Shown: positions 1 through 63,336, counted from the first letter of the stretch. The stretch is 63,336 nt of DNA from Chloroflexota bacterium (GCA_039933775.1 JBDTNK010000003.1:1-63336), one strand, 5' to 3'. Notes: generated by a model from the sequence alone, not told the origin. Made by a program: numbers and translations.

Positions 1-188
1 GGATACTGCGCATTGCGCGAGCAACGCACGCTGCTTTCAGTCCTTGACCTCGTACGCGATCGCACCAGACTGCGGGCTTGGCGTCGCGCGATCGCCGTCG
101 GTCGACAAGTTCCCGCGGCGGAATTGCTCCAGTGGTTCGGCAGGCGAAGCGCATTAGCTGCGCCGGAGCTGAACTAAGATTTCGCCCC

Positions 189-561
189 ATGCAGATATCG
201 ATCATCGGCGGCGGATACGCGAGGCATGTGGCTGTCACGAGCCCCGCGCGCAGCTAAGCAACGTCGGTTCGCCTACTCGCCGACACACACAAGGACGACG
301 TCCGCTCACCCCGTTAGCCGAAGACGGTGCTGCGGACCTGAGTCAGGTCCAGTCGGCCTGCGCCGACATTCGGCGCCAGGCGTTCGACGCCCCGGTCGTG
401 ATCCGAAGCACCCTACCCGTCGGGTCCACCTCGCGTCATTCTCGCAACTGAGTGGCCGCAATACCGAAACGTTTCCTGGGCTGACCTTCGGGCAAAGCCG
501 GGAGCTGGTCATTTTCGATGGCCGCAACGCGCTCGACCATTCGGTCATGCGCGCGGCCGGG
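189..561 (+). pseudogene. ugd: Relic of UDP-glucose/GDP-mannose 6-dehydrogenase, three collinear fragments in three frames
   Basis: ATG189 gives MQISIIGGGY (Rossmann start). Frame from 311 gives PLAEDGAADLSQVQSAC...VVIRSTLPVGST. Frame of ORF 226 gives VIFDGRNALDHSVMRAAG (511-561). All three resemble Ugd motifs, in order, within about 370 nt. Confidence 0.75.
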
Positions 562-575
562 TGCGCGCGTTGTCT

Positions 576-1727
576 CTATCTGGCGAGCCGCGTGAACTCC
601 GCCAAGAGGTCAAGGAACGACCAGGCCCGCGCATCCCAGCTGTTCGCCTCGGCGAGATGGCGTCGCGTCGCTGACGACTCGGGGCTATCGGCATCTATGG
701 CCGCCGCGACTGCTCGACCGAATTCAGCCGGCGAATTGGCGATGGTGCCAAGCCCCGGGATGCTGGAGAGCGGCGGCACGGCCGTCCCGACAACAGCAAT
801 CCCGTACGACAGGTAGTCCCACACCTTCATGGCGTCCTGGCTCACGGTGTAGTCATCCACCACATGCGGAACCAAACCGACAGCTGTGGATCGCAACAAG
901 CTGTCACGCCCGGCGCCGTAGCTCGGACCTGTGAAGTCCACCGCTGGATGCCGGAGGAGATCATCCCAGCCACGCGGTGCCACCTGCATCGTGCCGGCGA
1001 GGATCAGCTTGCTGTGGCGTTCTCGAGCGACGTCTGCTGCCGCACGCAGCAGATCCACTCGGATACGAGGCTGAATGTTCCCGAGGTAGGTGATGTCGGC
1101 GGCGGTTCGTTCGCGCTCACGTTCGCCATCGACATGTGCACCATTCGGCAGAAGGCGCACGTTCCTGGCACCAAGAGCCGACATTCGATCACTCATCGTC
1201 GGCGTATTGGCAGTAATCAAATCCGCGAATCGAGCCGCCGCAGCGTACCCGGCTCGGATGGCGGTGACGCGATGTTCTGAGCCTGAATACAACGGCGAGC
1301 GGTCCCACGCGTCATAAGCATCAAACACACGAAGAGGTCCCTTGATCCGGTCAAGCGCAGACGCAGACCGTGGGTCGGTGATAATCACCGCCGCAGGCGG
1401 TGGCACGACGTGCTCGGCGACCGCTCCGATCAATCGACCCTCCATGAAGCCCGATGGCGCGGCATGCTCCAGGAGTTTGATGCGTGCTTCGTAGGCCGCG
1501 CTGAAAATCGGCCAACCCCCAATGAATTCGAGCCGAAGCTTGCGCAAAGCGGCCAACGTGCGATGGGGCGGCGTCCTCGCCAGGATCGTGGTGTACAGGC
1601 CGCGGCGCGCTAGCGCTCTCGCGAGCTGTGCGGGGCGCGTAGACCAGCCGCGCTGCTCCGCAAGGTAGCGGCCGTGCGGCGTCACCCACAGCACTGCCTC
1701 CGAGCAGCCCACGGGGGCATCCGTCAC
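576..1727 (-). CDS. GT-B fold glycosyltransferase (GT4-like)
   Basis: 383 aa with DAYDAW, YLGNIQPRIRVDLL, MKVWDYLSYGIAVVGT and C-terminal NSWDARA, typical of EPS-locus GT4 enzymes. Confidence 0.75.
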   Translation of the reverse strand: MTDAPVGCSEAVLWVTPHGRYLAEQRGWSTRPAQLARALARRGLYTTILARTPPHRTLAALRKLRLEFIGGWPIFSAAYEARIKLLEHAAPSGFMEGRLIGAVAEHVVPPPAAVIITDPRSASALDRIKGPLRVFDAYDAWDRSPLYSGSEHRVTAIRAGYAAAARFADLITANTPTMSDRMSALGARNVRLLPNGAHVDGERERERTAADITYLGNIQPRIRVDLLRAAADVARERHSKLILAGTMQVAPRGWDDLLRHPAVDFTGPSYGAGRDSLLRSTAVGLVPHVVDDYTVSQDAMKVWDYLSYGIAVVGTAVPPLSSIPGLGTIANSPAEFGRAVAAAIDADSPESSATRRHLAEANSWDARAWSFLDLLAEFTRLAR

Positions 1728-1730
1728 GAA

Positions 1731-2660
1731 CTATCCGCCACTTCGTCCGCTCGCGTCGGCAGATCCGCCCGGCGTCACGGGCGCTGGGTATCGGTCGAAT
1801 TCAGATCCGTTGAGGCCATCGGGATCAACGGCGAGCGGGGCCGCGACGCACCGGAATGATCGCTCCTCGACTGCGCTCACGCCTGAAACCGCACCGTCTT
1901 CGCTCACCAGCAAGGTGATCAGCTCACCTCCTGACAATTGGATACTGTCGGTGTGCTCACCATCGCGATCGAAATTGATGTCATTCAACCCTCGAATAGC
2001 CCGAAGCTGTTGGACAGTCGCGAGCCGATACCGCCAGCCTGTGTCTGCGCCCAGAGCTTGACACGCGTCGGCGGCATCCCATGAGCTGGCAGCGGGATGC
2101 ACAACAGTTTCGAAGCAGAGCCCCTGCGAATAGATGGTCCCCTCTGGGCAGCCAATGCTCCACCCGTCCGTAGCGTCCGCATTGAGAAGATCAACGCGCC
2201 GCGCAGACGACACTGTCATCGGCGGCAATCGGTCTGGGCCGCGCAGAACAAGCGGCACGCTCCCGTCGCTCGTGGCGACAAGAGCTGGGTTCGCCTTGGC
2301 GCTCGCTCTGAGCCCTGCGCCCTGCCCCTTCTTGTCCGCCTCATTGGACGCAAAAAGGCCATAGGTATCGGAATTCGCAACGACGCCGCTGATCGCGGAA
2401 CCACCCGTACTTGTGAAGAAGCCCGCGGTCCCAATCTCCGCAATGCCGCGGATCGCGGTACCGGTGCCTTCCTGAGTCACCAGCACAGCCGCGGCCGCTG
2501 GCGTATTCGCATTCAGACTGGTCGTTTGGGTTCCTGCGTTGTTCGGACTGCCCAATAGAAGAGGGCTGCCGGCGCTCCCGCTCACCAGACCTCCGACGAA
2601 GAGTGCGAGCGAGACAGCTGCGACGAGTGCGAATCGGAAGCGAAACAGAATAGAAGGCAT
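1731..2660 (-). CDS. Secreted/membrane-anchored hypothetical protein with Cys-containing C-type-lectin-like C-terminal region
   Basis: N-terminal basic + hydrophobic signal. Gly/Ala/Ser-rich middle. C...C...W.A..AC...RLAT..QL...FRC pattern. Tightly packed with neighbours. Confidence 0.6.
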   Translation of the reverse strand: MPSILFRFRFALVAAVSLALFVGGLVSGSAGSPLLLGSPNNAGTQTTSLNANTPAAAAVLVTQEGTGTAIRGIAEIGTAGFFTSTGGSAISGVVANSDTYGLFASNEADKKGQGAGLRASAKANPALVATSDGSVPLVLRGPDRLPPMTVSSARRVDLLNADATDGWSIGCPEGTIYSQGLCFETVVHPAASSWDAADACQALGADTGWRYRLATVQQLRAIRGLNDINFDRDGEHTDSIQLSGGELITLLVSEDGAVSGVSAVEERSFRCVAAPLAVDPDGLNGSEFDRYPAPVTPGGSADASGRSGG

Positions 2661-2732
2661 CTCTAGGACCTCGGTATGGAGCGTGCCCGATGCACGATCA
2701 AGATGGCTTGCGGTTGAGAATGACCGATTGAC

Positions 2733-4163
2733 TCATGGCACCTGTTCGGTAGTAGCCGAGCGCGCAAGGCTCAGGACGATCCCCCAGGTGATAGCGACAA
2801 TGATTGCTGCCGCCGGGTCGAGCCAGAGTGACTCAGTAACGCCGGAAATCAGGGTGGTGATCATCGCGGCTACGGCGAGCCAGATCGCGAACTGCCGAGA
2901 GCTCAGCACGGCGCGCGCTGCGGCGAGCAAGAGGACGAGGATCGCTGCAAAGGCCACGAATCCGAGAGCACCCTGCTTGAACAAAATCCCGAGATACTGG
3001 CTGTGCGATCCGAGTGGAGGTGAGTCGGCTGCAGCCTCTCTGGTATCGACGGATATCTCGACCTCAGCGCCTGATTCGGGCACGTCTCGCAGCCAATCGA
3101 TCTCCGTCCCCCATCCGAGTATCGGGCGTTCAGACCAGCGCCTGAGCGTCTCCCCGTAGAGTTCCGCGCGCGGGCCAAGGCTCCGCGTCGTGGCGAGGCG
3201 CGCTGCTGCTTCGGCCACACCGGTTACGAGGGCGACACCAATGAGCGCCACGAATACCAATCCAATCGCGCCCAGGATCCGCTTATTCATGAGCGTCGCA
3301 GCGTTCAAATTGGCGACACGCAACGAGCGCAGAACAAACACGGCGGAGAGCACGATCACCAACGCAGCGATCGGTACACGCGTTGTCGTTGCTAGCAACG
3401 ACAACGCGCTCAAAGACGAGGCGACGATGAATCCCCACCGTACGGACGGGTACCACCACGTCGCGGCCATAAAGAGGGGAACCGCAGCCGCTTGAGCCAC
3501 GGCTTGAGACGTGCTGAAGAGAAATATGCCCTGCGCACGGACAAAGATGGCACCCAGGAAGTAGCTGGGAGTTCCAAGCGACCTGTCCGTGAATGTCAGC
3601 TCGCCCAAGCGCGTCGAGGAAATGACATCGGGAACGAGGCCTTCAATCGGCGTCTTGAACGGAAAGATGCTTTGCGTGGCGAATGCGAACAGTGACGCCG
3701 CCGACGACACCGTCATGACGAACGCAATACCAATGAGGAGAATCTTCAGGTGATCTCCCGACGGGCGTAATGCCGACGTGCCGAGGACGACGGCAAAGAA
3801 CACGGCAACGATTGCCATCTCACGTGCGAGCGTCAGCCATCGCTCGCCCGTCGCGCCCAGCACGCCCGAAACGATCATCACGACCGCGAACGCCGCGATG
3901 GATGCCACAAGCCGGCGAGAAGGTTGCGCACGCAGGGCATACACGCCGACGGCCGGTCCGATGATGAGCCATGCCACCTGATCAAGACCCAGCCGCCAGA
4001 GCCCGGGAATGGCGAGTAGCAGCAACAGGATGATCGAAGCCAGCGAAGCGCCCTCAGGCCTTGTCGAGTCACGCCGCCGATGCACCACGACAGCGGCGTC
4101 GTGGCTGCTCGCCTGCGGCCACGCGCAGTCTGCCACTACACTGCCGGCTGTGTCGCGCAGCAT
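2733..4163 (-). CDS. O-antigen ligase / Wzy polymerase family membrane protein (start uncertain)
   Basis: About 10-12 TM segments, large loop R.ELY...RPILGWG and HSQYLGILFKQGALGF (Wzy_C-type His motif). Confidence 0.8.
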   Translation of the reverse strand: MLRDTAGSVVADCAWPQASSHDAAVVVHRRRDSTRPEGASLASIILLLLLAIPGLWRLGLDQVAWLIIGPAVGVYALRAQPSRRLVASIAAFAVVMIVSGVLGATGERWLTLAREMAIVAVFFAVVLGTSALRPSGDHLKILLIGIAFVMTVSSAASLFAFATQSIFPFKTPIEGLVPDVISSTRLGELTFTDRSLGTPSYFLGAIFVRAQGIFLFSTSQAVAQAAAVPLFMAATWWYPSVRWGFIVASSLSALSLLATTTRVPIAALVIVLSAVFVLRSLRVANLNAATLMNKRILGAIGLVFVALIGVALVTGVAEAAARLATTRSLGPRAELYGETLRRWSERPILGWGTEIDWLRDVPESGAEVEISVDTREAAADSPPLGSHSQYLGILFKQGALGFVAFAAILVLLLAAARAVLSSRQFAIWLAVAAMITTLISGVTESLWLDPAAAIIVAITWGIVLSLARSATTEQVP

Positions 4164-4181
4164 TGAACGCTCGGCGCGCCG

Positions 4182-5645
4182 ATGACGGCGGGGGGAACCG
4201 CGGCGCCGCAGACGCCGGCCGATCGCATCGATAGCTCACGATCCGACCTGGCGGTCGGCATCGTTCGTCTGGTGATCGGGCGGGCGCTGAGCGTCGTGCT
4301 CAACTTCCTGGGGTGGGCCTTCATGGCGCGCGCCCTGGGTCCTGACGACTTCGGGATCGTGCAGTTCGGCATCTCGATCATGTTCTACGTCAGCTTCGTG
4401 ACCGATCTGGGTCTCACGACGCTCGGCACGCGCGATGTCGCCGCCAGCTCCCGCCCCGGGCAGCTGGTCCGCACGATCATGGGGCTGCGCATCGTGCTGG
4501 CGGTGGTTGCCACGCTCATCGCCGTCCTGGTGTCCGTGGCCGCGCCGGTACCGCCGCAGATCGCCGACGACGTGCGCCTCGTCGGACTGATCCTGAGCTC
4601 GACGATCGCGGCAGGCGCGATCAACGGCCTGTGGCTCCTCCGCGCGCAGGGGCGGGCCAGCGCCATCGCGCTGCAGGACGTTGCGGCGGCCTTCGTGCTC
4701 GTGGCCGGCGCCGTCCTGCTCGTTCGGCCCACCGACAGTGTGGCGCTGGCGGCGGCCACGTTCGCAGGGGCCCAATGGCTCGCGGCGCTGCTCAGCCTGC
4801 GCTCGGTGGGCGGGTGGCTGACGCTACAGCCGTCGCTCGACAATGCCGGCGCGATCCTGCGCCGCGCCCTGCCGCTGGGCGTCGCGGCACTGGCCGTGAA
4901 CGTCTACTACACCGCCGACACGGTCCTGCTCGGCATCCTGCGCGACAGCACCGAGGTCGGCCTGTACGGCGCGGCATACCGCCTCGTGACGCCCTGGCTG
5001 ATGCTCGCATCGGTCGCCGGGCTCCTCGCCATGCCCACCCTCGCGCGCCTCGTCGAGCAGCGCTCGTCGGACGTGGAGCGGACGCTCCTTGGCCTCTCGC
5101 GCGGCCTGCTGGCGCTGGGGATCCCGATCGCCGCTGCGACCACGATCGCCGCGCCGCAGGTGCTGCAGATCGTCTTCGGGCCGGCGTACGCGGATGCGGC
5201 GGCCCCGCTGGCGCTGCTCATCTGGAGCACCGTGACCGTCTATGCCAACGCCCCGTTTGGCTTTCTGCTCCTGGCGCGGCACGAGGATCGGCGCTACATG
5301 TGGATCGCGATCGTCGGTGCGGTGGTGAACCTGGGCATGAACGCGGTCCTGATTCCGACCATCGGCATGATCGGCGCGGCGACGGCAACACTGGGGGCCG
5401 AAGTCGCCGTCCTTGGATGCATGCTGTGGTTCACGCGCGATGTCTCCGTTGCCATCTTGCGCAGCAGCCTGCCGCCGGCACTGCTGCTCGCCGCGCTCAC
5501 ATCGGTCGCCGTGTGGCCGGTGCGCGACAGCGGCTGGGTCATTCCGGTTGGCGCTGCGGCGTTCCTGATCGGCGGGACCGTCTTGGGCGTGTTGCCAGCA
5601 CGCACCGTCATGGGCGCGCTGCGGCGCCCGGTGCATCGGTCCTGA
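4182..5645 (+). CDS. wzx: Wzx-type oligosaccharide flippase
   Basis: 487 aa multi-TM. ARALGPDDFG, DTVLLG...EVGLYGAAYRL and NLGMNAVLIPTIGMIGAA MOP-family motifs. Confidence 0.85.
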   Translation: MTAGGTAAPQTPADRIDSSRSDLAVGIVRLVIGRALSVVLNFLGWAFMARALGPDDFGIVQFGISIMFYVSFVTDLGLTTLGTRDVAASSRPGQLVRTIMGLRIVLAVVATLIAVLVSVAAPVPPQIADDVRLVGLILSSTIAAGAINGLWLLRAQGRASAIALQDVAAAFVLVAGAVLLVRPTDSVALAAATFAGAQWLAALLSLRSVGGWLTLQPSLDNAGAILRRALPLGVAALAVNVYYTADTVLLGILRDSTEVGLYGAAYRLVTPWLMLASVAGLLAMPTLARLVEQRSSDVERTLLGLSRGLLALGIPIAAATTIAAPQVLQIVFGPAYADAAAPLALLIWSTVTVYANAPFGFLLLARHEDRRYMWIAIVGAVVNLGMNAVLIPTIGMIGAATATLGAEVAVLGCMLWFTRDVSVAILRSSLPPALLLAALTSVAVWPVRDSGWVIPVGAAAFLIGGTVLGVLPARTVMGALRRPVHRS

Positions 5646-5703
5646 TGGGTGGGAGGCTGCGCTACCCTGTGAGCGCAACCCGGCCAGTGGAGGGGCGAAC
5701 CGC

Positions 5704-6177
5704 GTGAAAACCAGGCGCCGCGCGCAGTGCCGCATCGCCCTCGTCGGAAGCAGTGGCGGCCACCTCGCCCATCTCCTCGCGCTGCGTCCGTTCTGGGAGG
5801 AGCGCGATCGCTTCTGGGTCACCTTCGACACGCCCGATGCCCAGTCGCTGCTCGAGGGCGAACGACACTACTGGTCGCACCACCCGACGAACCGCCACGT
5901 GCTCAACCTCGTCCGCAACACGTTCCAGGCCGTGCAGATCCTCCTCCGGGAGCGACCATCGCTCATCGTTTCGGCCGGTGCCGCGACGGCGATCCCCTAC
6001 TTCTGGCTGGCGCGCGTCTTCGGCGCACGGACCGTCTTCATCGAGGTGCTGGACCGGCTCGACTCACCCACGATCACAGGCCGCGTCGTGGCCCCGGTGG
6101 CGCACACCATCTTGGTGCAGTGGACCGAGCAGCAGCGCTTCTATCCGCGCGCTCGGCTCGTCGGCCCCATCCTGTGA
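5704..6177 (+). CDS. pssD: PssD/Cps14F (Alg14-like) glycosyltransferase subunit
   Basis: ALVGSSGGHLAHL, WVTFDTPDA, PSLIVSAGAATAIP, TVFIEV, VQW..Q..FYP. Confidence 0.9.
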   Translation: MKTRRRAQCRIALVGSSGGHLAHLLALRPFWEERDRFWVTFDTPDAQSLLEGERHYWSHHPTNRHVLNLVRNTFQAVQILLRERPSLIVSAGAATAIPYFWLARVFGARTVFIEVLDRLDSPTITGRVVAPVAHTILVQWTEQQRFYPRARLVGPIL

Positions 6178-6665
6178 TCCTCGTGACGCTGGGCACCCAT
6201 CCGCAGCCCATGGATCGGCTGCTGCGGCGGCTCGACGAGCTGGTCGCGTCCGGGGAGATCAGCGACGAGGTGATCGTCCAGGCACCGGCCATCGACTATG
6301 TGCCCAAACACCTGGCGGTCAGGTCGGTCCTGCCCTTCACCGAACTCACCCGCCTCATCTCAGAGGCCGATGCGGTGATCAGCCATGCCGGCCCGGGCAC
6401 CCTGGCCACGATCCGCCTGGCGGGCAAGATGCCGGTCGTGGTGGCCCGCTCCCGCCGCCACCGCGAGCACGTCGACACGCACCAGGAGTTCTACGCCCGG
6501 CACCTGCGCAAGCTCCCCGGCTACATCGTGGTCGACGACCTCGACGGACTGGCCGATGCCATCCGCCGCGGCCGCAGCGAGACGCTCGAGGTCGGCGCGC
6601 CCGATGTCTCCGATGCGGTTGCCGCCCTTGACGAGGAGCTGCGCCTCGCCGGCTGCCCTCGATGA
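6174..6665 (+). CDS. pssE: PssE/Cps14G (Alg13-like, GT28 C-terminal) glycosyltransferase subunit
   Basis: GTGA overlap with pssD stop. ILVTLGTHPQPMDRL, VISHAGPGTL, EHVDTHQ. True start is GTG 6174 inside ORF 5727-6665. Confidence 0.9.
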   Translation: MILVTLGTHPQPMDRLLRRLDELVASGEISDEVIVQAPAIDYVPKHLAVRSVLPFTELTRLISEADAVISHAGPGTLATIRLAGKMPVVVARSRRHREHVDTHQEFYARHLRKLPGYIVVDDLDGLADAIRRGRSETLEVGAPDVSDAVAALDEELRLAGCPR

Positions 6666-7702
6666 CGACCACGCCTCAGGTGGCGATCATCACCGCCACG
6701 TACAACCACGAGCGCTTCATCGGCGAATGCATCGAGAGCGTGCTGGCGCAGACGTTCAGCGCGTGGGAGATGGTCGTCGTGGACGACGGATCGACCGATG
6801 CGACGCGCGAGATCGTCCAGGGCGCCTGCGCCCGCGACAGCCGCGTCACGCTCGTCGCGCAGCAGCGGTTGGGCCTGGAACGCCTGGCGGAGACGTATCG
6901 CGCCGCGCTCGAGCGCACGACCGCGCCGTTCGTGGCGATCCTGGAGGGCGACGACACCTGGCCCGCCACCAAGCTCGCGCTGCAGGTGCCGCGCTTCGCG
7001 GATCCCGCGGTCGTGCTGGCATACGGCGCCGCGGGGCTCGTCGACGCGCATGGCTGCCGGTACGCGACCTATCGCCGTCGCGCGAAGGAGCCAGGCGTCG
7101 AGAACCGGCCCGTCGGCTCGATTCTGCCCTCGCTGCTCGAGCAGAACTTCATCGTCGCGCCAACGGTGATGCTGCGCCGCAGCGCGCTCGATTCGATCGG
7201 CGGCTTCTGGCAGCCGGCCGGCGTGCCGTACGTGGATCACCCGACCTGGCTGCGCCTGGCGCTCGAGGGGCCATTCGCCTTCGAGCATCGCGTCGTCGGT
7301 AACTGGCGTCGCCATCCGGGCCAGTTCACAACCTCACGCGCCGTTGGCCCGCAGCCGGATAACCGTGCCTTTTTGCAGGAGATCGCGGACGAGGCCGCCC
7401 GGCGCGGCATGCTCGCCGAGCCCCAGGCGCGCGCTGCGCGCATCGCGTCAGGTCCGGGGCGCCACGAGCGCTGGTCGCAGGCGAGCGCGTTCCGCCTGGC
7501 GCTCCTCTCCGGGTCGATGCACGATGCCTGGCGCGCGGCTCGGCCGCTCATCGCGACCGGCGAGCCCAAGTGGATGGCGCTCGCGGCGACCGGGCTCGGC
7601 TCACGCCTCGCCGGCGGCGACCTCGAGTGGATCTTCCGGCGCACGCAGCGCTTCTCGTGGCCGTCGCGTCGCCATGCGCGGCGACACGAGGGCAATCAGT
7701 AG
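6662..7702 (+). CDS. Glycosyltransferase family 2
   Basis: IITATYNHERFIGECIESVLAQT, VVVDDGSTD, ILEGDD (DxD-like). Confidence 0.9.
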   Translation: MTTTPQVAIITATYNHERFIGECIESVLAQTFSAWEMVVVDDGSTDATREIVQGACARDSRVTLVAQQRLGLERLAETYRAALERTTAPFVAILEGDDTWPATKLALQVPRFADPAVVLAYGAAGLVDAHGCRYATYRRRAKEPGVENRPVGSILPSLLEQNFIVAPTVMLRRSALDSIGGFWQPAGVPYVDHPTWLRLALEGPFAFEHRVVGNWRRHPGQFTTSRAVGPQPDNRAFLQEIADEAARRGMLAEPQARAARIASGPGRHERWSQASAFRLALLSGSMHDAWRAARPLIATGEPKWMALAATGLGSRLAGGDLEWIFRRTQRFSWPSRRHARRHEGNQ

Positions 7703-8637
7703 GCGGGCGCCTCGCCCCGCAGCGCACGCCGCGCGACGCGAATAGCACGTCCGAACCAGCCGGGCCGCCGCAGTGCGACCTGCAGCAGGCGCAGGATCCA
7801 GAAGACCCGCAGCCAAGCCTCCAGGTAGGCGCGCGCCGGGCATGCTGCCTCGCGGAAGTAGTGGCGCACACCCCAGGTCAGGTCGTGCCGCAGCCGAAGC
7901 TGGGCAGCGGGATCATCAGTCCCAACACCGGCGCCCCCACGGGCGTGGTGCACGCGCACGTCATCGGCGACCACGATCGGGCCGTGGCGGCGCAGACGGC
8001 GGCAGAGGTCGACGTCGCTCATGTAGTTGAAGTATTCGGGCTCCAGCAGCTCGGTGCCAAGCAGGGCGCGTGGCGCCATGAGAAAGGCGCCCGGTGGCTG
8101 GTCGACCGGGGTCACGCCATCGAAGCGCTCATCGGCCATCAGGTAGCGTCGCCCGCGTGCGGTCCACGCCACCAATGCCCCGAGCAGCACGACCGGGATG
8201 TCGAGCGCGCCGGGCAGGCGGCGGTAGTAGCGTTGCAGTGAGCCATCGTCGTTGAGCAGGTAGGCCCCCTGCGCGGCGGGCGGCTGCTGGCCGTTGAACC
8301 GCGCCAGGGCGTTTGCGAGCGCATCCGGCTCGAGCTGGGTATCCGGGTTGAGCAGGAGCACGAAATCGCCGATGGCGCGCTCGTACCCGATGTTGCACCC
8401 ACCGGTGAAGGTGCGGTTCTCCGCTTGCGGCAGCCAGGTCACCCACGGGGAGGCGGCGGCCATCGCCTCGACATCGAAGCCAGCGCTGGCGTTGTCGACC
8501 ACGATCGTCTGGGTCTGCCCGAAGACCGATGACGCGGCGACCGACGCCAGGCAACGCCGCAGCAGCTCGGTCGACTCGTAGTTCACGATGATGATCGAGA
8601 CCGATGGCCGTCCTGCGGCCGGCGATTGCTCAGCCAC
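7696..8637 (-). CDS. Glycosyltransferase family 2 (WbbL-like putative rhamnosyltransferase)
   Basis: SIIIVNYES, IVVDNAS, FTGGCNIG, LLLNPDT, PPGAFL, YMSDVDLC. GTG start at 8637 or 8643 overlaps the rmlD stop. Confidence 0.85.
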   Translation of the reverse strand: MAEQSPAAGRPSVSIIIVNYESTELLRRCLASVAASSVFGQTQTIVVDNASAGFDVEAMAAASPWVTWLPQAENRTFTGGCNIGYERAIGDFVLLLNPDTQLEPDALANALARFNGQQPPAAQGAYLLNDDGSLQRYYRRLPGALDIPVVLLGALVAWTARGRRYLMADERFDGVTPVDQPPGAFLMAPRALLGTELLEPEYFNYMSDVDLCRRLRRHGPIVVADDVRVHHARGGAGVGTDDPAAQLRLRHDLTWGVRHYFREAACPARAYLEAWLRVFWILRLLQVALRRPGWFGRAIRVARRALRGEAPAY

Positions 8638-9475
8638 GCTCACCGGCCACCGCCAGCGACGGTGCCGCCCAGCCGCGCGGCGGGAGGCCGAGCGCCTGCG
8701 CCTTTGCCGTCGAGAGGACCGCCCGCGGCGGGACGCGCGAGGCGCGCTGGAAATCGCGCATGCTGATGGATTCGATGGGCATCGTCTCGCCAAGAAAGGT
8801 CCGTGCCCAACCGAGGCGGCTCGTGGCCGGCTCCCCGCCGAGGTGGTAGATGCCTCCGGCGCCGACGTCGACGAGGGCGCGCACGTCGTCGGCCAGGAAG
8901 GGCGTCCAGGTCGGGTTGCCCCATTCGTCGTCGACGACGCGCAGCGGTTCCCCTGCGACCCGCGCCCGGTCCGCCGCGGCAAGGATTTTCGTCACGAAGT
9001 TCGTTCCCCCCGGTCCGAAGAGCCACGCGGTGCGCACCACGATCGACCGCGGGTTTGCCGCGCGAGTCAGCTCCTCGCCGCGCAGCTTCGAAGCCCCGTA
9101 CGGATTGCGCGGGTCCGTGGGGTCGTCCTCGGCGTAGGGCGTCTCGCGCAACCCGTCGAAGACCTCGTTCGTGCTGATCTGCACGCTCAGCGCCCCTGCG
9201 CGTGCCGCGGCCGCGGCCACCGCCCCTGCCGCCTCGCCGTTGATGCGCAGGGCACGTTCCGGATCGCGAGCACAGCCGTCGACATCGGTCCATGCGGCAG
9301 CATTGATCACGACGTCAGGGGCCCACGCCGCAAGGCGGGTGAGATCGTCGGCTCGCTCAATGTCCCACTCGGGACGAACAACCTGGAGCACCTCGTCGCC
9401 GGCCTCGGCGAACGTGCGCACCAGCTGACGTCCAAGCTGGCCGGCGGCGCCGGTGACCGCAACGCGACGTGGCAC
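8630..9475 (-). CDS. rmlD: dTDP-4-dehydrorhamnose reductase
   Basis: VTGAAGQLG, INAAAWTDVD.CA, ISTNEVFDG, P.NPYGASKL.GE, VDDEWGNPT. Confidence 0.92.
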   Translation of the reverse strand: MPRRVAVTGAAGQLGRQLVRTFAEAGDEVLQVVRPEWDIERADDLTRLAAWAPDVVINAAAWTDVDGCARDPERALRINGEAAGAVAAAAARAGALSVQISTNEVFDGLRETPYAEDDPTDPRNPYGASKLRGEELTRAANPRSIVVRTAWLFGPGGTNFVTKILAAADRARVAGEPLRVVDDEWGNPTWTPFLADDVRALVDVGAGGIYHLGGEPATSRLGWARTFLGETMPIESISMRDFQRASRVPPRAVLSTAKAQALGLPPRGWAAPSLAVAGERG

Positions 9476-9479
9476 GCCG

Positions 9480-10514
9480 CTATTCGACCGCGGTCGAGGC
9501 CGCCAGGCGGTCGCCGTACTGCCGGCGGTAGTAGTCCAGGTACTCGCCGCTCTTCAGCGGACGCCACCAGTCGGCGTGATCGCGGTACCAGGCCACCGTC
9601 TCCGCGATCCCGTCGTCGAACGCATGGGCCGGCGTCCAGCCCAGCGCGCGCAGCTTCGAGCAGTCGACCGAGTAGCGCCGGTCGTGCCCCGGCCGGTCCG
9701 GCACGCGGCGCACGAGCGCCAGGTCGCGCCCGGTGAGCTCCAGGATACGGCGCGTCAGGTCGATGTTCGTGAGCTCGTTGCCACCGCCCACGTTGTAGAC
9801 CTCGCCTGGCTCGCCGCGCTCCAGCACGAGCTCGATCGCGTCGCAATGATCATCGACGTACAGCCAGTCGCGGATCTGCAGCCCGTCGCCGTAGAGCGGC
9901 AGCGGCTCACCGTCGAGCGCGTTGGTGACGAAGAGCGGGATCATCTTCTCCGGATACTGGTACGGCCCGTAGTTGTTGCTCGCCCGCGTGATCAGCGCGG
10001 GCAGGCCGTAGGTCGTGGAGTACGCCTGTACGAGCAGGTCGCCGCCCGCCTTGCTGGCCGAGTACGGGCTGCGCGGGCTCAGCGCATCGGTCTCAAGCGA
10101 GGAGCCCAACGGGACGTTGCCGTAGACCTCATCGGTGCTGATCTGGAGGTAGCGCTCGTGTCCATGACGCCGCGCAGCTTCGAGCAGCGTGAACGTACCG
10201 TGGACATCGGTCTGGATGAAGGCGTCCGGTTCCTCGATGCTGCGGTCCACGTGCGACTCCGCGGCGAAGTTGACGATGGCATCGACGCCGGCCGCGACCT
10301 CGTCCACGATCTCGGCGTCGTTGATGTCGCCCAGCACGAACCGATAGCGCAGGTCGTTCGCCACCGGCTCCAGGTTGGCCAGGTTGCCGGCGTAGGTCAG
10401 CTTGTCGAGCACGGTGATGCGCACCTCAGGATGCCGCCGCAGCGTGCGGCGCACGAATGCCGAACCGATGAATCCTGCACCGCCGGTGACGAGCAGTCGC
10501 CCGGGCAGGCTCAC
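9480..10514 (-). CDS. rmlB: dTDP-glucose 4,6-dehydratase
   Basis: LVTGGAGFIGS, DKLTYAGN, NFAAESHVDRSI, ISTDEVYG, SPYSASKA, RDWLYVDDH, DRPGHDRRY. GTGA overlap with rmlA stop. Confidence 0.95.
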   Translation of the reverse strand: MSLPGRLLVTGGAGFIGSAFVRRTLRRHPEVRITVLDKLTYAGNLANLEPVANDLRYRFVLGDINDAEIVDEVAAGVDAIVNFAAESHVDRSIEEPDAFIQTDVHGTFTLLEAARRHGHERYLQISTDEVYGNVPLGSSLETDALSPRSPYSASKAGGDLLVQAYSTTYGLPALITRASNNYGPYQYPEKMIPLFVTNALDGEPLPLYGDGLQIRDWLYVDDHCDAIELVLERGEPGEVYNVGGGNELTNIDLTRRILELTGRDLALVRRVPDRPGHDRRYSVDCSKLRALGWTPAHAFDDGIAETVAWYRDHADWWRPLKSGEYLDYYRRQYGDRLAASTAVE

Positions 10515-11311
10515 GGACGCACTCCCGCCGGATCCACGCGCTCGGCCTCGGTGCTCTCGACCCGCCATGCCGTCGCCTGCGGTGACTCGCCTGGGTGCTG
10601 CGCCGCAAAGGTGCTCGACTCGAGCAGCGCCTCGATGGTGCCGGCGTCCATCCACTCGCCCTCGAAGACCGTGTGCACCAAGCTCCCGAGCCGCAGGTAG
10701 TGATTCAGCAGGTCGGTGATCTCGAACTCCCCGCGCGCCGATGGCTTCAGCGTATGAATGACATCGAAGACCGATGGACGGAAGAAATAGACGCCGATCG
10801 GGATGAGGTCGCTCTTGGGGTGCTCCGGCTTCTCCTCGAAGCCGATGACGCGTCCGTCGGCGTCGAGCTCCGCGACGCCGAAGCGCTCCGGATCGGGCAC
10901 CTGCTTGAGGACCGCGCCGGCCTGTGCCTCCTCCGCCTCGAAGCTCCGCGCGAAGTCGGCCAGCGTGCCGTGCAGGATGTTGTCGCCGAGCACGATCGCG
11001 ATCGGATCGTCGCCCGCGAAATCCTTCGCCAGGCCGATGGCGTGCGCGATCCCCAGCGCGCCGCGCTGATATCGGTACGTAAGGTCGAGCTCGAACTCCG
11101 ACCCGTCGTGCAGCAGCTCCAGGATGTCGCCAACCGAGCGCCCACCGACGACGACCATCACCTCGCGGCAGCCCATCTCCTTGAGCGCGGCGAGCGGGTA
11201 GTAGATCATCGGCCGGTCATAGACCGGCAGCAGGTGCTTGTTGGTGACGAGCGTGAGCGGGAAGAGGCGCGAGCCGGAACCTCCCGCCAGCACGACGCCC
11301 TTCAGTGCCAT
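10511..11311 (-). CDS. rmlA: Glucose-1-phosphate thymidylyltransferase (short form)
   Basis: KGVVLAGGSGSRLFPLT..TNKHLLPVYDRPMIYY, LGDNI, PERFGV, EEKPEHPKS, RGEFEITD, WMDAGT. Confidence 0.93.
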   Translation of the reverse strand: MALKGVVLAGGSGSRLFPLTLVTNKHLLPVYDRPMIYYPLAALKEMGCREVMVVVGGRSVGDILELLHDGSEFELDLTYRYQRGALGIAHAIGLAKDFAGDDPIAIVLGDNILHGTLADFARSFEAEEAQAGAVLKQVPDPERFGVAELDADGRVIGFEEKPEHPKSDLIPIGVYFFRPSVFDVIHTLKPSARGEFEITDLLNHYLRLGSLVHTVFEGEWMDAGTIEALLESSTFAAQHPGESPQATAWRVESTEAERVDPAGVRP

Positions 11312-11411
11312 GGATGCGTGTCCCCGTGCGGCCATCAACGGCCCCATTTCGGCGCCGCTGCTCGTCAAGGATAGCCGGACGCGGTTGCCCGATGCGCCAT
11401 ACTCGATCGAC

Positions 11412-11957
11412 ATGAGCGAGCCACAGGCGAGGCCACCGATCGAGGTCGTGGTCGAGATCCCATCGGGGAGCCGCAACAAGTACGAGTACGACCACGTGCG
11501 TCATCGGTTCGTCCTGGACCGCGTGCTGTACTCGAGCGTCCATTACCCGTGCGACTACGGGTTCATCGAGGGCACCATGGGCGAGGACGGCGATCCGCTC
11601 GACGTGCTGGTCGTGATCAGCGAGCCGACATTCTCCGGCTGCGTGGTGCGTGCGCGGCCAATCGGCGTCCTCGACATGGTGGACGAGAAGGGTCACGACT
11701 TCAAGATCCTGGCAGTCGCCAGCGACGACCCGCGCTGGGACGGGATGAGCTCGCTCGAGGCGATGCGGCCGCATCGGCTGGTGGAGATCGAGAATTTCTT
11801 CCGCACCTACAAGACGCTCGAGAACCGCCAGACGGAAGTGACCGGATGGCTCGGCATGGACGACGCGTGGCGGATCATCGACGAGGCGATCGAGCGTGGC
11901 GCGCAGGTGCGCAGCGGCGAGGCCGCGGCGACCGTCGAGCCCGGCACCTGGCGCTGA
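11412..11957 (+). CDS. ppa: Inorganic pyrophosphatase (family I)
   Basis: EIPSGSRNKYEYD, LDRVLYSSVHYP.DYGFI, DGDPLDVLV, DFKILAV, FFRTYKTLE. Confidence 0.95.
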   Translation: MSEPQARPPIEVVVEIPSGSRNKYEYDHVRHRFVLDRVLYSSVHYPCDYGFIEGTMGEDGDPLDVLVVISEPTFSGCVVRARPIGVLDMVDEKGHDFKILAVASDDPRWDGMSSLEAMRPHRLVEIENFFRTYKTLENRQTEVTGWLGMDDAWRIIDEAIERGAQVRSGEAAATVEPGTWR

Positions 11958-11975
11958 TCCTTTGAGGAGCAGGCG

Positions 11976-13478
11976 CTGACGCGGGGCCCGGGGCTGCTGC
12001 GCGGCCTCTTCTCCGACGCCGCTGTCTACGGCATCGGCGGCGTCGCAAACCAGGCGATCGCGATCCTGCTCGTGCCGCTCTACACGCACGCGCTCGGCAC
12101 CGAGGGCTACGGCGTCCTGGGCATCATCAATCCGACCCTCTCGCTGCTGCTGATGGTCGCGGGTCTCGCCCTGCCTCAGGCCTTCTTCCGCTGGTACCTC
12201 AAGGAGTCGAGTAGCGATCGGGACCGCGCCCGCGTCGTGGCCGCGACGCTCGGACTGCGCCTCGCGGCGTCCGCGCTCGCGTTTGCCGCGTCGCTCCTCA
12301 TCGTCATCCCGCTCGCCACGCTGCTGTTCGATGGCGGCACGCCGAACGCCGGCGACGTGCTGCCAGCGTTCCTGCTCATCGCGCCGATCGTCCTCCTCGA
12401 CTCGATCGCCACCGTCCCGCTCTCGTTCTTCCGTGCCGAGCGCCGGCCGATGAGCTACAGCGCCATCAGCTTCAGCCGCGCCCTCCTCGGCACCGTGCTC
12501 ATCGTCATCGCGGTCGTCGTGCTCCAGCTCGGGGTCACCGGCGTCGTCCTGGGATCCGCCCTCGGTGCCGCGGTGAGCCTTTGGATCGCGATCGAGGCCA
12601 TGCGCCGCGCCGGCGTCCTGCGGGTCGCGTGGAATGCGCCTCTGTCGCGCGCCATGCTCGGCTTCAGCCTCCCGCTCGTGCCGGCCGCCATCGCCGGCTG
12701 GACGCTCAACCTTTCAGACCGATACTTCCTGGTCACCATCGGTCCACCCGCGGAGGGCCTGACGGTGACCGGCACGGTCGGGGTGTACGCGCTGGGATAC
12801 ACGGTTGGGCTCGTGATCAACGCCCTGCTGGTGGCGCCCTTCAGCCTTGCGTGGGGTGCCGCGTACTGGGAAATCGCGAAGCGGCCGGACGCCAAGGTCG
12901 CCTTTCGTCGTGTCCTCAGCGCGTTCGTCGTGATCGCCGCCTTCGTCGCCACCGGCCTCGCGACGCTCGGGACCGATGCCGTGCGCTGGTTCACCGCTCC
13001 GGGCTTCGAGCTGGCGCGTTTTGTCATCCCGTTCAGCGCCTTCGCCTACGTCGGCTACGGGATGTACACGATCCTCACGACCGGGCTGAACCTCGAATCG
13101 GAGACGCGGCGCGTGCCGCTCGTGATCGGGACGGCGGCGGTCGCCAACGTCGTGCTCAACCTTGTCCTGATCCCGCCGCTGGGGTTCATGGGCGCGGCCA
13201 TCGGCACGCTGCTCAGCTATGGCCTGCTAGCCTTGCTCGCCGGAGTGGTGACCCAGCGCGTGTACCCGGTGGCGTGGGACGTGCCGCGCGTCCTCGCGCC
13301 GCTGGCGATCGGCGGAATCCTCTCCGCGGCCGCGCTCCTGGGCCCCGACAATTTGCTGTGGCGGCTCGCCTGCCTCGCGACCTATCTGCCGCTGCTCTTC
13401 GTGTTCCGCGTGACCGATATCGAGGACCTGCGCGGCGTGCTCGCCATGATCCGCCGCCGTGGTGACCTGGCAACATGA
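11976..13478 (+). CDS. wzx: Second Wzx-type flippase, probable CTG start upstream of the predicted 12072 start
   Basis: Open frame from 11958 encodes LLRGLFSDAAVYGIGGVANQAIAILLVPLY (typical flippase TM1). GAGGAG at 11964-11969 lies 6 nt before CTG 11976. NLSDRYFL and NVVLNLVLIPPLGFMGAA motifs. Confidence 0.85.
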   Translation: MTRGPGLLRGLFSDAAVYGIGGVANQAIAILLVPLYTHALGTEGYGVLGIINPTLSLLLMVAGLALPQAFFRWYLKESSSDRDRARVVAATLGLRLAASALAFAASLLIVIPLATLLFDGGTPNAGDVLPAFLLIAPIVLLDSIATVPLSFFRAERRPMSYSAISFSRALLGTVLIVIAVVVLQLGVTGVVLGSALGAAVSLWIAIEAMRRAGVLRVAWNAPLSRAMLGFSLPLVPAAIAGWTLNLSDRYFLVTIGPPAEGLTVTGTVGVYALGYTVGLVINALLVAPFSLAWGAAYWEIAKRPDAKVAFRRVLSAFVVIAAFVATGLATLGTDAVRWFTAPGFELARFVIPFSAFAYVGYGMYTILTTGLNLESETRRVPLVIGTAAVANVVLNLVLIPPLGFMGAAIGTLLSYGLLALLAGVVTQRVYPVAWDVPRVLAPLAIGGILSAAALLGPDNLLWRLACLATYLPLLFVFRVTDIEDLRGVLAMIRRRGDLAT

Positions 13479-14650
13479 AGCGCCCGCATTTCGTGATCGT
13501 GGCGTGGGGCCTTGCGCCTGGCGGCACACTGAGCGTCCTGCGCGAGTGGGTGCCACGCCTCCAGGCCGCCGGGCGCGTCTCGGTCGTGACCCTTGGGCCG
13601 AATCGCGCGTCGCTCGATGTCCCGACGGTCGAGATCGGGCGGCGCTGGAGCCATCCGCTGCGCTTCCCGCAGATCGCTCCGTACATCCTTCGGATGGCGG
13701 TCGCGACTGTGCGCGCGGCGCGGCGCGGCGGTACGCCGATCCTCATGCCACAGGACAGCCTGGCCACCGGGGCGGCCGCGGCGATCGCGGCAAGATTCGT
13801 CGGTGCCAGGCTCGCCGTCATGGAGCACGGCTCGGCGGAGGCAATCGGCACTCGCCGCTTTTGGCGCGAGCGCTACCCACCAGCCGGGAAGCTCGGCGGT
13901 CCGCGCCATCGCCTCCTGCGCGCCATCGTGCGGCGCCTCAACCGCTGGGTCGTACACAGGACCGATGTCGCCCTCATCGCCGGGAACGAGGCGGAAGCGA
14001 CGTACCGAAGCCTCGGCATTGACCCGTCTCGGATTGCCCGCTACCGCTTCGCGGTCGACGTCGACCGATTCCGGCCCGCGACCGCCTCCGAACGCGCCCA
14101 TGCCCGTCAGCACTGGCGCATCGAGGGACCCGGTCCGGTCGTCGTCACGGTCGGGCGCCTGGCCGCCGAAAAGGGCGTCGACGACATCCTGGCGGCGATG
14201 ACGCGCCAACCCGCTGCCACGCTGTTGGTCGCCGGCGAAGGTCCCTTGCGCGAGAGCCTCGAGCGGTCGGCCGGCGAGAACGTCCGCTTCCTCGGCCGGC
14301 TCGAGGCCGACGAGGTCGCGTCACTGCATCGGGCTGCTGACCTGTTCGTGTATGCCGGGCGCCAGGGCGCGAATACGCCGTACGCCGTCCTTGAGGCAAT
14401 GGCCAGCGGTCTGCCAGTGGTCGCCACGACCGCGCCGGAGGTCCATCGGCCCATGCTCGCGGAAGGCCGCGGGATCGCCGTGCCGCCGGACGATGCAGAC
14501 GCCCTAGAGCGCGCCATCGGTAAGCTGCTCACCGATCCCGAGCGTCGGCTCGCGGCGGGCGCCAGGGCGCGCGTCTTCGTGGAAGCCAACCACACGTCCG
14601 AGATGCTGGACCAAGCCGTTGCGGCGTTCGTGGCGCGCATCCTCGGTTAA
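13475..14650 (+). CDS. Glycosyltransferase family 4
   Basis: VGRLAAEKGVD, VAGEGPLRE, FLGRL, LEAMASGLPVVAT. Confidence 0.9.
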   Translation: MKRPHFVIVAWGLAPGGTLSVLREWVPRLQAAGRVSVVTLGPNRASLDVPTVEIGRRWSHPLRFPQIAPYILRMAVATVRAARRGGTPILMPQDSLATGAAAAIAARFVGARLAVMEHGSAEAIGTRRFWRERYPPAGKLGGPRHRLLRAIVRRLNRWVVHRTDVALIAGNEAEATYRSLGIDPSRIARYRFAVDVDRFRPATASERAHARQHWRIEGPGPVVVTVGRLAAEKGVDDILAAMTRQPAATLLVAGEGPLRESLERSAGENVRFLGRLEADEVASLHRAADLFVYAGRQGANTPYAVLEAMASGLPVVATTAPEVHRPMLAEGRGIAVPPDDADALERAIGKLLTDPERRLAAGARARVFVEANHTSEMLDQAVAAFVARILG

Positions 14651-15840
14651 CGCTCGCCGATGCCTCGCGAGACCTCCACGCGGTCATACACATCGAGAAG
14701 TGCGGCGGCCGAGACCGACCAGTTGAAGCGCTCCTTCACGGCACCGCGGCCGCGTTCGCCTGCCTGAGCTCGAAGCACCGGATCGGCGAGGTAGCGTTCG
14801 ATCGCCGCCGCCAGCGCCGGGACGTCGCGAGGATCGACGGTCGTCCCCGCCCCGGTGTCATCGACGACCTCGCGCACCTGCGGGAAGTTGCTCGCGACCA
14901 CAGCCAATCCCGCCTGCATGTACTGAAACAGCTTGTTCGGCAACGAGTAGCGGTAGCTCAGCGAGGTCGGCGGGATTGGCGACACGCCGATCGTGGCCGA
15001 CGCGGCGTAGGCGACCACCTCCTCGGGTGCGACCCGGGGCAGGGCATGGACGCGATCGGTCACACCGTGCTGAAGCGCGCGACGTTGGACCGACTCGCGC
15101 TGCTCAGCCGCGCCGAGCAACACCAGATGACCGTCGGGGACGCGCGCCATCGCCGCGATGAGATGCTCGATGCCCCGCCCGGCCGTGGCATTGCCCAGGT
15201 ACAGCACGATCGGGGCGTCGCGCGGAATCCCATCCGCCCCAGGCAAGGAACGCAGCTCTCGCGGCGTGCCCGGCGGGGCATCCTCGGGGTAATTCGGAAC
15301 GACCGTCACCTGGTCGAGGGCATAGGCGCGCTCGAGATGGCGTGCGATGGGCGGGCTGACCGTGATGCACGCCGCGGCACGGTGGAGATAGCGGCGCTCC
15401 ACGCGCGCAAAATACCATTGGGCGAGCTCCCAGTACAGGTGCGAGCGATCCCGTCGCACCCGCTCGAGCCACAGCTCGTGGGCGTCGTACACGAACGGCA
15501 CACTCAGCCGTCCGGCGCCAATCGCCGCGACATCGAGTGTCTCCGTGTCGCCGGCATGGATGATGTCTGGCTTCAAAGCGCGGAGTGCGGCGAGCATCCG
15601 GCGGCGGTGGCTGAAGAAGCGCAGCACCGGCGGCCATGTTGGCCGCTGAATCCGATGGATTGCGATGCCCGCGCGGACCTCGATCCGGGGCAGATTATCG
15701 TCCGCCAACGCCAAGATCGTTACCCGGTAGCCCGCGTCGCGCAACGAGGCGGCTTCCTTTTCAACCCTCGAGTCGTGCGTATACGGGTTGAGCAGGAGCA
15801 TGACGACGTGCATTCCGCGATGACGCTCGCCGCCATTCAC
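14647..15840 (-). CDS. Glycosyltransferase family 4 (start 15840 or 15813)
   Basis: DSRVEKEAASL, FVYDAHEL, YLGNATAGRGIE, LPNKLFQYMQAGLAVVASNFP. Confidence 0.9.
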   Translation of the reverse strand: MNGGERHRGMHVVMLLLNPYTHDSRVEKEAASLRDAGYRVTILALADDNLPRIEVRAGIAIHRIQRPTWPPVLRFFSHRRRMLAALRALKPDIIHAGDTETLDVAAIGAGRLSVPFVYDAHELWLERVRRDRSHLYWELAQWYFARVERRYLHRAAACITVSPPIARHLERAYALDQVTVVPNYPEDAPPGTPRELRSLPGADGIPRDAPIVLYLGNATAGRGIEHLIAAMARVPDGHLVLLGAAEQRESVQRRALQHGVTDRVHALPRVAPEEVVAYAASATIGVSPIPPTSLSYRYSLPNKLFQYMQAGLAVVASNFPQVREVVDDTGAGTTVDPRDVPALAAAIERYLADPVLRAQAGERGRGAVKERFNWSVSAAALLDVYDRVEVSRGIGER

Positions 15841-15882
15841 GTCAACACGATACCGGCCACACGCCCGACGGTGACATGGCTG

Positions 15883-16821
15883 TCAGCCCGAGGTTCCGGA
15901 CGCAAATCGCTTGGCTTCGCTCTCGGCGATGAGCTTGCGTTCGCGAACGCGCTCACGATAGTTCGAGACGATCTCGGCGGGGCTGCCTTCGGCGACGATG
16001 CTCCCGCGCTCCATGAGGATTGCCCGATTGCAGAACTCGGTGACATACCCCAGATCATGAGTCACCACCACGACGGCCTTAGCCGTCTTGATCAGCTCGC
16101 GAATGCGCGCCTGGCTTTTCGCCCGAAACGTCTGGTCGCCCGTGCCGAGCACTTCGTCGAGCAAGAGGATGTCGGGAACGATCGAGGTCGCGATCGAAAA
16201 CCCGAGCCGCGCCTTCATGCCGGTCGAGTACGTTCGCAACGGCGCGTCGATAAACGGACCGATGTCCGCGAAATCCACGATCTCCGGCGTGACCCGCGCC
16301 ATCTCCTGGTGGGGAATGCCCAGGAAGGCACCCGCAAGGTCGATGTTGTCGCGGCCGGTCAGCTCGCCGTCGAATCCGGCCCCGATCGTGAGCAGCGTCG
16401 AGGTCCCACCGAACATCTCGACCTCGCCCTCGCTCGGAGCCAGGATGCCGGCCAAGGCGAGGAGCAGCGTCGTCTTTCCCGCGCCATTTGGTCCGACGAC
16501 GGCCAGGTTGTCGCCGTGATGAATGTCGAAGTCCAGGTTCCGGATGGCCCAGAAATGGGTCTGCTTCACGTCCTCGCTCCGCCGGACGAGGCCGGCGAGC
16601 GACTGCTTCAGCGTTGTGCGACGCGTCAGTCTCAGGTTGTATCGGATGCCCAGATCCCGGATGCTCACGGCCGACCGCCGGTCAGCGCTACCTCCCTTGT
16701 GGCGGCGCTCCATCTCCTGCTCCCACGCAGAGTCGTCGCGGTCGGCGGCCTCGAGTTCGGCATCGCTCAGCGGCGGCTCTTCGATGCGCGTTTCGTCAGA
16801 CGGTCGCTGCTCCGAGGTCAT
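15883..16821 (-). CDS. wzt: Polysaccharide/teichoic acid ABC exporter ATP-binding subunit (Wzt/TagH)
   Basis: GPNGAGKTT, RTYSTGMKARLGFS, LLLDEVLGTGD.FR.KS. No C-terminal carbohydrate-binding domain. Confidence 0.92.
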   Translation of the reverse strand: MTSEQRPSDETRIEEPPLSDAELEAADRDDSAWEQEMERRHKGGSADRRSAVSIRDLGIRYNLRLTRRTTLKQSLAGLVRRSEDVKQTHFWAIRNLDFDIHHGDNLAVVGPNGAGKTTLLLALAGILAPSEGEVEMFGGTSTLLTIGAGFDGELTGRDNIDLAGAFLGIPHQEMARVTPEIVDFADIGPFIDAPLRTYSTGMKARLGFSIATSIVPDILLLDEVLGTGDQTFRAKSQARIRELIKTAKAVVVVTHDLGYVTEFCNRAILMERGSIVAEGSPAEIVSNYRERVRERKLIAESEAKRFASGTSG

Positions 16822-16822
16822 C

Positions 16823-17698
16823 TCACACGACCTTCGCGAAAGCTGGCTCCATGCGCTTGAACAGCGCCACGGCGACCACGAGGAGGACGAGAGAGAATGC
16901 GAGCGCGATTCCGAGCCCGAAGAATTCAGGCGCGGCATGCGTCCCATCCTGGTTGCCATAGATCACGTTGCGGTACGACTCGAGGATCGGCGCCATCGGA
17001 TTAAGGCCCAGCACGGTACGGAGGAACGGCGAGTCCTGGAGATGATCCTGGAACGACCAGAGGCCCGGCGAGGCGTAGAACCAGAGGCGGAGCACGTGCC
17101 CCAGCAGGTTCTGGACGTCACGGTAGAAGGTGTTGACCGCCGAGAGTGCGATCGCGAGCGCCAGGCTGAAGACGAACTGAACCACGGCGATGACCGGGAT
17201 GAGGAGCAACCATGGGCTGAGGCGATCCAGGAAGAGCACGTACATCAGCGCCAGCGCGATCAGGCTGATGAAGAAGTTCACCGTCCCGGCCACGACGGCA
17301 GCGGCAGGCAGGACGATCTTCGGAAACTGCACCTGTCGAATCAGGCCTTCACGGCCGGTCACCGATCCCGTGCCGCCGCCAAGCGCGATCGTGAACCACT
17401 TCCACGGCAGGATCGCCGCGAACACGAAGAGCGGGTAGTCCGGCGTGCCGCGATTGAAGATGATCTCGACGAGCACGACGTAAATGCCCATCTGCATCAG
17501 CGGGTCGAGGACCCACCAGACCTGGCCCAGGACGGTGTCCGCGTGGGTCCGCTTCAAGTTAGCGACGACCATGTAGCGGATGAGCCGTCGCCGGTTCAGG
17601 AGCTCGAAGAATCCGTCGAGGACGAGGCCGAAAAACGACCGCCGCTGAACCGGAGCGCGCACCGTCGACCGGAGCGCGTCCGAAGGGGGGTTGGTCAT
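16823..17698 (-). CDS. wzm: Polysaccharide/teichoic acid ABC exporter permease (Wzm/TagG)
   Basis: TVLGQVWWVLDPL, AILPWKWF, LIRQVQFP, YRDVQNLL..LRLWFYASP, LNPMAPILESYR. Confidence 0.92.
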   Translation of the reverse strand: MTNPPSDALRSTVRAPVQRRSFFGLVLDGFFELLNRRRLIRYMVVANLKRTHADTVLGQVWWVLDPLMQMGIYVVLVEIIFNRGTPDYPLFVFAAILPWKWFTIALGGGTGSVTGREGLIRQVQFPKIVLPAAAVVAGTVNFFISLIALALMYVLFLDRLSPWLLLIPVIAVVQFVFSLALAIALSAVNTFYRDVQNLLGHVLRLWFYASPGLWSFQDHLQDSPFLRTVLGLNPMAPILESYRNVIYGNQDGTHAAPEFFGLGIALAFSLVLLVVAVALFKRMEPAFAKVV

Positions 17699-17752
17699 GT
17701 CGGACCGTACGGTAGCAGACGCGTATGCACTGTCATGCGCGCGGGCCGACGC

Positions 17753-17758
17753 TAGACT
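17753..17758 (+). promoter_or_regulatory. -10-like TAGACT 8 nt before ATG 17767 (candidate leaderless promoter)
   Basis: TANNNT hexamer with no SD before the ATG. Confidence 0.4.
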
Positions 17759-17766
17759 ACGAACGC

Positions 17767-19653
17767 ATGGCACCCGTGGAGCAGCGATCGGCGCCCATCC
17801 AGGCGATCATCGTCGCGACCTGGTATCCGGGCGTGGACGACCCTGGCAGGGGGCGGTTCGTCGCGGACCAGGTCGAGGCGCTCATCGGCACGGGCCGGGT
17901 GCGACCACTCGTTGCCTCGTTCGAGATCGCATACGTTGACAACGCGGCGGCGGCACACCGCTCCGACGCGGTCACAGAGCGTCTCCGCGACGCGTCAGCC
18001 CATCGCAACGACCTCGTCTCGCCGCGCGGCTGGTCGACCACGTCACCAATCGGCACCGCGCGACTGCCTGTACCGGAACCGTATGGGCGCAGCTCGCTGC
18101 CGGCCGGGGAAGAAGCGGATCGCAGGCGCGCGGCACTCGAGTTGCTCGCCGACCGCCTCGAAACCAGGGGGGCGCGGGGGGTGGTCCACGCTCACACCGC
18201 TTACCCTGACGGATACGCCGCAATCGGAATCGCGCAGCGCCTCGGCTGGCCACTCGTCATCACCGAACATGCCTCCTTCGTTGCGCGGCAGCTGCGTCAA
18301 CCCGAACACCGCTGGCGGTATCTGGAGGCGGCCACGGCGGCGGCCCGGTTCATCGCAGTCAGCGAGATGCTGGCCTCCGAGCTGCGATCTGCAATTCCCG
18401 AGTTGGATCCCAAGCTCACGGTGCTGCCGAACATCATTCCAGTGGATGATTTCGACGCGGCCACGCTGGACGAACGCACCCCCGATGAGCTGATCTTTGT
18501 CGGCAACCGCAAGGAACGCAAAGGGATGGTGGTCCTGCTTCGGGCGTTCGCCGACGTGCTGGAGCGGAGACCCAGCGCGACCTTGCGCCTCATCGGCAAA
18601 TCCCCGACCGACGCCGAGGAACAGCGCTGGCATGAGCTCGCCCGCGATCTCGGTATTGCCCACGCGGTCAGGTTCGATGGGCCGGCGGACCGCGCGGGGG
18701 TCGCGGCCGCCCTACGCCGTGCGAGCGTCTTCGTCCATGCCAGCCCACGCGAGACATTTGGAGTCGTGACGCTGGAAGCCCTCGCATCCGGATTGCCAGT
18801 CGTCGCGACCGAGTCCGGTGGGATCAGCGCCATCCTCCAGGACGAACGGCTGGGAGCGCTTGTGCCGCCTCAGGACCCGCGCATGCTGGCGCTCGCAGTC
18901 GTGCGGACACTCGAGCGACGACAGGAATTCGATCCGGAAACGCTTCGGTCGGCCGTGGAGCGCTTCTCGCCAGCAGTAGTCGCTCCGCGCCTCGCGGCGC
19001 TCTACGACGAGGTGATCACCGAAGGTGGCGATGGCGCTGCGGCCAACGGCGATCGGGTCAGAGCGCAAGACGTCGCGTGGGCGGGGCATACCGTCCCCGT
19101 TCAAGCGCGCATGGTGGTCGTGGCACATGACACGGTTCGTGCACTGCGATTCCTGTCCGGCATGCCCGATGACCTGCTGGCTCAACTCACGCTTGTCACT
19201 GATGGCGTCCCGGCGGGGGCAGAAGCGCCAGCGGCGATCCACCAGGTGGTTGAAGCCCAGGGCCACATCGCCGAGGAGCTGCGCCACCGCGGCCTGTTCG
19301 GCCCGCGGGGGCAGCTGTCCGAGCGATTGCGGCGACTCATCCGCAACCCCGTCGGACCGTTGCAGCGACGCCTTGTCAAGGGCGGCTTGGCAGAGCTTCG
19401 CTGGGAGGCGAACTCCGCGGGCCTTGCCCGCGCCCTGCAAGAGGCGCTTCGCTCCGACGGCGGGGCCGCGGAGGTCTACTGTCTGGATGTCCTCGACTAT
19501 GCCGTCACGCAGCCGTTGGTGGCGGCTGGCCGCCTGACATCAGTTCCTGGCGGTCTGCTCTGGCTCGCTGATCGCTGGAGTGCGCTGCAGGATGCGGAGA
19601 TGTCAACTTCACCAGCAGTCGACGCCCAGAGGTCAGTCTCGCCCATCGCCTGA
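17767..19653 (+). CDS. Glycosyltransferase family 4 with about 200-aa C-terminal extension
   Basis: HAHTAYPDG, VITEHAS, FVGNRKERKG, ETFGVVTLEALASGLPVVATESGG, then an unassigned domain. Confidence 0.88.
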   Translation: MAPVEQRSAPIQAIIVATWYPGVDDPGRGRFVADQVEALIGTGRVRPLVASFEIAYVDNAAAAHRSDAVTERLRDASAHRNDLVSPRGWSTTSPIGTARLPVPEPYGRSSLPAGEEADRRRAALELLADRLETRGARGVVHAHTAYPDGYAAIGIAQRLGWPLVITEHASFVARQLRQPEHRWRYLEAATAAARFIAVSEMLASELRSAIPELDPKLTVLPNIIPVDDFDAATLDERTPDELIFVGNRKERKGMVVLLRAFADVLERRPSATLRLIGKSPTDAEEQRWHELARDLGIAHAVRFDGPADRAGVAAALRRASVFVHASPRETFGVVTLEALASGLPVVATESGGISAILQDERLGALVPPQDPRMLALAVVRTLERRQEFDPETLRSAVERFSPAVVAPRLAALYDEVITEGGDGAAANGDRVRAQDVAWAGHTVPVQARMVVVAHDTVRALRFLSGMPDDLLAQLTLVTDGVPAGAEAPAAIHQVVEAQGHIAEELRHRGLFGPRGQLSERLRRLIRNPVGPLQRRLVKGGLAELRWEANSAGLARALQEALRSDGGAAEVYCLDVLDYAVTQPLVAAGRLTSVPGGLLWLADRWSALQDAEMSTSPAVDAQRSVSPIA

Positions 19654-19674
19654 CGCAACCCGATCAACTGCCGT

Positions 19675-20757
19675 TCAGCCCTCCCGCTCGAGGATCGCCG
19701 ACGCGATACGGTCGCTGACCTTCGGCCAATCGTAGACGCGCTCTGCGACCTCGCGGGCCACCGCACCGATTCGCTTCGCCTCGGTCTCGTCCCGGATGAG
19801 ACGGGCGAGCGCCTCGGCGAGGTCCTCGGTGGTGTCCCCGGCGGCCGCTACCCCGACACCGTGACGCTTGATGAGTTGTACCGTCTCGGTGCGGGGCGTG
19901 ACGACCAGCGGTCGTCCCGCGGCCAGCGCATCGAAGATCTTGACCGGCAGCGTTGCATCCCAGTACGCATGCGCAGGATGCGGAATACAGAACACCGTCG
20001 CCTGCCGAAGAGCAAAGCTGAGATCGTCTCGCCGTACGGCGTCAATCTCGATCCAGCGCTCGCGGCGGACACTCTCCGATAGGCTGGCGAGGTAGGCACC
20101 GCTGCGAGGGTCGGTAGCGATGAGCCACAGTTGGAGCCGCAGCTCGGGGATCTCGTCCCGGATCAGCCTGGCCGCATCGATGAGCCGCTCGATGCCGCGT
20201 GCCGGCGCCGCACCGGAAATGAAGGCGATGGCCGGATCCTCGGGCCAGACGCCAGGTCGAATGCCCTCCGCATCGGTGCCGTTCTCGCCCGGAATGATGT
20301 GCTCCAACGGCAGGCCAGCGAGCTCGGCCAGCGCCAGCGTCGGCATCACCTGCCATCGGAACGCTCGAACGTTTGCATCACGTCGCTTCCGAAGCGCTCG
20401 GGCTCGTTCCGGAGCGAGCTCGAATCCCAAGGCCGCATGGTGAGGGATGGGGTCATCGTAGATGGCGACTGCAACGAGGTCGGCGCGCCGCGCAAGACGA
20501 CGGATGACCGCCGCATCGAGCGTCTCCCCCGACACGAGCTTCGGACGAGGGCCCACATGCCCGATGAAGGGAATCGAGAGTCCAGCCGGCCCAAGGGTCG
20601 GTCGAATGGACGCCCAAGACCAGCCGGCAGCAATCTCGCCGCCGGTGCGCTCGGCGAGCGCCCGGAAGATATGACGTCGCCGGCGCTCGCCGCCCCACCG
20701 CTCCTCGCGTCCCTCGAGAATGGCGATCCAACGCTCTCGCGCCGCGCGTTCAGCCAT
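19675..20757 (-). CDS. Glycosyltransferase family 4 (tandem paralogue)
   Basis: SGAAPARGIERL, LPVKIFDALAAGRPLVVTP, YDWPKV. Confidence 0.85.
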   Translation of the reverse strand: MAERAARERWIAILEGREERWGGERRRRHIFRALAERTGGEIAAGWSWASIRPTLGPAGLSIPFIGHVGPRPKLVSGETLDAAVIRRLARRADLVAVAIYDDPIPHHAALGFELAPERARALRKRRDANVRAFRWQVMPTLALAELAGLPLEHIIPGENGTDAEGIRPGVWPEDPAIAFISGAAPARGIERLIDAARLIRDEIPELRLQLWLIATDPRSGAYLASLSESVRRERWIEIDAVRRDDLSFALRQATVFCIPHPAHAYWDATLPVKIFDALAAGRPLVVTPRTETVQLIKRHGVGVAAAGDTTEDLAEALARLIRDETEAKRIGAVAREVAERVYDWPKVSDRIASAILEREG

Positions 20758-21943
20758 TCAACGCGCCAGTGCCGCTGCTCGAAGAAAACACGGCTGCCGC
20801 ACTGAGCGCGCCCTCGCGTCGCAGAACCTCGAGTGCCAACCGTTCGCCGACGACCGGCCAGTCGTACTGCTCCACCGCCGCGGCGCGGGCGGCCTCTCCC
20901 ATGCGACGCGCGGCTGCCTCGTCGTTCAGCACCCGCACGAGCGCGGTCGCGATGTCTTCCGGCCGATCCCCACCAGCAACCTCACCCGCGGCGTGGCGCA
21001 GCACGAGGTCGCGGGTCTCGGTGCGCGGCGTAATGACGAGCGGCCGGCCGGCGGCCATGGAGTCGAAGACTTTGACCGGCAACGCGACGTCCATGTACGC
21101 GCCGGGGGGATGCGGAACGGCCAGCACGGTTGCCTGTGAAAGTGCGGCGCTGATCTCTGCGTAGTCCACGCTTGTGATCTCGATCCACGAATCCGCGGCA
21201 ACCGATAAGCGCAGCCGGGTGAGGTAGTCCTCGCTCTCGGGGCCAGTCGGGACGAGCCAGAGCAGCAGCCGGAGCTCCCGCATCTCCTCGCGGATTTCGC
21301 GGGCGGCCGTCACAAGGTTCTCGATCCCGCGCCCCGGGGCGGCACCGGATACCATGCCGACCGTGGGACGGGCCGGCCACGGTCCCGGGCGGATGTGCTT
21401 CACGTCAGTCCCGTTGCCGGCGACGATGGCCCGATCAAGGTCAAGGCCGATCAATGCCGCGAACGAGGCAGTCGGCACGGCATGCCATCGAAAGGCGTCG
21501 ATATTCCCCACTCGCCGTGCCGTGTACAGCGCAGTCTTCGGCGACGACATCCGCATGCCGAGCGACGCAGTCTGCGATACAGGATCGTCGTAGATCGCCA
21601 CGACGGCGAGGTCGGCAGCTCGCCGAATGACGCGCAGCATGTCGGGCCGCAACTGCTCCGATGATGCGAGCCTTGGTCGGGACAACCGGAACGGGATCGG
21701 CAGTGCACGGAGCGCGAATGGCACGCGACCCATGGCGTCGGCGAGCGCCCGAATCGACCACCCGTCGGCCGTCATTGCTCGCGTGTGGCGGGCAAGCTGG
21801 CGGAAGATCTGCCGACGTCGCAGGTCGCCACCCCAACGCTGACGGTGTTCTTCATGCATCACGACCCACGGCCCATACGGCCGCAGCTCCGGACGCGAAC
21901 GCGCAGGAGCAGTCACCTCGTTTGGCGACGCAGAATCGTGCAT
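20750..21943 (-). CDS. Glycosyltransferase family 4 (tandem paralogue; start 21943 or 21994)
   Basis: SGAAPGRGIENL, LPVKVFDSMAAGRPLVITP, YDWPVV. Confidence 0.85.
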   Translation of the reverse strand: MHDSASPNEVTAPARSRPELRPYGPWVVMHEEHRQRWGGDLRRRQIFRQLARHTRAMTADGWSIRALADAMGRVPFALRALPIPFRLSRPRLASSEQLRPDMLRVIRRAADLAVVAIYDDPVSQTASLGMRMSSPKTALYTARRVGNIDAFRWHAVPTASFAALIGLDLDRAIVAGNGTDVKHIRPGPWPARPTVGMVSGAAPGRGIENLVTAAREIREEMRELRLLLWLVPTGPESEDYLTRLRLSVAADSWIEITSVDYAEISAALSQATVLAVPHPPGAYMDVALPVKVFDSMAAGRPLVITPRTETRDLVLRHAAGEVAGGDRPEDIATALVRVLNDEAAARRMGEAARAAAVEQYDWPVVGERLALEVLRREGALSAAAVFSSSSGTGALNG

Positions 21944-22001
21944 GGAGTCCGAACCATAGCAACCGGCGCGCCTGCGCCTCGGCTGCGCGGTCAATTGAGC
22001 G

Positions 22002-22754
22002 TCAGTATGCCCCGCGGCCGCTCACCACGGCACCAAAGGTCAGTGCCGCGATCTTCGCGTCGAGCACAAACCCCCGCCGACGGATGTAGCTCAACTCGAG
22101 CCGCATGCGGTCTTCGAAGGTCCGGTCCGACCGACCATTGACCTGCCAAAGCCCGGTGATGCCTGGTCGGACACTGAGGAGCTCCACCGCTTCCTCGCGG
22201 CCACGAAGCTCATCGGCGAAGTAGGGGCGTGGACCGATGAGGCTCATCTCGCCGGCAAGGACGTTCACGAGTTGAGGAAGCTCATCGATGGATGTGCGGC
22301 GCAGGAACGACCCGATCCGGGTGATGCGTGGATCATCCTTCAGCTTCTTGTTGAGGATGTACTCCATCCGTCGTTCCTCGTCCACGCTGAGGAGCTCCTC
22401 AAGGTGCTTGTGCGCCCCATTTCGCATGGTGCGGAATTTCAGAACGGTAATCGGCTGGCCGTAGCGACCCAGTCGCTGACATCGGTACAGGATGGGCATG
22501 CCGGAATCCAACCAGATGGCGAGGGCCGCGCCAAGGAGGATAGGCGAGAAGAGAATCAGAAGCAGCGAAGCGGCCACGACATCGGCAAGCCGCTTGCTGA
22601 AGTAGTACAGAAGCTGCGGAAACGATGCACTCGCCGCCGCGGTCCGTCCTTGTTGCAGTTGCTCCAAAGGGCCCTCCACCCTGGCCGATGCGGGCACGTG
22701 AGAGCCGTCGGCCCAGATCGCGGTGCCCGCGCGATCCTGTCGAAGTATACGCAA
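22002..22754 (-). CDS. Priming polyprenyl-phosphate sugar phosphotransferase (WbaP/CpsE-type C-terminal domain); start may be GTG 22697
   Basis: KRLADVV, LKFRTM, DDPRITRIGSFLRRTSIDELPQL.NVL.GEMSLIGPRP, PGITGLWQV.GR. Confidence 0.92.
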   Translation of the reverse strand: MRILRQDRAGTAIWADGSHVPASARVEGPLEQLQQGRTAAASASFPQLLYYFSKRLADVVAASLLLILFSPILLGAALAIWLDSGMPILYRCQRLGRYGQPITVLKFRTMRNGAHKHLEELLSVDEERRMEYILNKKLKDDPRITRIGSFLRRTSIDELPQLVNVLAGEMSLIGPRPYFADELRGREEAVELLSVRPGITGLWQVNGRSDRTFEDRMRLELSYIRRRGFVLDAKIAALTFGAVVSGRGAY

Positions 22755-22843
22755 GCGTCAAGGCCATGGCGTGAGCCAATGGTCCCGGGTCGCGCTGTCA
22801 TTCGCTCCGGTCATGCCGCGACATCTGTCGCGAGAGACCGATG

Positions 22844-22877
22844 GCGAGACCGCGTCGCACAGCCGGCGCGGTCTCGC
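22844..22877. terminator. GC-rich hairpin downstream of the CWB2 gene pair
   Basis: Perfect 11-bp inverted repeat GCGAGACCGCG / CGCGGTCTCGC, 12-nt loop, no U tract. A second 7-bp hairpin lies at 22817-22832. Confidence 0.45.
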
Positions 22878-22917
22878 TAACCCCACCCAGACGCTCCAAA
22901 GCGTCGATCCGTTGCGG

Positions 22918-25674
22918 CTAGGTGCCCCGGATCTGCGCCATGACGGCGTCCGAGATGATGCCGGGGCCGCCGAGCACGTGCACGAGGCTCGGGTCGAGAC
23001 CGGCGATCGCAGCGAGGACGCCAGGCTCCAGTGATGTCACCTTCGTCAGGAGGACCGGCACGCCGCCCGGACCTGCGGCCAGTGCATCAGGGAAGTTCAG
23101 CCCGGTCGCAACGAACAGATGATCTCCCGTCGAGGCATTGAAGAAGGCCTGCGCGATCTTCACGGCGGTGTCATAGCGCGTGTCGCCACCCAGGCGCGTG
23201 ACCGTCGTCGCATAGCTGTGCAACTGCGTCTCCACTGCCGCGGAGATGGCGGTAGGCCCACCCGCGATGAAGATTTGGCCCGGATTGAGCCGATCGAGCT
23301 GCGCGACAGTCGCCGCGGGAATGTCGCCTGACCGGACCAGCAGGATCGGGATTCCGGCGTGCGCCGCCGCTGCTGCGCCAGAGATCGCATCGGGGAAGTT
23401 CAGCCCGGTCGCGACGATGACGGCCGCCGCGGTGCCCGGGAAGGCGTCCTGGACCGCGATGGCGGCCGTCTCGTATCGGTCAGCTCCGGCGAGACGGACG
23501 ACATTGCCGCTGCGCGCATGGGGCTTGAGCGCGTCCGCGACGGACTGGGGCACGGCATTCGTGCCGCCGAGCAGGTAAATCGTCTGCGGGTTGAGCCGGT
23601 TGAGCTCCGCGACCGTCTCAGGCGGAATCGTTCCGCCCTTCACGAGGAGCAAGGTCCCATTCCGTTTGGCGGCCAATGGACCGCCGGCCAGCGCATCGGG
23701 GAAGGCGACGCCCGTGGCGACGTAGACCGCGTTGACGCCAGTACCCACGCTGGGCTTGAGCAGCTGCGAGACCTGGGCAGCCGTACCGTATCGGTCTGCC
23801 CCGAAGAGGCGCACGACGGTCGGGGTCGCGGCCGGGGTAGGAGTCGCGGTCGGCACCGGCGTGGGGGTGGGCGTGCCCACCGGCGTCGGAGTGGGTACCG
23901 GCGTCGGCGTCGGGGTCGGGGTGGGCGTCGGTCCAGCGGCCGTGCAGGTGCCGCTCACGCGGACTTCATAGATCCGGCCATCGTTCTCCGTCTGATTGGG
24001 AGCGGCATTGTCGACGCCGCGGTCGACGATGTAAGCGCTCGTCCCAGGTCCCGTGGAGCACGGTGCGATGGTCACGCCACCGAGCGAATCGAGCGCTGAG
24101 ATGCTGCTGAGGTCGAACTCCTCAATGATGGTGCCGCTCGTGGAGACGTTGGAGAGCAGCTTGACGCTCTTGCTGTTGCTCACGATCCAGAGGGAGCCAC
24201 CGCTGTAGTCCACGCCCTCGGGATCAGGCTGACCGATGGCGGCCGTGTCGAAGTGGCCAACGACGACATCGTCCCCGCCATCTCCCGGGGTGCCGTCGAA
24301 TACCGTGTTCGCGCCGGGGGCTAGTTCCCAAATCTCGGCACCAAGGCCGTCGCCGATGAAGAGATGGCCGGCACCGAAGCCCAGGCCTTCCGGATCCTGG
24401 ACGCATGGGGCGCCACCGGAGTCGCATGCGTGGACGAGCGAAAAGTCATTGAGCAGCGTGTCGTTGCTGTTGTACGTTGCGTCAGATCCCGGATCGACGA
24501 CGTAGATATGCTTCTGGCTGTCGTTCGAGTTGTACTGGTACTTCGTGCCGGGGTCGACGGCGACGCCGACGGGCTCGGTCTGGTTGTAGTCAGTCGTGTC
24601 GAAGGTGCCCTGGAGAGCCCCCGCAGTCGTGGTCCGATAGCCATTCGCGTTGTTGAACCACGGCGGCGGCGATCCCTCCTCGATCTCGCCATCCACGACG
24701 ACCAATTGGCTGAGCCATGAAGCCCACGCAATGCCGGATGGATCCGTGCTCGACGGGTTCCATGATGAGTTGGAAGTATCGATGGTCCGGATCAGCGTCG
24801 CGGCCGTGGCCGTGGCTGTCAGTGCCTGTGCGGTGAGCTGCGGTTCGGTTAGGTCGACCTCGACGATCCCGGCGTCCTGTTGCGTCACACCCGCGTCTGC
24901 GATGAAGAGATTGTTGACCGATCCCTCGTCGGTCTGATCACCACTCGGCGCCAGCGTGATGCCTCGCGGGTCCGCGAGATTCGCGTCGTCGAGATTGCGC
25001 ACCGTCCGGGGGGTCCCATCGGAACCCAGCTCATAGAGCGCCGAGGTATCGGCGTCGAGGACGAAGATGGACCCGTCCTGCCCGATGGCCGGGCCGACAA
25101 GCCGGTGACCCGCGATATCGGTCAGTGAGGCCAGCACTGGGCCAGGAGCGAGCGTGCCATCGGGCGCCGTCGAGGTCCGCGTCAACGCGTTGGCATCCAG
25201 GACGACGTAGGTGCCATCACGCGGATCGACCGCGATGCCATCAGGCGAAGCCGCGGTGAGCTGTGGCGCGGCGCTGCTTGCCGCGAACGACTTGCCTGTC
25301 GGGATGGTACCGGTGCCGATGAGGAGCCGATGGGTGATCCGGTCGTACGCGAAGACGCCGTCCTGGCCTGGGGGGAGGGCGACAACGCTCGCGACCTCGC
25401 CGATGGGATCGACGTAGGTGACCTGGGAGGCGTCTGCGCCGGCGGAACCAAGCACCGCGAGCTCGCCGCGATCGGCCGCGTACGCAATGCCGGCCGGCGT
25501 TCCGATTCCAAGCTCGCCAGCTTCGATGAGCCTGACGAATCGGGCGTAGCCAGGCACAAACGATGTCGTGCTCGTCGGGCCTTGCGCCGCGACGGGCGCG
25601 GTGAGGCTGAATAGAAGACTCGCCACGACGGCGAAGCTCATGAGCGTGGCACTGCCCCGAGCAGCCTTGGGCAC
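22918..25674 (-). CDS. Secreted surface protein: beta-propeller-like repeats + Pro/Thr linker + 3 CWB2 (cell_wall_binding_2) repeats
   Basis: Signal peptide and SD GAGGGGAGG. Recurring DPxG/EPxG blades. Three RLxGxDRYxTA...ATGxxFPDALAG...LLV units. Confidence 0.88.
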   Translation of the reverse strand: MPKAARGSATLMSFAVVASLLFSLTAPVAAQGPTSTTSFVPGYARFVRLIEAGELGIGTPAGIAYAADRGELAVLGSAGADASQVTYVDPIGEVASVVALPPGQDGVFAYDRITHRLLIGTGTIPTGKSFAASSAAPQLTAASPDGIAVDPRDGTYVVLDANALTRTSTAPDGTLAPGPVLASLTDIAGHRLVGPAIGQDGSIFVLDADTSALYELGSDGTPRTVRNLDDANLADPRGITLAPSGDQTDEGSVNNLFIADAGVTQQDAGIVEVDLTEPQLTAQALTATATAATLIRTIDTSNSSWNPSSTDPSGIAWASWLSQLVVVDGEIEEGSPPPWFNNANGYRTTTAGALQGTFDTTDYNQTEPVGVAVDPGTKYQYNSNDSQKHIYVVDPGSDATYNSNDTLLNDFSLVHACDSGGAPCVQDPEGLGFGAGHLFIGDGLGAEIWELAPGANTVFDGTPGDGGDDVVVGHFDTAAIGQPDPEGVDYSGGSLWIVSNSKSVKLLSNVSTSGTIIEEFDLSSISALDSLGGVTIAPCSTGPGTSAYIVDRGVDNAAPNQTENDGRIYEVRVSGTCTAAGPTPTPTPTPTPVPTPTPVGTPTPTPVPTATPTPAATPTVVRLFGADRYGTAAQVSQLLKPSVGTGVNAVYVATGVAFPDALAGGPLAAKRNGTLLLVKGGTIPPETVAELNRLNPQTIYLLGGTNAVPQSVADALKPHARSGNVVRLAGADRYETAAIAVQDAFPGTAAAVIVATGLNFPDAISGAAAAAHAGIPILLVRSGDIPAATVAQLDRLNPGQIFIAGGPTAISAAVETQLHSYATTVTRLGGDTRYDTAVKIAQAFFNASTGDHLFVATGLNFPDALAAGPGGVPVLLTKVTSLEPGVLAAIAGLDPSLVHVLGGPGIISDAVMAQIRGT
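23822..23934 (-). repeat. Pro-Thr low-complexity linker (PTPTPTPTPVPTPTP...)
   Basis: Seen directly in the translation between passenger and CWB2 domains. Confidence 0.85.
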
Positions 25675-25734
25675 AGGTTCCCTCCCCTCAAGTTGGAGTG
25701 TCGGGCCAGGATCGCTCCTGGCCCGACATCGAGA

Positions 25735-27318
25735 TCAGCTCCCCTGCAGCTGGGTGATGAGGCTGTCCTCGAGCACCGTCGGTCCACCGAGGACGTGAAT
25801 CCGCAGCGGATCGAGGCGCTTGGCCTCGTTGAAGGCAGCTGTGGTCAACGGGCCGCCCTTGGAGAGCAGCAGCGGGTTGCCGAAGGCACCTGCCGCCAAT
25901 GCATCCGGGAAGTTCTGGCCGGTCGCGACGAACAGATCGTCGTACTCGGCCGGACCAAAGAATGTCTGGGACACCACGACCGCGGTGGCGTACCGATCGA
26001 TGCCGGAGAGCCGGGTCACGGTCGTCGTGTAAGCCTTCAGCGCATTGACCACGGTCTCGGGGATCACGCTCGGGCCGCCGAGCACGTAGATCGTGGTCGG
26101 ATTGAGCCGGTCGAGCTGCGTCGCCGTCTCGCCGGGGATCGTTCCACCCTTGACGAGCAGGATCGGTGCGCCCTGATCGCCCGCCGCGGCCGCTCCTGCG
26201 AGGGCATCAGGGAAGTTCACGCCGGTTGCGACGAACACGTTGGTCTCGGTGGTCGGGAAGATGGTCGCGGCAATGTCGGCCGCCGTGCCGTATCGGTCCG
26301 CACCGTCGAGCCGAGTGGCCGTTGCGCCACCCGCGGCCACCTGGAGCTGGGCGACGGTCACATCGGGAATTGCCGCCGGGCCACCCAGGATGTACAGCGT
26401 GGTCGGCGATAGCCGCGCCAGCTCGTTGCTGGTGAAGCTGGGGATGGTACCGCCCTTCACAAGGAGGATCGGCGCGTCGAGCTCGTGGGCCGCTGAGGCA
26501 CCCGCCAGCGCATCGGGGAAGTTGACACCGGTCGCAATGAAGGCCGCGTTGATGCCGCCGGTGGGAACCGTCGGGTACATCATCTGGGACAGCTTCGCCG
26601 CGGTCTCGTAGCGGTCAGCGCCGAAGGTCCGCGTCACCACCGGCGACGGGCGCGGCGTCGGCGTTGCGCTGCCGGTCGGGGTCGCGGTGGCAGTCGGCAC
26701 GGGCGTTGGGGTGGCCGTCCCGACTGGGGTCGGCGTCGGGGTCGACGTCGGAGGCGGCGCGCCGGTGCAGTCGATCGTCACCTTGTACGAGGGCTCCCCA
26801 ATGGGCGGATCCTTGATCGCCCACGATCCGTCTCCATCGGTCCATGACAGGTCTGCACGATTGAGGACCGTGTTGTCGATGCCACCGGTTCCGTTATCGG
26901 GGCACGCCTGAGCCAGAGGCTGCACGGTGACGTTCAGCGTCGCAACAACGGTTTTACCTGCACCCACGGTGCCGACGGTGCACGTGACGTCCACGCCGAC
27001 GACCGGGCAGGCAGTGTCGACGCCGCCATCGTTGGAGAATTTCGCCGACGTGACGACGATCTGGCCGGCGTCGAGTGAACCATCCCCGAGGACGACATTC
27101 GTGACAGCAGTCGAGCCCGTATTGGTGGCTGTCAAGCTATAGGTGTAAACATCGCCGGGAGCGACGTTCGTCGTGGATGACGTCTTGTCGAGCGTCATGG
27201 TGGTGATCGAGGCGCCGACCAGCTGCACGGACAGCAGCAGGAGCACGACGATTCCGAAGGCACTGATGACCCCGGCAAAGAACCGGAGCGTTCCAAAGGC
27301 AGCCAGGCGGGCAGTCAC
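25735..27318 (-). CDS. Secreted surface protein: DUF11-like Ig domain + Pro/Thr linker + 3 CWB2 repeats
   Basis: GTG 27318 preceded by AGGGGAG. TLDKTSSTTNVAPGDVYTYSLTATNTG (DUF11-like). Three FGADRYETA / LDGADRYGTA / LSGIDRYATA + FPDALA units. Confidence 0.88.
   Translation of the reverse strand: MTARLAAFGTLRFFAGVISAFGIVVLLLLSVQLVGASITTMTLDKTSSTTNVAPGDVYTYSLTATNTGSTAVTNVVLGDGSLDAGQIVVTSAKFSNDGGVDTACPVVGVDVTCTVGTVGAGKTVVATLNVTVQPLAQACPDNGTGGIDNTVLNRADLSWTDGDGSWAIKDPPIGEPSYKVTIDCTGAPPPTSTPTPTPVGTATPTPVPTATATPTGSATPTPRPSPVVTRTFGADRYETAAKLSQMMYPTVPTGGINAAFIATGVNFPDALAGASAAHELDAPILLVKGGTIPSFTSNELARLSPTTLYILGGPAAIPDVTVAQLQVAAGGATATRLDGADRYGTAADIAATIFPTTETNVFVATGVNFPDALAGAAAAGDQGAPILLVKGGTIPGETATQLDRLNPTTIYVLGGPSVIPETVVNALKAYTTTVTRLSGIDRYATAVVVSQTFFGPAEYDDLFVATGQNFPDALAAGAFGNPLLLSKGGPLTTAAFNEAKRLDPLRIHVLGGPTVLEDSLITQLQGS
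26642..26760 (-). repeat. Pro-Thr low-complexity linker
   Basis: APPPTSTPTPTPVGTATPTPVPTATATPTGSATPTPRPSP. Confidence 0.85.
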
Positions 27319-27612
27319 GGTGAGGTCTCTCCCCTGATGAGGACGGATGGGTGGAGCGGGCATCGTAGTACGCACGTCCCACGAATGCATAGTGCTCGAG
27401 GGCTTGCTTCCAAGCGTCGCCCGTGTGGCGCTGAGCGTGGTAGATGCCCGTCTGGTGCTGTCCGTCACCGGAAATCCGGAGATTAGCGCGACGGGCTCAC
27501 GCAGGGGTGAGCGACCCGCCAGCTGCAACCGACCGTGCCGAATGAGCCGATGCGCACACCGGCTGCGGCGCTGCCTCCCAGCCACTGGCGAAACCGAGCA
27601 CACAACCCGCGA

Positions 27613-28977
27613 CTAGAAGGCCTCGAGGTAGCGATCGACCTCCCAGGCGCTGACCTGCATGCGGTACTCGTCCCACTCGTTGTTTTTGGCCTCGACGAAG
27701 CGCTCGAAGATGTGCTCGCCCAGCGCTCCGGAGATGACCGGGTCGGCGGTGAGCTCGTCGATCGCCTCGCGCAGCGTGCCGGGCAGCTGCCGGATGCCAC
27801 GCGACTGCAGCGTCGCGGCGTCGAAGTGGTAGAGGTTCTCCTCCACCGGCTCCGGCGGGGTGAGCTCGCGCTCCACGCCGTCGAGGCCGGCGGCGAGCAT
27901 CGCCGCGAAGGCCAGGTACGGGTTCGAGGACGGATCCGGGCAGCGCAGCTCGATACGCACGCTGTTCGTCTGGCCGGCGCTGATCTGCGGGATGCGGACG
28001 AGGGCAGATCGGTTGATCCGCGCCCAGCCGATGTAGACCGGCGCCTCGAATCCCGGCACGAGCCGCTTGTACGAGTTCACCAGTGGGGCGAGGACCGCGA
28101 TCATGCCCCGCGCATGCTCCAGGATGCCCGCGATGTACGAGCGCGCCATCTCGGACAGCCCGTACGGATCCTTCGGGTCGCTGAAGGCGTTGCGCCCCTT
28201 CTTGTCGTCCCACAGCGACATGTGGCAGTGCATGCCCGAGCCGTTGATCCCGAAGAACGGCTTCGGCATGAACGTCGCGTACAGGCCGCGCGACGCGGCG
28301 ATGGCCTTGAGCGTGGTCTTGAAGGTGACCGCGTTATCGGCCGTGCGGAGCGCATCGGCGTACTGGAAGTCGATCTCGTGCTGGCCGGTTGCGACCTCGT
28401 GGTGCGCCGTCTCGACCTTGATGCCGAAGTCCTCGAGGCTGTTCATCATCTCCTTGCGCACCTCGGTGCCGAGGTCCTCGGAGAGGTCAAAGTAGCCGGC
28501 GGCGTCGTGCGGCAGCGGCTCGACGGTGCCGTCCTCGCGGCGCAGCAGGAAGAACTCCAGCTCGGGTCCGGTGTTGAACGTGAAGCCCAGCTTCTTGGCC
28601 CGCTCGACCTGGCGCTTCAGGACGCCGCGTGGATCGCCGGGAAAGGGGTCGCCATTCGGGTCGAAGACGTCGCAGATGACCCGCGCCGAGCCGGTCGTCA
28701 GCTTCGAACCATCCGGCGCCAGGCCGGGCTCCCACGGGATCGGGCTGAAGGTCGAGAGGTCCGGCTTGAGGAACATGTCGGACTCGGCGATGCGGGTGAA
28801 CCCCTCGATCGAGCTGCCGTCGAACCACTTGCCGTGCTCGACCGCCTCCTCCAGCTGGTGGATCGGCACCTGCACCGACTTGACGCTGCCCACGATGTCA
28901 GAGAACTGGAGGCTGATGAAGCGCAGGTTGCGCTCCTCGGCGACCTTCATGACGGCGGCGAGATCCTTGTTGGCCAT
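27613..28977 (-). CDS. glnA: Glutamine synthetase type I
   Basis: LQFSDIVG, FDGSSIEGF.RI.ESDM, GPELEFFL, HHEVATGQHEI, ATFMPKPFFGINGSGMH, NSYKRLVPGFEAP, NRSALVRIP, RIELRCPDPSSNPYL. SD AAGGAG. Confidence 0.97.
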   Translation of the reverse strand: MANKDLAAVMKVAEERNLRFISLQFSDIVGSVKSVQVPIHQLEEAVEHGKWFDGSSIEGFTRIAESDMFLKPDLSTFSPIPWEPGLAPDGSKLTTGSARVICDVFDPNGDPFPGDPRGVLKRQVERAKKLGFTFNTGPELEFFLLRREDGTVEPLPHDAAGYFDLSEDLGTEVRKEMMNSLEDFGIKVETAHHEVATGQHEIDFQYADALRTADNAVTFKTTLKAIAASRGLYATFMPKPFFGINGSGMHCHMSLWDDKKGRNAFSDPKDPYGLSEMARSYIAGILEHARGMIAVLAPLVNSYKRLVPGFEAPVYIGWARINRSALVRIPQISAGQTNSVRIELRCPDPSSNPYLAFAAMLAAGLDGVERELTPPEPVEENLYHFDAATLQSRGIRQLPGTLREAIDELTADPVISGALGEHIFERFVEAKNNEWDEYRMQVSAWEVDRYLEAF

Positions 28978-29075
28978 GGCGCGGCGGACTCCTTGCGGTG
29001 TGCTTCGGGAGTCTCAGGCTAGCCCGATGCCGCCTCCCGAACGCACGCAATCCCGGGTGGCGTCGCCGCCCTCCT

Positions 29076-29092
29076 TTGTGCACTTTGCACAA
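29076..29092. promoter_or_regulatory. Perfect palindrome TTGTGC-N5-GCACAA upstream of glnA, candidate PucR-family operator
   Basis: TTGTGCACTTTGCACAA in the pucR-glnA intergenic region, about 55-70 nt upstream of a TAGCCT -10-like box (29016-29021, minus strand). Confidence 0.7.
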
Positions 29093-29111
29093 TCAGGGAC
29101 CGATGGCGCCG

Positions 29112-30113
29112 CTACTCGCTCCGCTCGGCGGCGCGCAGGATGCGCAGCGCGTCGTCGGGTCGCCGCGGGTCGAGTCCGCGCTCGCCGTGCGCGATGCGCA
29201 GCCGATACAGCACGGTGTTGCGATGCACCCCGAGCGCGCGCGCGGCAGGCGCGATGCGCCCGTTTGCGCGGGCCACTGCCAGCAGCGTCGCGCCCAGCGG
29301 ATCGTCGGTGCGCGGAGGTTGCGGCGGCGCAGGAGCGTCGGCACGGGCGGTGGCGGATGGCGCCGGCCGGCGCAGCAGCGCACGGATCGTGACGGCCAGC
29401 GCCTCGGCGGCCGCGGCGTCGACACGCGCGAAGGGCACGTCGTCGAAGAGCCACAGCGCGGCGCGCTCGCGGATCGGCTGGTGGAGCACCCACAGCCCGT
29501 CACGCAGACGCCGCTGCGCCTCGGTCCCGCTGGCGTCGGCCAGCAGGCGGGCGTGCACGGCGGCGAAGCGCGCCGCAAGCGCGCGTCCGGCCGCGCGGGG
29601 GTTGAGCGCCAGCAGCTTGCCGTCCACGGCCACCGCGACGCCACGGCGCAGGCGCGCCGCCACCGCGCCGGCCGCCGCCCCGAGGCTCGGATCGGCCAAT
29701 GCCGCCTCGGCCGCCGCCAACCGGATCGAGACGGCCAGTCGCGCGAGGTGACCGCGCTCATCGGTCAGGTAGGCCAGGCCCGCGTCTGCGAGGCGGGCCG
29801 CGAGCAGGACGCTGGCGATGACCGGGACGTCGCCGCCGGGCGCCTCGAGCGATCGCGTCACGCCGCCGAGCAGGATCGCCGGCGGCGCCAGTCCGGCCTC
29901 CCCGATCGCGGCCAATAGGCCGTCGAGCGACGTGCCCACGACCAACGCCGCATCGGCGACCAGGAGCGCCCCATCCGTCGGCGGCGGCAGGTGCGGCGGT
30001 GCGGCGCGCGTACGATGCACGCCACGGACGGCGCTGCGCAGCGCCGCATCGGAGCCGGCGAGCAGTCGCGCATCGGGGTCCAGGGCGCGCCACAGGTCGA
30101 CGACCGATGTCAC
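29112..30113 (-). CDS. PucR/CdaR-family transcriptional regulator
   Basis: C-terminal HTH_30 TLLAVARANG.IAPAARALGVHRNTVLYRL and N-terminal PucR-like region. GTGA overlap with the resB stop. Confidence 0.8.
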   Translation of the reverse strand: MTSVVDLWRALDPDARLLAGSDAALRSAVRGVHRTRAAPPHLPPPTDGALLVADAALVVGTSLDGLLAAIGEAGLAPPAILLGGVTRSLEAPGGDVPVIASVLLAARLADAGLAYLTDERGHLARLAVSIRLAAAEAALADPSLGAAAGAVAARLRRGVAVAVDGKLLALNPRAAGRALAARFAAVHARLLADASGTEAQRRLRDGLWVLHQPIRERAALWLFDDVPFARVDAAAAEALAVTIRALLRRPAPSATARADAPAPPQPPRTDDPLGATLLAVARANGRIAPAARALGVHRNTVLYRLRIAHGERGLDPRRPDDALRILRAAERSE

Positions 30114-31399
30114 CGCAGCAGCCGCTCCAGGCGCGCCAGCTCAGGTCCCGGGTCGTCGAAACGCTCCGCGACGAGGACAAGCCGCGTGCCGTCAGCAGTG
30201 GCGCGCAACGTCAGGCGACGGCGCGGCAGCCACAGGGCCACGGCGAGCAGCGTCACCAGCAACGCCGAGCCGCCGAAGACGAGCCCCATCCCCGGGTCGT
30301 TGCGCGACAGGAAGGTGACGTAGGCGTCGAAGCGCACGAGCGTCACGTTGAGCGGCCCGATGCGCGTCGGCTCCCCGGGCGCAAGGACCGCGGTGTCGAT
30401 CGCGCCGCCGGCGCCCGCCACGGTCACGCCCAGCGTGTTCGCGTCCGCGTCGACGAGCGAGAGCCCCAGCGCCAGGCCGGTTCCCGGCAGGTCGGCGGCG
30501 CCCGACGGGCGGCCGGCATCGGTCCCGTCGAGCGGCACCCCGTTGTCGAGCAGCGGCCGTCCGGCGAGCGTCTCGACCCGCAGCCGAACCGCCGGGCCGT
30601 AGGTCCAGCCATGGACCAGGTAGCCGCCGAAGCTGCCCGGCCGGTTGACCTGCAGCAGCTCGCTGCCTGCCGGCTCGCCGTCGCGCAGAAAGGTGACCTG
30701 GGTGTCGAGGCGGCTCGGACGCCCATCGGTCCCGAATTCGGCGTCGAAACGGTCCAGGCGAACGGCATCGGTGAATCCTTCGCGTGCAGGACCGATGCGT
30801 GCCTGCTCGCCGGGAAGCAGGCTGAAGCTCGTCTCGGTGGCGAGCGCGCCGCCCAGGGCCACGCCCAGGACCACGAGCACGAGCGCCAGGTGGCTGCCGA
30901 TTCCGGCGATCCGGGCATATCCGCGCCGCACCGCGTGGAGCGTCCAGCGCTTCTCACGCCCGACTCGTCGTACGCGGTAGCCGGCGCGCTGCAGGACGCG
31001 CGTGGCGTCTGCGACGGCGAGCGGCGGCAGGCTCGCGCTGCGCTGCTGTGAATCGCCGGGTCGCTCCACGACGCCGGTCGGCGAACGCCACTCGCGCCAC
31101 GCGGCGGGCGTGCGCACCGCGACGGAGGCGAGGCCGCTGAGCAGCACGGCGCCGAGGAGGCCCAGGTAGATCGGAGAGTGCAGCAGCGTGGCGCCGTCGG
31201 GAATTGCGGCTGCGGCCGCGTTGGCGAGCCCGGTCAGGAGAAGGAGCGCGATCCCCAGGCGCGGGTCCCCGGCCACGCGCAGCAGACGATCGGCGCGGCG
31301 ATTCGCACGGTCGAGCCGCGTGGCGAACGCGGTGCCGAGTGGCGGTCGCTCAGTCGGGGCGTGCGGCGGCGGCGAGATCCGCGACGAGGTCATCGGCAT
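30110..31399 (-). CDS. resB: Cytochrome c biogenesis protein ResB/Ccs1
   Basis: N-terminal TMs, GIGSHLALVLVVLG (conserved His), FDAEF, QVNRPGSFGGY, DPGMGLVFGG..LLV..L..ALWLPRRR. Confidence 0.8.
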   Translation of the reverse strand: MPMTSSRISPPPHAPTERPPLGTAFATRLDRANRRADRLLRVAGDPRLGIALLLLTGLANAAAAAIPDGATLLHSPIYLGLLGAVLLSGLASVAVRTPAAWREWRSPTGVVERPGDSQQRSASLPPLAVADATRVLQRAGYRVRRVGREKRWTLHAVRRGYARIAGIGSHLALVLVVLGVALGGALATETSFSLLPGEQARIGPAREGFTDAVRLDRFDAEFGTDGRPSRLDTQVTFLRDGEPAGSELLQVNRPGSFGGYLVHGWTYGPAVRLRVETLAGRPLLDNGVPLDGTDAGRPSGAADLPGTGLALGLSLVDADANTLGVTVAGAGGAIDTAVLAPGEPTRIGPLNVTLVRFDAYVTFLSRNDPGMGLVFGGSALLVTLLAVALWLPRRRLTLRATADGTRLVLVAERFDDPGPELARLERLLR

Positions 31400-32528
31400 C
31401 CTCCAGCCCGATCGAGATGCGCACCGTGCCGCCGGTCAGGCCGGCGTCGGCCAGCCCGCGGTCATCGAGCTGGCGATGCGACGAGGACGCCGGGTGGCTG
31501 CACAGGGTTTCGGTGCCGCCCAGGCTCGTGGCGTGGACCGCGACCTCGATCCGGTCCAGGAGGCGCTCCCCCGCTGCGCGTCCGCCGGCCAGGTCGATCG
31601 CCAGCATGCCGCCCGCGAGGCCGTCGCGGAACTGCCGCTGCGCGACCTCGCGCTGCGGGTGGCTTGCCATCCCGGGGTAGCGGACCCGGTCGATCCCCGG
31701 CGCGCCGTCGAGCGCGGCGGCGACCGCCAGTGCCGTCTCGGAGTGCCGCTCCATGCGCAGCGCCAGCGTCTTGAGGCCGCGCAGCGCCAGGAATGCCTCG
31801 AGCGGCTGCGCGTTGCCACCGGCCGTGACGACCACGTGGCGGGCCGCGCCGACCAGCTCGGCACTTCCCAGGATCGCGCCCCCGATCAGGTCGGAATGCC
31901 CGCCGATGTACTTGGTCAGCGAATGCACGACGAGATCGGCGCCGTGCGCGAGGGGGGTGCACAGGTACGGCGAGGCGAACGTGTTGTCGACGCCGAGCAG
32001 CAGCCCGCGCCCGTGCGTGAGCGCAGCGAGGGCGGCGATATCGGCGACATCGGTCGTCGGGTTGGAGATCGTCTCGATCCAGATCAGGCGGGTGCGCTCG
32101 GTGATCGCCGCCTCGACCGCGGACGCATCGGTCGTGTCGACGAAGGTATGACCGATGCCGAAGCCGGCCAGCAGGCCGGTCAGCAGCCCGTAGGTGCCGC
32201 CGTAGATCGCCTTGGCGGCGATGACCTCGTCACCGGGGCGAAGCAACGAGGTGAGCGCGGCGTGGATGGCCGCCATGCCGGAGGCGGTGACGTGGGCCGA
32301 CTCCGCGCCCTCGAGCTCCGCCAGCGCCTCCTCGAGCGCGGCGTGTGTCGGGTTCGAGTAGCGCGTGTACGAGTGCCCGGAGCGGCGGAACTCGAGCAGC
32401 TCCTGGAGCTCGGCGGCGCTGCCAACCTCGAAGGTGCTGGCCTGGTAGATCGGCACGGCCAGCGGCGCCTGCGGCGCGTCGGGGACGCGGCTGGCACTGC
32501 GAATCGCACGCGTCGCGAAGCCCGGCAT
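31350..32528 (-). CDS. Cys/Met metabolism PLP enzyme (cystathionine gamma-synthase/lyase or methionine gamma-lyase)
   Basis: PIYQASTF, YTRYSNPT, SGMAAI, ETISNPT, DNTFASP, HSLTKYIGGHSD (PLP Lys), SLGGTETL, RISIGLED. Confidence 0.93.
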   Translation of the reverse strand: MPGFATRAIRSASRVPDAPQAPLAVPIYQASTFEVGSAAELQELLEFRRSGHSYTRYSNPTHAALEEALAELEGAESAHVTASGMAAIHAALTSLLRPGDEVIAAKAIYGGTYGLLTGLLAGFGIGHTFVDTTDASAVEAAITERTRLIWIETISNPTTDVADIAALAALTHGRGLLLGVDNTFASPYLCTPLAHGADLVVHSLTKYIGGHSDLIGGAILGSAELVGAARHVVVTAGGNAQPLEAFLALRGLKTLALRMERHSETALAVAAALDGAPGIDRVRYPGMASHPQREVAQRQFRDGLAGGMLAIDLAGGRAAGERLLDRIEVAVHATSLGGTETLCSHPASSSHRQLDDRGLADAGLTGGTVRISIGLEDADDLVADLAAAARPD

Positions 32529-32535
32529 GCGGCCG

Positions 32536-32541
32536 AGTCTA
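32536..32541 (-). promoter_or_regulatory. -10 TAGACT exactly 7 nt before ATG 32528 (leaderless promoter candidate)
   Basis: Minus strand reads TAGACT-cggccgc-ATG, no SD. Confidence 0.55.
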
Positions 32542-32563
32542 GCAGGGCGCCGCGCTCGCTCGG

Positions 32564-33907
32564 TCAGCGTGCCGTGGTCGTGGGCCCGCCATCGCCGAGC
32601 AGCTCGTCGGCCAGCTGGCGGATGCCCTCCATGTCGGGAATCAGGATGTAGCCGGAGACCGGGTCGCTGCTCGGCGTGACGAGCGGCGGCTGGATCACGG
32701 CGCGCTCGATGGCGCTCGTATCGGCCTCCTGCAGCGCAGCCGCCATCTCGGGCAGCCGCGATTCGGGGACATCGGTGGCGATCGTGTTCTTGACCGCGTC
32801 GAGCAGGCTCGGCAGCGAGAGGATGACGTTGCCGGCGGTCACCTTGTCGGCGATCGCGGCGAGGAGCTGCTGCTGGCGGTCCGAGCGCGTGAAGTCGCTG
32901 TCGCCGGCGCCGTGGCGCGATCGGGCAAAGGCGACCGCCGTGCTGCCGTCCATGTGATAGACGCCCGGCTCGAGGTAGAAGCCGGTGTGCACGTCGAACT
33001 CGTTCCAGTACGTCGGATCGTCGATGAGCCGCTCGTTGGTGATGTCGACCCCGCCGATGGCGTCCACCGCCTGCTTGAAGCCGATGATGTTGATCGCGGC
33101 GAAGTAGTGGATCGGGACGTCGAGCAGCTCGGAGACCGTCGCCTTCAGCGTCCCTGGCCCGCCGAGCGGGAACTGGCCCGGGTCCGCGTTGGCCGAGGCC
33201 ATGAGGCTGTTCAGCTTCGCGTCCCAGACGCGGCCGTCGGGCAGTGGCGCGCCGTACAGGTCACGCGGGACCGAGAGCATCGACGTCTTGCCCGTCTCCG
33301 GATCCAGGCTGACGATCAGCATCGTGTCGGTCAGCTCGGTCGTGCGGCCCGGCGCGAAGTCGACACCCACGAGCAGGATGTTGACGCGTTCGCCACGCGT
33401 CACCTCCGGCTGCTCCGATGGCGGCGGCAGCGGATCGAAGCCTTCGTCCGACCCACTGTCGCCGCCGGGATCGCCGGTGTCAGCGGCGACGGTGCTCAGC
33501 GTGTCGATCGCCAGCGTGGCGTACCAGGCCGGCACGAGATGCATGACCAGGGTCAGGACCAGCACGCCGGCCGTGGCCCACGTGGTCCAGCGGCGGGCGG
33601 CAAACGGCCTGCGCCGCAGATGCGCCTGCGCAATCGCCACGAGCCGCCAACCCAGGAGCGCCAGGTCGAGCACGACGAGTCCGATGAGGAAGCGCGCGTC
33701 GAGCAACCGCGCGATGACGCCGACCCGCGCCACGAGCACGACGATCAGGAGGGTGCCGATGATCGCCAGCACCGGCAGGGCCAAAATGGTGGCCAACGCC
33801 CGCTCGCCGTTGTACGCCTGTCCAAGCCCGGGAAAGAGGAACGACAAAAAGGCGGCCAGCGACGCGCGCGGCTCCTCGCGAGCGCCGCGACCGCGCGATC
33901 GGGTCAT
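32564..33907 (-). CDS. LCP (LytR-CpsA-Psr) family glycopolymer transferase with N-terminal membrane domain
   Basis: NILLVGVD, TDTMLIVSLD, LSVPRDLY, KLNS, AVDAIGGV, AFARSRH..DSDFTRSDRQQ. Confidence 0.92.
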   Translation of the reverse strand: MTRSRGRGAREEPRASLAAFLSFLFPGLGQAYNGERALATILALPVLAIIGTLLIVVLVARVGVIARLLDARFLIGLVVLDLALLGWRLVAIAQAHLRRRPFAARRWTTWATAGVLVLTLVMHLVPAWYATLAIDTLSTVAADTGDPGGDSGSDEGFDPLPPPSEQPEVTRGERVNILLVGVDFAPGRTTELTDTMLIVSLDPETGKTSMLSVPRDLYGAPLPDGRVWDAKLNSLMASANADPGQFPLGGPGTLKATVSELLDVPIHYFAAINIIGFKQAVDAIGGVDITNERLIDDPTYWNEFDVHTGFYLEPGVYHMDGSTAVAFARSRHGAGDSDFTRSDRQQQLLAAIADKVTAGNVILSLPSLLDAVKNTIATDVPESRLPEMAAALQEADTSAIERAVIQPPLVTPSSDPVSGYILIPDMEGIRQLADELLGDGGPTTTAR

Positions 33908-34046
33908 TGCGGTTCGGGGGAGCGGCCGGTCGAAGCGACGATCGGCAGCGATGATGAGGACATGGGCGAACCAGGTTGGAGGGACCGGCTGGGCGGCGCG
34001 GGCGAGTATAGCGAAATCGGGCTATGGGCCCCAGACGTCACTCAAG

Positions 34047-34052
34047 TAGCAT
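34047..34052 (+). promoter_or_regulatory. -10 TAGCAT exactly 7 nt before ATG 34060 (leaderless promoter candidate)
   Basis: TAGCAT-ctgttgc-ATG, no SD. Confidence 0.5.
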
Positions 34053-34059
34053 CTGTTGC

Positions 34060-35205
34060 ATGCCAACCCTGCCCCAGCGACGGGTGCTGATCGCCGTCGC
34101 CTGTGCTGCGCTGGTCATTGGCGGAGGCGCATATCTGCTTTTCGGACGATCAAACGTGCCGGTCGCGAGCGCCTCTCCATCGCCCTCGCCCTTGCCGTCA
34201 CCCACACCCTCGCCGCGGGCCACGCGCACGCCACGACCGTCACCGACGCCCTCACCGACCCCGGTCGAGGTGGCGCGCTGTCCCCTCACCGGCCTGCCGC
34301 TGGACGATCCTGCGAAGGCCGATGCCACCGCCATCCTGCTGCAGATCGAGAACCATCCCGAGGCGCGCCCCGCCTCGAACCTCAGCCGCGCCGACATGGT
34401 GTACGAGGCGCCGGTCGAGGGCGACACGACCCGCTACTCCGCCGTCTTCCTGTGCCAGGAGACCCAGGGCCTGACCGGTCCCGTCCGCAGCGCGCGCTAC
34501 TACAACGTGGACCTGTGGCAGGACGTGCACCTGCTGACGCTCGGCTTCGGCGCCTCGGCCGGCGCCGTGGCGCGCTTCGCCGCGGCGGGCATGCCATACC
34601 TCAACGGCATCAGCGGCACGTGGCCGTGGTACGTGCGCAGCTCGCAGCGCGCGGCACCGCATAACGTCTACGGAGACATGGAGGCGGCGCGGGCGGACAT
34701 CGCGGGCGACACGCTCGCCGGCCGCGTCGCGCGGACCGTCCCCGCGCTGCGGCCGCCACTCAGCTTCGATCCCGAACTCGAGATCGAGGGATATCGGGAC
34801 GTCGACAGCCTGACGATCCAGACGAACAGCTTCTGGGTCTTCGGCTGGGAATGGGACGGCGATCTTGGCGCCTGGCGTCGCAGCGAAGCCGGCGTGCGCC
34901 ACGTGGATGCCGCGACCGGCGACCCGGTGGCCGCGCGCACGGTGATCGTGCAGCGCGTCGTCGAGCGCGTCGTGCTGGGCGATCCCGATCCCGGCGGCAA
35001 CCCGCGGCGCGAGCAGGATCTCGTCGGTTCGGGCAATGGCACGGTCTACGTCGACGGCCAGGCGATCGATGCCACCTGGTCGCGCGCAACGGCCGACGAC
35101 GGCACGACCTGGACCGTCGCCGAAACCGGCGATCCGCTCGTCCTGCCGCCGGGCCAGGTGTGGTGGGAGATCGTGCCGCTCGAGGCGAGCGTCATCGAGG
35201 GTTGA
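34060..35205 (+). CDS. DUF3048 (YerB-like) membrane-anchored protein
   Basis: TM + SP/TP linker, CPLTGLP, QIENHPEARP, ADMVYEAPVEGDTTR, GPVRSAR, RAAPHNVY, LPPGQVWWEIVP. Confidence 0.85.
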   Translation: MPTLPQRRVLIAVACAALVIGGGAYLLFGRSNVPVASASPSPSPLPSPTPSPRATRTPRPSPTPSPTPVEVARCPLTGLPLDDPAKADATAILLQIENHPEARPASNLSRADMVYEAPVEGDTTRYSAVFLCQETQGLTGPVRSARYYNVDLWQDVHLLTLGFGASAGAVARFAAAGMPYLNGISGTWPWYVRSSQRAAPHNVYGDMEAARADIAGDTLAGRVARTVPALRPPLSFDPELEIEGYRDVDSLTIQTNSFWVFGWEWDGDLGAWRRSEAGVRHVDAATGDPVAARTVIVQRVVERVVLGDPDPGGNPRREQDLVGSGNGTVYVDGQAIDATWSRATADDGTTWTVAETGDPLVLPPGQVWWEIVPLEASVIEG

Positions 35206-35217
35206 GCGCAGTCGGCC

Positions 35218-36948
35218 TCAGCTGGCGCGCTGGTCGTCGTCGCGGTCGCGGTCGCGGCGCTCACGTCGTGGGCCGGGAGCGCCCAGAAATGCGTCCATGG
35301 CGCGGCGGATCTGGTAGTCGGGGTCGTAGCTGAGCGCCGCGATGCGCCGTCGCGCCTCCGCTGGATCCAGGTCCTCGTCGCCCGACGTGGTGGCCGGGTG
35401 CGTGCCGTTGGGGCGCAGCTCGGCGGGCTCGAGCTCCTCTTCGAACTCGTCGTCCGTCTCGAGGTCCGCGCTCATGTCGGGCGCAGCTTCGGGAACCTCG
35501 GGCTCGGCGACGGCCGTTGGCGCGGGCGGCGGCGTGATGATGACCGATGCCGTCTCGGGCGCAGCGACGGCGGTTGGCGCAGGCGGCGGCGTGATGATGA
35601 CCGATGCCGTCTCGGGCGCCGCGGCGGCGGCCTCGGGCGGCGGCGCTTCGGCCGCGATCGGCGGGGCCGGCTCCCCGACGGGGATGCTGGCCGGGACCGC
35701 GACCGGCAGCGCGCTGGTGGCCAGGCTGCGGCGCGGGCGCGGATTGCCGCTGATCTGGTTCTTGCCCAGGCCCTTCGCCGCGTACATGGCGCGGTCCGCG
35801 GCGATCATCAGCTCCTCGACCGTGCCGCCATCCTCGGGATGGGACACGAGGCCGATGCTGACGCTCGTCGTGGCATCGCCGCCGAAACCCTCGCCGATTT
35901 CCTCGGCCGAGGATCGAATCTTCTCGGCGACCACGAATGCGCCGACGATATCGGTCTCCGGAAGAAGGATGAGGAACTCGTCGCCACCGTATCGGTATGC
36001 CGAGTCGACGGTTCGGATCGAGCGCAGGATGACGCCGCCCAAGGCCCGCAGCACGGTATCGCCGCGATGGTGCCCGAAGGAATCATTCACCACCTTCAGC
36101 CCATCGAGATCAATCATCAGCAGGCAGAAGCCGCGGTCGCTGCGGCGGGTCCGGCGGATCTCGTTGTCGACCGTGGTGTAGATATGCGAACGGTTGAAGA
36201 GGCCGGTCAGCGGGTCAGTGACCGACATCTGCAGCATCCGTGCACGGATGCGCCGCTCCTGGCCGGCAAAGACCGATGCGATGAGCGTCAGCAGCCAGAT
36301 CGCACCGATGTGCAGGCCAAAGCCGAGCAGGTCCCCCGCCACGTAGGTCGAGCGCGCCGGATCGATGGCGAGAACGCCCACGTAGGCCAGCGACGCGATC
36401 GCCGCGAAGACAAAGGCGCCGCGTCCGCCACGAGCGAGCGCCACCGCCACGACCGCCACGTCGAAGCCGAAGACGAACGGTGAAGAGCCGTAGCCGGTGA
36501 GCACCAGCAGGGCGGCCGCCAACGCGAGGGCCACGAATGCCTCGACCAGGCCGACCGTGTTCGCGCGCCAGCCGCTGGGAATCACCTCGTGGAACACGAT
36601 CGCGGCGGCCACCGCCACGATGCCGAGCCCGAAGATGAGCTGCTCGTTCTGACGGAAGGCGCCGGAGAGGCCCACGCCGATGAGCGCCGCAGCGATGACC
36701 AGCCACCACAGGATGCGCAGGATGCGGCGGTAGTCGGCGCCACCACCGGCGTTGAGCTCATGGACGGTCGGGACCGCGCCGCTTTCGGCGTACTTGGTGC
36801 GCAGCTCTGGCGGCTGATGCGTCGGCAGGGCGACATCGGTTCCTGCCTCTTCTCCACGCTGGCCTCGCGGCAGCGCCACGAGCACGCCGATGACGAGCAC
36901 GTTGGCCACCACCACAGTGACGATGAAGAAGATGAGCTCTGGCGACAC
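35218..36948 (-). CDS. Membrane diguanylate cyclase with Pro/Ala/Glu-rich C-terminal tail
   Basis: About 6-7 TMs, TDPLTGLFNR, IDLDGLKVVNDSFGH..GD, RTVD I-site, RYGGDEF, ADRAMY.AK..GKN. Confidence 0.92.
   Translation of the reverse strand: MSPELIFFIVTVVVANVLVIGVLVALPRGQRGEEAGTDVALPTHQPPELRTKYAESGAVPTVHELNAGGGADYRRILRILWWLVIAAALIGVGLSGAFRQNEQLIFGLGIVAVAAAIVFHEVIPSGWRANTVGLVEAFVALALAAALLVLTGYGSSPFVFGFDVAVVAVALARGGRGAFVFAAIASLAYVGVLAIDPARSTYVAGDLLGFGLHIGAIWLLTLIASVFAGQERRIRARMLQMSVTDPLTGLFNRSHIYTTVDNEIRRTRRSDRGFCLLMIDLDGLKVVNDSFGHHRGDTVLRALGGVILRSIRTVDSAYRYGGDEFLILLPETDIVGAFVVAEKIRSSAEEIGEGFGGDATTSVSIGLVSHPEDGGTVEELMIAADRAMYAAKGLGKNQISGNPRPRRSLATSALPVAVPASIPVGEPAPPIAAEAPPPEAAAAAPETASVIITPPPAPTAVAAPETASVIITPPPAPTAVAEPEVPEAAPDMSADLETDDEFEEELEPAELRPNGTHPATTSGDEDLDPAEARRRIAALSYDPDYQIRRAMDAFLGAPGPRRERRDRDRDDDQRAS
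35507..35619 (-). repeat. Tandem 57-bp (19-aa) duplication in the DGC tail
   Basis: APETASVIITPPPAPTAVA twice. Copies start at 35507 and 35564 with few nucleotide differences. Confidence 0.9.
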
Positions 36949-37026
36949 CGGCCCTCCCGACCCTGAAATGGCAGATTCAGATTCCGACCGATCGTCGCGA
37001 TGCGCTCGGGACGCCTTTCGGGGCCT

Positions 37027-37055
37027 AGTCTAGGCGGGGCTTCGGGGTGGCGCAA
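37027..37055 (-). promoter_or_regulatory. Sigma70-like promoter for the DGC gene: TTGCGC-N17-TAGACT
   Basis: Both hexamers read on the minus strand with a 17-nt spacer, about 80 nt before GTG 36948. Confidence 0.45.
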
Positions 37056-37163
37056 AGGTACTAACCCCTCAGTACTGCCCAATGTGCGTGAACGCACCGG
37101 GGAAGCGGTGCGCGGAGGTCAAAATAGCCGCCGATTGAGCCCTCCGGAACGCCGGCCGCGGGT

Positions 37164-37172
37164 TGCTATACT
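37164..37172 (+). promoter_or_regulatory. Extended -10 TGcTATACT upstream of the second LCP gene
   Basis: TGn + TATACT about 40 nt before ATG 37213. Confidence 0.5.
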
Positions 37173-37212
37173 GCGACGCTCCGCCCCGTTCTCGCCTTCT
37201 GCCAGGGTGTCC

Positions 37213-38703
37213 ATGACCGATCTCTCGCGCCGCCGACACCCCGCTGTGGCCGCCGCCCTGTCGTTCCTCATCCCGGGACTCGGGCAGGCCTATTCGGGTC
37301 GCTGGCGCCTTGGATTGCTGCTCGGAGTGCCCTTCGTGCTGCTCGTGATCGCGGCGGTGGCGGCGTATTTCCTGGCCGCCGACGCGCTGCGCAACGCGAT
37401 CTTCAGCTCGACCTTCCTCATCGGTCTGTTCATCGCCAACGCGATCCTGCTGGTGTGGCGCGGCGCCGCCATCGGTCATGCAGGGTTGGCGGAGGAGAAG
37501 GAGGCGGCGGCGGTCGCGCCGCGCCATCGGTCGCCATGGGCGATTGGTGCGGTTGTCGTGCTGCTGGCCGCCACCGTCGGGATGCACGGCTACGCGGCAA
37601 TCGTGATCGACCGGCTCAACGGCACGCTGGAGCAAGTCTTCTCCGGTGGCCACCAGACGGAAGATGGTGACGGCGACGCGACCGGTAACCCGGACGATCC
37701 GCTGGATGAAGAGGCGCCTCTGAACCAGCCTGCCTACGAGTGGGACGGCACGGACCGGATAAACTTCCTGCTCATCGGCGTGGATTCCGGGCCGGGACGC
37801 GACCAGCAGCTGACCGACACGATCCTCGTCGTCAGCGTCGACCCGGTGAAGCAGGATGCGGTGATGGTCTCGGTGCCGCGCGATACCGGATTCATGCCGC
37901 TGCCCGATACGAGCGTGTACGCGGACGGGCGCTTCCCACAGAAGATCAACGAGCTCGCGACGACGGCCGATGCATCGCCGCAGGTGTGGTGCCCCGACCT
38001 GCCCGAGGGCGCCGACTGCGGCGTTCGCACGCTGGAGCGATCCGTGGCGCTCTACCTTGGCATCCCGATCCAGTACTACGCGCGGATCGACCTGGTCGGG
38101 TTCACGCAGCTCATCGACGCGGTGGGTGGCGTGAACCTGTGCCTGCCCGGGCGGCTGATCGACGAACAGTACCGACTCCCGGGGTCGCCAGAAATAGGGA
38201 TCGCGCTGCCTGCGGGCTGCCGGACATATGAGGGTGACGAGGCGCTCGCCTACGCGCGCATTCGGATGGGCTTCATCGAGCTGCCCGACGGCACGAGGGA
38301 GCAGCAGAACGACTTCAAGCGCGCCGAACGACAGCAGGAGGTCCTGCTCGCGCTGCAACGCGAGCTGACCGGTGGCGACCTCTTCTTTGAGCTCCCTGGC
38401 TTTCTGGATGCGGTGGCCGAGACGGTCCAGACCGATTTCCCGCGCTCAAGCGCCGGCGACCTGGCCACCCTGATGCCGCTGATCACGCGCGGCGATATCG
38501 AGCGCGTCGTGCTGGGCCTGCCCGAGTTCGTCGAGCCACCACTCGACCCGGTAAACAACTACATCCTCACCCCCATTCGCGATGCGATCGTGGCCGAGAT
38601 GCGGCGCCTCTTCGGCACCGATCTCCACGGATGGTATGTAGGCGGTCCCGATACGGTGCCACCGCCCTTCAGCCTCGATCAGTCGCCATCGCCGGGCACC
38701 TGA
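37213..38703 (+). CDS. Second LCP family protein with N-terminal membrane domain
   Basis: SFLIPGLGQAYSG, NFLLIGVD, TDTILVVSVD, VSVPRDT, KINEL, LIDAVGGV, ALAYARIR, NDFKRAERQQ. Confidence 0.92.
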   Translation: MTDLSRRRHPAVAAALSFLIPGLGQAYSGRWRLGLLLGVPFVLLVIAAVAAYFLAADALRNAIFSSTFLIGLFIANAILLVWRGAAIGHAGLAEEKEAAAVAPRHRSPWAIGAVVVLLAATVGMHGYAAIVIDRLNGTLEQVFSGGHQTEDGDGDATGNPDDPLDEEAPLNQPAYEWDGTDRINFLLIGVDSGPGRDQQLTDTILVVSVDPVKQDAVMVSVPRDTGFMPLPDTSVYADGRFPQKINELATTADASPQVWCPDLPEGADCGVRTLERSVALYLGIPIQYYARIDLVGFTQLIDAVGGVNLCLPGRLIDEQYRLPGSPEIGIALPAGCRTYEGDEALAYARIRMGFIELPDGTREQQNDFKRAERQQEVLLALQRELTGGDLFFELPGFLDAVAETVQTDFPRSSAGDLATLMPLITRGDIERVVLGLPEFVEPPLDPVNNYILTPIRDAIVAEMRRLFGTDLHGWYVGGPDTVPPPFSLDQSPSPGT

Positions 38704-38766
38704 AATCCGCGTGAGCCACCCGGAGAGCCGCTGCCATCCGAACGGGGCTCGTCTCGCCGGATTGCG

Positions 38767-39525
38767 TCAAAACTGGCGGCCCTGGGCGATCTGCCAGAGC
38801 GTGCGCAGGATGATCCGCACGTCGAGGCGGAATGAGCGGCGCTCGACGTAGTCGAGGTCGAGCTTCACGCCCTCGTCGAAGTTGAGTCGCCCCCAACCGA
38901 GCACTTGCCACAGCCCGGTCAGCCCCGGCGGCACGGAGAGCCGGCGCAGGTGCCACGGCTCGTAGAGGTCAACCTCGTACGGGATCGGCGGCCGGGGACC
39001 GACAAGGCTCATGTCGCCGCGCACGATGTTGAGCAGCTGCGGCAGCTCATCGAGGTGTGAGCGGCGCAGGAACCGTCCGACGTTCGTGACGCGCTCGTCG
39101 CCCTCGATGGGGACCCAGGCGCGATGCCGCATGCCGTCGGCGCGCTTGATGAGGCGGCTGATATGGCGCTGATGCCGGCCCTGGTCGGCGCTCATGTGCA
39201 TGGTGCGGAACTTGAAGCAGGCGAAGGGCCGGCCGCCCAGGCCCAGGCGCTCCTGCCGGAAGAGGATCGGCCCCGGTGAGTCCAGGCGCACCGCGGTCGC
39301 GATCCCGGCGAGCAGCGGGCTGAGCACGACCAGGCCGACCGAGCTCGCGGCGAGGTCCAGGGTCCGCTTCGCGATCCGATAGCCCAGCCTCGTGGACGCT
39401 TCGGGCACCTCGGCGCGCGTCGCCGGCGGCCGCGAGTCAGTCGTCGCGACGACGCCAACGCGCTGCGCGACGTCTGTCGTCTCTACGCTCACGGCGAGGT
39501 GCGGAAGATCCTTCGGCGGGTTCAT
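38767..39525 (-). CDS. Second priming sugar phosphotransferase
   Basis: KRTLDL, FKFRTM, DERVTNVGRFLRRSHLDELPQLLNI.RGDMSLVGPRP, PGLTGLWQV. GGAG SD before ATG 39525. Confidence 0.92.
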   Translation of the reverse strand: MNPPKDLPHLAVSVETTDVAQRVGVVATTDSRPPATRAEVPEASTRLGYRIAKRTLDLAASSVGLVVLSPLLAGIATAVRLDSPGPILFRQERLGLGGRPFACFKFRTMHMSADQGRHQRHISRLIKRADGMRHRAWVPIEGDERVTNVGRFLRRSHLDELPQLLNIVRGDMSLVGPRPPIPYEVDLYEPWHLRRLSVPPGLTGLWQVLGWGRLNFDEGVKLDLDYVERRSFRLDVRIILRTLWQIAQGRQF

Positions 39526-39548
39526 CTGCTCCGGTTCGGTGCGTGCGG

Positions 39549-39625
39549 TGGTCGGGGCGGCCGGATTCGAACCGGCGACTTCCTGCTCCCAAAGCAGGCG
39601 CGCTGCCAGGCTGCGCCACGCCCCG
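39549..39625 (-). tRNA. tRNA-Pro (anticodon TGG), CCA encoded
   Basis: CGGGGCGTGGCGCAGCCTGGCAGCGCGCCTGCTTTGGGAGCAGGAAGTCGCCGGTTCGAATCCGGCCGCCCCGACCA: 77 nt, acceptor stem CGGGGCG/CGCCCCG, TTCGAA T-loop. Confidence 0.97.
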
Positions 39626-39651
39626 ACCGAAATGAGTCCGGATCGGCTCGC

Positions 39652-39657
39652 ATCATA
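39652..39657 (-). promoter_or_regulatory. -10 TATGAT for the tRNA-Pro transcript
   Basis: Lies 26 nt upstream of the mature tRNA 5' end. Confidence 0.45.
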
Positions 39658-39852
39658 CCGATGTCGTGCCACCCGCTGCTCCGGGCGCGGAGCTCGTCCC
39701 CGGACGAGGAGGCGTCGAGCGGTCCAAATTCGCGCCGATGCTATCCTCCCTACCCGGCTCCGTCACGATCGAGCACGAATGTCCGGATTGATGCAGCTTT
39801 GCCGTCGATCCGTTTCCAGTATGGATGGCGCGAAAGCGGCCGGCGAGGAGCG

Positions 39853-40485
39853 ATGCCACAACCGACGCAGACCGATGACGCCGTCCTGGCCGTACAGATC
39901 GCCGCGGGTGATCGCGAGGCGCTCGGCGAGCTGTACGACCGGTATGTGTCTGTCGCGCTCGCAACCGCGCTGCGCGTGGTCTCAGATCGTCAACTCGCGG
40001 AGGACATCGTGCACGACGCCTTCGTGGCGGCATGGCAGAAGATCGGGCGCTATGACCCGGCGCGTGGCGCGCTGCGGGCGTGGCTGTTGACGATCGTCCG
40101 CAATCGGGCCATCGACCGCGTTCGATCCAGCCGCCCGTCGATGGACATTGACGCGGCCGATGCCCTCGCCCTGCTCACCAGCGGCCCGAACCCGACCTGG
40201 GACGCTGCCGTCGAACGCCTCTCCGCACGCGAGCTGCGGGCCGCGGTCGACAGCCTGCCGCCCGAGCAGCGCACCGCCGTCGAGCTCGCCTTTTTCGGCG
40301 GCCACACCTACCGCGAGATCGCGGACATGACCGGTGTCCCGCGCGGGACCGCGAACGGCCGGCTGCGGTTGGCGCTCGCGAAGCTGCGCAACCTGCTCAG
40401 CGTCGGCGACGCAGCGCCGCTCACCGAAGGCGGCAGCGGTCCTGGCATCGCATCCTCCGAAGTTGCGCACGGGCTCGACCGATGA
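39853..40485 (+). CDS. ECF RNA polymerase sigma factor (SigK-like)
   Basis: SD GAGGAG. GDREALGELYDRY, AEDIVHDAFVAAW, WLLTIVRNRAIDRVR, LPPEQRTAVELAFFGG.TYREIA, GTANGRLRLAL. Confidence 0.92.
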   Translation: MPQPTQTDDAVLAVQIAAGDREALGELYDRYVSVALATALRVVSDRQLAEDIVHDAFVAAWQKIGRYDPARGALRAWLLTIVRNRAIDRVRSSRPSMDIDAADALALLTSGPNPTWDAAVERLSARELRAAVDSLPPEQRTAVELAFFGGHTYREIADMTGVPRGTANGRLRLALAKLRNLLSVGDAAPLTEGGSGPGIASSEVAHGLDR

Positions 40486-41249
40486 ACTGCCGAGAGGTCG
40501 ATGAGTTCGGTGCGGCATTCGCGGCTGGTGCGCTCGACGAACGACAGCGGCGCGGAGCGCTCGCCCACCTTGCGACCTGCCGGCAGCCACACCCGGACGC
40601 TCGGATGGCACCCGCTCTCGCGACCGTCCTCGCGAGCTCGCTGGAGCCCGTGACGCCACCCCCCGCGCTGCGGCAACGGCTGATGGAGACAATCGAGGCG
40701 AGGCCGCAGGAGCATGCGGCCCAGCCGCGTCGGTCGGTACGCGACGCCGTTGCGCCTCTCTCGCCCGACATGAGTCCGCGACCATTTCTGGGCTGGCTGC
40801 CGCAATCGCTCGCTCGCGGCCTCGCCGTTGGCGGCGTCACTGCGGCGCTGGCGCTGGCGGTGGTCGGCGGCTCGCTGTATGCACAGCTTCGCGACCGCGA
40901 CGACGCGCTGCGGGCGCTCGCGACGACGATCGCCGCCGGGGATGCGGCGCTGCGCGTCAGCGGCGAGGCGGGCAGCGGCTATCTCGTGGACCGCCAGGGG
41001 ACAGGTGCGACGCTGATTCTGGCCGACGTGAAGGCCCTGCCAGCCGATCGGCTCTACGAGCTGTGGCTGATTCCGGAGCAAGGCGCACCGACGGCCGTCG
41101 GGACATTCACGCCGTCGGACGACGAGATCACGGTGGTGCCGGTCGAGGACGACCTCGACGGCTACTCCGGCTTCGCGATGACCGTCGAGGCCGAACGGGT
41201 CGACGCGCCGACGACCGACCCGGTGCTCGTGGCTCCGCTCGAGGGCTGA
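40482..41249 (+). CDS. Anti-sigma factor, RskA-like
   Basis: ATGA overlap with the sigma gene. Zinc-finger-like N-terminus, single TM, YELWLIP...P.AVG.F, FAMTVE..P.T.PVL. Confidence 0.88.
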   Translation: MNCREVDEFGAAFAAGALDERQRRGALAHLATCRQPHPDARMAPALATVLASSLEPVTPPPALRQRLMETIEARPQEHAAQPRRSVRDAVAPLSPDMSPRPFLGWLPQSLARGLAVGGVTAALALAVVGGSLYAQLRDRDDALRALATTIAAGDAALRVSGEAGSGYLVDRQGTGATLILADVKALPADRLYELWLIPEQGAPTAVGTFTPSDDEITVVPVEDDLDGYSGFAMTVEAERVDAPTTDPVLVAPLEG

Positions 41250-41257
41250 CACCACGA

Positions 41258-41287
41258 AGCGCCCGGAGCGGTGGGGCTCCGGGCGCT
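41258..41287 (+). terminator. Hairpin after the sigma/anti-sigma operon
   Basis: Perfect 12-bp stem AGCGCCCGGAGC / GCTCCGGGCGCT, 6-nt loop, 9 nt after the stop. No U tract. Confidence 0.6.
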
Positions 41288-41458
41288 CGTGATCGGTGCG
41301 GCGAACCGCGGCTCAGCGGTTCCGACGCCTCGCGAAGGCGAGGAGGCCGCCGAACGAAACGGCGGACGCCGAGGCGGCGATCAGGAGCCACGGAAGTGCC
41401 GGCCCCGAACCGGCATATCACTCGGTCTCACGGTCGAGCTGGCTTGCATAATCCGGCG

Positions 41459-42712
41459 GTGCTGCGGATCCTTCGGCAACCCGACTTCTCGAGGCTGTGG
41501 CTCGGCGGGCTGATCTCGATGATCGGCGACTGGATCCTGATCGTGGGCCTGCCGTTCGAGATCTACCGCCGCACCGGCTCCACGCTGGCCACCGGCGCCA
41601 TGGTGCTCGCCTATCTCATCCCCTCGATCACCCTCGGGTCGTTCGCCGGGGTCTTCGTGGACCGATGGGACCGTAAACGCCTCATGGTCGCGGTCAATGT
41701 CGTGCTCGCGTTGGCCGTGCTGCCGCTGCTGCTGATGGACACGCTCGGGATCTGGATCGCGTACCTGGTGCTCGTCATCTCGAGCAGCCTCGAGCAGCTC
41801 TTCTCCCCGGCAGAGACGGCGCTGCTGCCCAACCTGCTCGAACATCCCGATGACGACCTCGTGACGGCCAACGCGCTGAATGGCATGAACAACCACTTGG
41901 CGCGGCTCATCGGTCCGGCGGTGGGCGGGATCATCGTCGCGGTGGGCGGCATGACCGCGGTGGCGCTGATCGACGCGGTCTCGTTCATCATCAGCGCCGT
42001 GCTCATCGGGTCAATCCGTGCCACCCACACACGCGCCACGCCGGTGGCATCGCTCGAGCACGAGGCCATGACGGCCTGGACCCGGGTGGTGGCCGAGTGG
42101 CGCGAGGGCCTCCGGATCGTGCTCGGTCAGCCGGTGCTGCGGGCATTGCTCGTCTTCTTCGTCATCACTCGCATCGGCGAGGGATTGACCGCGACGCTGT
42201 TCGTGCCATGGGTGACCGATGCCCTGCACTCCGACTCGGCCGGCTACGGCGCGCTGCTCTCTACCCAGGCACTCGGGGGCCTCGCCGGGGCGGTGGTCAT
42301 CGGGCGCATGGGCGCGCGCTTGAACCCGCTGCGGCTGCTCGTCGTGGGGGCAATCGCGTTCGGGCTCATCGACCTGGCGCTGTTCACGTACCCGGTGCTC
42401 TACCCGTTCATCGGTCCGGCGCTGTTCGCGATGGTGATCGTGGGCGTCCCGGGCGCCGCCATGGTCGCGGGCTGGACAACGCTCGAGCAGACGCTGGCGG
42501 CCGACTCGCACCGCGGACGCGTGATCGCGGCGATCGGTGCCGTGGCCAGCCTGGGGTCGCTGGTCGGCGCGAGCGCCGCCGCCGTGCTGGGTGAGACGGT
42601 TCCGGTGATCCCGCTGCTCATCGTCCAGGGCAGCGGCTACGTCATCGGCGGCCTGGTCGTCGCCTGGATGACGCGCGTCGCGTCGGATGGGTCCTCGACG
42701 ACCACCGGATAG
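41459..42712 (+). CDS. MFS transporter (DHA3/H+ antiporter-like)
   Basis: GTG 41459 lies 6 nt after [37 protein letters not shown], about 12 TMs. Confidence 0.9.
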
Positions 42713-42998
42713 GGGTCACGCAGGTGCACCGGCTCCTGGTCCCGCTGGCCGCGAACGCGCGGGTTGATGAGCTCCACGAAGACGCTGAATGCCATCGCGA
42801 AGTAGATGTAGCCCTTCGGGATGTGGAACTCGAGACCCTCGGCGACCAACACGGTCCCTAAGCAGGAGGAAGCTGAGGGCGAGGATCTTGACGGTCGGGC
42901 GGCGGTTCAACGAAGTCGCTGATCGCGCCGGCGCTGATCATCATGACGCCGACAGCGATGACGACGGCAGTGATCATGACCCACAGATCGTCGGCCAT
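42637..42998 (-). pseudogene. terC: 5'-truncated, doubly frameshifted TerC-family membrane protein relic
   Basis: Three successive frames give MADDLWVMITAVVIAVGVMMISAGAISDFV / [15 protein letters not shown] / [32 protein letters not shown], the TerC/YkoY C-terminal half. Confidence 0.85.
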
Positions 42999-43122
42999 GA
43001 GGTTCAGCTCCTGCGGGAGAAAGCGTCGGCATCGCCGAAGAGGCAGGTAGCGTGCCGCATGACGCTGATGCCTGCTGCGGACCGCATCGCCTGCCGGCCC
43101 GGGTCAGCGACGGCTGGCCGAA

Positions 43123-45279
43123 TCAGGCGCGACCGGCGGCCGCCTCGTCGGATCGACGACGACCGGCCAGCCGGATGAGGTCCTCGTGAAGCTCGAACCA
43201 CACCCCGTGATAGCTGTCGACGCGTGGCGACGCGACGAAGCGCTGGTCACCACCGCGGGCGAGCTCCAGCGCTCGCTCCAGCCGCGATGCGTACGTCGCG
43301 AATCGATGCAGAACGTCCGCCGTCGGCGAGAGCCATGCGGCGGTCTCCGCATGCAGGGCGGCGAGGTCGTCCAGGACCCCTGCGTCGTACGCCGCGTCGG
43401 CATGATCGTTGATGGCCTGCGCACCGGCCACCTCGCGCACCTGCCAGGCCGTGACGATCTGCTTCATGCGCGTATCGAATCGGTGGAAGGCTTCGAGCAG
43501 CGCAGCGCTGGCCTCGTCGCCGATCTGGGCTCGATCGGCGGCCATGAGATCGAGACCTCGCAGCTTGCCCTCCGCCGACAGCCGCAGCGACCCGTCCCTT
43601 GACTCGACCAGCGCCTCGGCCGACAGCGCCTCCACGACGCCCGCCAGGCCGTCCGGCGCGACGAGGCGCGACTCCGCGAGCTGCTCGGGCGTCGCCGCGC
43701 CCTTGATCAGGAGGCCGCGCAGCAGATCGTCTCGGGATGCCGTGCCTTCAAGCGGCAGAGCAGTGGGGCCCGCATCGGCGGGGGCGCTCGAATCGTCGGT
43801 GCGCTGCTCGACCCGCGGCTCGATCCCCAGCTCCTGCGCCCAGGCGAGCAGGATCGCCGCCTCCGGCGCCACCTCGTCGCTGCCCTCCAGCCGGCCGGCG
43901 AAGACCTCGCCGGTCGAGCCGTCGATCGTCAGCTCCTCGCCGGCCGCGATGACCGTGCCCTCGATCTCGACGCTGTCGACACCGGGCCGCACGCCGGCGG
44001 CGCCAACCACGGCGGGAATGCCCCAGCCGCGCGCCACGACGGCGGCATGGCTGGCCAGGCCGCCCCGCGCGGTGAGCACGCCGGCGGCGCGCGACATGCC
44101 GCGCACGTCGTCGGGCGATGTCTCGGATCGAACCAGGATGACCGACCGCCCGGATTCAGCTACCGTCTCGGCAGCGTCGGACGAGGTGGCGATCACGCCC
44201 GTTGCCACGCCCGGCGAGGCGGGCAGGCCGCGCGCCAGCGGGGCGGGGACGCCGAGCGCCCGAACGAAGATGCGCGGTGGATGGGCCAGGTGCGCCGCGA
44301 CGCGCTCGACCGCTTCGGCACGCGAGCAGGCCATGCTCGGATCATCGGCCATGTCGATCGCGATCCGCAGCGCGGCGCGCGGGCTGCGCTTCCCGGCACG
44401 CACCTGGAGCAGCCACAGCCGGCCCTCCTCGATCGTGAACTCGATGTCGCACAGGTCGGCCACGTGCTGCTCGAGCGTCGCCGCGTGACGGTGGAGCTCG
44501 GCGGCGACATCCGGCAGGCGCTGCTCGAGGACCGCGATCGGCTGCGGCTGCTGACCGCCGGCCACGACGTCCTCGCCCTGCGCATCGAACATCACGTCGC
44601 CGTACGGGGTCGGCTCACCGGTGGATGGGTTGCGCGTGAAGAGCACCCCCGTGCCGGAGTTCGCGCCACGGTTGCCGAAGACCATGGCCTGCACCGTCAC
44701 CGCAGTGCCCAGGTCGTCGCTAATCTGCTCGCGCCGCCGGTAGGCACGCGCCCGCTCGCTGTTCCACGAGCGGAAGACCGCCTCGATCGCCGCGCGCAGC
44801 TGCTGCCAGGGATCGTCGGGCAGCGCGTCGGTGCCGATCACCGTCCGATATCCCTCGCGCAGGCGCCGCAGACAGTCGTCGGCGAATGCCGCGTCGCCGG
44901 TGGCCGCGGCGAGACCGGCGACCGATGCCTGGCTCAGGCCCAGGTCCAGGATCGTGTCCATCATGCCGGGCATGGAGACCGCGGCCCCCGACCTGACACT
45001 CACGAGCAACGGATCCTCGGGGTCGCCGAACCGATGTCCGACGCGCTCGCCGAGCCGCTCGATATGGTCGCGCAGCTCGTCGTCGAGCCCATCGGGCCAT
45101 TGGCCTTCCAGGAAGTGCGTGCTGGCCACGGTGGTGATGGTGAAGCCGGGCGGCACCGGCAGGCGAAGCTCGTTGGCCATGACGGCCAGGTTCGCCCCTT
45201 TGCCGCCCAGGAGCCGGGTCAGCTCTGCGTGCGAAAGCTCCGGCGGTGCGTCGAAGTCGTAGACGTAGCGGTTCGACAT
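43123..45279 (-). CDS. PPDK-like protein: ATP-grasp + phospho-His domain, no PEP/pyruvate TIM barrel, fused non-PPDK C-terminal domain
   Basis: LLGGKGANL, VPPGFTITT, VSVRSGAAVSMPGMMDT, VQAMVFGN, DIEFT, RGGLASHAAVVARGWG. About 200-aa tail ending DSYHGVWFELHEDL. Confidence 0.9.
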   Translation of the reverse strand: MSNRYVYDFDAPPELSHAELTRLLGGKGANLAVMANELRLPVPPGFTITTVASTHFLEGQWPDGLDDELRDHIERLGERVGHRFGDPEDPLLVSVRSGAAVSMPGMMDTILDLGLSQASVAGLAAATGDAAFADDCLRRLREGYRTVIGTDALPDDPWQQLRAAIEAVFRSWNSERARAYRRREQISDDLGTAVTVQAMVFGNRGANSGTGVLFTRNPSTGEPTPYGDVMFDAQGEDVVAGGQQPQPIAVLEQRLPDVAAELHRHAATLEQHVADLCDIEFTIEEGRLWLLQVRAGKRSPRAALRIAIDMADDPSMACSRAEAVERVAAHLAHPPRIFVRALGVPAPLARGLPASPGVATGVIATSSDAAETVAESGRSVILVRSETSPDDVRGMSRAAGVLTARGGLASHAAVVARGWGIPAVVGAAGVRPGVDSVEIEGTVIAAGEELTIDGSTGEVFAGRLEGSDEVAPEAAILLAWAQELGIEPRVEQRTDDSSAPADAGPTALPLEGTASRDDLLRGLLIKGAATPEQLAESRLVAPDGLAGVVEALSAEALVESRDGSLRLSAEGKLRGLDLMAADRAQIGDEASAALLEAFHRFDTRMKQIVTAWQVREVAGAQAINDHADAAYDAGVLDDLAALHAETAAWLSPTADVLHRFATYASRLERALELARGGDQRFVASPRVDSYHGVWFELHEDLIRLAGRRRSDEAAAGRA

Positions 45280-45344
45280 GTGCGTCTCAGATCGAAGGTT
45301 CAGCGGGTTTCCCGCCATCGGCCGATGCGGCTATGCTCCAGTAT

Positions 45345-45358
45345 GATCGATGATCGAT
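45345..45358. promoter_or_regulatory. Tandem GATCGAT x2 overlapping -10 TATGAT in the divergent dikinase promoter (candidate operator)
   Basis: Contains TCGATGATCGAT. An 11/12 copy (TCGATAATCGAT, minus strand) lies at 54309-54320. Confidence 0.45.
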
Positions 45359-45370
45359 ACTTGGGAGGTC

Positions 45371-47170
45371 ATGGCATTGCCTGTCGCTGCGGATGAGCCG
45401 ATCCTGGGCAAATTCCTCGGGAGCGGCGACTTTCCGATCGAATGGGCGTCCGACCAGGAACGGCAGCTGTTCTGGGTCTTCGACGACCTGCACTGCCCGC
45501 ACCCACTGAGCCCGATGTTCTACGAGATCGGCGGCTGGTGGCTGACCTGCGATCACATGTTCCGCCGCTTCGGGACGCCGTTTGCGTGCGACTGGATCAC
45601 CAAAAACGTCAACGGCTACCTCTACACCGCCGCCGTGCCGGCCGACCCTGCCCGGCAGGTCGACGCGATGGAGTACGGCGCCCGCTACGGCGCCCGCGTC
45701 CCGCTCGACCCCGAATACGGCGAGCGCATGGGTGCGTACCTCGACGCGGTGCTGCCGGTCTACGGCCAGCACTTCGCGGAGTGGTGGCGGGATCGGCTCG
45801 TCCCCGAGATGCAGGCCAACTTCGCCTTCCTGGAGCAGCGCCTCGAGCGCCAGGACGAGCTGTCGCTCATGGATCTGGCCGTCCTGTTCGAGGATGCGAT
45901 CGACATCCACGATCGGCACTGGAAGATCCACTGGATGCTGAACTTCTCGCAGCTCTCGGCGACGCTCAACCTGCGCGCGGTCATGGAGAAGACCCGCGGC
46001 ACGGTCGACGATGCGCTGCTCGGCCGGCTGCAGAACTCGGCGAACGACCGCAACTGGGACTCGATCCGGGCGCTCTGGGAGATGAAGGAGGAGGCGAAGG
46101 CCGACGGCGACCTCGCGACGGCCTTCAGCCACGACACCGCGGCCGAGATCATCGCCGCGCTCAAGCGGACCGAGCGCGGGGATCGGTTCATTGGCGAGCG
46201 GATCAAGCCGTACCAGCAGGAGTTCGGCTGGCACGCGGTCTGGAGCCACGAGTTCGTCTTCCCCACGGTCTACGAGAAGATGGAGCAGGTCGTGGAGCTG
46301 GTCCGCGGCTATGTCGAGAGTGACTACGACTATCCCGCCACGATCGGTGCGCTGAAAACCGATATCGAGGCCGCCTCACGGGAGATCCTGGATGGCCTCG
46401 ACGGCGAGGCGCTCGAGGAGATGCGCGCGGCGAACGAGATCAACCTGCAGATGGCACCGCTCACGCCGGACCACCACTTCTACATCGACCAGGGAGCGAA
46501 CGCACATCTGCGGCTGGTGCTCATCGCCATCGGCCGCAAGCTGGTGGCGGGCAAGGTGCTGGACCAGGCCGACGACGTGCTGTTCCTGCGCTACAACGAG
46601 CTGCGCGCCGTCATGGGCGATCCCGACGCCATCGAGGCGCGCTCCGTCGTCGCGCAACGCCGCGAAGCGCGCGAGGCGGCGTATGCCTTCCGGCCACCGG
46701 CATGGATCGGGACGGCCACCGAGAGCCAGCTCGCCTTCCCGTACCTGGTGAACTGGGGATTTCCCGAAAAGTTCTATCGCAAGGACGCGGTCGCGGGCGT
46801 GGTGGAGGGCATCGGTGGCTCCCCCGGCGTGGTCGAGGGGATCGCACGAGTCGTCCTGCGCGAGGATGAGTTCGATGCCGTCCGCGCCGGCGACATCCTG
46901 GTCTGCCACATGACGAATCCAGCTTGGGTCGTGCTCTTCACGAAGATCGCAGGCCTCGTCACGAACGCCGGCGGCCTGACCGGACATCCCGCGGTGCTCA
47001 GCCGCGAATTCGGCATCCCCGCCGTGGTCGGCACGCAGGACGGGACGCAGCGCATCAGCACCGGCGATCGCGTGCGCGTGGACGGGGCGACCGGCAGGGT
47101 CGAGGTCCTCGAGGCTGCGGGGAAGCCCCGTAACGACCTGTTCACGGTTCAGCCGCGGGCCGAGGCATGA
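45371..47170 (+). CDS. PEP-utilising-enzyme family: acceptor-binding domain + C-terminal phospho-His swivel domain, no ATP-grasp (phenylphosphate synthase A / RPH-like)
   Basis: SD GGGAGG before ATG 45371. FWVFDDLHCPHPLSP, NVNGYLY, DHHFYIDQ, GGSPGVVEGIARVV, LVCHMTNPAW, AGGLTGHPAVLSREFGIPAVVG. Confidence 0.88.
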   Translation: MALPVAADEPILGKFLGSGDFPIEWASDQERQLFWVFDDLHCPHPLSPMFYEIGGWWLTCDHMFRRFGTPFACDWITKNVNGYLYTAAVPADPARQVDAMEYGARYGARVPLDPEYGERMGAYLDAVLPVYGQHFAEWWRDRLVPEMQANFAFLEQRLERQDELSLMDLAVLFEDAIDIHDRHWKIHWMLNFSQLSATLNLRAVMEKTRGTVDDALLGRLQNSANDRNWDSIRALWEMKEEAKADGDLATAFSHDTAAEIIAALKRTERGDRFIGERIKPYQQEFGWHAVWSHEFVFPTVYEKMEQVVELVRGYVESDYDYPATIGALKTDIEAASREILDGLDGEALEEMRAANEINLQMAPLTPDHHFYIDQGANAHLRLVLIAIGRKLVAGKVLDQADDVLFLRYNELRAVMGDPDAIEARSVVAQRREAREAAYAFRPPAWIGTATESQLAFPYLVNWGFPEKFYRKDAVAGVVEGIGGSPGVVEGIARVVLREDEFDAVRAGDILVCHMTNPAWVVLFTKIAGLVTNAGGLTGHPAVLSREFGIPAVVGTQDGTQRISTGDRVRVDGATGRVEVLEAAGKPRNDLFTVQPRAEA

Positions 47171-47457
47171 CGTACGTGGTCACCGCCACGTGGCGTGCCC
47201 GCGAAGGCGAAGCCGAGCGCGTTCGCGAGATCCTCGAGGTGCTCACGCCTCTCTGCCGCGCCGAGCCCGGCTGCCGCCAATACCAGGCCCACCAATCGCT
47301 CGACGACCCGCGGCTCTTCTTCCTCTACGAGCAGTACGACGACGAGGCCGCGTTCCAGGCGCACGCGCAGACCGACCACGTCGAACGCCATGTCCGCGGC
47401 GATGCCGTGCCGCGGCTGGAGCTGCGCGAGCGCGCGATCTTCACGACGTTCGAGTGA
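47167..47457 (+). CDS. Antibiotic-biosynthesis-monooxygenase (ABM) family protein
   Basis: CRAEPGCRQY, FFLYEQYDDEAAFQAHAQTDH. ATGA overlap. Confidence 0.88.
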   Translation: MTYVVTATWRAREGEAERVREILEVLTPLCRAEPGCRQYQAHQSLDDPRLFFLYEQYDDEAAFQAHAQTDHVERHVRGDAVPRLELRERAIFTTFE

Positions 47458-48128
47458 TGCCTGACCTCAAGCAGCCCGCGGCCCCGCTCCCACGCAGCGT
47501 CCTTAGCGCCCAGGTCAAGGACAGGATGCTGCAGTGGGTCCTGCAGGGAGAGCTGGCACCGGGAGCGCGCATCATCGAGACGCGCATCGCACGACAGCTC
47601 GGGACGAGCCAGGCGCCGGTGCGCGAGGCGCTGCGCGACCTCGCGACGCTGGGATTGGTCGAGATGCACCCGTTCCGCGGGGCGCGCGTCCGCGAGCCCG
47701 CGCCCGACGAGCTCATCGAGGCTATGGAGCTGCGCGGCGAGCTCGAGGCGATCGCCGCGCGAAGCGCGGTGCTACGCATCGACGACGCCGGCCTGGCACG
47801 GATGCATGAGCTGCTCGACGAGATGCGCGCGAGCGCCGCCCGTGGTGACGCCCATGCGCAGGCGCTCCGCAACTCCGAGTTCCACTCCTGCATCATCAGC
47901 GCCTCCGGCAATCGGACCCTCCAGCGCCTGTGGTCGATGCTCGAGCCGTTCGCGCGCACCTACCTGACCGCCACGCTGCCGGGGGCCGACCTGCACTGGC
48001 TGGCCGAGCGCCACGTGGCCATCCTCGACGCCTTCACGGCCCGTGACCCGGAGCGCGCCGCCGAGACGATGCGGCTGCACGCCCGCGAGGCGCAGCGGCA
48101 GGTGCTCGAGCCGGACGAGACGGCCTAG
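47457..48128 (+). CDS. GntR-family regulator (FCD/FadR C-terminal domain)
   Basis: GELAPGARIIETRIARQLGTSQAPVREAL, NSEFH, GNRTL, H.AILDA...RD...A..MR.H. TGATG overlap. Confidence 0.92.
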   Translation: MPDLKQPAAPLPRSVLSAQVKDRMLQWVLQGELAPGARIIETRIARQLGTSQAPVREALRDLATLGLVEMHPFRGARVREPAPDELIEAMELRGELEAIAARSAVLRIDDAGLARMHELLDEMRASAARGDAHAQALRNSEFHSCIISASGNRTLQRLWSMLEPFARTYLTATLPGADLHWLAERHVAILDAFTARDPERAAETMRLHAREAQRQVLEPDETA

Positions 48129-48136
48129 ACGCACCG

Positions 48137-49000
48137 ATGTTCGACTACGCGCGACCGAAAAGCCTGAACGAGACCTTCGCCCTGCTGCGGGAGATGCCCG
48201 ACGCCAGGCTCCTCAGCGGGGGAACCGACCTGCTGGTGAACCTGCGCGGGGGCCGGGCGGCGACGCCCCTGGTCATCGATCTCAAGCGGGTCGCCGATCT
48301 CGAGGCGGGCATCACCCAGCGCGAGGGCTGGTTGCGCGTCGGCGCCGGCACGGTCATGACCGATCTCGCCGCAGACGACCACGTTCGCGACCGCTTCCCG
48401 TCCCTGGTGGGAGCCGCTCTGGTGGTTGGCTCGGTCCAGATCCGCAATCGCGCCACGCTGGCGGGCAACGTGTGCAACGCCTCTCCCGCCGCCGACACGG
48501 CTCCCCCGCTGTTGATCCACGACGCCGTCGTCGAGCTTGCCGGCAGCGCGGGCCTGCGGCGCGTCGAGCTGAGCCAGTTCTTCCTGGGACCCGGCCGTAC
48601 CGCGCTCCAGCCCGGCGAGCTGGTTGCCGCGATCGAGCTGCCGATTCCCGGCGGGCCGCTCGGGACGGCGTTCGCGCGCATGACGCGCCGCCGCGGCGTC
48701 GACCTCGCCACGGTCAGCCTGTGCTGCTCCGTCTCGGCCACCGGCGTCACCAGATTCGCCTTTGGCGCCGTCGGCCCGCGGCCCTTCGGGGTGACCGATG
48801 ACACCGGCATCCTGGCCGACCCCGCCGGCGACCCGGCGCTGCAGGACGAGGCGCTGCGCCGCCTGACCGGCCACGCCAGCCCGCTCTCGAACGTGCGCGC
48901 CAGTCGCGAGTACCGCGAGGCGATGCTGCTGGTCCTCGGGCGTCGGGCGCTCGAAGCGGCCAGGCAACGGCTGCGGGAGGCGCACCTTGCCGGGACGTGA
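48137..49000 (+). CDS. Molybdenum hydroxylase FAD-binding subunit (CoxM/CutM-like)
   Basis: LSGGTDLL, VGSVQIRNRATLAGNVCNASPAAD, GELVAAI. Confidence 0.92.
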   Translation: MFDYARPKSLNETFALLREMPDARLLSGGTDLLVNLRGGRAATPLVIDLKRVADLEAGITQREGWLRVGAGTVMTDLAADDHVRDRFPSLVGAALVVGSVQIRNRATLAGNVCNASPAADTAPPLLIHDAVVELAGSAGLRRVELSQFFLGPGRTALQPGELVAAIELPIPGGPLGTAFARMTRRRGVDLATVSLCCSVSATGVTRFAFGAVGPRPFGVTDDTGILADPAGDPALQDEALRRLTGHASPLSNVRASREYREAMLLVLGRRALEAARQRLREAHLAGT

Positions 49001-49475
49001 GCTGCGTGTCGGGCTCGGCGTCAACGGCGAGCAACGCAACATCGAGGTGTCGGTGGAGCAGACGCTGCTCGAGGTGCTGCGCGACCAGGTCGGACTCACC
49101 GGAACCAAGGAATGTTGCGCCGTCGGCGAATGCGGCGCCTGCACCGTCATGCTCGACGGCCGCGCGGTTAACTCATGCCTGGTGCTGGCAGTCGAGGCCG
49201 ATGGCGCGCAGGTCACGACGATCGAGGGGCTGACAGCGCGTGACGGCCTGAGCCCGCTGCAGGATGCGTTCGTGAGGCATGGTGCCGTCCAATGCGGATT
49301 CTGCACGCCGGGAATGGTCGTCGCCGCGCACGCGCTGCTGACCACCACGCTGCGGCCGACGATGGCCGAGATTCGCGAGGGCCTGTCGGGGAATCTCTGC
49401 CGCTGCGGCTGCTACAACCAGATCTGCGACGCGGTGGCCGAGGTCGCCGGCCTCGTGGCCGCGCCCGCGCGATGA
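48987..49475 (+). CDS. Molybdenum hydroxylase 2x[2Fe-2S] subunit (CoxS-like)
   Basis: TGTKECCAVGECGACTV, VNSCL, QCGFCTPG, NLCRCGCY. Confidence 0.95.
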   Translation: MPGRELRVGLGVNGEQRNIEVSVEQTLLEVLRDQVGLTGTKECCAVGECGACTVMLDGRAVNSCLVLAVEADGAQVTTIEGLTARDGLSPLQDAFVRHGAVQCGFCTPGMVVAAHALLTTTLRPTMAEIREGLSGNLCRCGCYNQICDAVAEVAGLVAAPAR

Positions 49476-51715
49476 TCGGCAGTTCGGAGCGGCGCATCGG
49501 CGGCGCTGATCGCGCCAGCGGGGCGCAGCGCTACGTGGCCGACGTCCGGCTGGGCGGCGCGCTGCACGTCGCGCTGGTGCATCTCGATTGCGCACGCGCT
49601 CGCATCGGTCCCATCGATGCGACCGCCGCGCTGCTGGCGCCGGGCGTCGTCGCGGTGGTCACCGCACAGGATCTCCCGCAGCCCATGCCCCGCTTCGGGC
49701 CCACGTACGCGGACCGGCCGCTGCTGGCGGTGGATGAGACAAAGTTCCACGGCGAGCCGGTCGCCGCGGTGTTGGCCGAGACGCACGAAGCCGCCCGCGA
49801 GGCCGCGGCGCTGGTGCGGGTCGAGCACGAGCAGCTGCCCGCGGTGGTGAGCATCGGGCAGGCGCTCGACCCTGGCGCGCCGCTCGTCCGCGATCCGGCG
49901 CTGCGCGCTGCCGACGACCCGCTGCGGAACACGAACAGGCTGTCCGAGTGGCACTTCGGCTGGGGTGACGTGGATCGCGCTTCCGCCGATACGGTGATCG
50001 AGCACGTGTACGGCGCCGCATCGACGACGCATTTCGCGATCGAGCCGCACGGCTTCATGGCCGCGCCCGACGGTGACGGCGTCGCCATCTGGAGCTCGAT
50101 CCAGCATCCCTATGTCCTGCAGCGGCTGGTGGCGGCGACCATCGGCCTGCCGGTCGCGAAGGTGCGCGTCTTCGCGCCGGACCCGGGCGGCGGCTTCGGC
50201 GGCAAGCAACATGCCAAGTACGAGCCGCTCCTCGCCGTCCTGGCGCTGCGCATTGGCCGTCCGTTGCGCCTGGTGCTGACCCTGGAGGAGACGTTTCAAT
50301 CGGTCCGCTCGCCCACCTTCGAGATCGCGATGCGCACCGGGTTCCGCGATGACGGCACGATCACCTTCCAGGACATCGTCGTGGACGGCATGCTCGGCGC
50401 GTACGCGGACATCGGCTACCGGGTGGTCAGCAAGGCCGCGTACCTGGCCTGTGGCCCGTACCGCGTGCCGGACGCGCGCATCGAGGTCCGAGCGCTGCTC
50501 TCCCACACGCCACCGGCCACCGCCCTGCGCGGCTTCGGCAGCCCGCAGATGGCCTGGGCCTTCGAGTCGCAGATGGACGCGGCGGCGGCGCAGCTTGGCC
50601 TGGACCGGGTCGCGATCCGGCTCGGCAACCTTGCCCGACGGGGCGAGGCCATCGTGCGCGGCGCCGGGGACACCCCCGTTGACGGCGACTGGGCGCAGAC
50701 GGTGCAGCGGGCCGTCGCCTGGATCGGCTGGGACACGCCGCTCCCCGAGGGCCATGGTCGCGGGCTGGCGCTGGGCATCAAGTCGTCGGCGACGACGGGC
50801 GCCTCGTACGCCATCGTGCGGCTGCTCCACGACGGCAGCGCGACGGTGATGGCCGGCACCTCGGACATGGGACAGGGCGCTCGCACCGTGATCGCGCAGA
50901 TCGCCGCACAGGAGCTCGGGATCGGCACGGAGCGCGTCAACGTCGTCATGGGCGACACCGGCGCGGCGCCGTACGACATGCAGACGTCGGCCAGCCGCTC
51001 GACCGTCTTCATGGGCACCGCGGTGCTGAACGCCTGCAGCGAGATCAGGAAGAAGCTGCGGCAAATGGCCGCCGAGACATACCGCATGCCCGAAGCGACG
51101 CTCGAGCTCGACGGTGGCAGTGTGCGGCTGCCCGATGGCGCTCGTTCGTTTGTCGAGATCATGGCCGATACCTTCGGCCCGATGCTGGGCGAGGTGATCG
51201 GCATCGGGGAGCGGCGCGGCGCCCACATCCCGGGCCATCCGCTCGGCGGACACGCGGCCTTCTACGAGTTCAGCTGCACCGCATCGGAGGTATCGGTCGA
51301 TATCGAGACCGGCGAGGTCCAGCTCCTGCGCCACGTGACCGTCTCCGACGTCGGCAAGGCGCTCAACCCGACGCACGTCGCGATGCAGGATGAGGGCGCG
51401 GCGATGATGGGCATCGGCCAGACGCTGATGGAGCACCTGCTCTTCGACCCGCAGAGCGGCCGGATCGAGAACCTCGGGGCGCTCGACTATCGGATCCTGA
51501 CCACCAAGGACGTGCCGCTCGAGATGGCGTCGCTGACCGTTGAAAACGAGGATGGGCCCGGTCCGTACGGCTCGAAGGGGACCGGCGAGAGCGGCCTCCT
51601 CTCCACCGCACCCGCGATCGCATCTGCGATTCGCGACGCGACCGGCGTGGCGATCCGCGACCTTCCGATCACCCCCGAGCGCATCTGGGCGGCGTTGCAG
51701 TCAGCTCGTCGGTAG
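49472..51715 (+). CDS. Xanthine dehydrogenase-family molybdopterin-binding subunit (substrate unknown)
   Basis: IEPHG, GGGFGGK, ALRGFGSPQ, DMGQG, TSASRST, KGTGE (catalytic Glu). Confidence 0.93.
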   Translation: MIGSSERRIGGADRASGAQRYVADVRLGGALHVALVHLDCARARIGPIDATAALLAPGVVAVVTAQDLPQPMPRFGPTYADRPLLAVDETKFHGEPVAAVLAETHEAAREAAALVRVEHEQLPAVVSIGQALDPGAPLVRDPALRAADDPLRNTNRLSEWHFGWGDVDRASADTVIEHVYGAASTTHFAIEPHGFMAAPDGDGVAIWSSIQHPYVLQRLVAATIGLPVAKVRVFAPDPGGGFGGKQHAKYEPLLAVLALRIGRPLRLVLTLEETFQSVRSPTFEIAMRTGFRDDGTITFQDIVVDGMLGAYADIGYRVVSKAAYLACGPYRVPDARIEVRALLSHTPPATALRGFGSPQMAWAFESQMDAAAAQLGLDRVAIRLGNLARRGEAIVRGAGDTPVDGDWAQTVQRAVAWIGWDTPLPEGHGRGLALGIKSSATTGASYAIVRLLHDGSATVMAGTSDMGQGARTVIAQIAAQELGIGTERVNVVMGDTGAAPYDMQTSASRSTVFMGTAVLNACSEIRKKLRQMAAETYRMPEATLELDGGSVRLPDGARSFVEIMADTFGPMLGEVIGIGERRGAHIPGHPLGGHAAFYEFSCTASEVSVDIETGEVQLLRHVTVSDVGKALNPTHVAMQDEGAAMMGIGQTLMEHLLFDPQSGRIENLGALDYRILTTKDVPLEMASLTVENEDGPGPYGSKGTGESGLLSTAPAIASAIRDATGVAIRDLPITPERIWAALQSARR

Positions 51716-52594
51716 GGCCGGCAGCGGCGTCGGGACCCGACGTCGAGCTTCGAAGCGCAGGTACTCGGTGTAACCCGCGCGCCGCGCAGCCGCCACGACG
51801 ACCTCGTAGCCGAGCGCCGCGTCGTCCGCCACGTGGGCGTCGCTGGCGAGCGTGATCGGCACCCCGGCCGCACGGAACCGCGCCAGGAAGCTCGGCGCGG
51901 GGTAGAGGCGCTGGACCCGGTGCCGCAGCCCGGCGCTCGACACCTCGATCGCCGTCCCACTTCGCGCAGCTGCCGCGACCACCGGACCGTACAGGTGGCC
52001 GAGGTCCCCGCCGGGCTGCAGCGCGTGGCGGGCAATGACGTCGGCGTGGGCCAGCACATCCACGAGCCCCGATCCGGCGAGCGCCGCCTCGAGCTCGAAG
52101 TACTGCGCGAAGGCCCGCTCGGTGCCCCGGCGCTCGTACTCGGCCCGGGCGCTGTCGCGCATGAAGTTCCAGGCACCGATCCAGTGGATCGAGCCGACGA
52201 GGTAGTCGAACGGGATGCCGGCCAGCAGGTCGAGCACCGCGACCTCGGTGCCGGGCACGAAATCGACCTCGAGGCCGAGCTTGACGGGCAGGCCGCGTGC
52301 CTTCGCGTCCAGCACGACCTCCACGTAGCGCGCCAGCGACAGGTTCCGCTCCGTGCCGATCCAGGCTGCCAGGTCCGCTCGAAGCCGCGCGTCGGGGTCG
52401 CGCTCCCACCATCGACCAAGAACCGGGATCGACTCGCGGCACCGATAGAGGTGCTCGGTGAAGCCGAGCTCGGTCACGCCGCGCGCCGCCGCCGCCTCCA
52501 TGTATCGGTCGATCCAACCATCGGGGTAGACCCCCATCGGTGGCGCGCCGGGCACCGGGCGGTGGGGATGGAGGTGAAGGTGGTAGTCGCTCAT
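51701..52594 (-). CDS. PHP-domain phosphatase, HisJ (histidinol-phosphatase) family
   Basis: DYHLH, GFTEH, GLEVDF, DYLVGSIHW, LAH.D, EVSSAGLR, TLASDAH. Confidence 0.88.
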   Translation of the reverse strand: MSDYHLHLHPHRPVPGAPPMGVYPDGWIDRYMEAAAARGVTELGFTEHLYRCRESIPVLGRWWERDPDARLRADLAAWIGTERNLSLARYVEVVLDAKARGLPVKLGLEVDFVPGTEVAVLDLLAGIPFDYLVGSIHWIGAWNFMRDSARAEYERRGTERAFAQYFELEAALAGSGLVDVLAHADVIARHALQPGGDLGHLYGPVVAAAARSGTAIEVSSAGLRHRVQRLYPAPSFLARFRAAGVPITLASDAHVADDAALGYEVVVAAARRAGYTEYLRFEARRRVPTPLPALPTS

Positions 52595-52625
52595 CGGTCC
52601 GTCCGCCAAGCTGAAACGGCCGCGA

Positions 52626-53492
52626 TCAACGAAAGCTGGCGCTGAGCCTGTCCCAGAGCGCGCCCGCGTTGTGCTTCTGGATGTATCCCATCATGTACTC
52701 CTGGCCGATGTCCACCGGGAAGCGCTCGGCGAAGTTGACGCGCTCGATGGTCTCATCGCGCGACCAGCCCTTCGCCACGGCATAGGCCACCGCGGAGGTC
52801 CACTCGAGCAGGACCGCCTTCTGCGTGGCGAGATAGCTCGTGGTCGTCACCGGCCCGTGCCCCGGGATGACGTGGTCCACGTCCAGCGCCGCGATGCGGT
52901 CGAGCGTCGCCAGCCACTGGTCGACATCCGAGCTCATGAGCCACGTCTGGACGTCGGAGAAGACGGTGTCGCCGGTCAGGACGACGCGCTCCTCGGGGAT
53001 ATGAACCGCCACCTGCCCCGGCGTGTGTCCCGGCGTGTGCAGCAGGTGAAAGGTGTGCTCGCCCACGTGCAGGGTCAGGTCGCCGCTGAACACGATCTGG
53101 CCGCGGTTCGGATCGGCCTCGTAGATCGCGCGGTCGGGGAAGATGTCCTGCCCGTCGGGGTCGTCGGTCGGCATCGCCTCGGCGGCGTAGGCGAACGGGT
53201 CCAGGATGGGGCCCACGACCATGAAGTTGTCGGCCACGCCCTGGTGGTGCACCACCCGACCCGCGCCCTTGAAGTAGTAATTGCCGAAGATGTGGTCGAC
53301 GTGGTGCTCGGTGTTCACGACGTAGCGGATCGGGCCATACGACTCCGCCTCGTGGCGCATCGCGACGGCTTTGGTCGGCAGCTGCGGCGTGTCGATCACC
53401 ACCACTCCGTCGGCGGTCGTGACGTAGCTCGGATTGCAGCCCCGGATCGTGGTGTCGGTGCGTACGTTGCTCGTGACGAGCTGCGTGCCCAC
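52626..53492 (-). CDS. Metallo-beta-lactamase-fold hydrolase (cyclase-like)
   Basis: VIDTP, NTEHHVDHIFGN, TPGHT, LTGD, IPGHG. Confidence 0.88.
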   Translation of the reverse strand: MGTQLVTSNVRTDTTIRGCNPSYVTTADGVVVIDTPQLPTKAVAMRHEAESYGPIRYVVNTEHHVDHIFGNYYFKGAGRVVHHQGVADNFMVVGPILDPFAYAAEAMPTDDPDGQDIFPDRAIYEADPNRGQIVFSGDLTLHVGEHTFHLLHTPGHTPGQVAVHIPEERVVLTGDTVFSDVQTWLMSSDVDQWLATLDRIAALDVDHVIPGHGPVTTTSYLATQKAVLLEWTSAVAYAVAKGWSRDETIERVNFAERFPVDIGQEYMMGYIQKHNAGALWDRLSASFR

Positions 53493-53505
53493 GCTCAGCG
53501 AGCCG

Positions 53506-54303
53506 TCACTGCGTCGCGGTCAGGCCGCCGTCGATGGTCAGGATCTGACCGGTGACGAAGGACGATGCATCCGAGCAGAAGAAGAGCACCGCGCCGACGA
53601 GATCGTCAGGGTCGGCGATCCGCCCGATCGGGATGCGGGCCAGCAGCCCCCTCTTGAAGTCCTCGTCCGCGAGGAGGGTCGCCACCTGTGGCGTCGCGAC
53701 GAAGGTGGGTGCGATGGCATTGACGGTGATCCCGTGATGCGCCCACTCGGTGGCCTGCTGGCGCATCAGCGCGTTGATCGCTCCCTTGGCTGCCACGTAG
53801 GCCGAGAAGCCCTGGTTGATGCCGAGCTGGCCGCGCACCGACGAGATGTGCAGCACGCGCCCGCCGCGTCCCCCGGTGATCATGGCGCGCGCCGCGGCCT
53901 GCGTCGGCAGCAGATCGCTGCGCAGGTTCAGGTCGAGGATGCGGTCCCACTCGGCCTCGGGATAGGACTCGGCCGGGTAGAGCGCGCCGCCCGCGCCACC
54001 ACCCACGGCATTCACGATGATGTCGATGCGGCCGAAGCGGGTCATCGCCTCGTCGATCGCGGCATCGACCGCGTCGTGCTTCGTGACGTCGACCGAGAGG
54101 AGGAGCGCCTGGGAGCCGAGGCGTTCGACGGCCTCCGCCAGGTCGACCTTGTCCGCGGCCGATCGACCCAGGACGACCACGTTCGCGCCGGCGCCGGCCA
54201 GGGCCAGCGAGATGCGTCGCCCGATGCCGCCGGCGCCGCCCGAGACGACCGCCACGCGGCCATCGAGGCGGAAGCGGGTCAGCTCATCGGTGGGGGCCGT
54301 CAT
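53506..54303 (-). CDS. SDR oxidoreductase (gluconate 5-/2-deoxy-gluconate 3-dehydrogenase-like)
   Basis: FRLDGRVAVVSGGAGGIG, GRIDIIVNA, ISSVRG, AYVAAKG (YxxxK), VNAIAPTF.T, RIPIGR. Confidence 0.9.
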   Translation of the reverse strand: MTAPTDELTRFRLDGRVAVVSGGAGGIGRRISLALAGAGANVVVLGRSAADKVDLAEAVERLGSQALLLSVDVTKHDAVDAAIDEAMTRFGRIDIIVNAVGGGAGGALYPAESYPEAEWDRILDLNLRSDLLPTQAAARAMITGGRGGRVLHISSVRGQLGINQGFSAYVAAKGAINALMRQQATEWAHHGITVNAIAPTFVATPQVATLLADEDFKRGLLARIPIGRIADPDDLVGAVLFFCSDASSFVTGQILTIDGGLTATQ

Positions 54304-54308
54304 GTCTG

Positions 54309-54320
54309 ATCGATTATCGA
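54309..54320 (-). promoter_or_regulatory. TCGATAATCGAT immediately upstream of the SDR start (second copy of the island motif)
   Basis: 11/12 identity to 45347-45358. Overlaps a GATAAT -10-like hexamer. Confidence 0.4.
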
Positions 54321-54374
54321 GGATCGTCGCGAACAGCGTCAAGGAAGCACGCCTCCGGCCGCGTCTGGACCGAT

Positions 54375-54388
54375 AGCAAACCTTTACT
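54375..54388. promoter_or_regulatory. LacI-type operator candidate AGCAAACCTTTACT upstream of the GMC operon
   Basis: Imperfect palindrome (5 of 7 pairs) resembling the LacI-family A..AAACGTTT..T shape. A LacI gene lies in the downstream operon. Confidence 0.45.
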
Positions 54389-54468
54389 GTACGGTTGGTC
54401 GCACTCGGCGCCCGGCGTTCCGTCGCCGGGCGGGTGCCCGGAACCGTCCCCTGCGAAAGGAGCCAACC

Positions 54469-56082
54469 TTGCCCGTCGAACCAGCGGATGTCCTCATCAT
54501 CGGTGCAGGCGCGTCCGGCGGCGTCGTCGCTCGCCGGCTGGCGGAGGCGGGGTTCGATGTCGTCTGCCTGGAGCAGGGCGACTGGCACGACAAGGGCGAA
54601 TTTCGCGGCGTGCACCCCGACTGGGAGCTGACCGCGCGGAAACAGTGGGCGACGAGCCCCAACATCCGCGGCCTCCCCGAGGATTACCCGATCGTCGAGG
54701 GCGACTCGCCGGTCTCGCCGCTCATGTTCAGCGGCGTCGGCGGATCCATGATCCTGTACGCCGGAGCCTGGCCGCGGATGCTGCCGTCGGACTTCCGGGT
54801 GCGGTCACTCGACGGCATCGCGGACGACTGGCCGCTGACCTATGACGAGCTGCTCCCCTACTTCCGCCAGACCGATCGCGACTTCGGCATCTCCGCGCTG
54901 GGCGGAAATCCGGCGTACCCGCCCGATGCGGAGGATCCGCCGCTGCCGCCGTTGCCCATCGGCGCCGGAGGGCTGAAGGTGGCGCGTGCGCACGCGCGCC
55001 TGGGCTGGCACTGGTGGCCGGAGTCCAACGCGATCCTGTCGGCTCCGTATGACGGCCGCCGGCCGTGCGTCCAGCGCAGCACGTGCCAGTCGGGCTGCAA
55101 CGAGGGGGCTAAGGCGTCGACCGATCTGACCCACTGGCCCAAGGCCATCGCGAAGGGCGCACGCCTCGTGACCGGCGCCCGAGTACGCCGCATCGAGACC
55201 AACGATCGCGGCCTGGCGACGGGTGCGACCTGGATCGACCGCGACGGCAACGAGCATCTCGAGCAGGCACGGGTCGTGGTTTTGGCCGCGAACGCGATCG
55301 GAACGGCGCGGCTGCTGCTGCTCTCCGCCAACGCGCGCCATCCCGACGGTCTCGCCAACTCATCGGGCCTGGTCGGAAAGCGGCTGATGATGCACCCGTT
55401 CGCCAACGTCGCCGGCGTCTTCGACGAGCCGCTGATGAGCTGGCAGGGCCAGTTCGGCGACATGATCGAGTCGCTCCAGTTCTACGAGACCGATGATCAG
55501 CGCGGCTTCGTCCGCGGCGCACGATGGGCGCTCGCGCCGACCGGCGGCCCGATCAACACGGCGCTGCCGAGCCGCGCCGGGACGCAGGTCTGGGGCCCCG
55601 ATCACCACCTCCACGTCAAGTCGCACCTTGGCCACGGCGCCAACTGGGGACTCTTCGGCGAGGACCTGCCCGACGAGGCGAACCGGGTCAGCCTGTCGGA
55701 CAGCGTCACCGACTCGTCCGGCATCGCGGCGCCCGAGATCCAGTACGCGATGAGCGACAACTCGCGACGCATGCTGGACTTTCACATCGAGCGCGCGACC
55801 GAGTCGCTGATCGAGGCGGGCGCGCGCACCGTCGAGGTCGATCGCCTCATGCGCTACTCGGGCTGGCATCTGCTCGGCACCGCCCGCATGGGTGACGATC
55901 CGGAGACGTCGGTTCTGGACCGATGGAACCGCACCCACGACGTGCCGAACCTGTACGTGGTCGACGGCAGCTGTTTCGTGACCTCGAGCGGCGTCAACCC
56001 GACCTCGACGATCGTGGCACTGGCCCTGCGCGCCGCCGATCGCATGATCGAGACGCGCTTCGCGCTGCAGGTCCCGGCATGA
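54469..56082 (+). CDS. GMC-family flavoprotein oxidoreductase
   Basis: SD AAGGAG + TTG. IIGAGASG (FAD), GVGGSMILY, C..RSTC.SGC, HLLGTARMG, NLYVVDGS.F.TSSGVNPTSTI.ALA. Confidence 0.92.
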   Translation: MPVEPADVLIIGAGASGGVVARRLAEAGFDVVCLEQGDWHDKGEFRGVHPDWELTARKQWATSPNIRGLPEDYPIVEGDSPVSPLMFSGVGGSMILYAGAWPRMLPSDFRVRSLDGIADDWPLTYDELLPYFRQTDRDFGISALGGNPAYPPDAEDPPLPPLPIGAGGLKVARAHARLGWHWWPESNAILSAPYDGRRPCVQRSTCQSGCNEGAKASTDLTHWPKAIAKGARLVTGARVRRIETNDRGLATGATWIDRDGNEHLEQARVVVLAANAIGTARLLLLSANARHPDGLANSSGLVGKRLMMHPFANVAGVFDEPLMSWQGQFGDMIESLQFYETDDQRGFVRGARWALAPTGGPINTALPSRAGTQVWGPDHHLHVKSHLGHGANWGLFGEDLPDEANRVSLSDSVTDSSGIAAPEIQYAMSDNSRRMLDFHIERATESLIEAGARTVEVDRLMRYSGWHLLGTARMGDDPETSVLDRWNRTHDVPNLYVVDGSCFVTSSGVNPTSTIVALALRAADRMIETRFALQVPA

Positions 56083-56702
56083 GCGAGTCCGGGGCGCCGA
56101 CCGACACGACCGGCGGCATGCCCGCGACGACATCGCGCGCTCCCCTCCAGGGGGCAGATGCCGCGCCCGGGACCGACCCGCTGATTCACCTCGATGCCGG
56201 TGCCCGGCAGCGTTTCGCCGCGATCGCCGAGCGGCTCATCCCGGAGGCACACGGGATGCCGTCGGCGGCCGAGATCGTCGGCGAGGTCCGCCTGCGTTTC
56301 GTGCTGCGGGCGCGACCCGATCTCGTCGAGCCGCTCGTGGCGGCGCTTCGGCCCGAGCTCGGAGACGATCCCGGGGAACGTCTCGAGGCGCTCGGGCGCG
56401 ACGAGGCGACCGAGCTCGCCGCGCTGCAGCTGGCGATCGTGGGCGGCTACTACACCGACCGCCGCGTCCGGCAGCTGATCGGTTATCCGGGCCAGATGGC
56501 CATCGAGGTCAGGTCGTGGGAGGTCCCGCCCTACCTGGAGGAGGGCCTCATCGACGCCGTGCTGGCGCGCGGCGCGGTGTGGCGCGATCCTGAGACCGGC
56601 ACCACGGCGGTCGTCGACGCGGCGCCGCGGACCTATGCAGAGCGATACGGGTCGACCGAAGGGCGCCCGGAAGGAGGAGACAATGGTAGCGACGGCTCCT
56701 GA
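56079..56702 (+). CDS. Gluconate-2-dehydrogenase subunit-3-like partner of the GMC enzyme
   Basis: ATGA overlap. IAERLIP...MPSA, GGYYT...V..LIGYPG. Function inferred from motif and position. Confidence 0.65.
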   Translation: MSESGAPTDTTGGMPATTSRAPLQGADAAPGTDPLIHLDAGARQRFAAIAERLIPEAHGMPSAAEIVGEVRLRFVLRARPDLVEPLVAALRPELGDDPGERLEALGRDEATELAALQLAIVGGYYTDRRVRQLIGYPGQMAIEVRSWEVPPYLEEGLIDAVLARGAVWRDPETGTTAVVDAAPRTYAERYGSTEGRPEGGDNGSDGS

Positions 56703-58170
56703 ATCGACGTCGGAGCGCGGCGCGCCCGGCTGGCTCGACGGCTTCCTGGCCGACTGGCACCCCGGCTCGGGCGAGGCCCGCGAGGTCCGCGAGCCGGCGA
56801 CCGGGCGTCTCCTGCTGACCATGCAGCAATCGACGGTCGAGGACGTCCGTCGCGCAGCCGCGGCGGCGGCCGCGGCGCAGCCGGCCTGGGCGCAGACCAA
56901 CTACCAGGAGCGCGCCGCTATCCTGCGCCGAGCGGCCGACATCTACGAGGCGCACCGCCCCGAGTTCGGCACCTGGACGCAGCGCGAGACCGGCGCCCAT
57001 TACAACAAGATGTATCACGAGGCGAACTTCACCGCGCAGGAGCTGCTGGCCGCCGCATCGATGCCCTCGCAGCCGCTCGGATCGGTCCTGCCGTCCGCGC
57101 AGCAGGAGCGGCTCTCGATCGTGCGGCGCGTGCCGATCGGGGTGGTCGGGGCGATCACGCCGTGGAACTCGCCGAGCGTCCTGGGGATGCGGGTGGTGGC
57201 CCCGGCCCTCGCGCTCGGCAACGCAGTCGTGCTCAAGCCGGACCCGCAGACGCCGGTCTGCGGGGCGGCCGTGTTCGCGGCGATCTTCCGCGAGGCGGGG
57301 CTGCCCGACGGGCTGCTCCAGATCGTCATCGGCGACGCGGAGGTCGGCGAGGCGCTGGTCACCGATCCCAACGTGCACATGGTCTCGTTCACCGGCTCCA
57401 CCGAGGCGGGGCGCCGCGTCGGGTCGCTGGCCGGCGGGCTGCTCAAGAAGGTCTCGCTGGAGCTCGGCGGCAACAACGCCTTCGTGGTCACCGACGATGC
57501 CGACCTCGAAGCGGCGGCATCGGCCGGAGCATACGGAACGTTCCAGTTCCAGGGGCAGGTCTGCTTCGCCGTCGGCCGCCACATCGTGCATCGCTCCGTG
57601 GCCGACGCGTACGTCGACCTGCTGGCAGCCAAGGCAAAGCGCCTCCGCCTGGGCGACCCGTATCGAACCGACGTGGACCTTGGTCCGATCGTCAACGAGC
57701 AGCAGCTGGCGCGCGTCGACTCGATCGTGCAGCGCTCGATCCAGGGCGGTGCGCGGCTGGCCGAGGGCGGCACGCACGAGGGCCTCTTCTACCGGCCCAC
57801 CGTGCTGGCCGACGTGACGACCGACCTTCCGGCATGGACCGATGAGACCTTCGGTCCGGTTGCCCCGATCATCACCTTCGACTCCGACGAGGAGGCGATC
57901 GCACTGGCGAACGCGAGCGAGTACGGGCTGGCAGGTGCCGTCTACTCGCGCTCCATCGCGCGCGGCCTGGCGATCGCGAACCGCATCAAGGCGGGCATGG
58001 TCCACGTCAACGACCAGACCGTCAACGACGAGGCGATCGTCCCGTTCGGCGGCACCGGCATGTCGGGCAACGGCGGGCGCTTCGGCGGGGAGGCGAACTA
58101 CGACACCTTCACGGAGTGGCAGTGGCTCACCGTCCGTGACGAGCCCAAGTCCTTCCCGCATCCGTACTGA
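56683..58170 (+). CDS. Aldehyde dehydrogenase (benzaldehyde/vanillin dehydrogenase-like)
   Basis: SD AGGAGG. ITPWNSP, LKPDPQTP, FTGST, LELGGNN, QGQVC (catalytic Cys), ETFGPV, PFGG.GMSG. Confidence 0.93.
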   Translation: MVATAPESTSERGAPGWLDGFLADWHPGSGEAREVREPATGRLLLTMQQSTVEDVRRAAAAAAAAQPAWAQTNYQERAAILRRAADIYEAHRPEFGTWTQRETGAHYNKMYHEANFTAQELLAAASMPSQPLGSVLPSAQQERLSIVRRVPIGVVGAITPWNSPSVLGMRVVAPALALGNAVVLKPDPQTPVCGAAVFAAIFREAGLPDGLLQIVIGDAEVGEALVTDPNVHMVSFTGSTEAGRRVGSLAGGLLKKVSLELGGNNAFVVTDDADLEAAASAGAYGTFQFQGQVCFAVGRHIVHRSVADAYVDLLAAKAKRLRLGDPYRTDVDLGPIVNEQQLARVDSIVQRSIQGGARLAEGGTHEGLFYRPTVLADVTTDLPAWTDETFGPVAPIITFDSDEEAIALANASEYGLAGAVYSRSIARGLAIANRIKAGMVHVNDQTVNDEAIVPFGGTGMSGNGGRFGGEANYDTFTEWQWLTVRDEPKSFPHPY

Positions 58171-58177
58171 TCGACCG

Positions 58178-59221
58178 GTGGCGTCGATGACCGAGGTCGC
58201 GCGGCGAGCAGGCGTCTCGATCGCGACGGCCTCGCGCGTCATCGGCGCGACCGACTACCCGGTCAGCCTGGCGACCCGGACGCGAGTGCTCGAGGCCGCG
58301 CGCGCGCTCGATTACGTCCCGAACGCCCTCGCCCGCGGGCTCCTGAAGAGCCAGATCGCGGTCGTGGGCGTGGTCGTCCACGACATCACCGACCCGTATT
58401 TCTCCGAGGTGGTGCGTGGCGTCGAGGATGCCGCCGCGCCCGACGGCTACCTGGTCATCGCCTGCAGCTCGGACCGAAGCTCCGAGCGCGAACGCTCGTA
58501 TGTCCGTCTGCTGCGTTCGATGCGGGCCGCCGCGGTGATCTTCGCCGGCAGCGGGATCGATGATCCCGTGGCGAACGAGGAGCTGGGACGCCACCTGGCC
58601 GGCATTCGTGAGAACGGATCGGCGGTGGTGCACCTGTCGCCGCATGCCTTCGGGGCGCCGCAGGTCGGCGTCGACAACCCGGCCGGCATCGCGGCCATGG
58701 TCGCCGCGCTCGCTGCGCTCGGCCACCGGCAGATCGCCTTCATCGCCGGCCCCACGGCGCTCTACGTCGCGTCAGAGCGGCTGGCCGGGTATCGGCGCGG
58801 CGTGGCAGCCACGGGGATCGGTGCCGAACCGCGCCTCATCGTGCACGCCAGCTTCGATCGCGGCGGCGGTGCCGCGGGCGTGGACGCGCTGCTGGCCGGC
58901 GGCGCGCCGTTCACCGCCATCTGCTGCGCGAACGACGTGCAGGCGCTGGGCGCGCTGCAGCGCCTCGCCGAGCTCGGGCTCCGCGTGCCCGACGACGTCT
59001 CGGTCGCCGGCTTCGACGACATCTCGGTGGCGGCCCTGACGGCGCCGGCCCTGTCGACGGTGCAGCTGCCCCTGCGCGAGCTGGGACGGCGCGGGTTCGC
59101 CCACGCTGTTCGGCAGCTGGCCGGCGAGACGCTCGCTCCCGAGCTGCTGCCGACACAGGTCGTCATTCGAGGCTCCATCGGTCCACCGCGAGTAGTCATG
59201 ACAAGAGGAGGCAGGGCGTGA
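58178..59221 (+). CDS. LacI-family transcriptional regulator
   Basis: SMTEVARRAGVSIATASRV, YVPNALARGL, TAICCANDVQALG, VPDDVSVAGFDD, LSTV. Confidence 0.93.
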   Translation: MASMTEVARRAGVSIATASRVIGATDYPVSLATRTRVLEAARALDYVPNALARGLLKSQIAVVGVVVHDITDPYFSEVVRGVEDAAAPDGYLVIACSSDRSSERERSYVRLLRSMRAAAVIFAGSGIDDPVANEELGRHLAGIRENGSAVVHLSPHAFGAPQVGVDNPAGIAAMVAALAALGHRQIAFIAGPTALYVASERLAGYRRGVAATGIGAEPRLIVHASFDRGGGAAGVDALLAGGAPFTAICCANDVQALGALQRLAELGLRVPDDVSVAGFDDISVAALTAPALSTVQLPLRELGRRGFAHAVRQLAGETLAPELLPTQVVIRGSIGPPRVVMTRGGRA

Positions 59222-60006
59222 AGCCGGCGACGGTATTCCTGGGAGAGATGACGAACCCCGAGGTGGAGGCCTTTCTGCGAGACCACCGCACGGTCATCGT
59301 GCCGACGGGGTCCACCGAGCAGCACGGGCCGCACGGGCCGCTGCTGACCGACGTGCTGGTGCCGCAGGAGGTGGCGCGCCGCATCGCCCCGGCGGTCGGC
59401 GCGCTCGTGGCGCCACCGATCAACTACGCGCTCTCCTACCCGCACGTCGGGTTCACCGGGGTGGTCCACATCCGGATCCCGACCTTCATGGCGCTCGTCG
59501 AGGACGTGTGCGTCTCGCTCGCGGCCGCGGGCTTCCGCCGGATCGTGTTCCTCAACGGTCACTACGACAACACCTACGCCATCGCCTACGCCTGCGCGAA
59601 CGCTCGCGAGCGTCTGCCTGCCGATGCGGTCGCCTTTCCGATCAACTACTGGGACGGCATGAGCCCCGAGGAGGCCGGCGAGTTCTTCGGTCCATCGACC
59701 GGCCTGCACGCCAACCGCGGCGAGACCTCCGCGGTGCTGGCCATCAACCCCGATCTCGTCGACATGGAGCACGCGAACGCCGAGATGCCGCCGTTTCCGC
59801 CGGTCACGAGCAGCCCACCGGTGCATACCGCCTTCTTCTTCTCGGCGCCCGGATCGGTGCATCGCGCATCCGCGTCGGGCACTTGGGGCGATGCGCGCGA
59901 GTCGACGCCCGAATTCGGCGAGCGCTACCTCGAGGTCGTCAGCCGCGCGACGATTCGGATCCTGGACGACATCGACCGCACCTTCGAGGCGATGCCGCCG
60001 CGCTGA
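59218..60006 (+). CDS. Creatininase-family amidohydrolase
   Basis: PTGSTEQHGPHGPL.TD, YALSYPH, LNGHYDN, HANRGETS, GTWGD. Confidence 0.92.
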   Translation: MKPATVFLGEMTNPEVEAFLRDHRTVIVPTGSTEQHGPHGPLLTDVLVPQEVARRIAPAVGALVAPPINYALSYPHVGFTGVVHIRIPTFMALVEDVCVSLAAAGFRRIVFLNGHYDNTYAIAYACANARERLPADAVAFPINYWDGMSPEEAGEFFGPSTGLHANRGETSAVLAINPDLVDMEHANAEMPPFPPVTSSPPVHTAFFFSAPGSVHRASASGTWGDARESTPEFGERYLEVVSRATIRILDDIDRTFEAMPPR

Positions 60007-60030
60007 GTCACCCGCCATGCTGGCCGGCGT

Positions 60031-60765
60031 TCAGGCGGAAGCGACCTCGACGTCGAAGCGGACGTTCATCGCGTAGCGGTCGCCGCCATAGCGTGACTCG
60101 GTCACCTCGATCGGGCGGCCCTGGGCGTCCAGGATGACGCGTCGCTCGACGAGGATCGGCGAGCCCTTCGGCACCTCGAGCAGCCGGGCATCGTCGGCGG
60201 TGGCCGGCACGGCGTTCACGATTGCGGTTCCCCGGCGCAGAATCCAGCCTGCCCGGACGAGCGCGGCGTGAAGCGAGTCGTGGCGCAGGTCGGCGGCCAT
60301 GACGGCAGGGGACGTCTCGCCGATGAGGACCGTCGTCTCCAGCGCGATCGGCACCTCGTCGGCGCAGCGCACTCGCCGCAGATAGACGATCGCCGCGCCT
60401 TCCGGGACGTCGAGCTCGGTCGCGATCAGGCGCGGGGCGGGCCGGATCTCGCGGTTGACGATACGCGAGGTCGGCCTGCGGCCGCGACGCGCCATCTCGG
60501 AGGTGAAGCTCATGAGCCGATCCGCGCGCCGGTGCGTGGCTGGCTCGGCCACGAAGCTGCCGCGGCCGGGCAGCCGCACCACGAGCCCCTCGTCGGCGAG
60601 CAGCTGCATCGCGCTGCGGGCGGTCATTCTGCTCACGCCGAACTCGGCACACAGGGCGGTATCCGACGGCAGCGCGTCACCCGGGCGCAGCGTGGCGATG
60701 CGCTCGCGCAGCGACTGCTCGATGGTGCGGTATCGCGGGATGGCGAGATCCGTCACTGCCCCCAC
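60031..60765 (-). CDS. GntR-family regulator, HutC/UTRA subfamily
   Basis: LPSDTALCAEFGVSRMTAR, PGRGSFV, LMSFTSEM, RVRCAD..PIALE, IEVTESRY.GDRY. Confidence 0.92.
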   Translation of the reverse strand: MGAVTDLAIPRYRTIEQSLRERIATLRPGDALPSDTALCAEFGVSRMTARSAMQLLADEGLVVRLPGRGSFVAEPATHRRADRLMSFTSEMARRGRRPTSRIVNREIRPAPRLIATELDVPEGAAIVYLRRVRCADEVPIALETTVLIGETSPAVMAADLRHDSLHAALVRAGWILRRGTAIVNAVPATADDARLLEVPKGSPILVERRVILDAQGRPIEVTESRYGGDRYAMNVRFDVEVASA

Positions 60766-60829
60766 TTCCGGTTCGTCGCGCCGACGCCGCGTCCCAGGTG
60801 CCGCGAGCTGGCCGCGGGCTGCATGTGCC

Positions 60830-61819
60830 TCAGGACTCCCCGGTGACGCGCGTGTAGGCGGCAGCCACGACCACGATGATCGCGCCGAACAGGATCTGGC
60901 GGCTGGGCTCGGGAAGTCCCAGGACGGTGAGCAGGGCGGTGAGCACGGTCAGGATCAGGGCGCCGACGATGGCCCCGCCGTAGCTGCCGCGTCCGCCGAA
61001 GATCGATGTGCCGCCGATGACCGCCGCCGCGACCGAGGGCAGCAAATAGGACTCCGCGAGCGACACGCTGGCCGTGTTCGTCAGCCCCGAGACGAGGAGA
61101 CCGGCGATCCCCGCCAGGACCGCCGAGATGACGTAGAGGGTGATGAGGACCTGCCACCCCCGGACCCCGGAGAGCCTGGCGGCGACCGGGTTGTCGCCGA
61201 TCGCATACAGCAGTCGTCCATAGCCGGTGCGACGCAGGCCGAGCAGGATCACCAGGGCCAGCGGCACGAAGATGATGAGGCTGTACGGGAGGATGCCGAA
61301 GAGGCTGCCGGAGCCGATCCAGCGCAGCTCGTCGGGCACGCCAGACCCGGTCTGCACCGTCTGCAGCTGCCAGACGTTGGCGAGCCCCAGAACCACGAAG
61401 CTCATGCCCAGCGTCATGATCAATGGGTGCACCTTGAAGACGCCGACCCCGATGCCGGTCACCAGGCCCGCCAGCGCCGCCGCGACGAGGGCCACGCCGA
61501 TCGCGAACGGCAGTCCGCCGGGGCTGTTGACGAGTGTCGCGGTTACGAAGCCGGCCATCGACGCGACGGTCCCCACCGAAAGGTCGATGCCCGCGGTGAG
61601 CATCGTCAGGGTCTGGCACGCGGCCAAGATCGCCAGCGGCACCGATGCCCGCAGGATGACGCCCGCCCAGCCCGGACCGACGATCCCCGGGCGCACCACC
61701 TCGATGATCAGGACCAGCAGCGCAAGCAGCCCGATGAGCGGGATGATCGGCCGGTCGCGGAGGAGAGCGCGCCAGGGCGGCACACTGAGCTGGGAACGGG
61801 CTGGCGCGACCGTGCTCAC
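60830..61819 (-). CDS. Sugar ABC transporter permease (RbsC-like)
   Basis: LTAGIDLSVG, PLIMTLG, GRLLYAIGDN..AARLSG, VAAAVIGGTSIFGGRG. GTGA overlap. Confidence 0.93.
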   Translation of the reverse strand: MSTVAPARSQLSVPPWRALLRDRPIIPLIGLLALLVLIIEVVRPGIVGPGWAGVILRASVPLAILAACQTLTMLTAGIDLSVGTVASMAGFVTATLVNSPGGLPFAIGVALVAAALAGLVTGIGVGVFKVHPLIMTLGMSFVVLGLANVWQLQTVQTGSGVPDELRWIGSGSLFGILPYSLIIFVPLALVILLGLRRTGYGRLLYAIGDNPVAARLSGVRGWQVLITLYVISAVLAGIAGLLVSGLTNTASVSLAESYLLPSVAAAVIGGTSIFGGRGSYGGAIVGALILTVLTALLTVLGLPEPSRQILFGAIIVVVAAAYTRVTGES

Positions 61820-62820
61820 CCGCGCGCCCGCCGCAGCTCGATCAGGCTGCCCACCATGACGACGACGATGAGGATGATGCCCTGCGAGACCACGGCCAGG
61901 TTGGTGTTGACCCGCAGGAATGTCATATCGGTCCTGATCAGCTGCAGCACCACCACCGCCACGATGGGCCCGAAGACGCCGCCGCGGCCACCGGCCAGGC
62001 TGACGCCACCGAGGACGACCGCCGCGACGCTCATCAGGGTGTAGGGCCCCGGCACCGGCGTGCCGATCCCCGTGCTGGCGGTGAGCGAGAGACCGCCGAG
62101 CGCGGCGAAGAGGCCCGCCAGCATGTAGGCGAAGACCTTCGTCCATCCGATCGAGATCCCGCTCCGGAACGCCGCCAGCGGGTTGCTGCCCACGGCGTAC
62201 AGCGACAGTCCGGCCCGGGTCCGCATCAGCGGCAGCCAGATGATCCCCACCATGACGACCAGGACCACCGCCGCGCGGGGCAGCCAATCGAACACGAGGG
62301 AGCCGCTGACAAGCTCCCGTAGCCAGGGCGCCGCGCTGCCGCCGGGTGCCGACCGCACGATGAGGGCAACACCGGCCCAGACGAAGAGCATGGCGAGCGT
62401 GACGACGATGTCGGGCACCCTGGTGACCACGACCACGATGCCGTTGATCGCGCCGATCACCAGGCCGAGCACGAGCACGCCGACGACCACCACGATGGCG
62501 AACTCGGGGCTCTGGCCCTCCATCAGCGTCGCCGAGATGACGCTGGTCAGTGCCATGACCGAGCCGATCGAGAGGTCGATGCCGCCCGCAATCACGACCA
62601 CGGCCTGCGCGACCGCCGCGAGGGCGAGCGGAAAGACCGAGATGGCGAGGCCCTGGATCCCGGCGATCCCGTACCTCGGCTGGATGACCCTGGTGAAGAC
62701 AAGGAAGAAGATGAGCAGACCGATGAGCCCCAACGTCCAGGCGTTGCGCCGGGCCCATCCGGCTACGGCGTCAGCCCACTGTGCGCGTGATGCCGAGCGC
62801 GCCCCGGCAACGACGCTCAC
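61816..62820 (-). CDS. Sugar ABC transporter permease (RbsC-like)
   Basis: IAGGIDLSIG, PDIVVTL, LYAVGSN..AA..SG, VAAVVLGGVSLAGGRG. Confidence 0.93.
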   Translation of the reverse strand: MSVVAGARSASRAQWADAVAGWARRNAWTLGLIGLLIFFLVFTRVIQPRYGIAGIQGLAISVFPLALAAVAQAVVVIAGGIDLSIGSVMALTSVISATLMEGQSPEFAIVVVVGVLVLGLVIGAINGIVVVVTRVPDIVVTLAMLFVWAGVALIVRSAPGGSAAPWLRELVSGSLVFDWLPRAAVVLVVMVGIIWLPLMRTRAGLSLYAVGSNPLAAFRSGISIGWTKVFAYMLAGLFAALGGLSLTASTGIGTPVPGPYTLMSVAAVVLGGVSLAGGRGGVFGPIVAVVVLQLIRTDMTFLRVNTNLAVVSQGIILIVVVMVGSLIELRRARG

Positions 62821-63336
62821 AGCGCCGCTCCTGCGCCCACGGTCGCCGCTGCCACGGCGCTCGGCTCCAGGTTGTGCGCCGCGCGCAGCAGCGCCGGCTC
62901 ATCCGCGTCCGCTGCCTCGATTTCGTCGACGATCTGCCCGCCGAAGATCACGATGGCCCGGTCACAGGCGAGCTGGATCTCCTTGAGCTCCGACGTATAG
63001 AAGAGGACCGATGCGCCCGCCTCGGCCAGGTCGCGCAGGAGATGGTAGATCTGGCTCTTGGTGCGAATGTCGATGCCCCGCGTCGGGTCGAAGCAGAGCA
63101 TGGTCTGCACACCGCCCGCGACCCAGCGCCCGATCGTCACCTTCTGCTGGTTGCCGCCGGAGAGGCGACGCACCTCGTTGCCCGCCCGCGCATCGATCTG
63201 CAGCATGCGGACCGCCTCCGCGATCCGGCCCTGCTCGGCTCGGGTGTCGATGAGGCCCCACGAACGAAGGCGCGCGCTGACCGGCAGGGCGATGTTCTCG
63301 CGCACCGAGCGCTGCATCAGGAGCGCCTCGGCCCGG
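62817..63336 (-). CDS. Sugar ABC transporter ATP-binding protein (RbsA-like), C-terminal part; runs off the window edge
   Basis: SVRENI, LSGGNQQKV, PTRGID, SSEL-like YTSELKEI..CDR. Confidence 0.9.
   Translation of the reverse strand, partial: RAEALLMQRSVRENIALPVSARLRSWGLIDTRAEQGRIAEAVRMLQIDARAGNEVRRLSGGNQQKVTIGRWVAGGVQTMLCFDPTRGIDIRTKSQIYHLLRDLAEAGASVLFYTSELKEIQLACDRAIVIFGGQIVDEIEAADADEPALLRAAHNLEPSAVAAATVGAGAAL

Follow-up and report, generated by a model that had tools for sequence, protein, structure and literature searches.

A genetic precedent for the left third of the island described here is the 3-hydroxypyridine (3hpd) cluster of Ensifer adhaerens HP1, in which a molybdenum hydroxylase is paired genetically with a PPDK-like protein and a PEP-utilizing protein. 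HpdA, the molybdenum hydroxylase of this strain, converts 3-hydroxypyridine only together with the adjacent PPDK-like and PEP-utilizing genes; 2,5-dihydroxypyridine was the sole product seen, and a phosphorylated intermediate was not detected (bioRxiv 10.1101/2020.01.08.898148). Two-component phenolic dikinases are a second point of comparison. HpeHI, CreHI and PpsAB put phosphate on a phenolic hydroxyl, later enzymes take the phospho-form only, and a phosphatase then removes the group (PMC12167813).

Module L of the island is the form taken in the Limnocylindria by the genetically defined dikinase-dependent hydroxylase of the 3hpd cluster. Like the island, that cluster also has a GntR regulator and an ABC transporter, the latter inducible by the substrate (bioRxiv 10.1101/2020.01.08.898148). 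HpdA differs in possessing an SRPBCC subunit, which is missing in the molybdenum hydroxylase of the island. The left third matches the phenolic dikinases too (PMC12167813). An initial annotation of this DNA held that no described pathway has this set of genes; this holds for the island as a whole but not for its left third, with its existing precedents.

Extent and gene content of the island

The window, the whole stretch of 63,336 nucleotides that was analysed, contains the larger part of a catabolic island of about 27 kb from an uncultured soil bacterium of the Chloroflexota, class Ca. Limnocylindria. The island comprises three modules, L, R1 and R2 (Table 1). Its left border lies at 43.1 kb, as first annotated (43123); the upstream neighbours encode an LCP protein, a sugar transferase, an ECF sigma factor and an MFS transporter, none of which co-travels with the island in relatives. 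The right border had been placed at 63336, giving 20 kb, but the island runs about 6.7 kb further, on contig C43. Contigs C3 and C43 share an exact, unique 55-base overlap at their ends, and the joined ATPase ORF is intact (510 aa). C43 carries the N-terminal part of this ATPase, a lipoprotein binding protein (correctly expected just outside the window), DeoC, an AP_endonuc_2 TIM barrel protein, a Gfo/Idh/MocA protein and a divergent ROK regulator.

Gene families were assigned by Pfam and NCBIfam profile scans, which recovered every family named by the initial annotation. The "dikinase" of that list is two genes, however, and the MBL hydrolase and the 207-aa GMC partner had been left out; all three listed regulators (FCD-GntR, LacI and UTRA-GntR) are present, with the ROK protein as a fourth beyond the window. 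Chance does not account for the clustering of these genes: dozens of related genomes also carry them as a group, and the catabolic island is in this sense conserved.

Table 1. Modules, genes and operator-like sites of the island (positions counted from the first letter of the window)
Feature	Position	Strand	Evidence or remarks
Module L	43.1-54.3 kb		Split dikinase, ABM, FCD-GntR, 3-subunit molybdenum hydroxylase, SDR-MBL-PHP phosphatase operon
G1, truncated pyruvate-phosphate-dikinase-like (PPDK-N-type) protein	43123-45318	-	PF01326 158.8 bits; PF00391 79.8 bits; NF004531 500 vs cut-off 456
Operator-like palindrome ATCGATGATCGAT	45346-45358		G1/G2 divergent intergenic region, directly upstream of G2 ribosome-binding site
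G2, PpsA/RPH-like (PpsA/CreH/HpeH-like) swivel-His protein	45371-47170	+	PF00391 residues 512-582; NF006153 full length; RPH model residues 390-587
ABM-family (cofactor-less monooxygenase-like) protein	47167-47457	+	PF03992 75.9 bits
FCD-type GntR regulator	47454-48128	+	PF07729 88.6 bits; PF00392 51.8 bits
Mo hydroxylase FAD subunit, 287 aa	48137-49000	+	PF00941 159 bits; PF03450 46 bits
Mo hydroxylase 2x[2Fe-2S] subunit	48987-49475	+	PF01799 103 bits; PF00111 32 bits
Mo hydroxylase molybdopterin subunit (XDH/CODH/4-HBCR family)	49472-51715	+	PF02738, PF20256, PF01315
PHP-family phosphatase, last gene of SDR-MBL-PHP operon	51701-52609	-	PF02811; NF005596 197.8 vs cut-off 202
Metallo-beta-lactamase-fold (MBL) hydrolase	52626-53492	-	PF00753 86.4 bits
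SDR oxidoreductase, first gene of SDR-MBL-PHP operon	53506-54302	-	PF13561 195 bits; NF006070 219 vs cut-off 279
Second operator-like palindrome ATCGATTATCGAG	54309-54321		SDR/GMC divergent region, 6 bases upstream of SDR start codon
Candidate LacI-type box TAGCAAACCTTTACTG	54374-54389		About 80 bases upstream of GMC; weak
Module R1			GMC, small subunit, aromatic-type ALDH, LacI, creatininase-family hydrolase
GMC flavoprotein dehydrogenase, first gene of operon R1	54469-56082	+	PF00732, PF05199
Small GMC partner protein, 207 aa	56079-56702	+	ATGA overlap with GMC gene
Aldehyde dehydrogenase (ALDH), aromatic-aldehyde clade	56683-58170	+	PF00171 516 bits
LacI-family regulator, CytR/RbsR-like at family level	58178-59221	+	PF00356, PF13377, PF00532
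Creatininase-family metal hydrolase, last gene of operon R1	59218-60006	+	PF02633 213.6 bits
Module R2			CUT2 ABC importer with sugar-type enzymes; UTRA-GntR and ROK regulator genes
UTRA-type (HutC-subfamily) GntR regulator, last gene of operon R2	60031-60765	-	PF07702 121 bits; PF00392 68.5 bits
CUT2-type ABC permease	60830-61819	-	PF02653 116 bits; RbsC 129 vs cut-off 398
Second CUT2-type ABC permease	61816-62820	-	PF02653 104 bits
Double ABC ATPase, C-terminal 172 aa	62817-63336	-	AraG/RbsA-type matches; gene and operon R2 continue on C43

Split dikinase, molybdenum hydroxylase and operator-like sites of module L

G1 combines an ATP-grasp domain with a swivel phosphohistidine domain of its own (GGLASHAAV), and the roughly 230 aa of its tail match no Pfam family. 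The protein is without the PEP/pyruvate barrel, PDB PPDK chains aligning to its residues 150-497 only, and an alternative start lies at 45279. Relatives provide 44 full-length loci, and G1 adjoins G2 in 40 of them. In G2 the acceptor domain is helical and the swivel His (GGLTGHPAV) is C-terminal; the start of the gene is preceded by the SD sequence GGGAGG. The catalytic His is kept in both translated sequences. An AF2 model of G2 (pTM 0.71) folds like the acceptor and swivel parts of rifampin phosphotransferase, the enzyme to which all six best PDB fold matches belong (E 7e-16 to 2e-11 over about 600-657 aligned columns). By analogy, G2 is predicted to be the substrate-binding, phosphate-carrying subunit of a split small-molecule dikinase; the characterised dikinases have a short ATP-grasp partner, from which G1, with its own swivel His, differs.

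The ABM gene, coupled to G2 through an ATGA overlap, is found in 8 of the 44 loci and adjoins the G2 homologue in Thermomicrobium roseum, while FCD-GntR accompanies G2 in 34/44. The molybdenum hydroxylase subunits are present in 40-43 of the 44. For the FAD subunit every NCBIfam equivalog is below its cut-off, and at 287 aa it is too short to accommodate the additional Fe-S loop that 4-hydroxybenzoyl-CoA reductase has. The molybdopterin subunit likewise falls below the equivalog cut-offs (XdhA 444 vs 780 bits; 4-HBCR alpha 425 vs 995). Its nearest PDB chain is 1rm6_A, the alpha subunit of 4-hydroxybenzoyl-CoA reductase (293 bits), and it is 37% identical to the subunit of the T. roseum cluster. 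Alignment places a GTGESG motif in its C-terminal part, the Glu of which we take to be the conserved active-site Glu.

In the operon on the opposite strand, the SDR is gluconate-5-DH/KduD-like at family level. The MBL hydrolase, with a top PDB match of no more than 60 bits, is a candidate lactonase, esterase or phosphoesterase. SDR and MBL occur together with G2 in 23/44 and 24/44 loci, respectively. The PHP phosphatase is island-specific and not housekeeping, because it is single-copy in the assembly and, of 61 related genomes, only two have an orthologue and these two also have the island; it is a candidate for removal of a phosphate tag. Across the 44 full-length loci, the genes of module L recur together despite rearrangement.

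An unlikely alternative to phosphorylation of a substrate is that the dikinase acts on the hydroxylase system itself (a protein, a cofactor, an electron-transfer partner, or another acceptor through a His-to-His relay), ATP driving or switching on the molybdenum enzyme. The swivel His of G1, additional to that of G2, would suit such a role, as a simple PpsB/HpeI-type partner needs none, and so would the single product reported for 3hpd and the addition, in 32/44 loci of relatives, of an orphan protein with a P-loop (about 295 aa). This P-loop protein is, however, absent from the whole assembly of this genome and therefore dispensable here. The full rifampin phosphotransferase acceptor-domain fold of G2, the action of all its characterised relatives on small molecules and the presence of an island-specific phosphatase also argue against this alternative.

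Both promoter regions of module L contain a conserved palindrome, TCGAT-N-ATCGA, and exact ATCGATNATCGA sites in the window number two only. There are 8 TCGATNATCGA sites in the whole 2.29-Mb assembly versus 110 in 80 loci of relatives, and 26 of the 110 fall at most 1 kb upstream of G2. Compared with this whole genome, the density of the palindrome is about 23-fold higher in the dikinase loci of relatives. The palindrome before the SDR gene occupies the same position in genome G006, and sites also precede SDR in G007, G010 and G040. We infer the pairing of regulators with sites: FCD-GntR is the predicted binder of TCGAT-N-ATCGA, and the box upstream of GMC, a block conserved in G006 and with no second copy in the island, may be a LacI-type site. 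In relatives the palindrome also lies upstream of transaldolase and split transketolase genes, an arrangement better in keeping with a sugar-phosphate product than with an aromatic one. The site is not common to the three modules, and three right-module loci in relatives (L116-L118) lack it.

Modules R1 and R2

The nearest PDB chains of the GMC protein are the catalytic subunit of FAD-glucose dehydrogenase and the large subunit of fructose dehydrogenase (about 240 bits). Its small partner, with no Pfam or NCBIfam match and without a twin-arginine signal, is 66% identical to a 183-aa gene product encoded at the same place in relatives. The ALDH start is preceded by the SD sequence GGAAGGAGGAG; its top named PDB chains are 4-hydroxybenzaldehyde (356 bits), benzaldehyde, salicylaldehyde and vanillin dehydrogenases, in agreement with its first description as benzaldehyde-DH-like. 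The creatininase-family gene overlaps the LacI gene (GTGA). Its product scores below the equivalogs (creatininase 132 vs 235 bits; IolN 92 vs 245) and matches PDB creatininase at 93 bits. GMC, ALDH and creatininase belong to one translationally coupled, LacI-containing operon, and the dikinase/Mo regulon includes SDR alongside MBL and PHP, so that the division of the island into sugar-side and aglycone-side genes was wrong in detail. In relatives R1 is a run of 11-12 genes including a CoA-transferase, a crotonase, a luciferase-like oxidoreductase, a shikimate-DH-like protein and FAH.

The vitamin B6 pathway of Mesorhizobium loti uses the families GMC, SDR, MBL and ALDH. A corresponding route here, from pyridoxine, pyridoxal, 4-pyridoxate or a glucoside, would employ GMC as alcohol oxidase, SDR as pyridoxal dehydrogenase, MBL as pyridoxolactonase and ALDH on the formyl group, with the dikinase and molybdenum hydroxylase attacking C6, the only free ring carbon of this 3-hydroxypyridine. 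We consider it very unlikely. The sole genetically studied relative of module L does act on 3-hydroxypyridine, and the ATPase fragment weakly matches a "putative B6 ABC transporter" model (59.9 bits vs cut-off 670). The B6-like substrate of the initial annotation nevertheless finds no orthology: MBL reaches 32.8 bits with the 4-pyridoxolactonase model (cut-off 325), no pyridoxine 4-oxidase or 4-pyridoxolactonase entry is among the PDB sequence matches of GMC and MBL, genes of the decarboxylase, MHPC-oxygenase or AAMS-amidohydrolase type are not present, and about half of the L loci lack SDR and MBL.

A glycoside or a nucleoside is a possible substrate of the island. That the whole is a nucleoside/purine island, with a ribose-type importer, a CytR-like LacI, DeoC for (deoxy)ribose and a xanthine dehydrogenase as molybdenum enzyme, is highly improbable. 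DeoC does exceed its equivalog cut-off (232.7 vs 117.3 bits), CytR is the best LacI model (217 bits vs cut-off 436), the binding protein is nearest ribose/galactofuranose-type proteins, and among NCBIfam models the Mo subunits match Xdh subunits best. All Xdh scores, however, are far under their cut-offs, the nearest solved structure is not a xanthine dehydrogenase, xanthine dehydrogenases need no dikinase, and the island contains no nucleoside phosphorylase, hydrolase, phosphopentomutase or urate-pathway gene.

Joint inheritance of the modules and a proposed pathway

Orthologues were counted in 301 genomes of the class, with G2 as the dikinase marker and a threshold of at least 62% identity for the binding protein. 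G2 is present in 68. GMC and G2 are both found in 36 genomes, GMC only in 2, G2 only in 32 and neither in 231 (odds ratio 130), and the corresponding numbers for the binding protein and G2 are 48, 3, 20 and 230 (odds ratio 184); as these genomes are related, the counts are of non-independent events, and physical linkage alone can give joint gain or loss. For creatininase and G2 they are 35, 4, 33 and 229, and for GMC and creatininase 36, 2, 3 and 260. R1 and R2 are therefore almost confined to L-bearing genomes (36/38 for GMC, 35/39 for creatininase, 48/51 for the binding protein), and in 22 of 24 genomes with both genes on one contig G2 and creatininase lie 11-33 kb apart. The initial annotation had proposed that its reading would fall if the sub-operons did not co-occur elsewhere; they do co-occur, and it therefore survives this test. 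The modules are inherited together, each with its own regulator gene.

The reading we favour, with about even confidence, is that all three modules act on a single family of substrates, a ring-hydroxylated compound of aromatic or N-heteroaromatic type, perhaps a conjugate. G1 (ATP-grasp) and G2 (acceptor) would form a split dikinase that converts ATP to AMP and Pi via phosphohistidine and places phosphate on a ring hydroxyl, a tag logic that we infer from 3hpd, CreHI and HpeHI. The molybdenum hydroxylase would next introduce an oxygen from water, either beside the ring nitrogen or para to the oxygen bearing the tag, the PHP phosphatase would take this tag off, and SDR, MBL hydrolase and ABM would work on the product, with both L promoters controlled by the FCD-GntR repressor at ATAATCGAT-K-ATCGATGAT. 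In R1, a GMC dehydrogenase working in the cytoplasm with its small subunit may, together with the aromatic-type ALDH, oxidise a side-chain alcohol to the acid, before the creatininase-family hydrolase opens a cyclic amide or C-C bond. The CUT2 importer of R2 would bring in the compound, possibly as a sugar-like conjugate, whose sugar-like part would be disposed of by Gfo/Idh/MocA, the TIM-barrel enzyme and deoxyribose-phosphate aldolase. The modules may answer to different inducers, because the L operator is absent from right-module loci and each module has its own regulator gene.

Several observations run against a single pathway. R2 resembles an ordinary, self-contained sugar or cyclitol operon; the window contains no glycosidase and no ring-cleavage dioxygenase, which counts against it as well. 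Other counterpoints are that L is self-sufficient in many genomes, 17 of the 68 with a dikinase having the binding protein without R1, that G1 is not a short ATP-grasp partner and that the SRPBCC subunit is lacking.

Independent pathways lying side by side are a tentative explanation, to which we give less than even credence: L alone would degrade a hydroxylated (hetero)aromatic in a neighbourhood that collects catabolic genes gained and lost en bloc, R1 would be a shortened remnant of a LacI-containing operon for alicyclic/hydroaromatic acids, and R2 would serve ordinary sugar or cyclitol uptake. The separate regulator genes, the lack of the L operator in L116-L118, the usual sugar-operon content of R2 and the self-contained look of the complete 11-12-gene R1 of relatives favour it, as does the occurrence of L without R1 in 32 of 68 dikinase-positive genomes, and of L with neither binding protein nor GMC in 15. 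Against it, R1 and R2 hardly ever occur without L (2/38 and 3/51), although L is in only 68/301 genomes. Dikinase and creatininase are both kept in G146 and G317, where they are 1.7-1.9 Mb apart, and within the single genus g2 the distribution is patchy, yet the modules vary together.

Gene content and borders of the island

Genes were called from third-position G+C and reading frame, in DNA of about 70% G+C, and then scanned against Pfam and NCBIfam. The island genes within the window form five transcription units and are divided here into three modules. Module L contains a predicted split dikinase (G1, the ATP-grasp protein, and G2, the acceptor protein), an ABM protein, an FCD-GntR regulator, a three-subunit molybdenum (Mo) hydroxylase and an SDR-MBL-PHP unit. 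Module R1 groups together a GMC protein with its small partner, an aldehyde dehydrogenase (ALDH), a LacI regulator and a creatininase-family hydrolase, and module R2 contains a CUT2 ABC importer with sugar-type enzymes. Stops and starts overlap along the run from G2 to the Mo subunit. All gene families named in the initial annotation were recovered by the scans, but the MBL-fold hydrolase and the small GMC partner had been overlooked.

Coordinates of the island genes (window positions unless another contig is named)
Gene	Position	Strand	Description
G1	43123-45318	-	PPDK N-terminal ATP-grasp, own swivel phosphohistidine domain (GGLASHAAV), tail of ~230 aa
G2	45371-47170	+	large helical domain and C-terminal swivel His (GGLTGHPAV)
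ABM	47167-47457	+	same plus-strand run as G2
FCD-GntR	47454-48128	+	same plus-strand run as G2
Mo hydroxylase FAD, 2Fe-2S and Mo subunits	48137-51715	+	end of the G2 run
PHP phosphatase	51701-52609	-	SDR-MBL-PHP unit
MBL-fold hydrolase	52626-53492	-	SDR-MBL-PHP unit; 16-base gap to PHP
SDR	53506-54302	-	SDR-MBL-PHP unit; 13-base gap to MBL
GMC	54469-56082	+	R1; ATGA overlap with small partner
GMC small partner, 207 aa	56079-56702	+	R1; no family match; 20-base overlap with ALDH
ALDH	56683-58170	+	R1; 7 bases from LacI, the sole R1 junction without overlap
LacI	58178-59221	+	R1; GTGA overlap with creatininase-family gene
Creatininase-family hydrolase	59218-60006	+	R1
UTRA-GntR, two BPD_transp_2 permeases, 3' part of double ABC ATPase	window end	-	R2; ATPase continues past the window
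R2 binding protein	contig C43, 1140-2273		

The window is the entire contig C3 of a 2.29-Mb assembly (125 contigs, 87% complete). Its final 55 bases are identical to the initial 55 bases of contig C43, the sole such join in the assembly, and the ATPase joined across the two contigs is intact, with 510 aa. Contig C43 carries the upstream part of the R2 operon, namely a lipoprotein binding protein, DeoC, an AP_endonuc_2 TIM barrel and a Gfo/Idh/MocA protein, the last followed by a divergent ROK regulator. The solute-binding protein had indeed been expected just outside the window. With this continuation the island extends over about 27 kb and includes four regulator genes. None of the genes on the other side, at 37-43 kb, accompanies the island in relatives; they encode an LCP protein, a sugar transferase, an ECF sigma factor and an MFS transporter. 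The closest public genomes are mostly soil MAGs.

Start codons of two genes probably differ from those first called. G2 most likely starts at 45371, after GGGAGG, rather than at 45350. For G1, a start at 45279 rather than 45318 would give MSNRYVYDF, an N-terminus usual for PPDK, and would enlarge the control region between the divergent genes, now 52 bases, to about 90. The Mo-subunit and PHP genes overlap tail to tail by 15 bases. A G+C-rich hairpin with arms CGGCGTCGGG and CCCGACGTCG, one base apart (51725-51745), directly follows the Mo-subunit stop within the 3' end of the convergent PHP gene and may be the terminator of the Mo operon. No riboswitch or other known RNA was found in 42000-63336 at E values up to 0.1.

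The predicted split dikinase and the Mo hydroxylase of module L

G1 possesses no PEP/pyruvate barrel according to its profile and PDB matches. Its tail has no Pfam match and no similarity to a 205-aa hypothetical protein adjoining the ATP-grasp gene of Thermomicrobium roseum. G2 contains PF00391 at residues 512-582 of 606 and matches NF006153 over its full length. A structure model of G2 was predicted from 31 sequences with medium confidence (pLDDT 68, pTM 0.71) and points to a rifampin phosphotransferase (RPH) fold: the six best PDB fold matches of the model were all RPH (E 7e-16 to 2e-11), with about 600-657 aligned columns and TM up to 0.61 normalised to G2, and only RPH chains were found at E below 1e-10. 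RPH-Lm (PDB 5FBS/5FBT/5FBU/5HV1), the best and sole strong match, has swivel-His chemistry in common with G2; it is, however, a single chain including its own ATP-grasp, is only about 18% identical to G2, and serves antibiotic inactivation rather than catabolism.

Two-component phenolic dikinases include PpsAB from Thauera, CreHI from Corynebacterium glutamicum, HpeHI from Rhodococcus rhodochrous GD02 and AcvAB from Sphingobium SYK-6 (PMC12167813, PMC9618137). In PpsAB, CreHI and HpeHI, ATP is presented by the ATP-grasp protein, the large subunit is pyrophosphorylated on its swivel His, and the beta-phosphate then moves to the phenolic OH; downstream enzymes of these pathways take the phospho-form only, and a phosphatase (CreD, HpeD) acts last. 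An RPH fold has likewise been reported for HpeH (PMC12167813, PMC9618137). G2 shares the layout of the H/A subunits of all four systems, a rifampin-binding-like domain with a C-terminal swivel His. The stand-alone ATP-grasp partner of about 40 kDa without a swivel, by contrast, has no counterpart, as no short ATP-grasp gene lies within the island and G1, a truncated PPDK of 731 aa, differs from known systems by carrying a swivel His of its own and a tail. Two further differences concern the residue before the catalytic His, which is Gly in G2 (GGLTGHPA) and Ser or Cys in characterised phenolic dikinases, and the enzyme acting after the dikinase, a Mo hydroxylase here and a carboxylase or P450 there. 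The order of phosphorylation, transformation and dephosphorylation may also be common to both, with the island PHP as the possible phosphatase.

Related sequences were encountered elsewhere in the assembly. A second PPDK-like gene (contig C5, 41134-42726) is 43% identical to G1 and, with an open frame of about 936 aa, probably encodes a full-length enzyme. Another RPH-type swivel protein (contig C98, 4422-5024) shows 37-39% identity to the C-terminal third of G2. PF27448 is listed for all close G2 relatives (P0001-P0120) and was not reported for G2 by the Pfam copy used; the acceptor domain may recently have been given its own family entry.

Mo hydroxylases are ATP-independent enzymes. The closest solved relative of the island Mo subunit is the alpha subunit of 4-hydroxybenzoyl-CoA reductase (4-HBCR) from Thauera aromatica (PDB 1RM6, 293 bits), an enzyme with the same three-subunit make-up. 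The equivalog cut-offs of 4-HBCR and other XDH-family hydroxylases are missed by far, module L lacks a CoA ligase, and the FAD subunit, with 287 aa, has no room for the extra [4Fe-4S] loop that 4-HBCR has. Xanthine dehydrogenase itself was rejected, since the closest structure is 4-HBCR and the scores remain under the cut-offs for XdhA (444 bits against 780), XdhB (179 against 310) and XdhC (178 against 217).

The nearest known counterpart of module L is the 3hpd cluster of Ensifer adhaerens HP1, in which HpdA1-4 converts 3-hydroxypyridine to 2,5-dihydroxypyridine only together with orf9, a pyruvate-phosphate dikinase, and orf10, a PEP-utilizing mobile subunit; knock-out of either abolishes growth (bioRxiv 10.1101/2020.01.08.898148). 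The cluster also encodes a GntR regulator and a substrate-induced ABC transporter, the separate SRPBCC subunit HpdA3 is essential for HpdA activity, and related clusters occur in Actinobacteria, Rubrobacteria and Thermoleophilia (bioRxiv 10.1101/2020.01.08.898148). Compared by gene families and arrangement, both 3hpd and module L place a multi-subunit XDH-family Mo hydroxylase beside one PPDK-like and one PEP-utilizing swivel gene, and this adjacency of the Mo, FAD and 2Fe-2S genes is kept in 40-43 of 44 relatives' loci. Both also come with a GntR regulator and an ABC transporter, the island importer being of the CUT2 sugar type. They differ in that Pfam scans of all called island genes revealed no SRPBCC or CoxG-type subunit, that the maleamate-pathway genes hpdBCDE (2,5-dihydroxypyridine dioxygenase, deformylase, amidase, isomerase) have no counterpart among the island genes, and that the island adds ABM and SDR-MBL-PHP genes. 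The last three form an operon, probably in the same regulon as the dikinase and Mo hydroxylase, a feature not shared with known systems. Module L is thus a variant of a system that is known genetically and whose mechanism is unexplained. The earlier statement that no described pathway has this gene set holds for the whole island, which matches no characterised pathway, and has to be qualified for module L because of its resemblance to 3hpd.

The need of one branch of Mo hydroxylases for a dikinase has a single genetic precedent, 3-hydroxypyridine degradation in Ensifer. That study detected no phosphorylated intermediate and left the role of orf9 and orf10 unexplained (bioRxiv 10.1101/2020.01.08.898148); a search for newer literature on the mechanism of dikinase-dependent Mo hydroxylases found none. 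The target of the dikinase might be the enzyme system instead of the substrate. This is considered unlikely, and a dedicated, non-housekeeping phosphatase in the same regulon fits a cycle of phosphorylation, transformation and dephosphorylation of the substrate. The island PHP is such a protein: although it is present as a single copy in the assembly, its orthologues were found in only 2 of 61 relatives, both within the island. A housekeeping histidinol phosphatase of histidine synthesis (HisJ/HisK) would be expected in most relatives, and this identity was rejected. Against the histidinol-phosphate phosphatase model it scores 197.8 bits, with a cut-off of 202.

Orthologues of G2 (65-84% identity) occur in 10 of 60 relatives, and a collection of species-level genomes yielded 593 candidate stretches encoding a G2 relative. 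The island proteins were searched by tblastn in 44 full-length loci, with 10 kb on either side of G2. G1 was found in 40 of these and the three Mo subunits in 40-43, followed by FCD-GntR (34), MBL (24), SDR (23), ABM (8) and PHP (6). The membership of module L is kept across genera, with varying order and orientation. Between the GntR and Mo-hydroxylase genes, 32 of the 44 loci encode an orphan protein with a P-loop (about 295 aa, motif GGESNHGKT) that matches no Pfam family. It is absent from the whole assembly, at 87% completeness, and from the loci of the closest relatives, and thus is not an obligatory part of the dikinase/Mo system. A natural version without this protein narrows the minimal set of parts.

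An uncharacterised homologous cluster of dikinase, ABM and Mo-hydroxylase genes is located on the megaplasmid of Thermomicrobium roseum DSM 5159 (NC_011961.1, about 56-72 kb). Its G2 homologue (49% identity) lies next to ABM, and like the island it encodes Mo-hydroxylase subunits (the Mo subunit being 37% identical), a GntR regulator and an ABC transporter, the latter of the Liv type. At 323 aa its ATP-grasp partner is short and matches the N-terminal part of G1 with 32% identity. The cluster further includes cyclase, FAH, Tm-1-like and PEP-hydrolase-like genes, and no gene of R1 or R2 is present in it. As a cultured carrier from the Chloroflexota group, T. roseum could act as an experimental stand-in.

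An operator-like palindrome in module L

An AT-rich palindrome of the form TCGAT-N-ATCGA was spotted by eye and then checked by pattern counts; an inverted-repeat search of the promoter regions had found nothing. One copy, ATCGATGATCGAT, is located between G1 and G2 (45346-45358), and another, ATCGATTATCGAG, lies 6 bases before the SDR start (54309-54321). The pattern TCGATNATCGA is found 8 times in the whole assembly (0.035 per 10 kb), compared with 110 times in 80 relatives' loci (0.81 per 10 kb), and 26 sites fall within 1 kb upstream of G2 in the full-length loci of relatives. The related genome G006 possesses two sites, at the same two positions. The extended consensus reads ATaATCGAT-k-ATCGAtga. 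Because the site is conserved at both promoters of module L and in the corresponding loci of relatives, module L is probably one regulon, and ATAATCGATKATCGATGAT is the predicted target of its FCD-GntR regulator. The site is absent from three right-module loci of relatives. A candidate LacI box at 54374-54389 remains weak, as no second copy of it was found.

In relatives (L035-L114) the site also precedes genes for G1, SDR, a Zn-ADH, a cupin, DUF1097, a transaldolase-family protein and a split transketolase. The presence of genes for sugar-phosphate enzymes (transaldolase and transketolase) under the module L operator, which a Mo hydroxylase shares, counts against an aromatic substrate.

The right modules, their association with module L and a proposed pathway

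The R1 GMC protein is closest in the PDB to the catalytic subunits of FAD-glucose dehydrogenase and fructose dehydrogenase, enzymes with which it has a small partner in common; it differs from them in that this partner has no twin-arginine motif, and hence no Tat signal, and in that a cytochrome subunit is absent. Among named PDB chains, the ALDH is nearest to the dehydrogenases of 4-hydroxybenzaldehyde, benzaldehyde, salicylaldehyde and vanillin. The creatininase-family protein matches its Pfam family with 213.6 bits and stays below the equivalog cut-offs of creatininase proper (TIGR04448, 132 bits against 235), MftE (103 against 172) and IolN (92 against 245).

In three long-contig relatives, R1 genes frame a longer co-directional run consisting of GMC, small subunit, ALDH, LacI, (DapA-like), SDR, CoA-transferase, crotonase, luciferase-like oxidoreductase, shikimate-DH-like, FAH and creatininase genes. 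This run converges on genes for (amidohydrolase), UTRA-GntR, ROK, two permeases, ATPase, binding protein, SIS, DeoC, TIM barrel and Gfo/Idh/MocA. In the present genome the block from CoA-transferase to FAH is found on contig C53 (9266-13242), and contig C120 carries a DapA-like gene together with a LacI paralogue of 62% identity; this lineage thus seems to have split the long R1 operon. The middle block is also missing from G006.

Module R2 has the content of a standard CUT2 sugar importer operon, with two BPD_transp_2 permeases, a fused double ABC ATPase and a lipoprotein binding protein of the Peripla_BP_4 type, and relatives possess an equal set with a Peripla_BP_4 binding protein. The importer reaches no equivalog cut-off, and the resemblance of its binding protein to binders of ribose or galactofuranose is distant. 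With a Gfo/Idh/MocA protein and an adjoining AP_endonuc_2 TIM barrel, the island resembles oxidative 3-keto sugar and glycoside routes such as that of levoglucosan (LgdA/LgdB); it differs from these in having a single TIM-barrel gene and in scoring far under the cut-offs, the best Gfo/Idh/MocA model being levoglucosan dehydrogenase with 162 bits against 650. DeoC, which has two weaker paralogues elsewhere in the assembly, reaches equivalog level (TIGR00126, 232.7 bits against 117.3). Nucleosides or purines as the specific substrate are nevertheless rated as very improbable, since orthology support is absent.

The co-occurrence of the modules was determined with four proteins (G2, GMC, creatininase and binding protein) in a single fixed set of 301 class genomes, of which 68, 38, 39 and 51, respectively, have an orthologue. 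The GMC count excludes one 57% paralogue, and binding-protein orthologues are those of at least 62% identity.

Joint presence of island proteins in 301 genomes
Pair	Both	First only	Second only	Neither	Odds ratio
GMC and G2	36	2	32	231	130
Creatininase and G2	35	4	33	229	61
Binding protein and G2	48	3	20	230	184
GMC and creatininase	36	2	3	260	1560

The sub-operons, taken together as one catabolic island in the initial annotation, do co-occur in other genomes: G2 accompanies 36 of 38 GMC, 35 of 39 creatininase and 48 of 51 binding-protein orthologues. By these counts R1 and R2 are nested in the genomes carrying module L, as expected if they depend on it. Module L occurs with the binding protein and without R1 in 17 genomes, and with neither binding protein nor GMC in 15. 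Of 24 G2-creatininase pairs on a common contig, 22 are 11-33 kb apart (median 22 kb), and the same spacing is seen in 31 further long-contig genomes. In one genus (g2) some genomes have all modules and others none. The counts come from related genomes and are not independent events, and physical linkage alone can yield joint gain or loss. That the three modules are independent neighbours is a serious though less probable alternative. In two genomes (G146 and G317) G2 and creatininase are separated by 1.7-1.9 Mb and both are kept. An even chance is given to the reading that the three modules serve one substrate family.

While gene identities, operon structure, the operator-like site, the contig join and co-occurrence are observed, the steps of the pathway are proposed from the analogous 3hpd, Cre and Hpe systems. 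An aromatic or N-heteroaromatic compound with a ring hydroxyl, perhaps in the form of a sugar-like conjugate, would enter through the importer. G1 and G2 would phosphorylate the ring OH at the expense of ATP, the Mo enzyme would hydroxylate the phospho-form using water, and PHP would take the phosphate off. SDR, MBL and ABM may process the product of the Mo enzyme, GMC and ALDH may oxidise a side-chain alcohol to the acid, and the creatininase-family enzyme may open a ring, while the sugar-like part would be disposed of by Gfo/Idh/MocA, the TIM barrel and DeoC.

A bolder and rather improbable version of this proposal regards the island as a complete, naturally minimal cassette for tagging, hydroxylating and untagging, combining a His-relay dikinase, a Mo hydroxylase, PHP and a sugar-type importer that delivers a conjugate. 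Here the PPDK-type donor and RPH-type acceptor may place phosphate as a traceless activating group, the Mo hydroxylase may with water attack an otherwise unreactive hydroxy-N-heteroaromatic ring, and the dedicated PHP phosphatase may strip the phosphate, while the importer and 3-keto-sugar enzymes may deliver the natural substrate in conjugated form, as a glycoside or nucleoside-like compound; a B6 glucoside from plants or a related conjugate of 3-hydroxypyridine would be examples. If this version is true, the absence of the P-loop protein here would mean that G1, G2 and the Mo enzyme suffice. A B6-like heterocycle had also been put forward earlier. Orthology to the known B6 pathway of Mesorhizobium loti was not found, with only 32.8 bits for 4-pyridoxolactonase (NF047925, cut-off 325), and no pyridoxolactonase entries occur among the PDB matches of the MBL protein. 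With orthology support thus lacking, B6 vitamers as the specific substrate are regarded as highly doubtful.

Limnocylindria are a common class of uncultured soil bacteria, and the system is present in roughly a fifth of the sampled genomes of this class, which makes it probable that the substrate is a compound common in soil or plants. The importer and the predicted operator/regulator pair, both linked to the system by co-occurrence, offer routes to the natural substrate. Among the loci from long-read MAGs, the G2 matches of L045 and L053 are broken by stop codons, and the GMC, ALDH and CoA-transferase genes of L117 are likewise interrupted or fragmented; these breaks in otherwise conserved genes are probably assembly indel errors and not gene decay.
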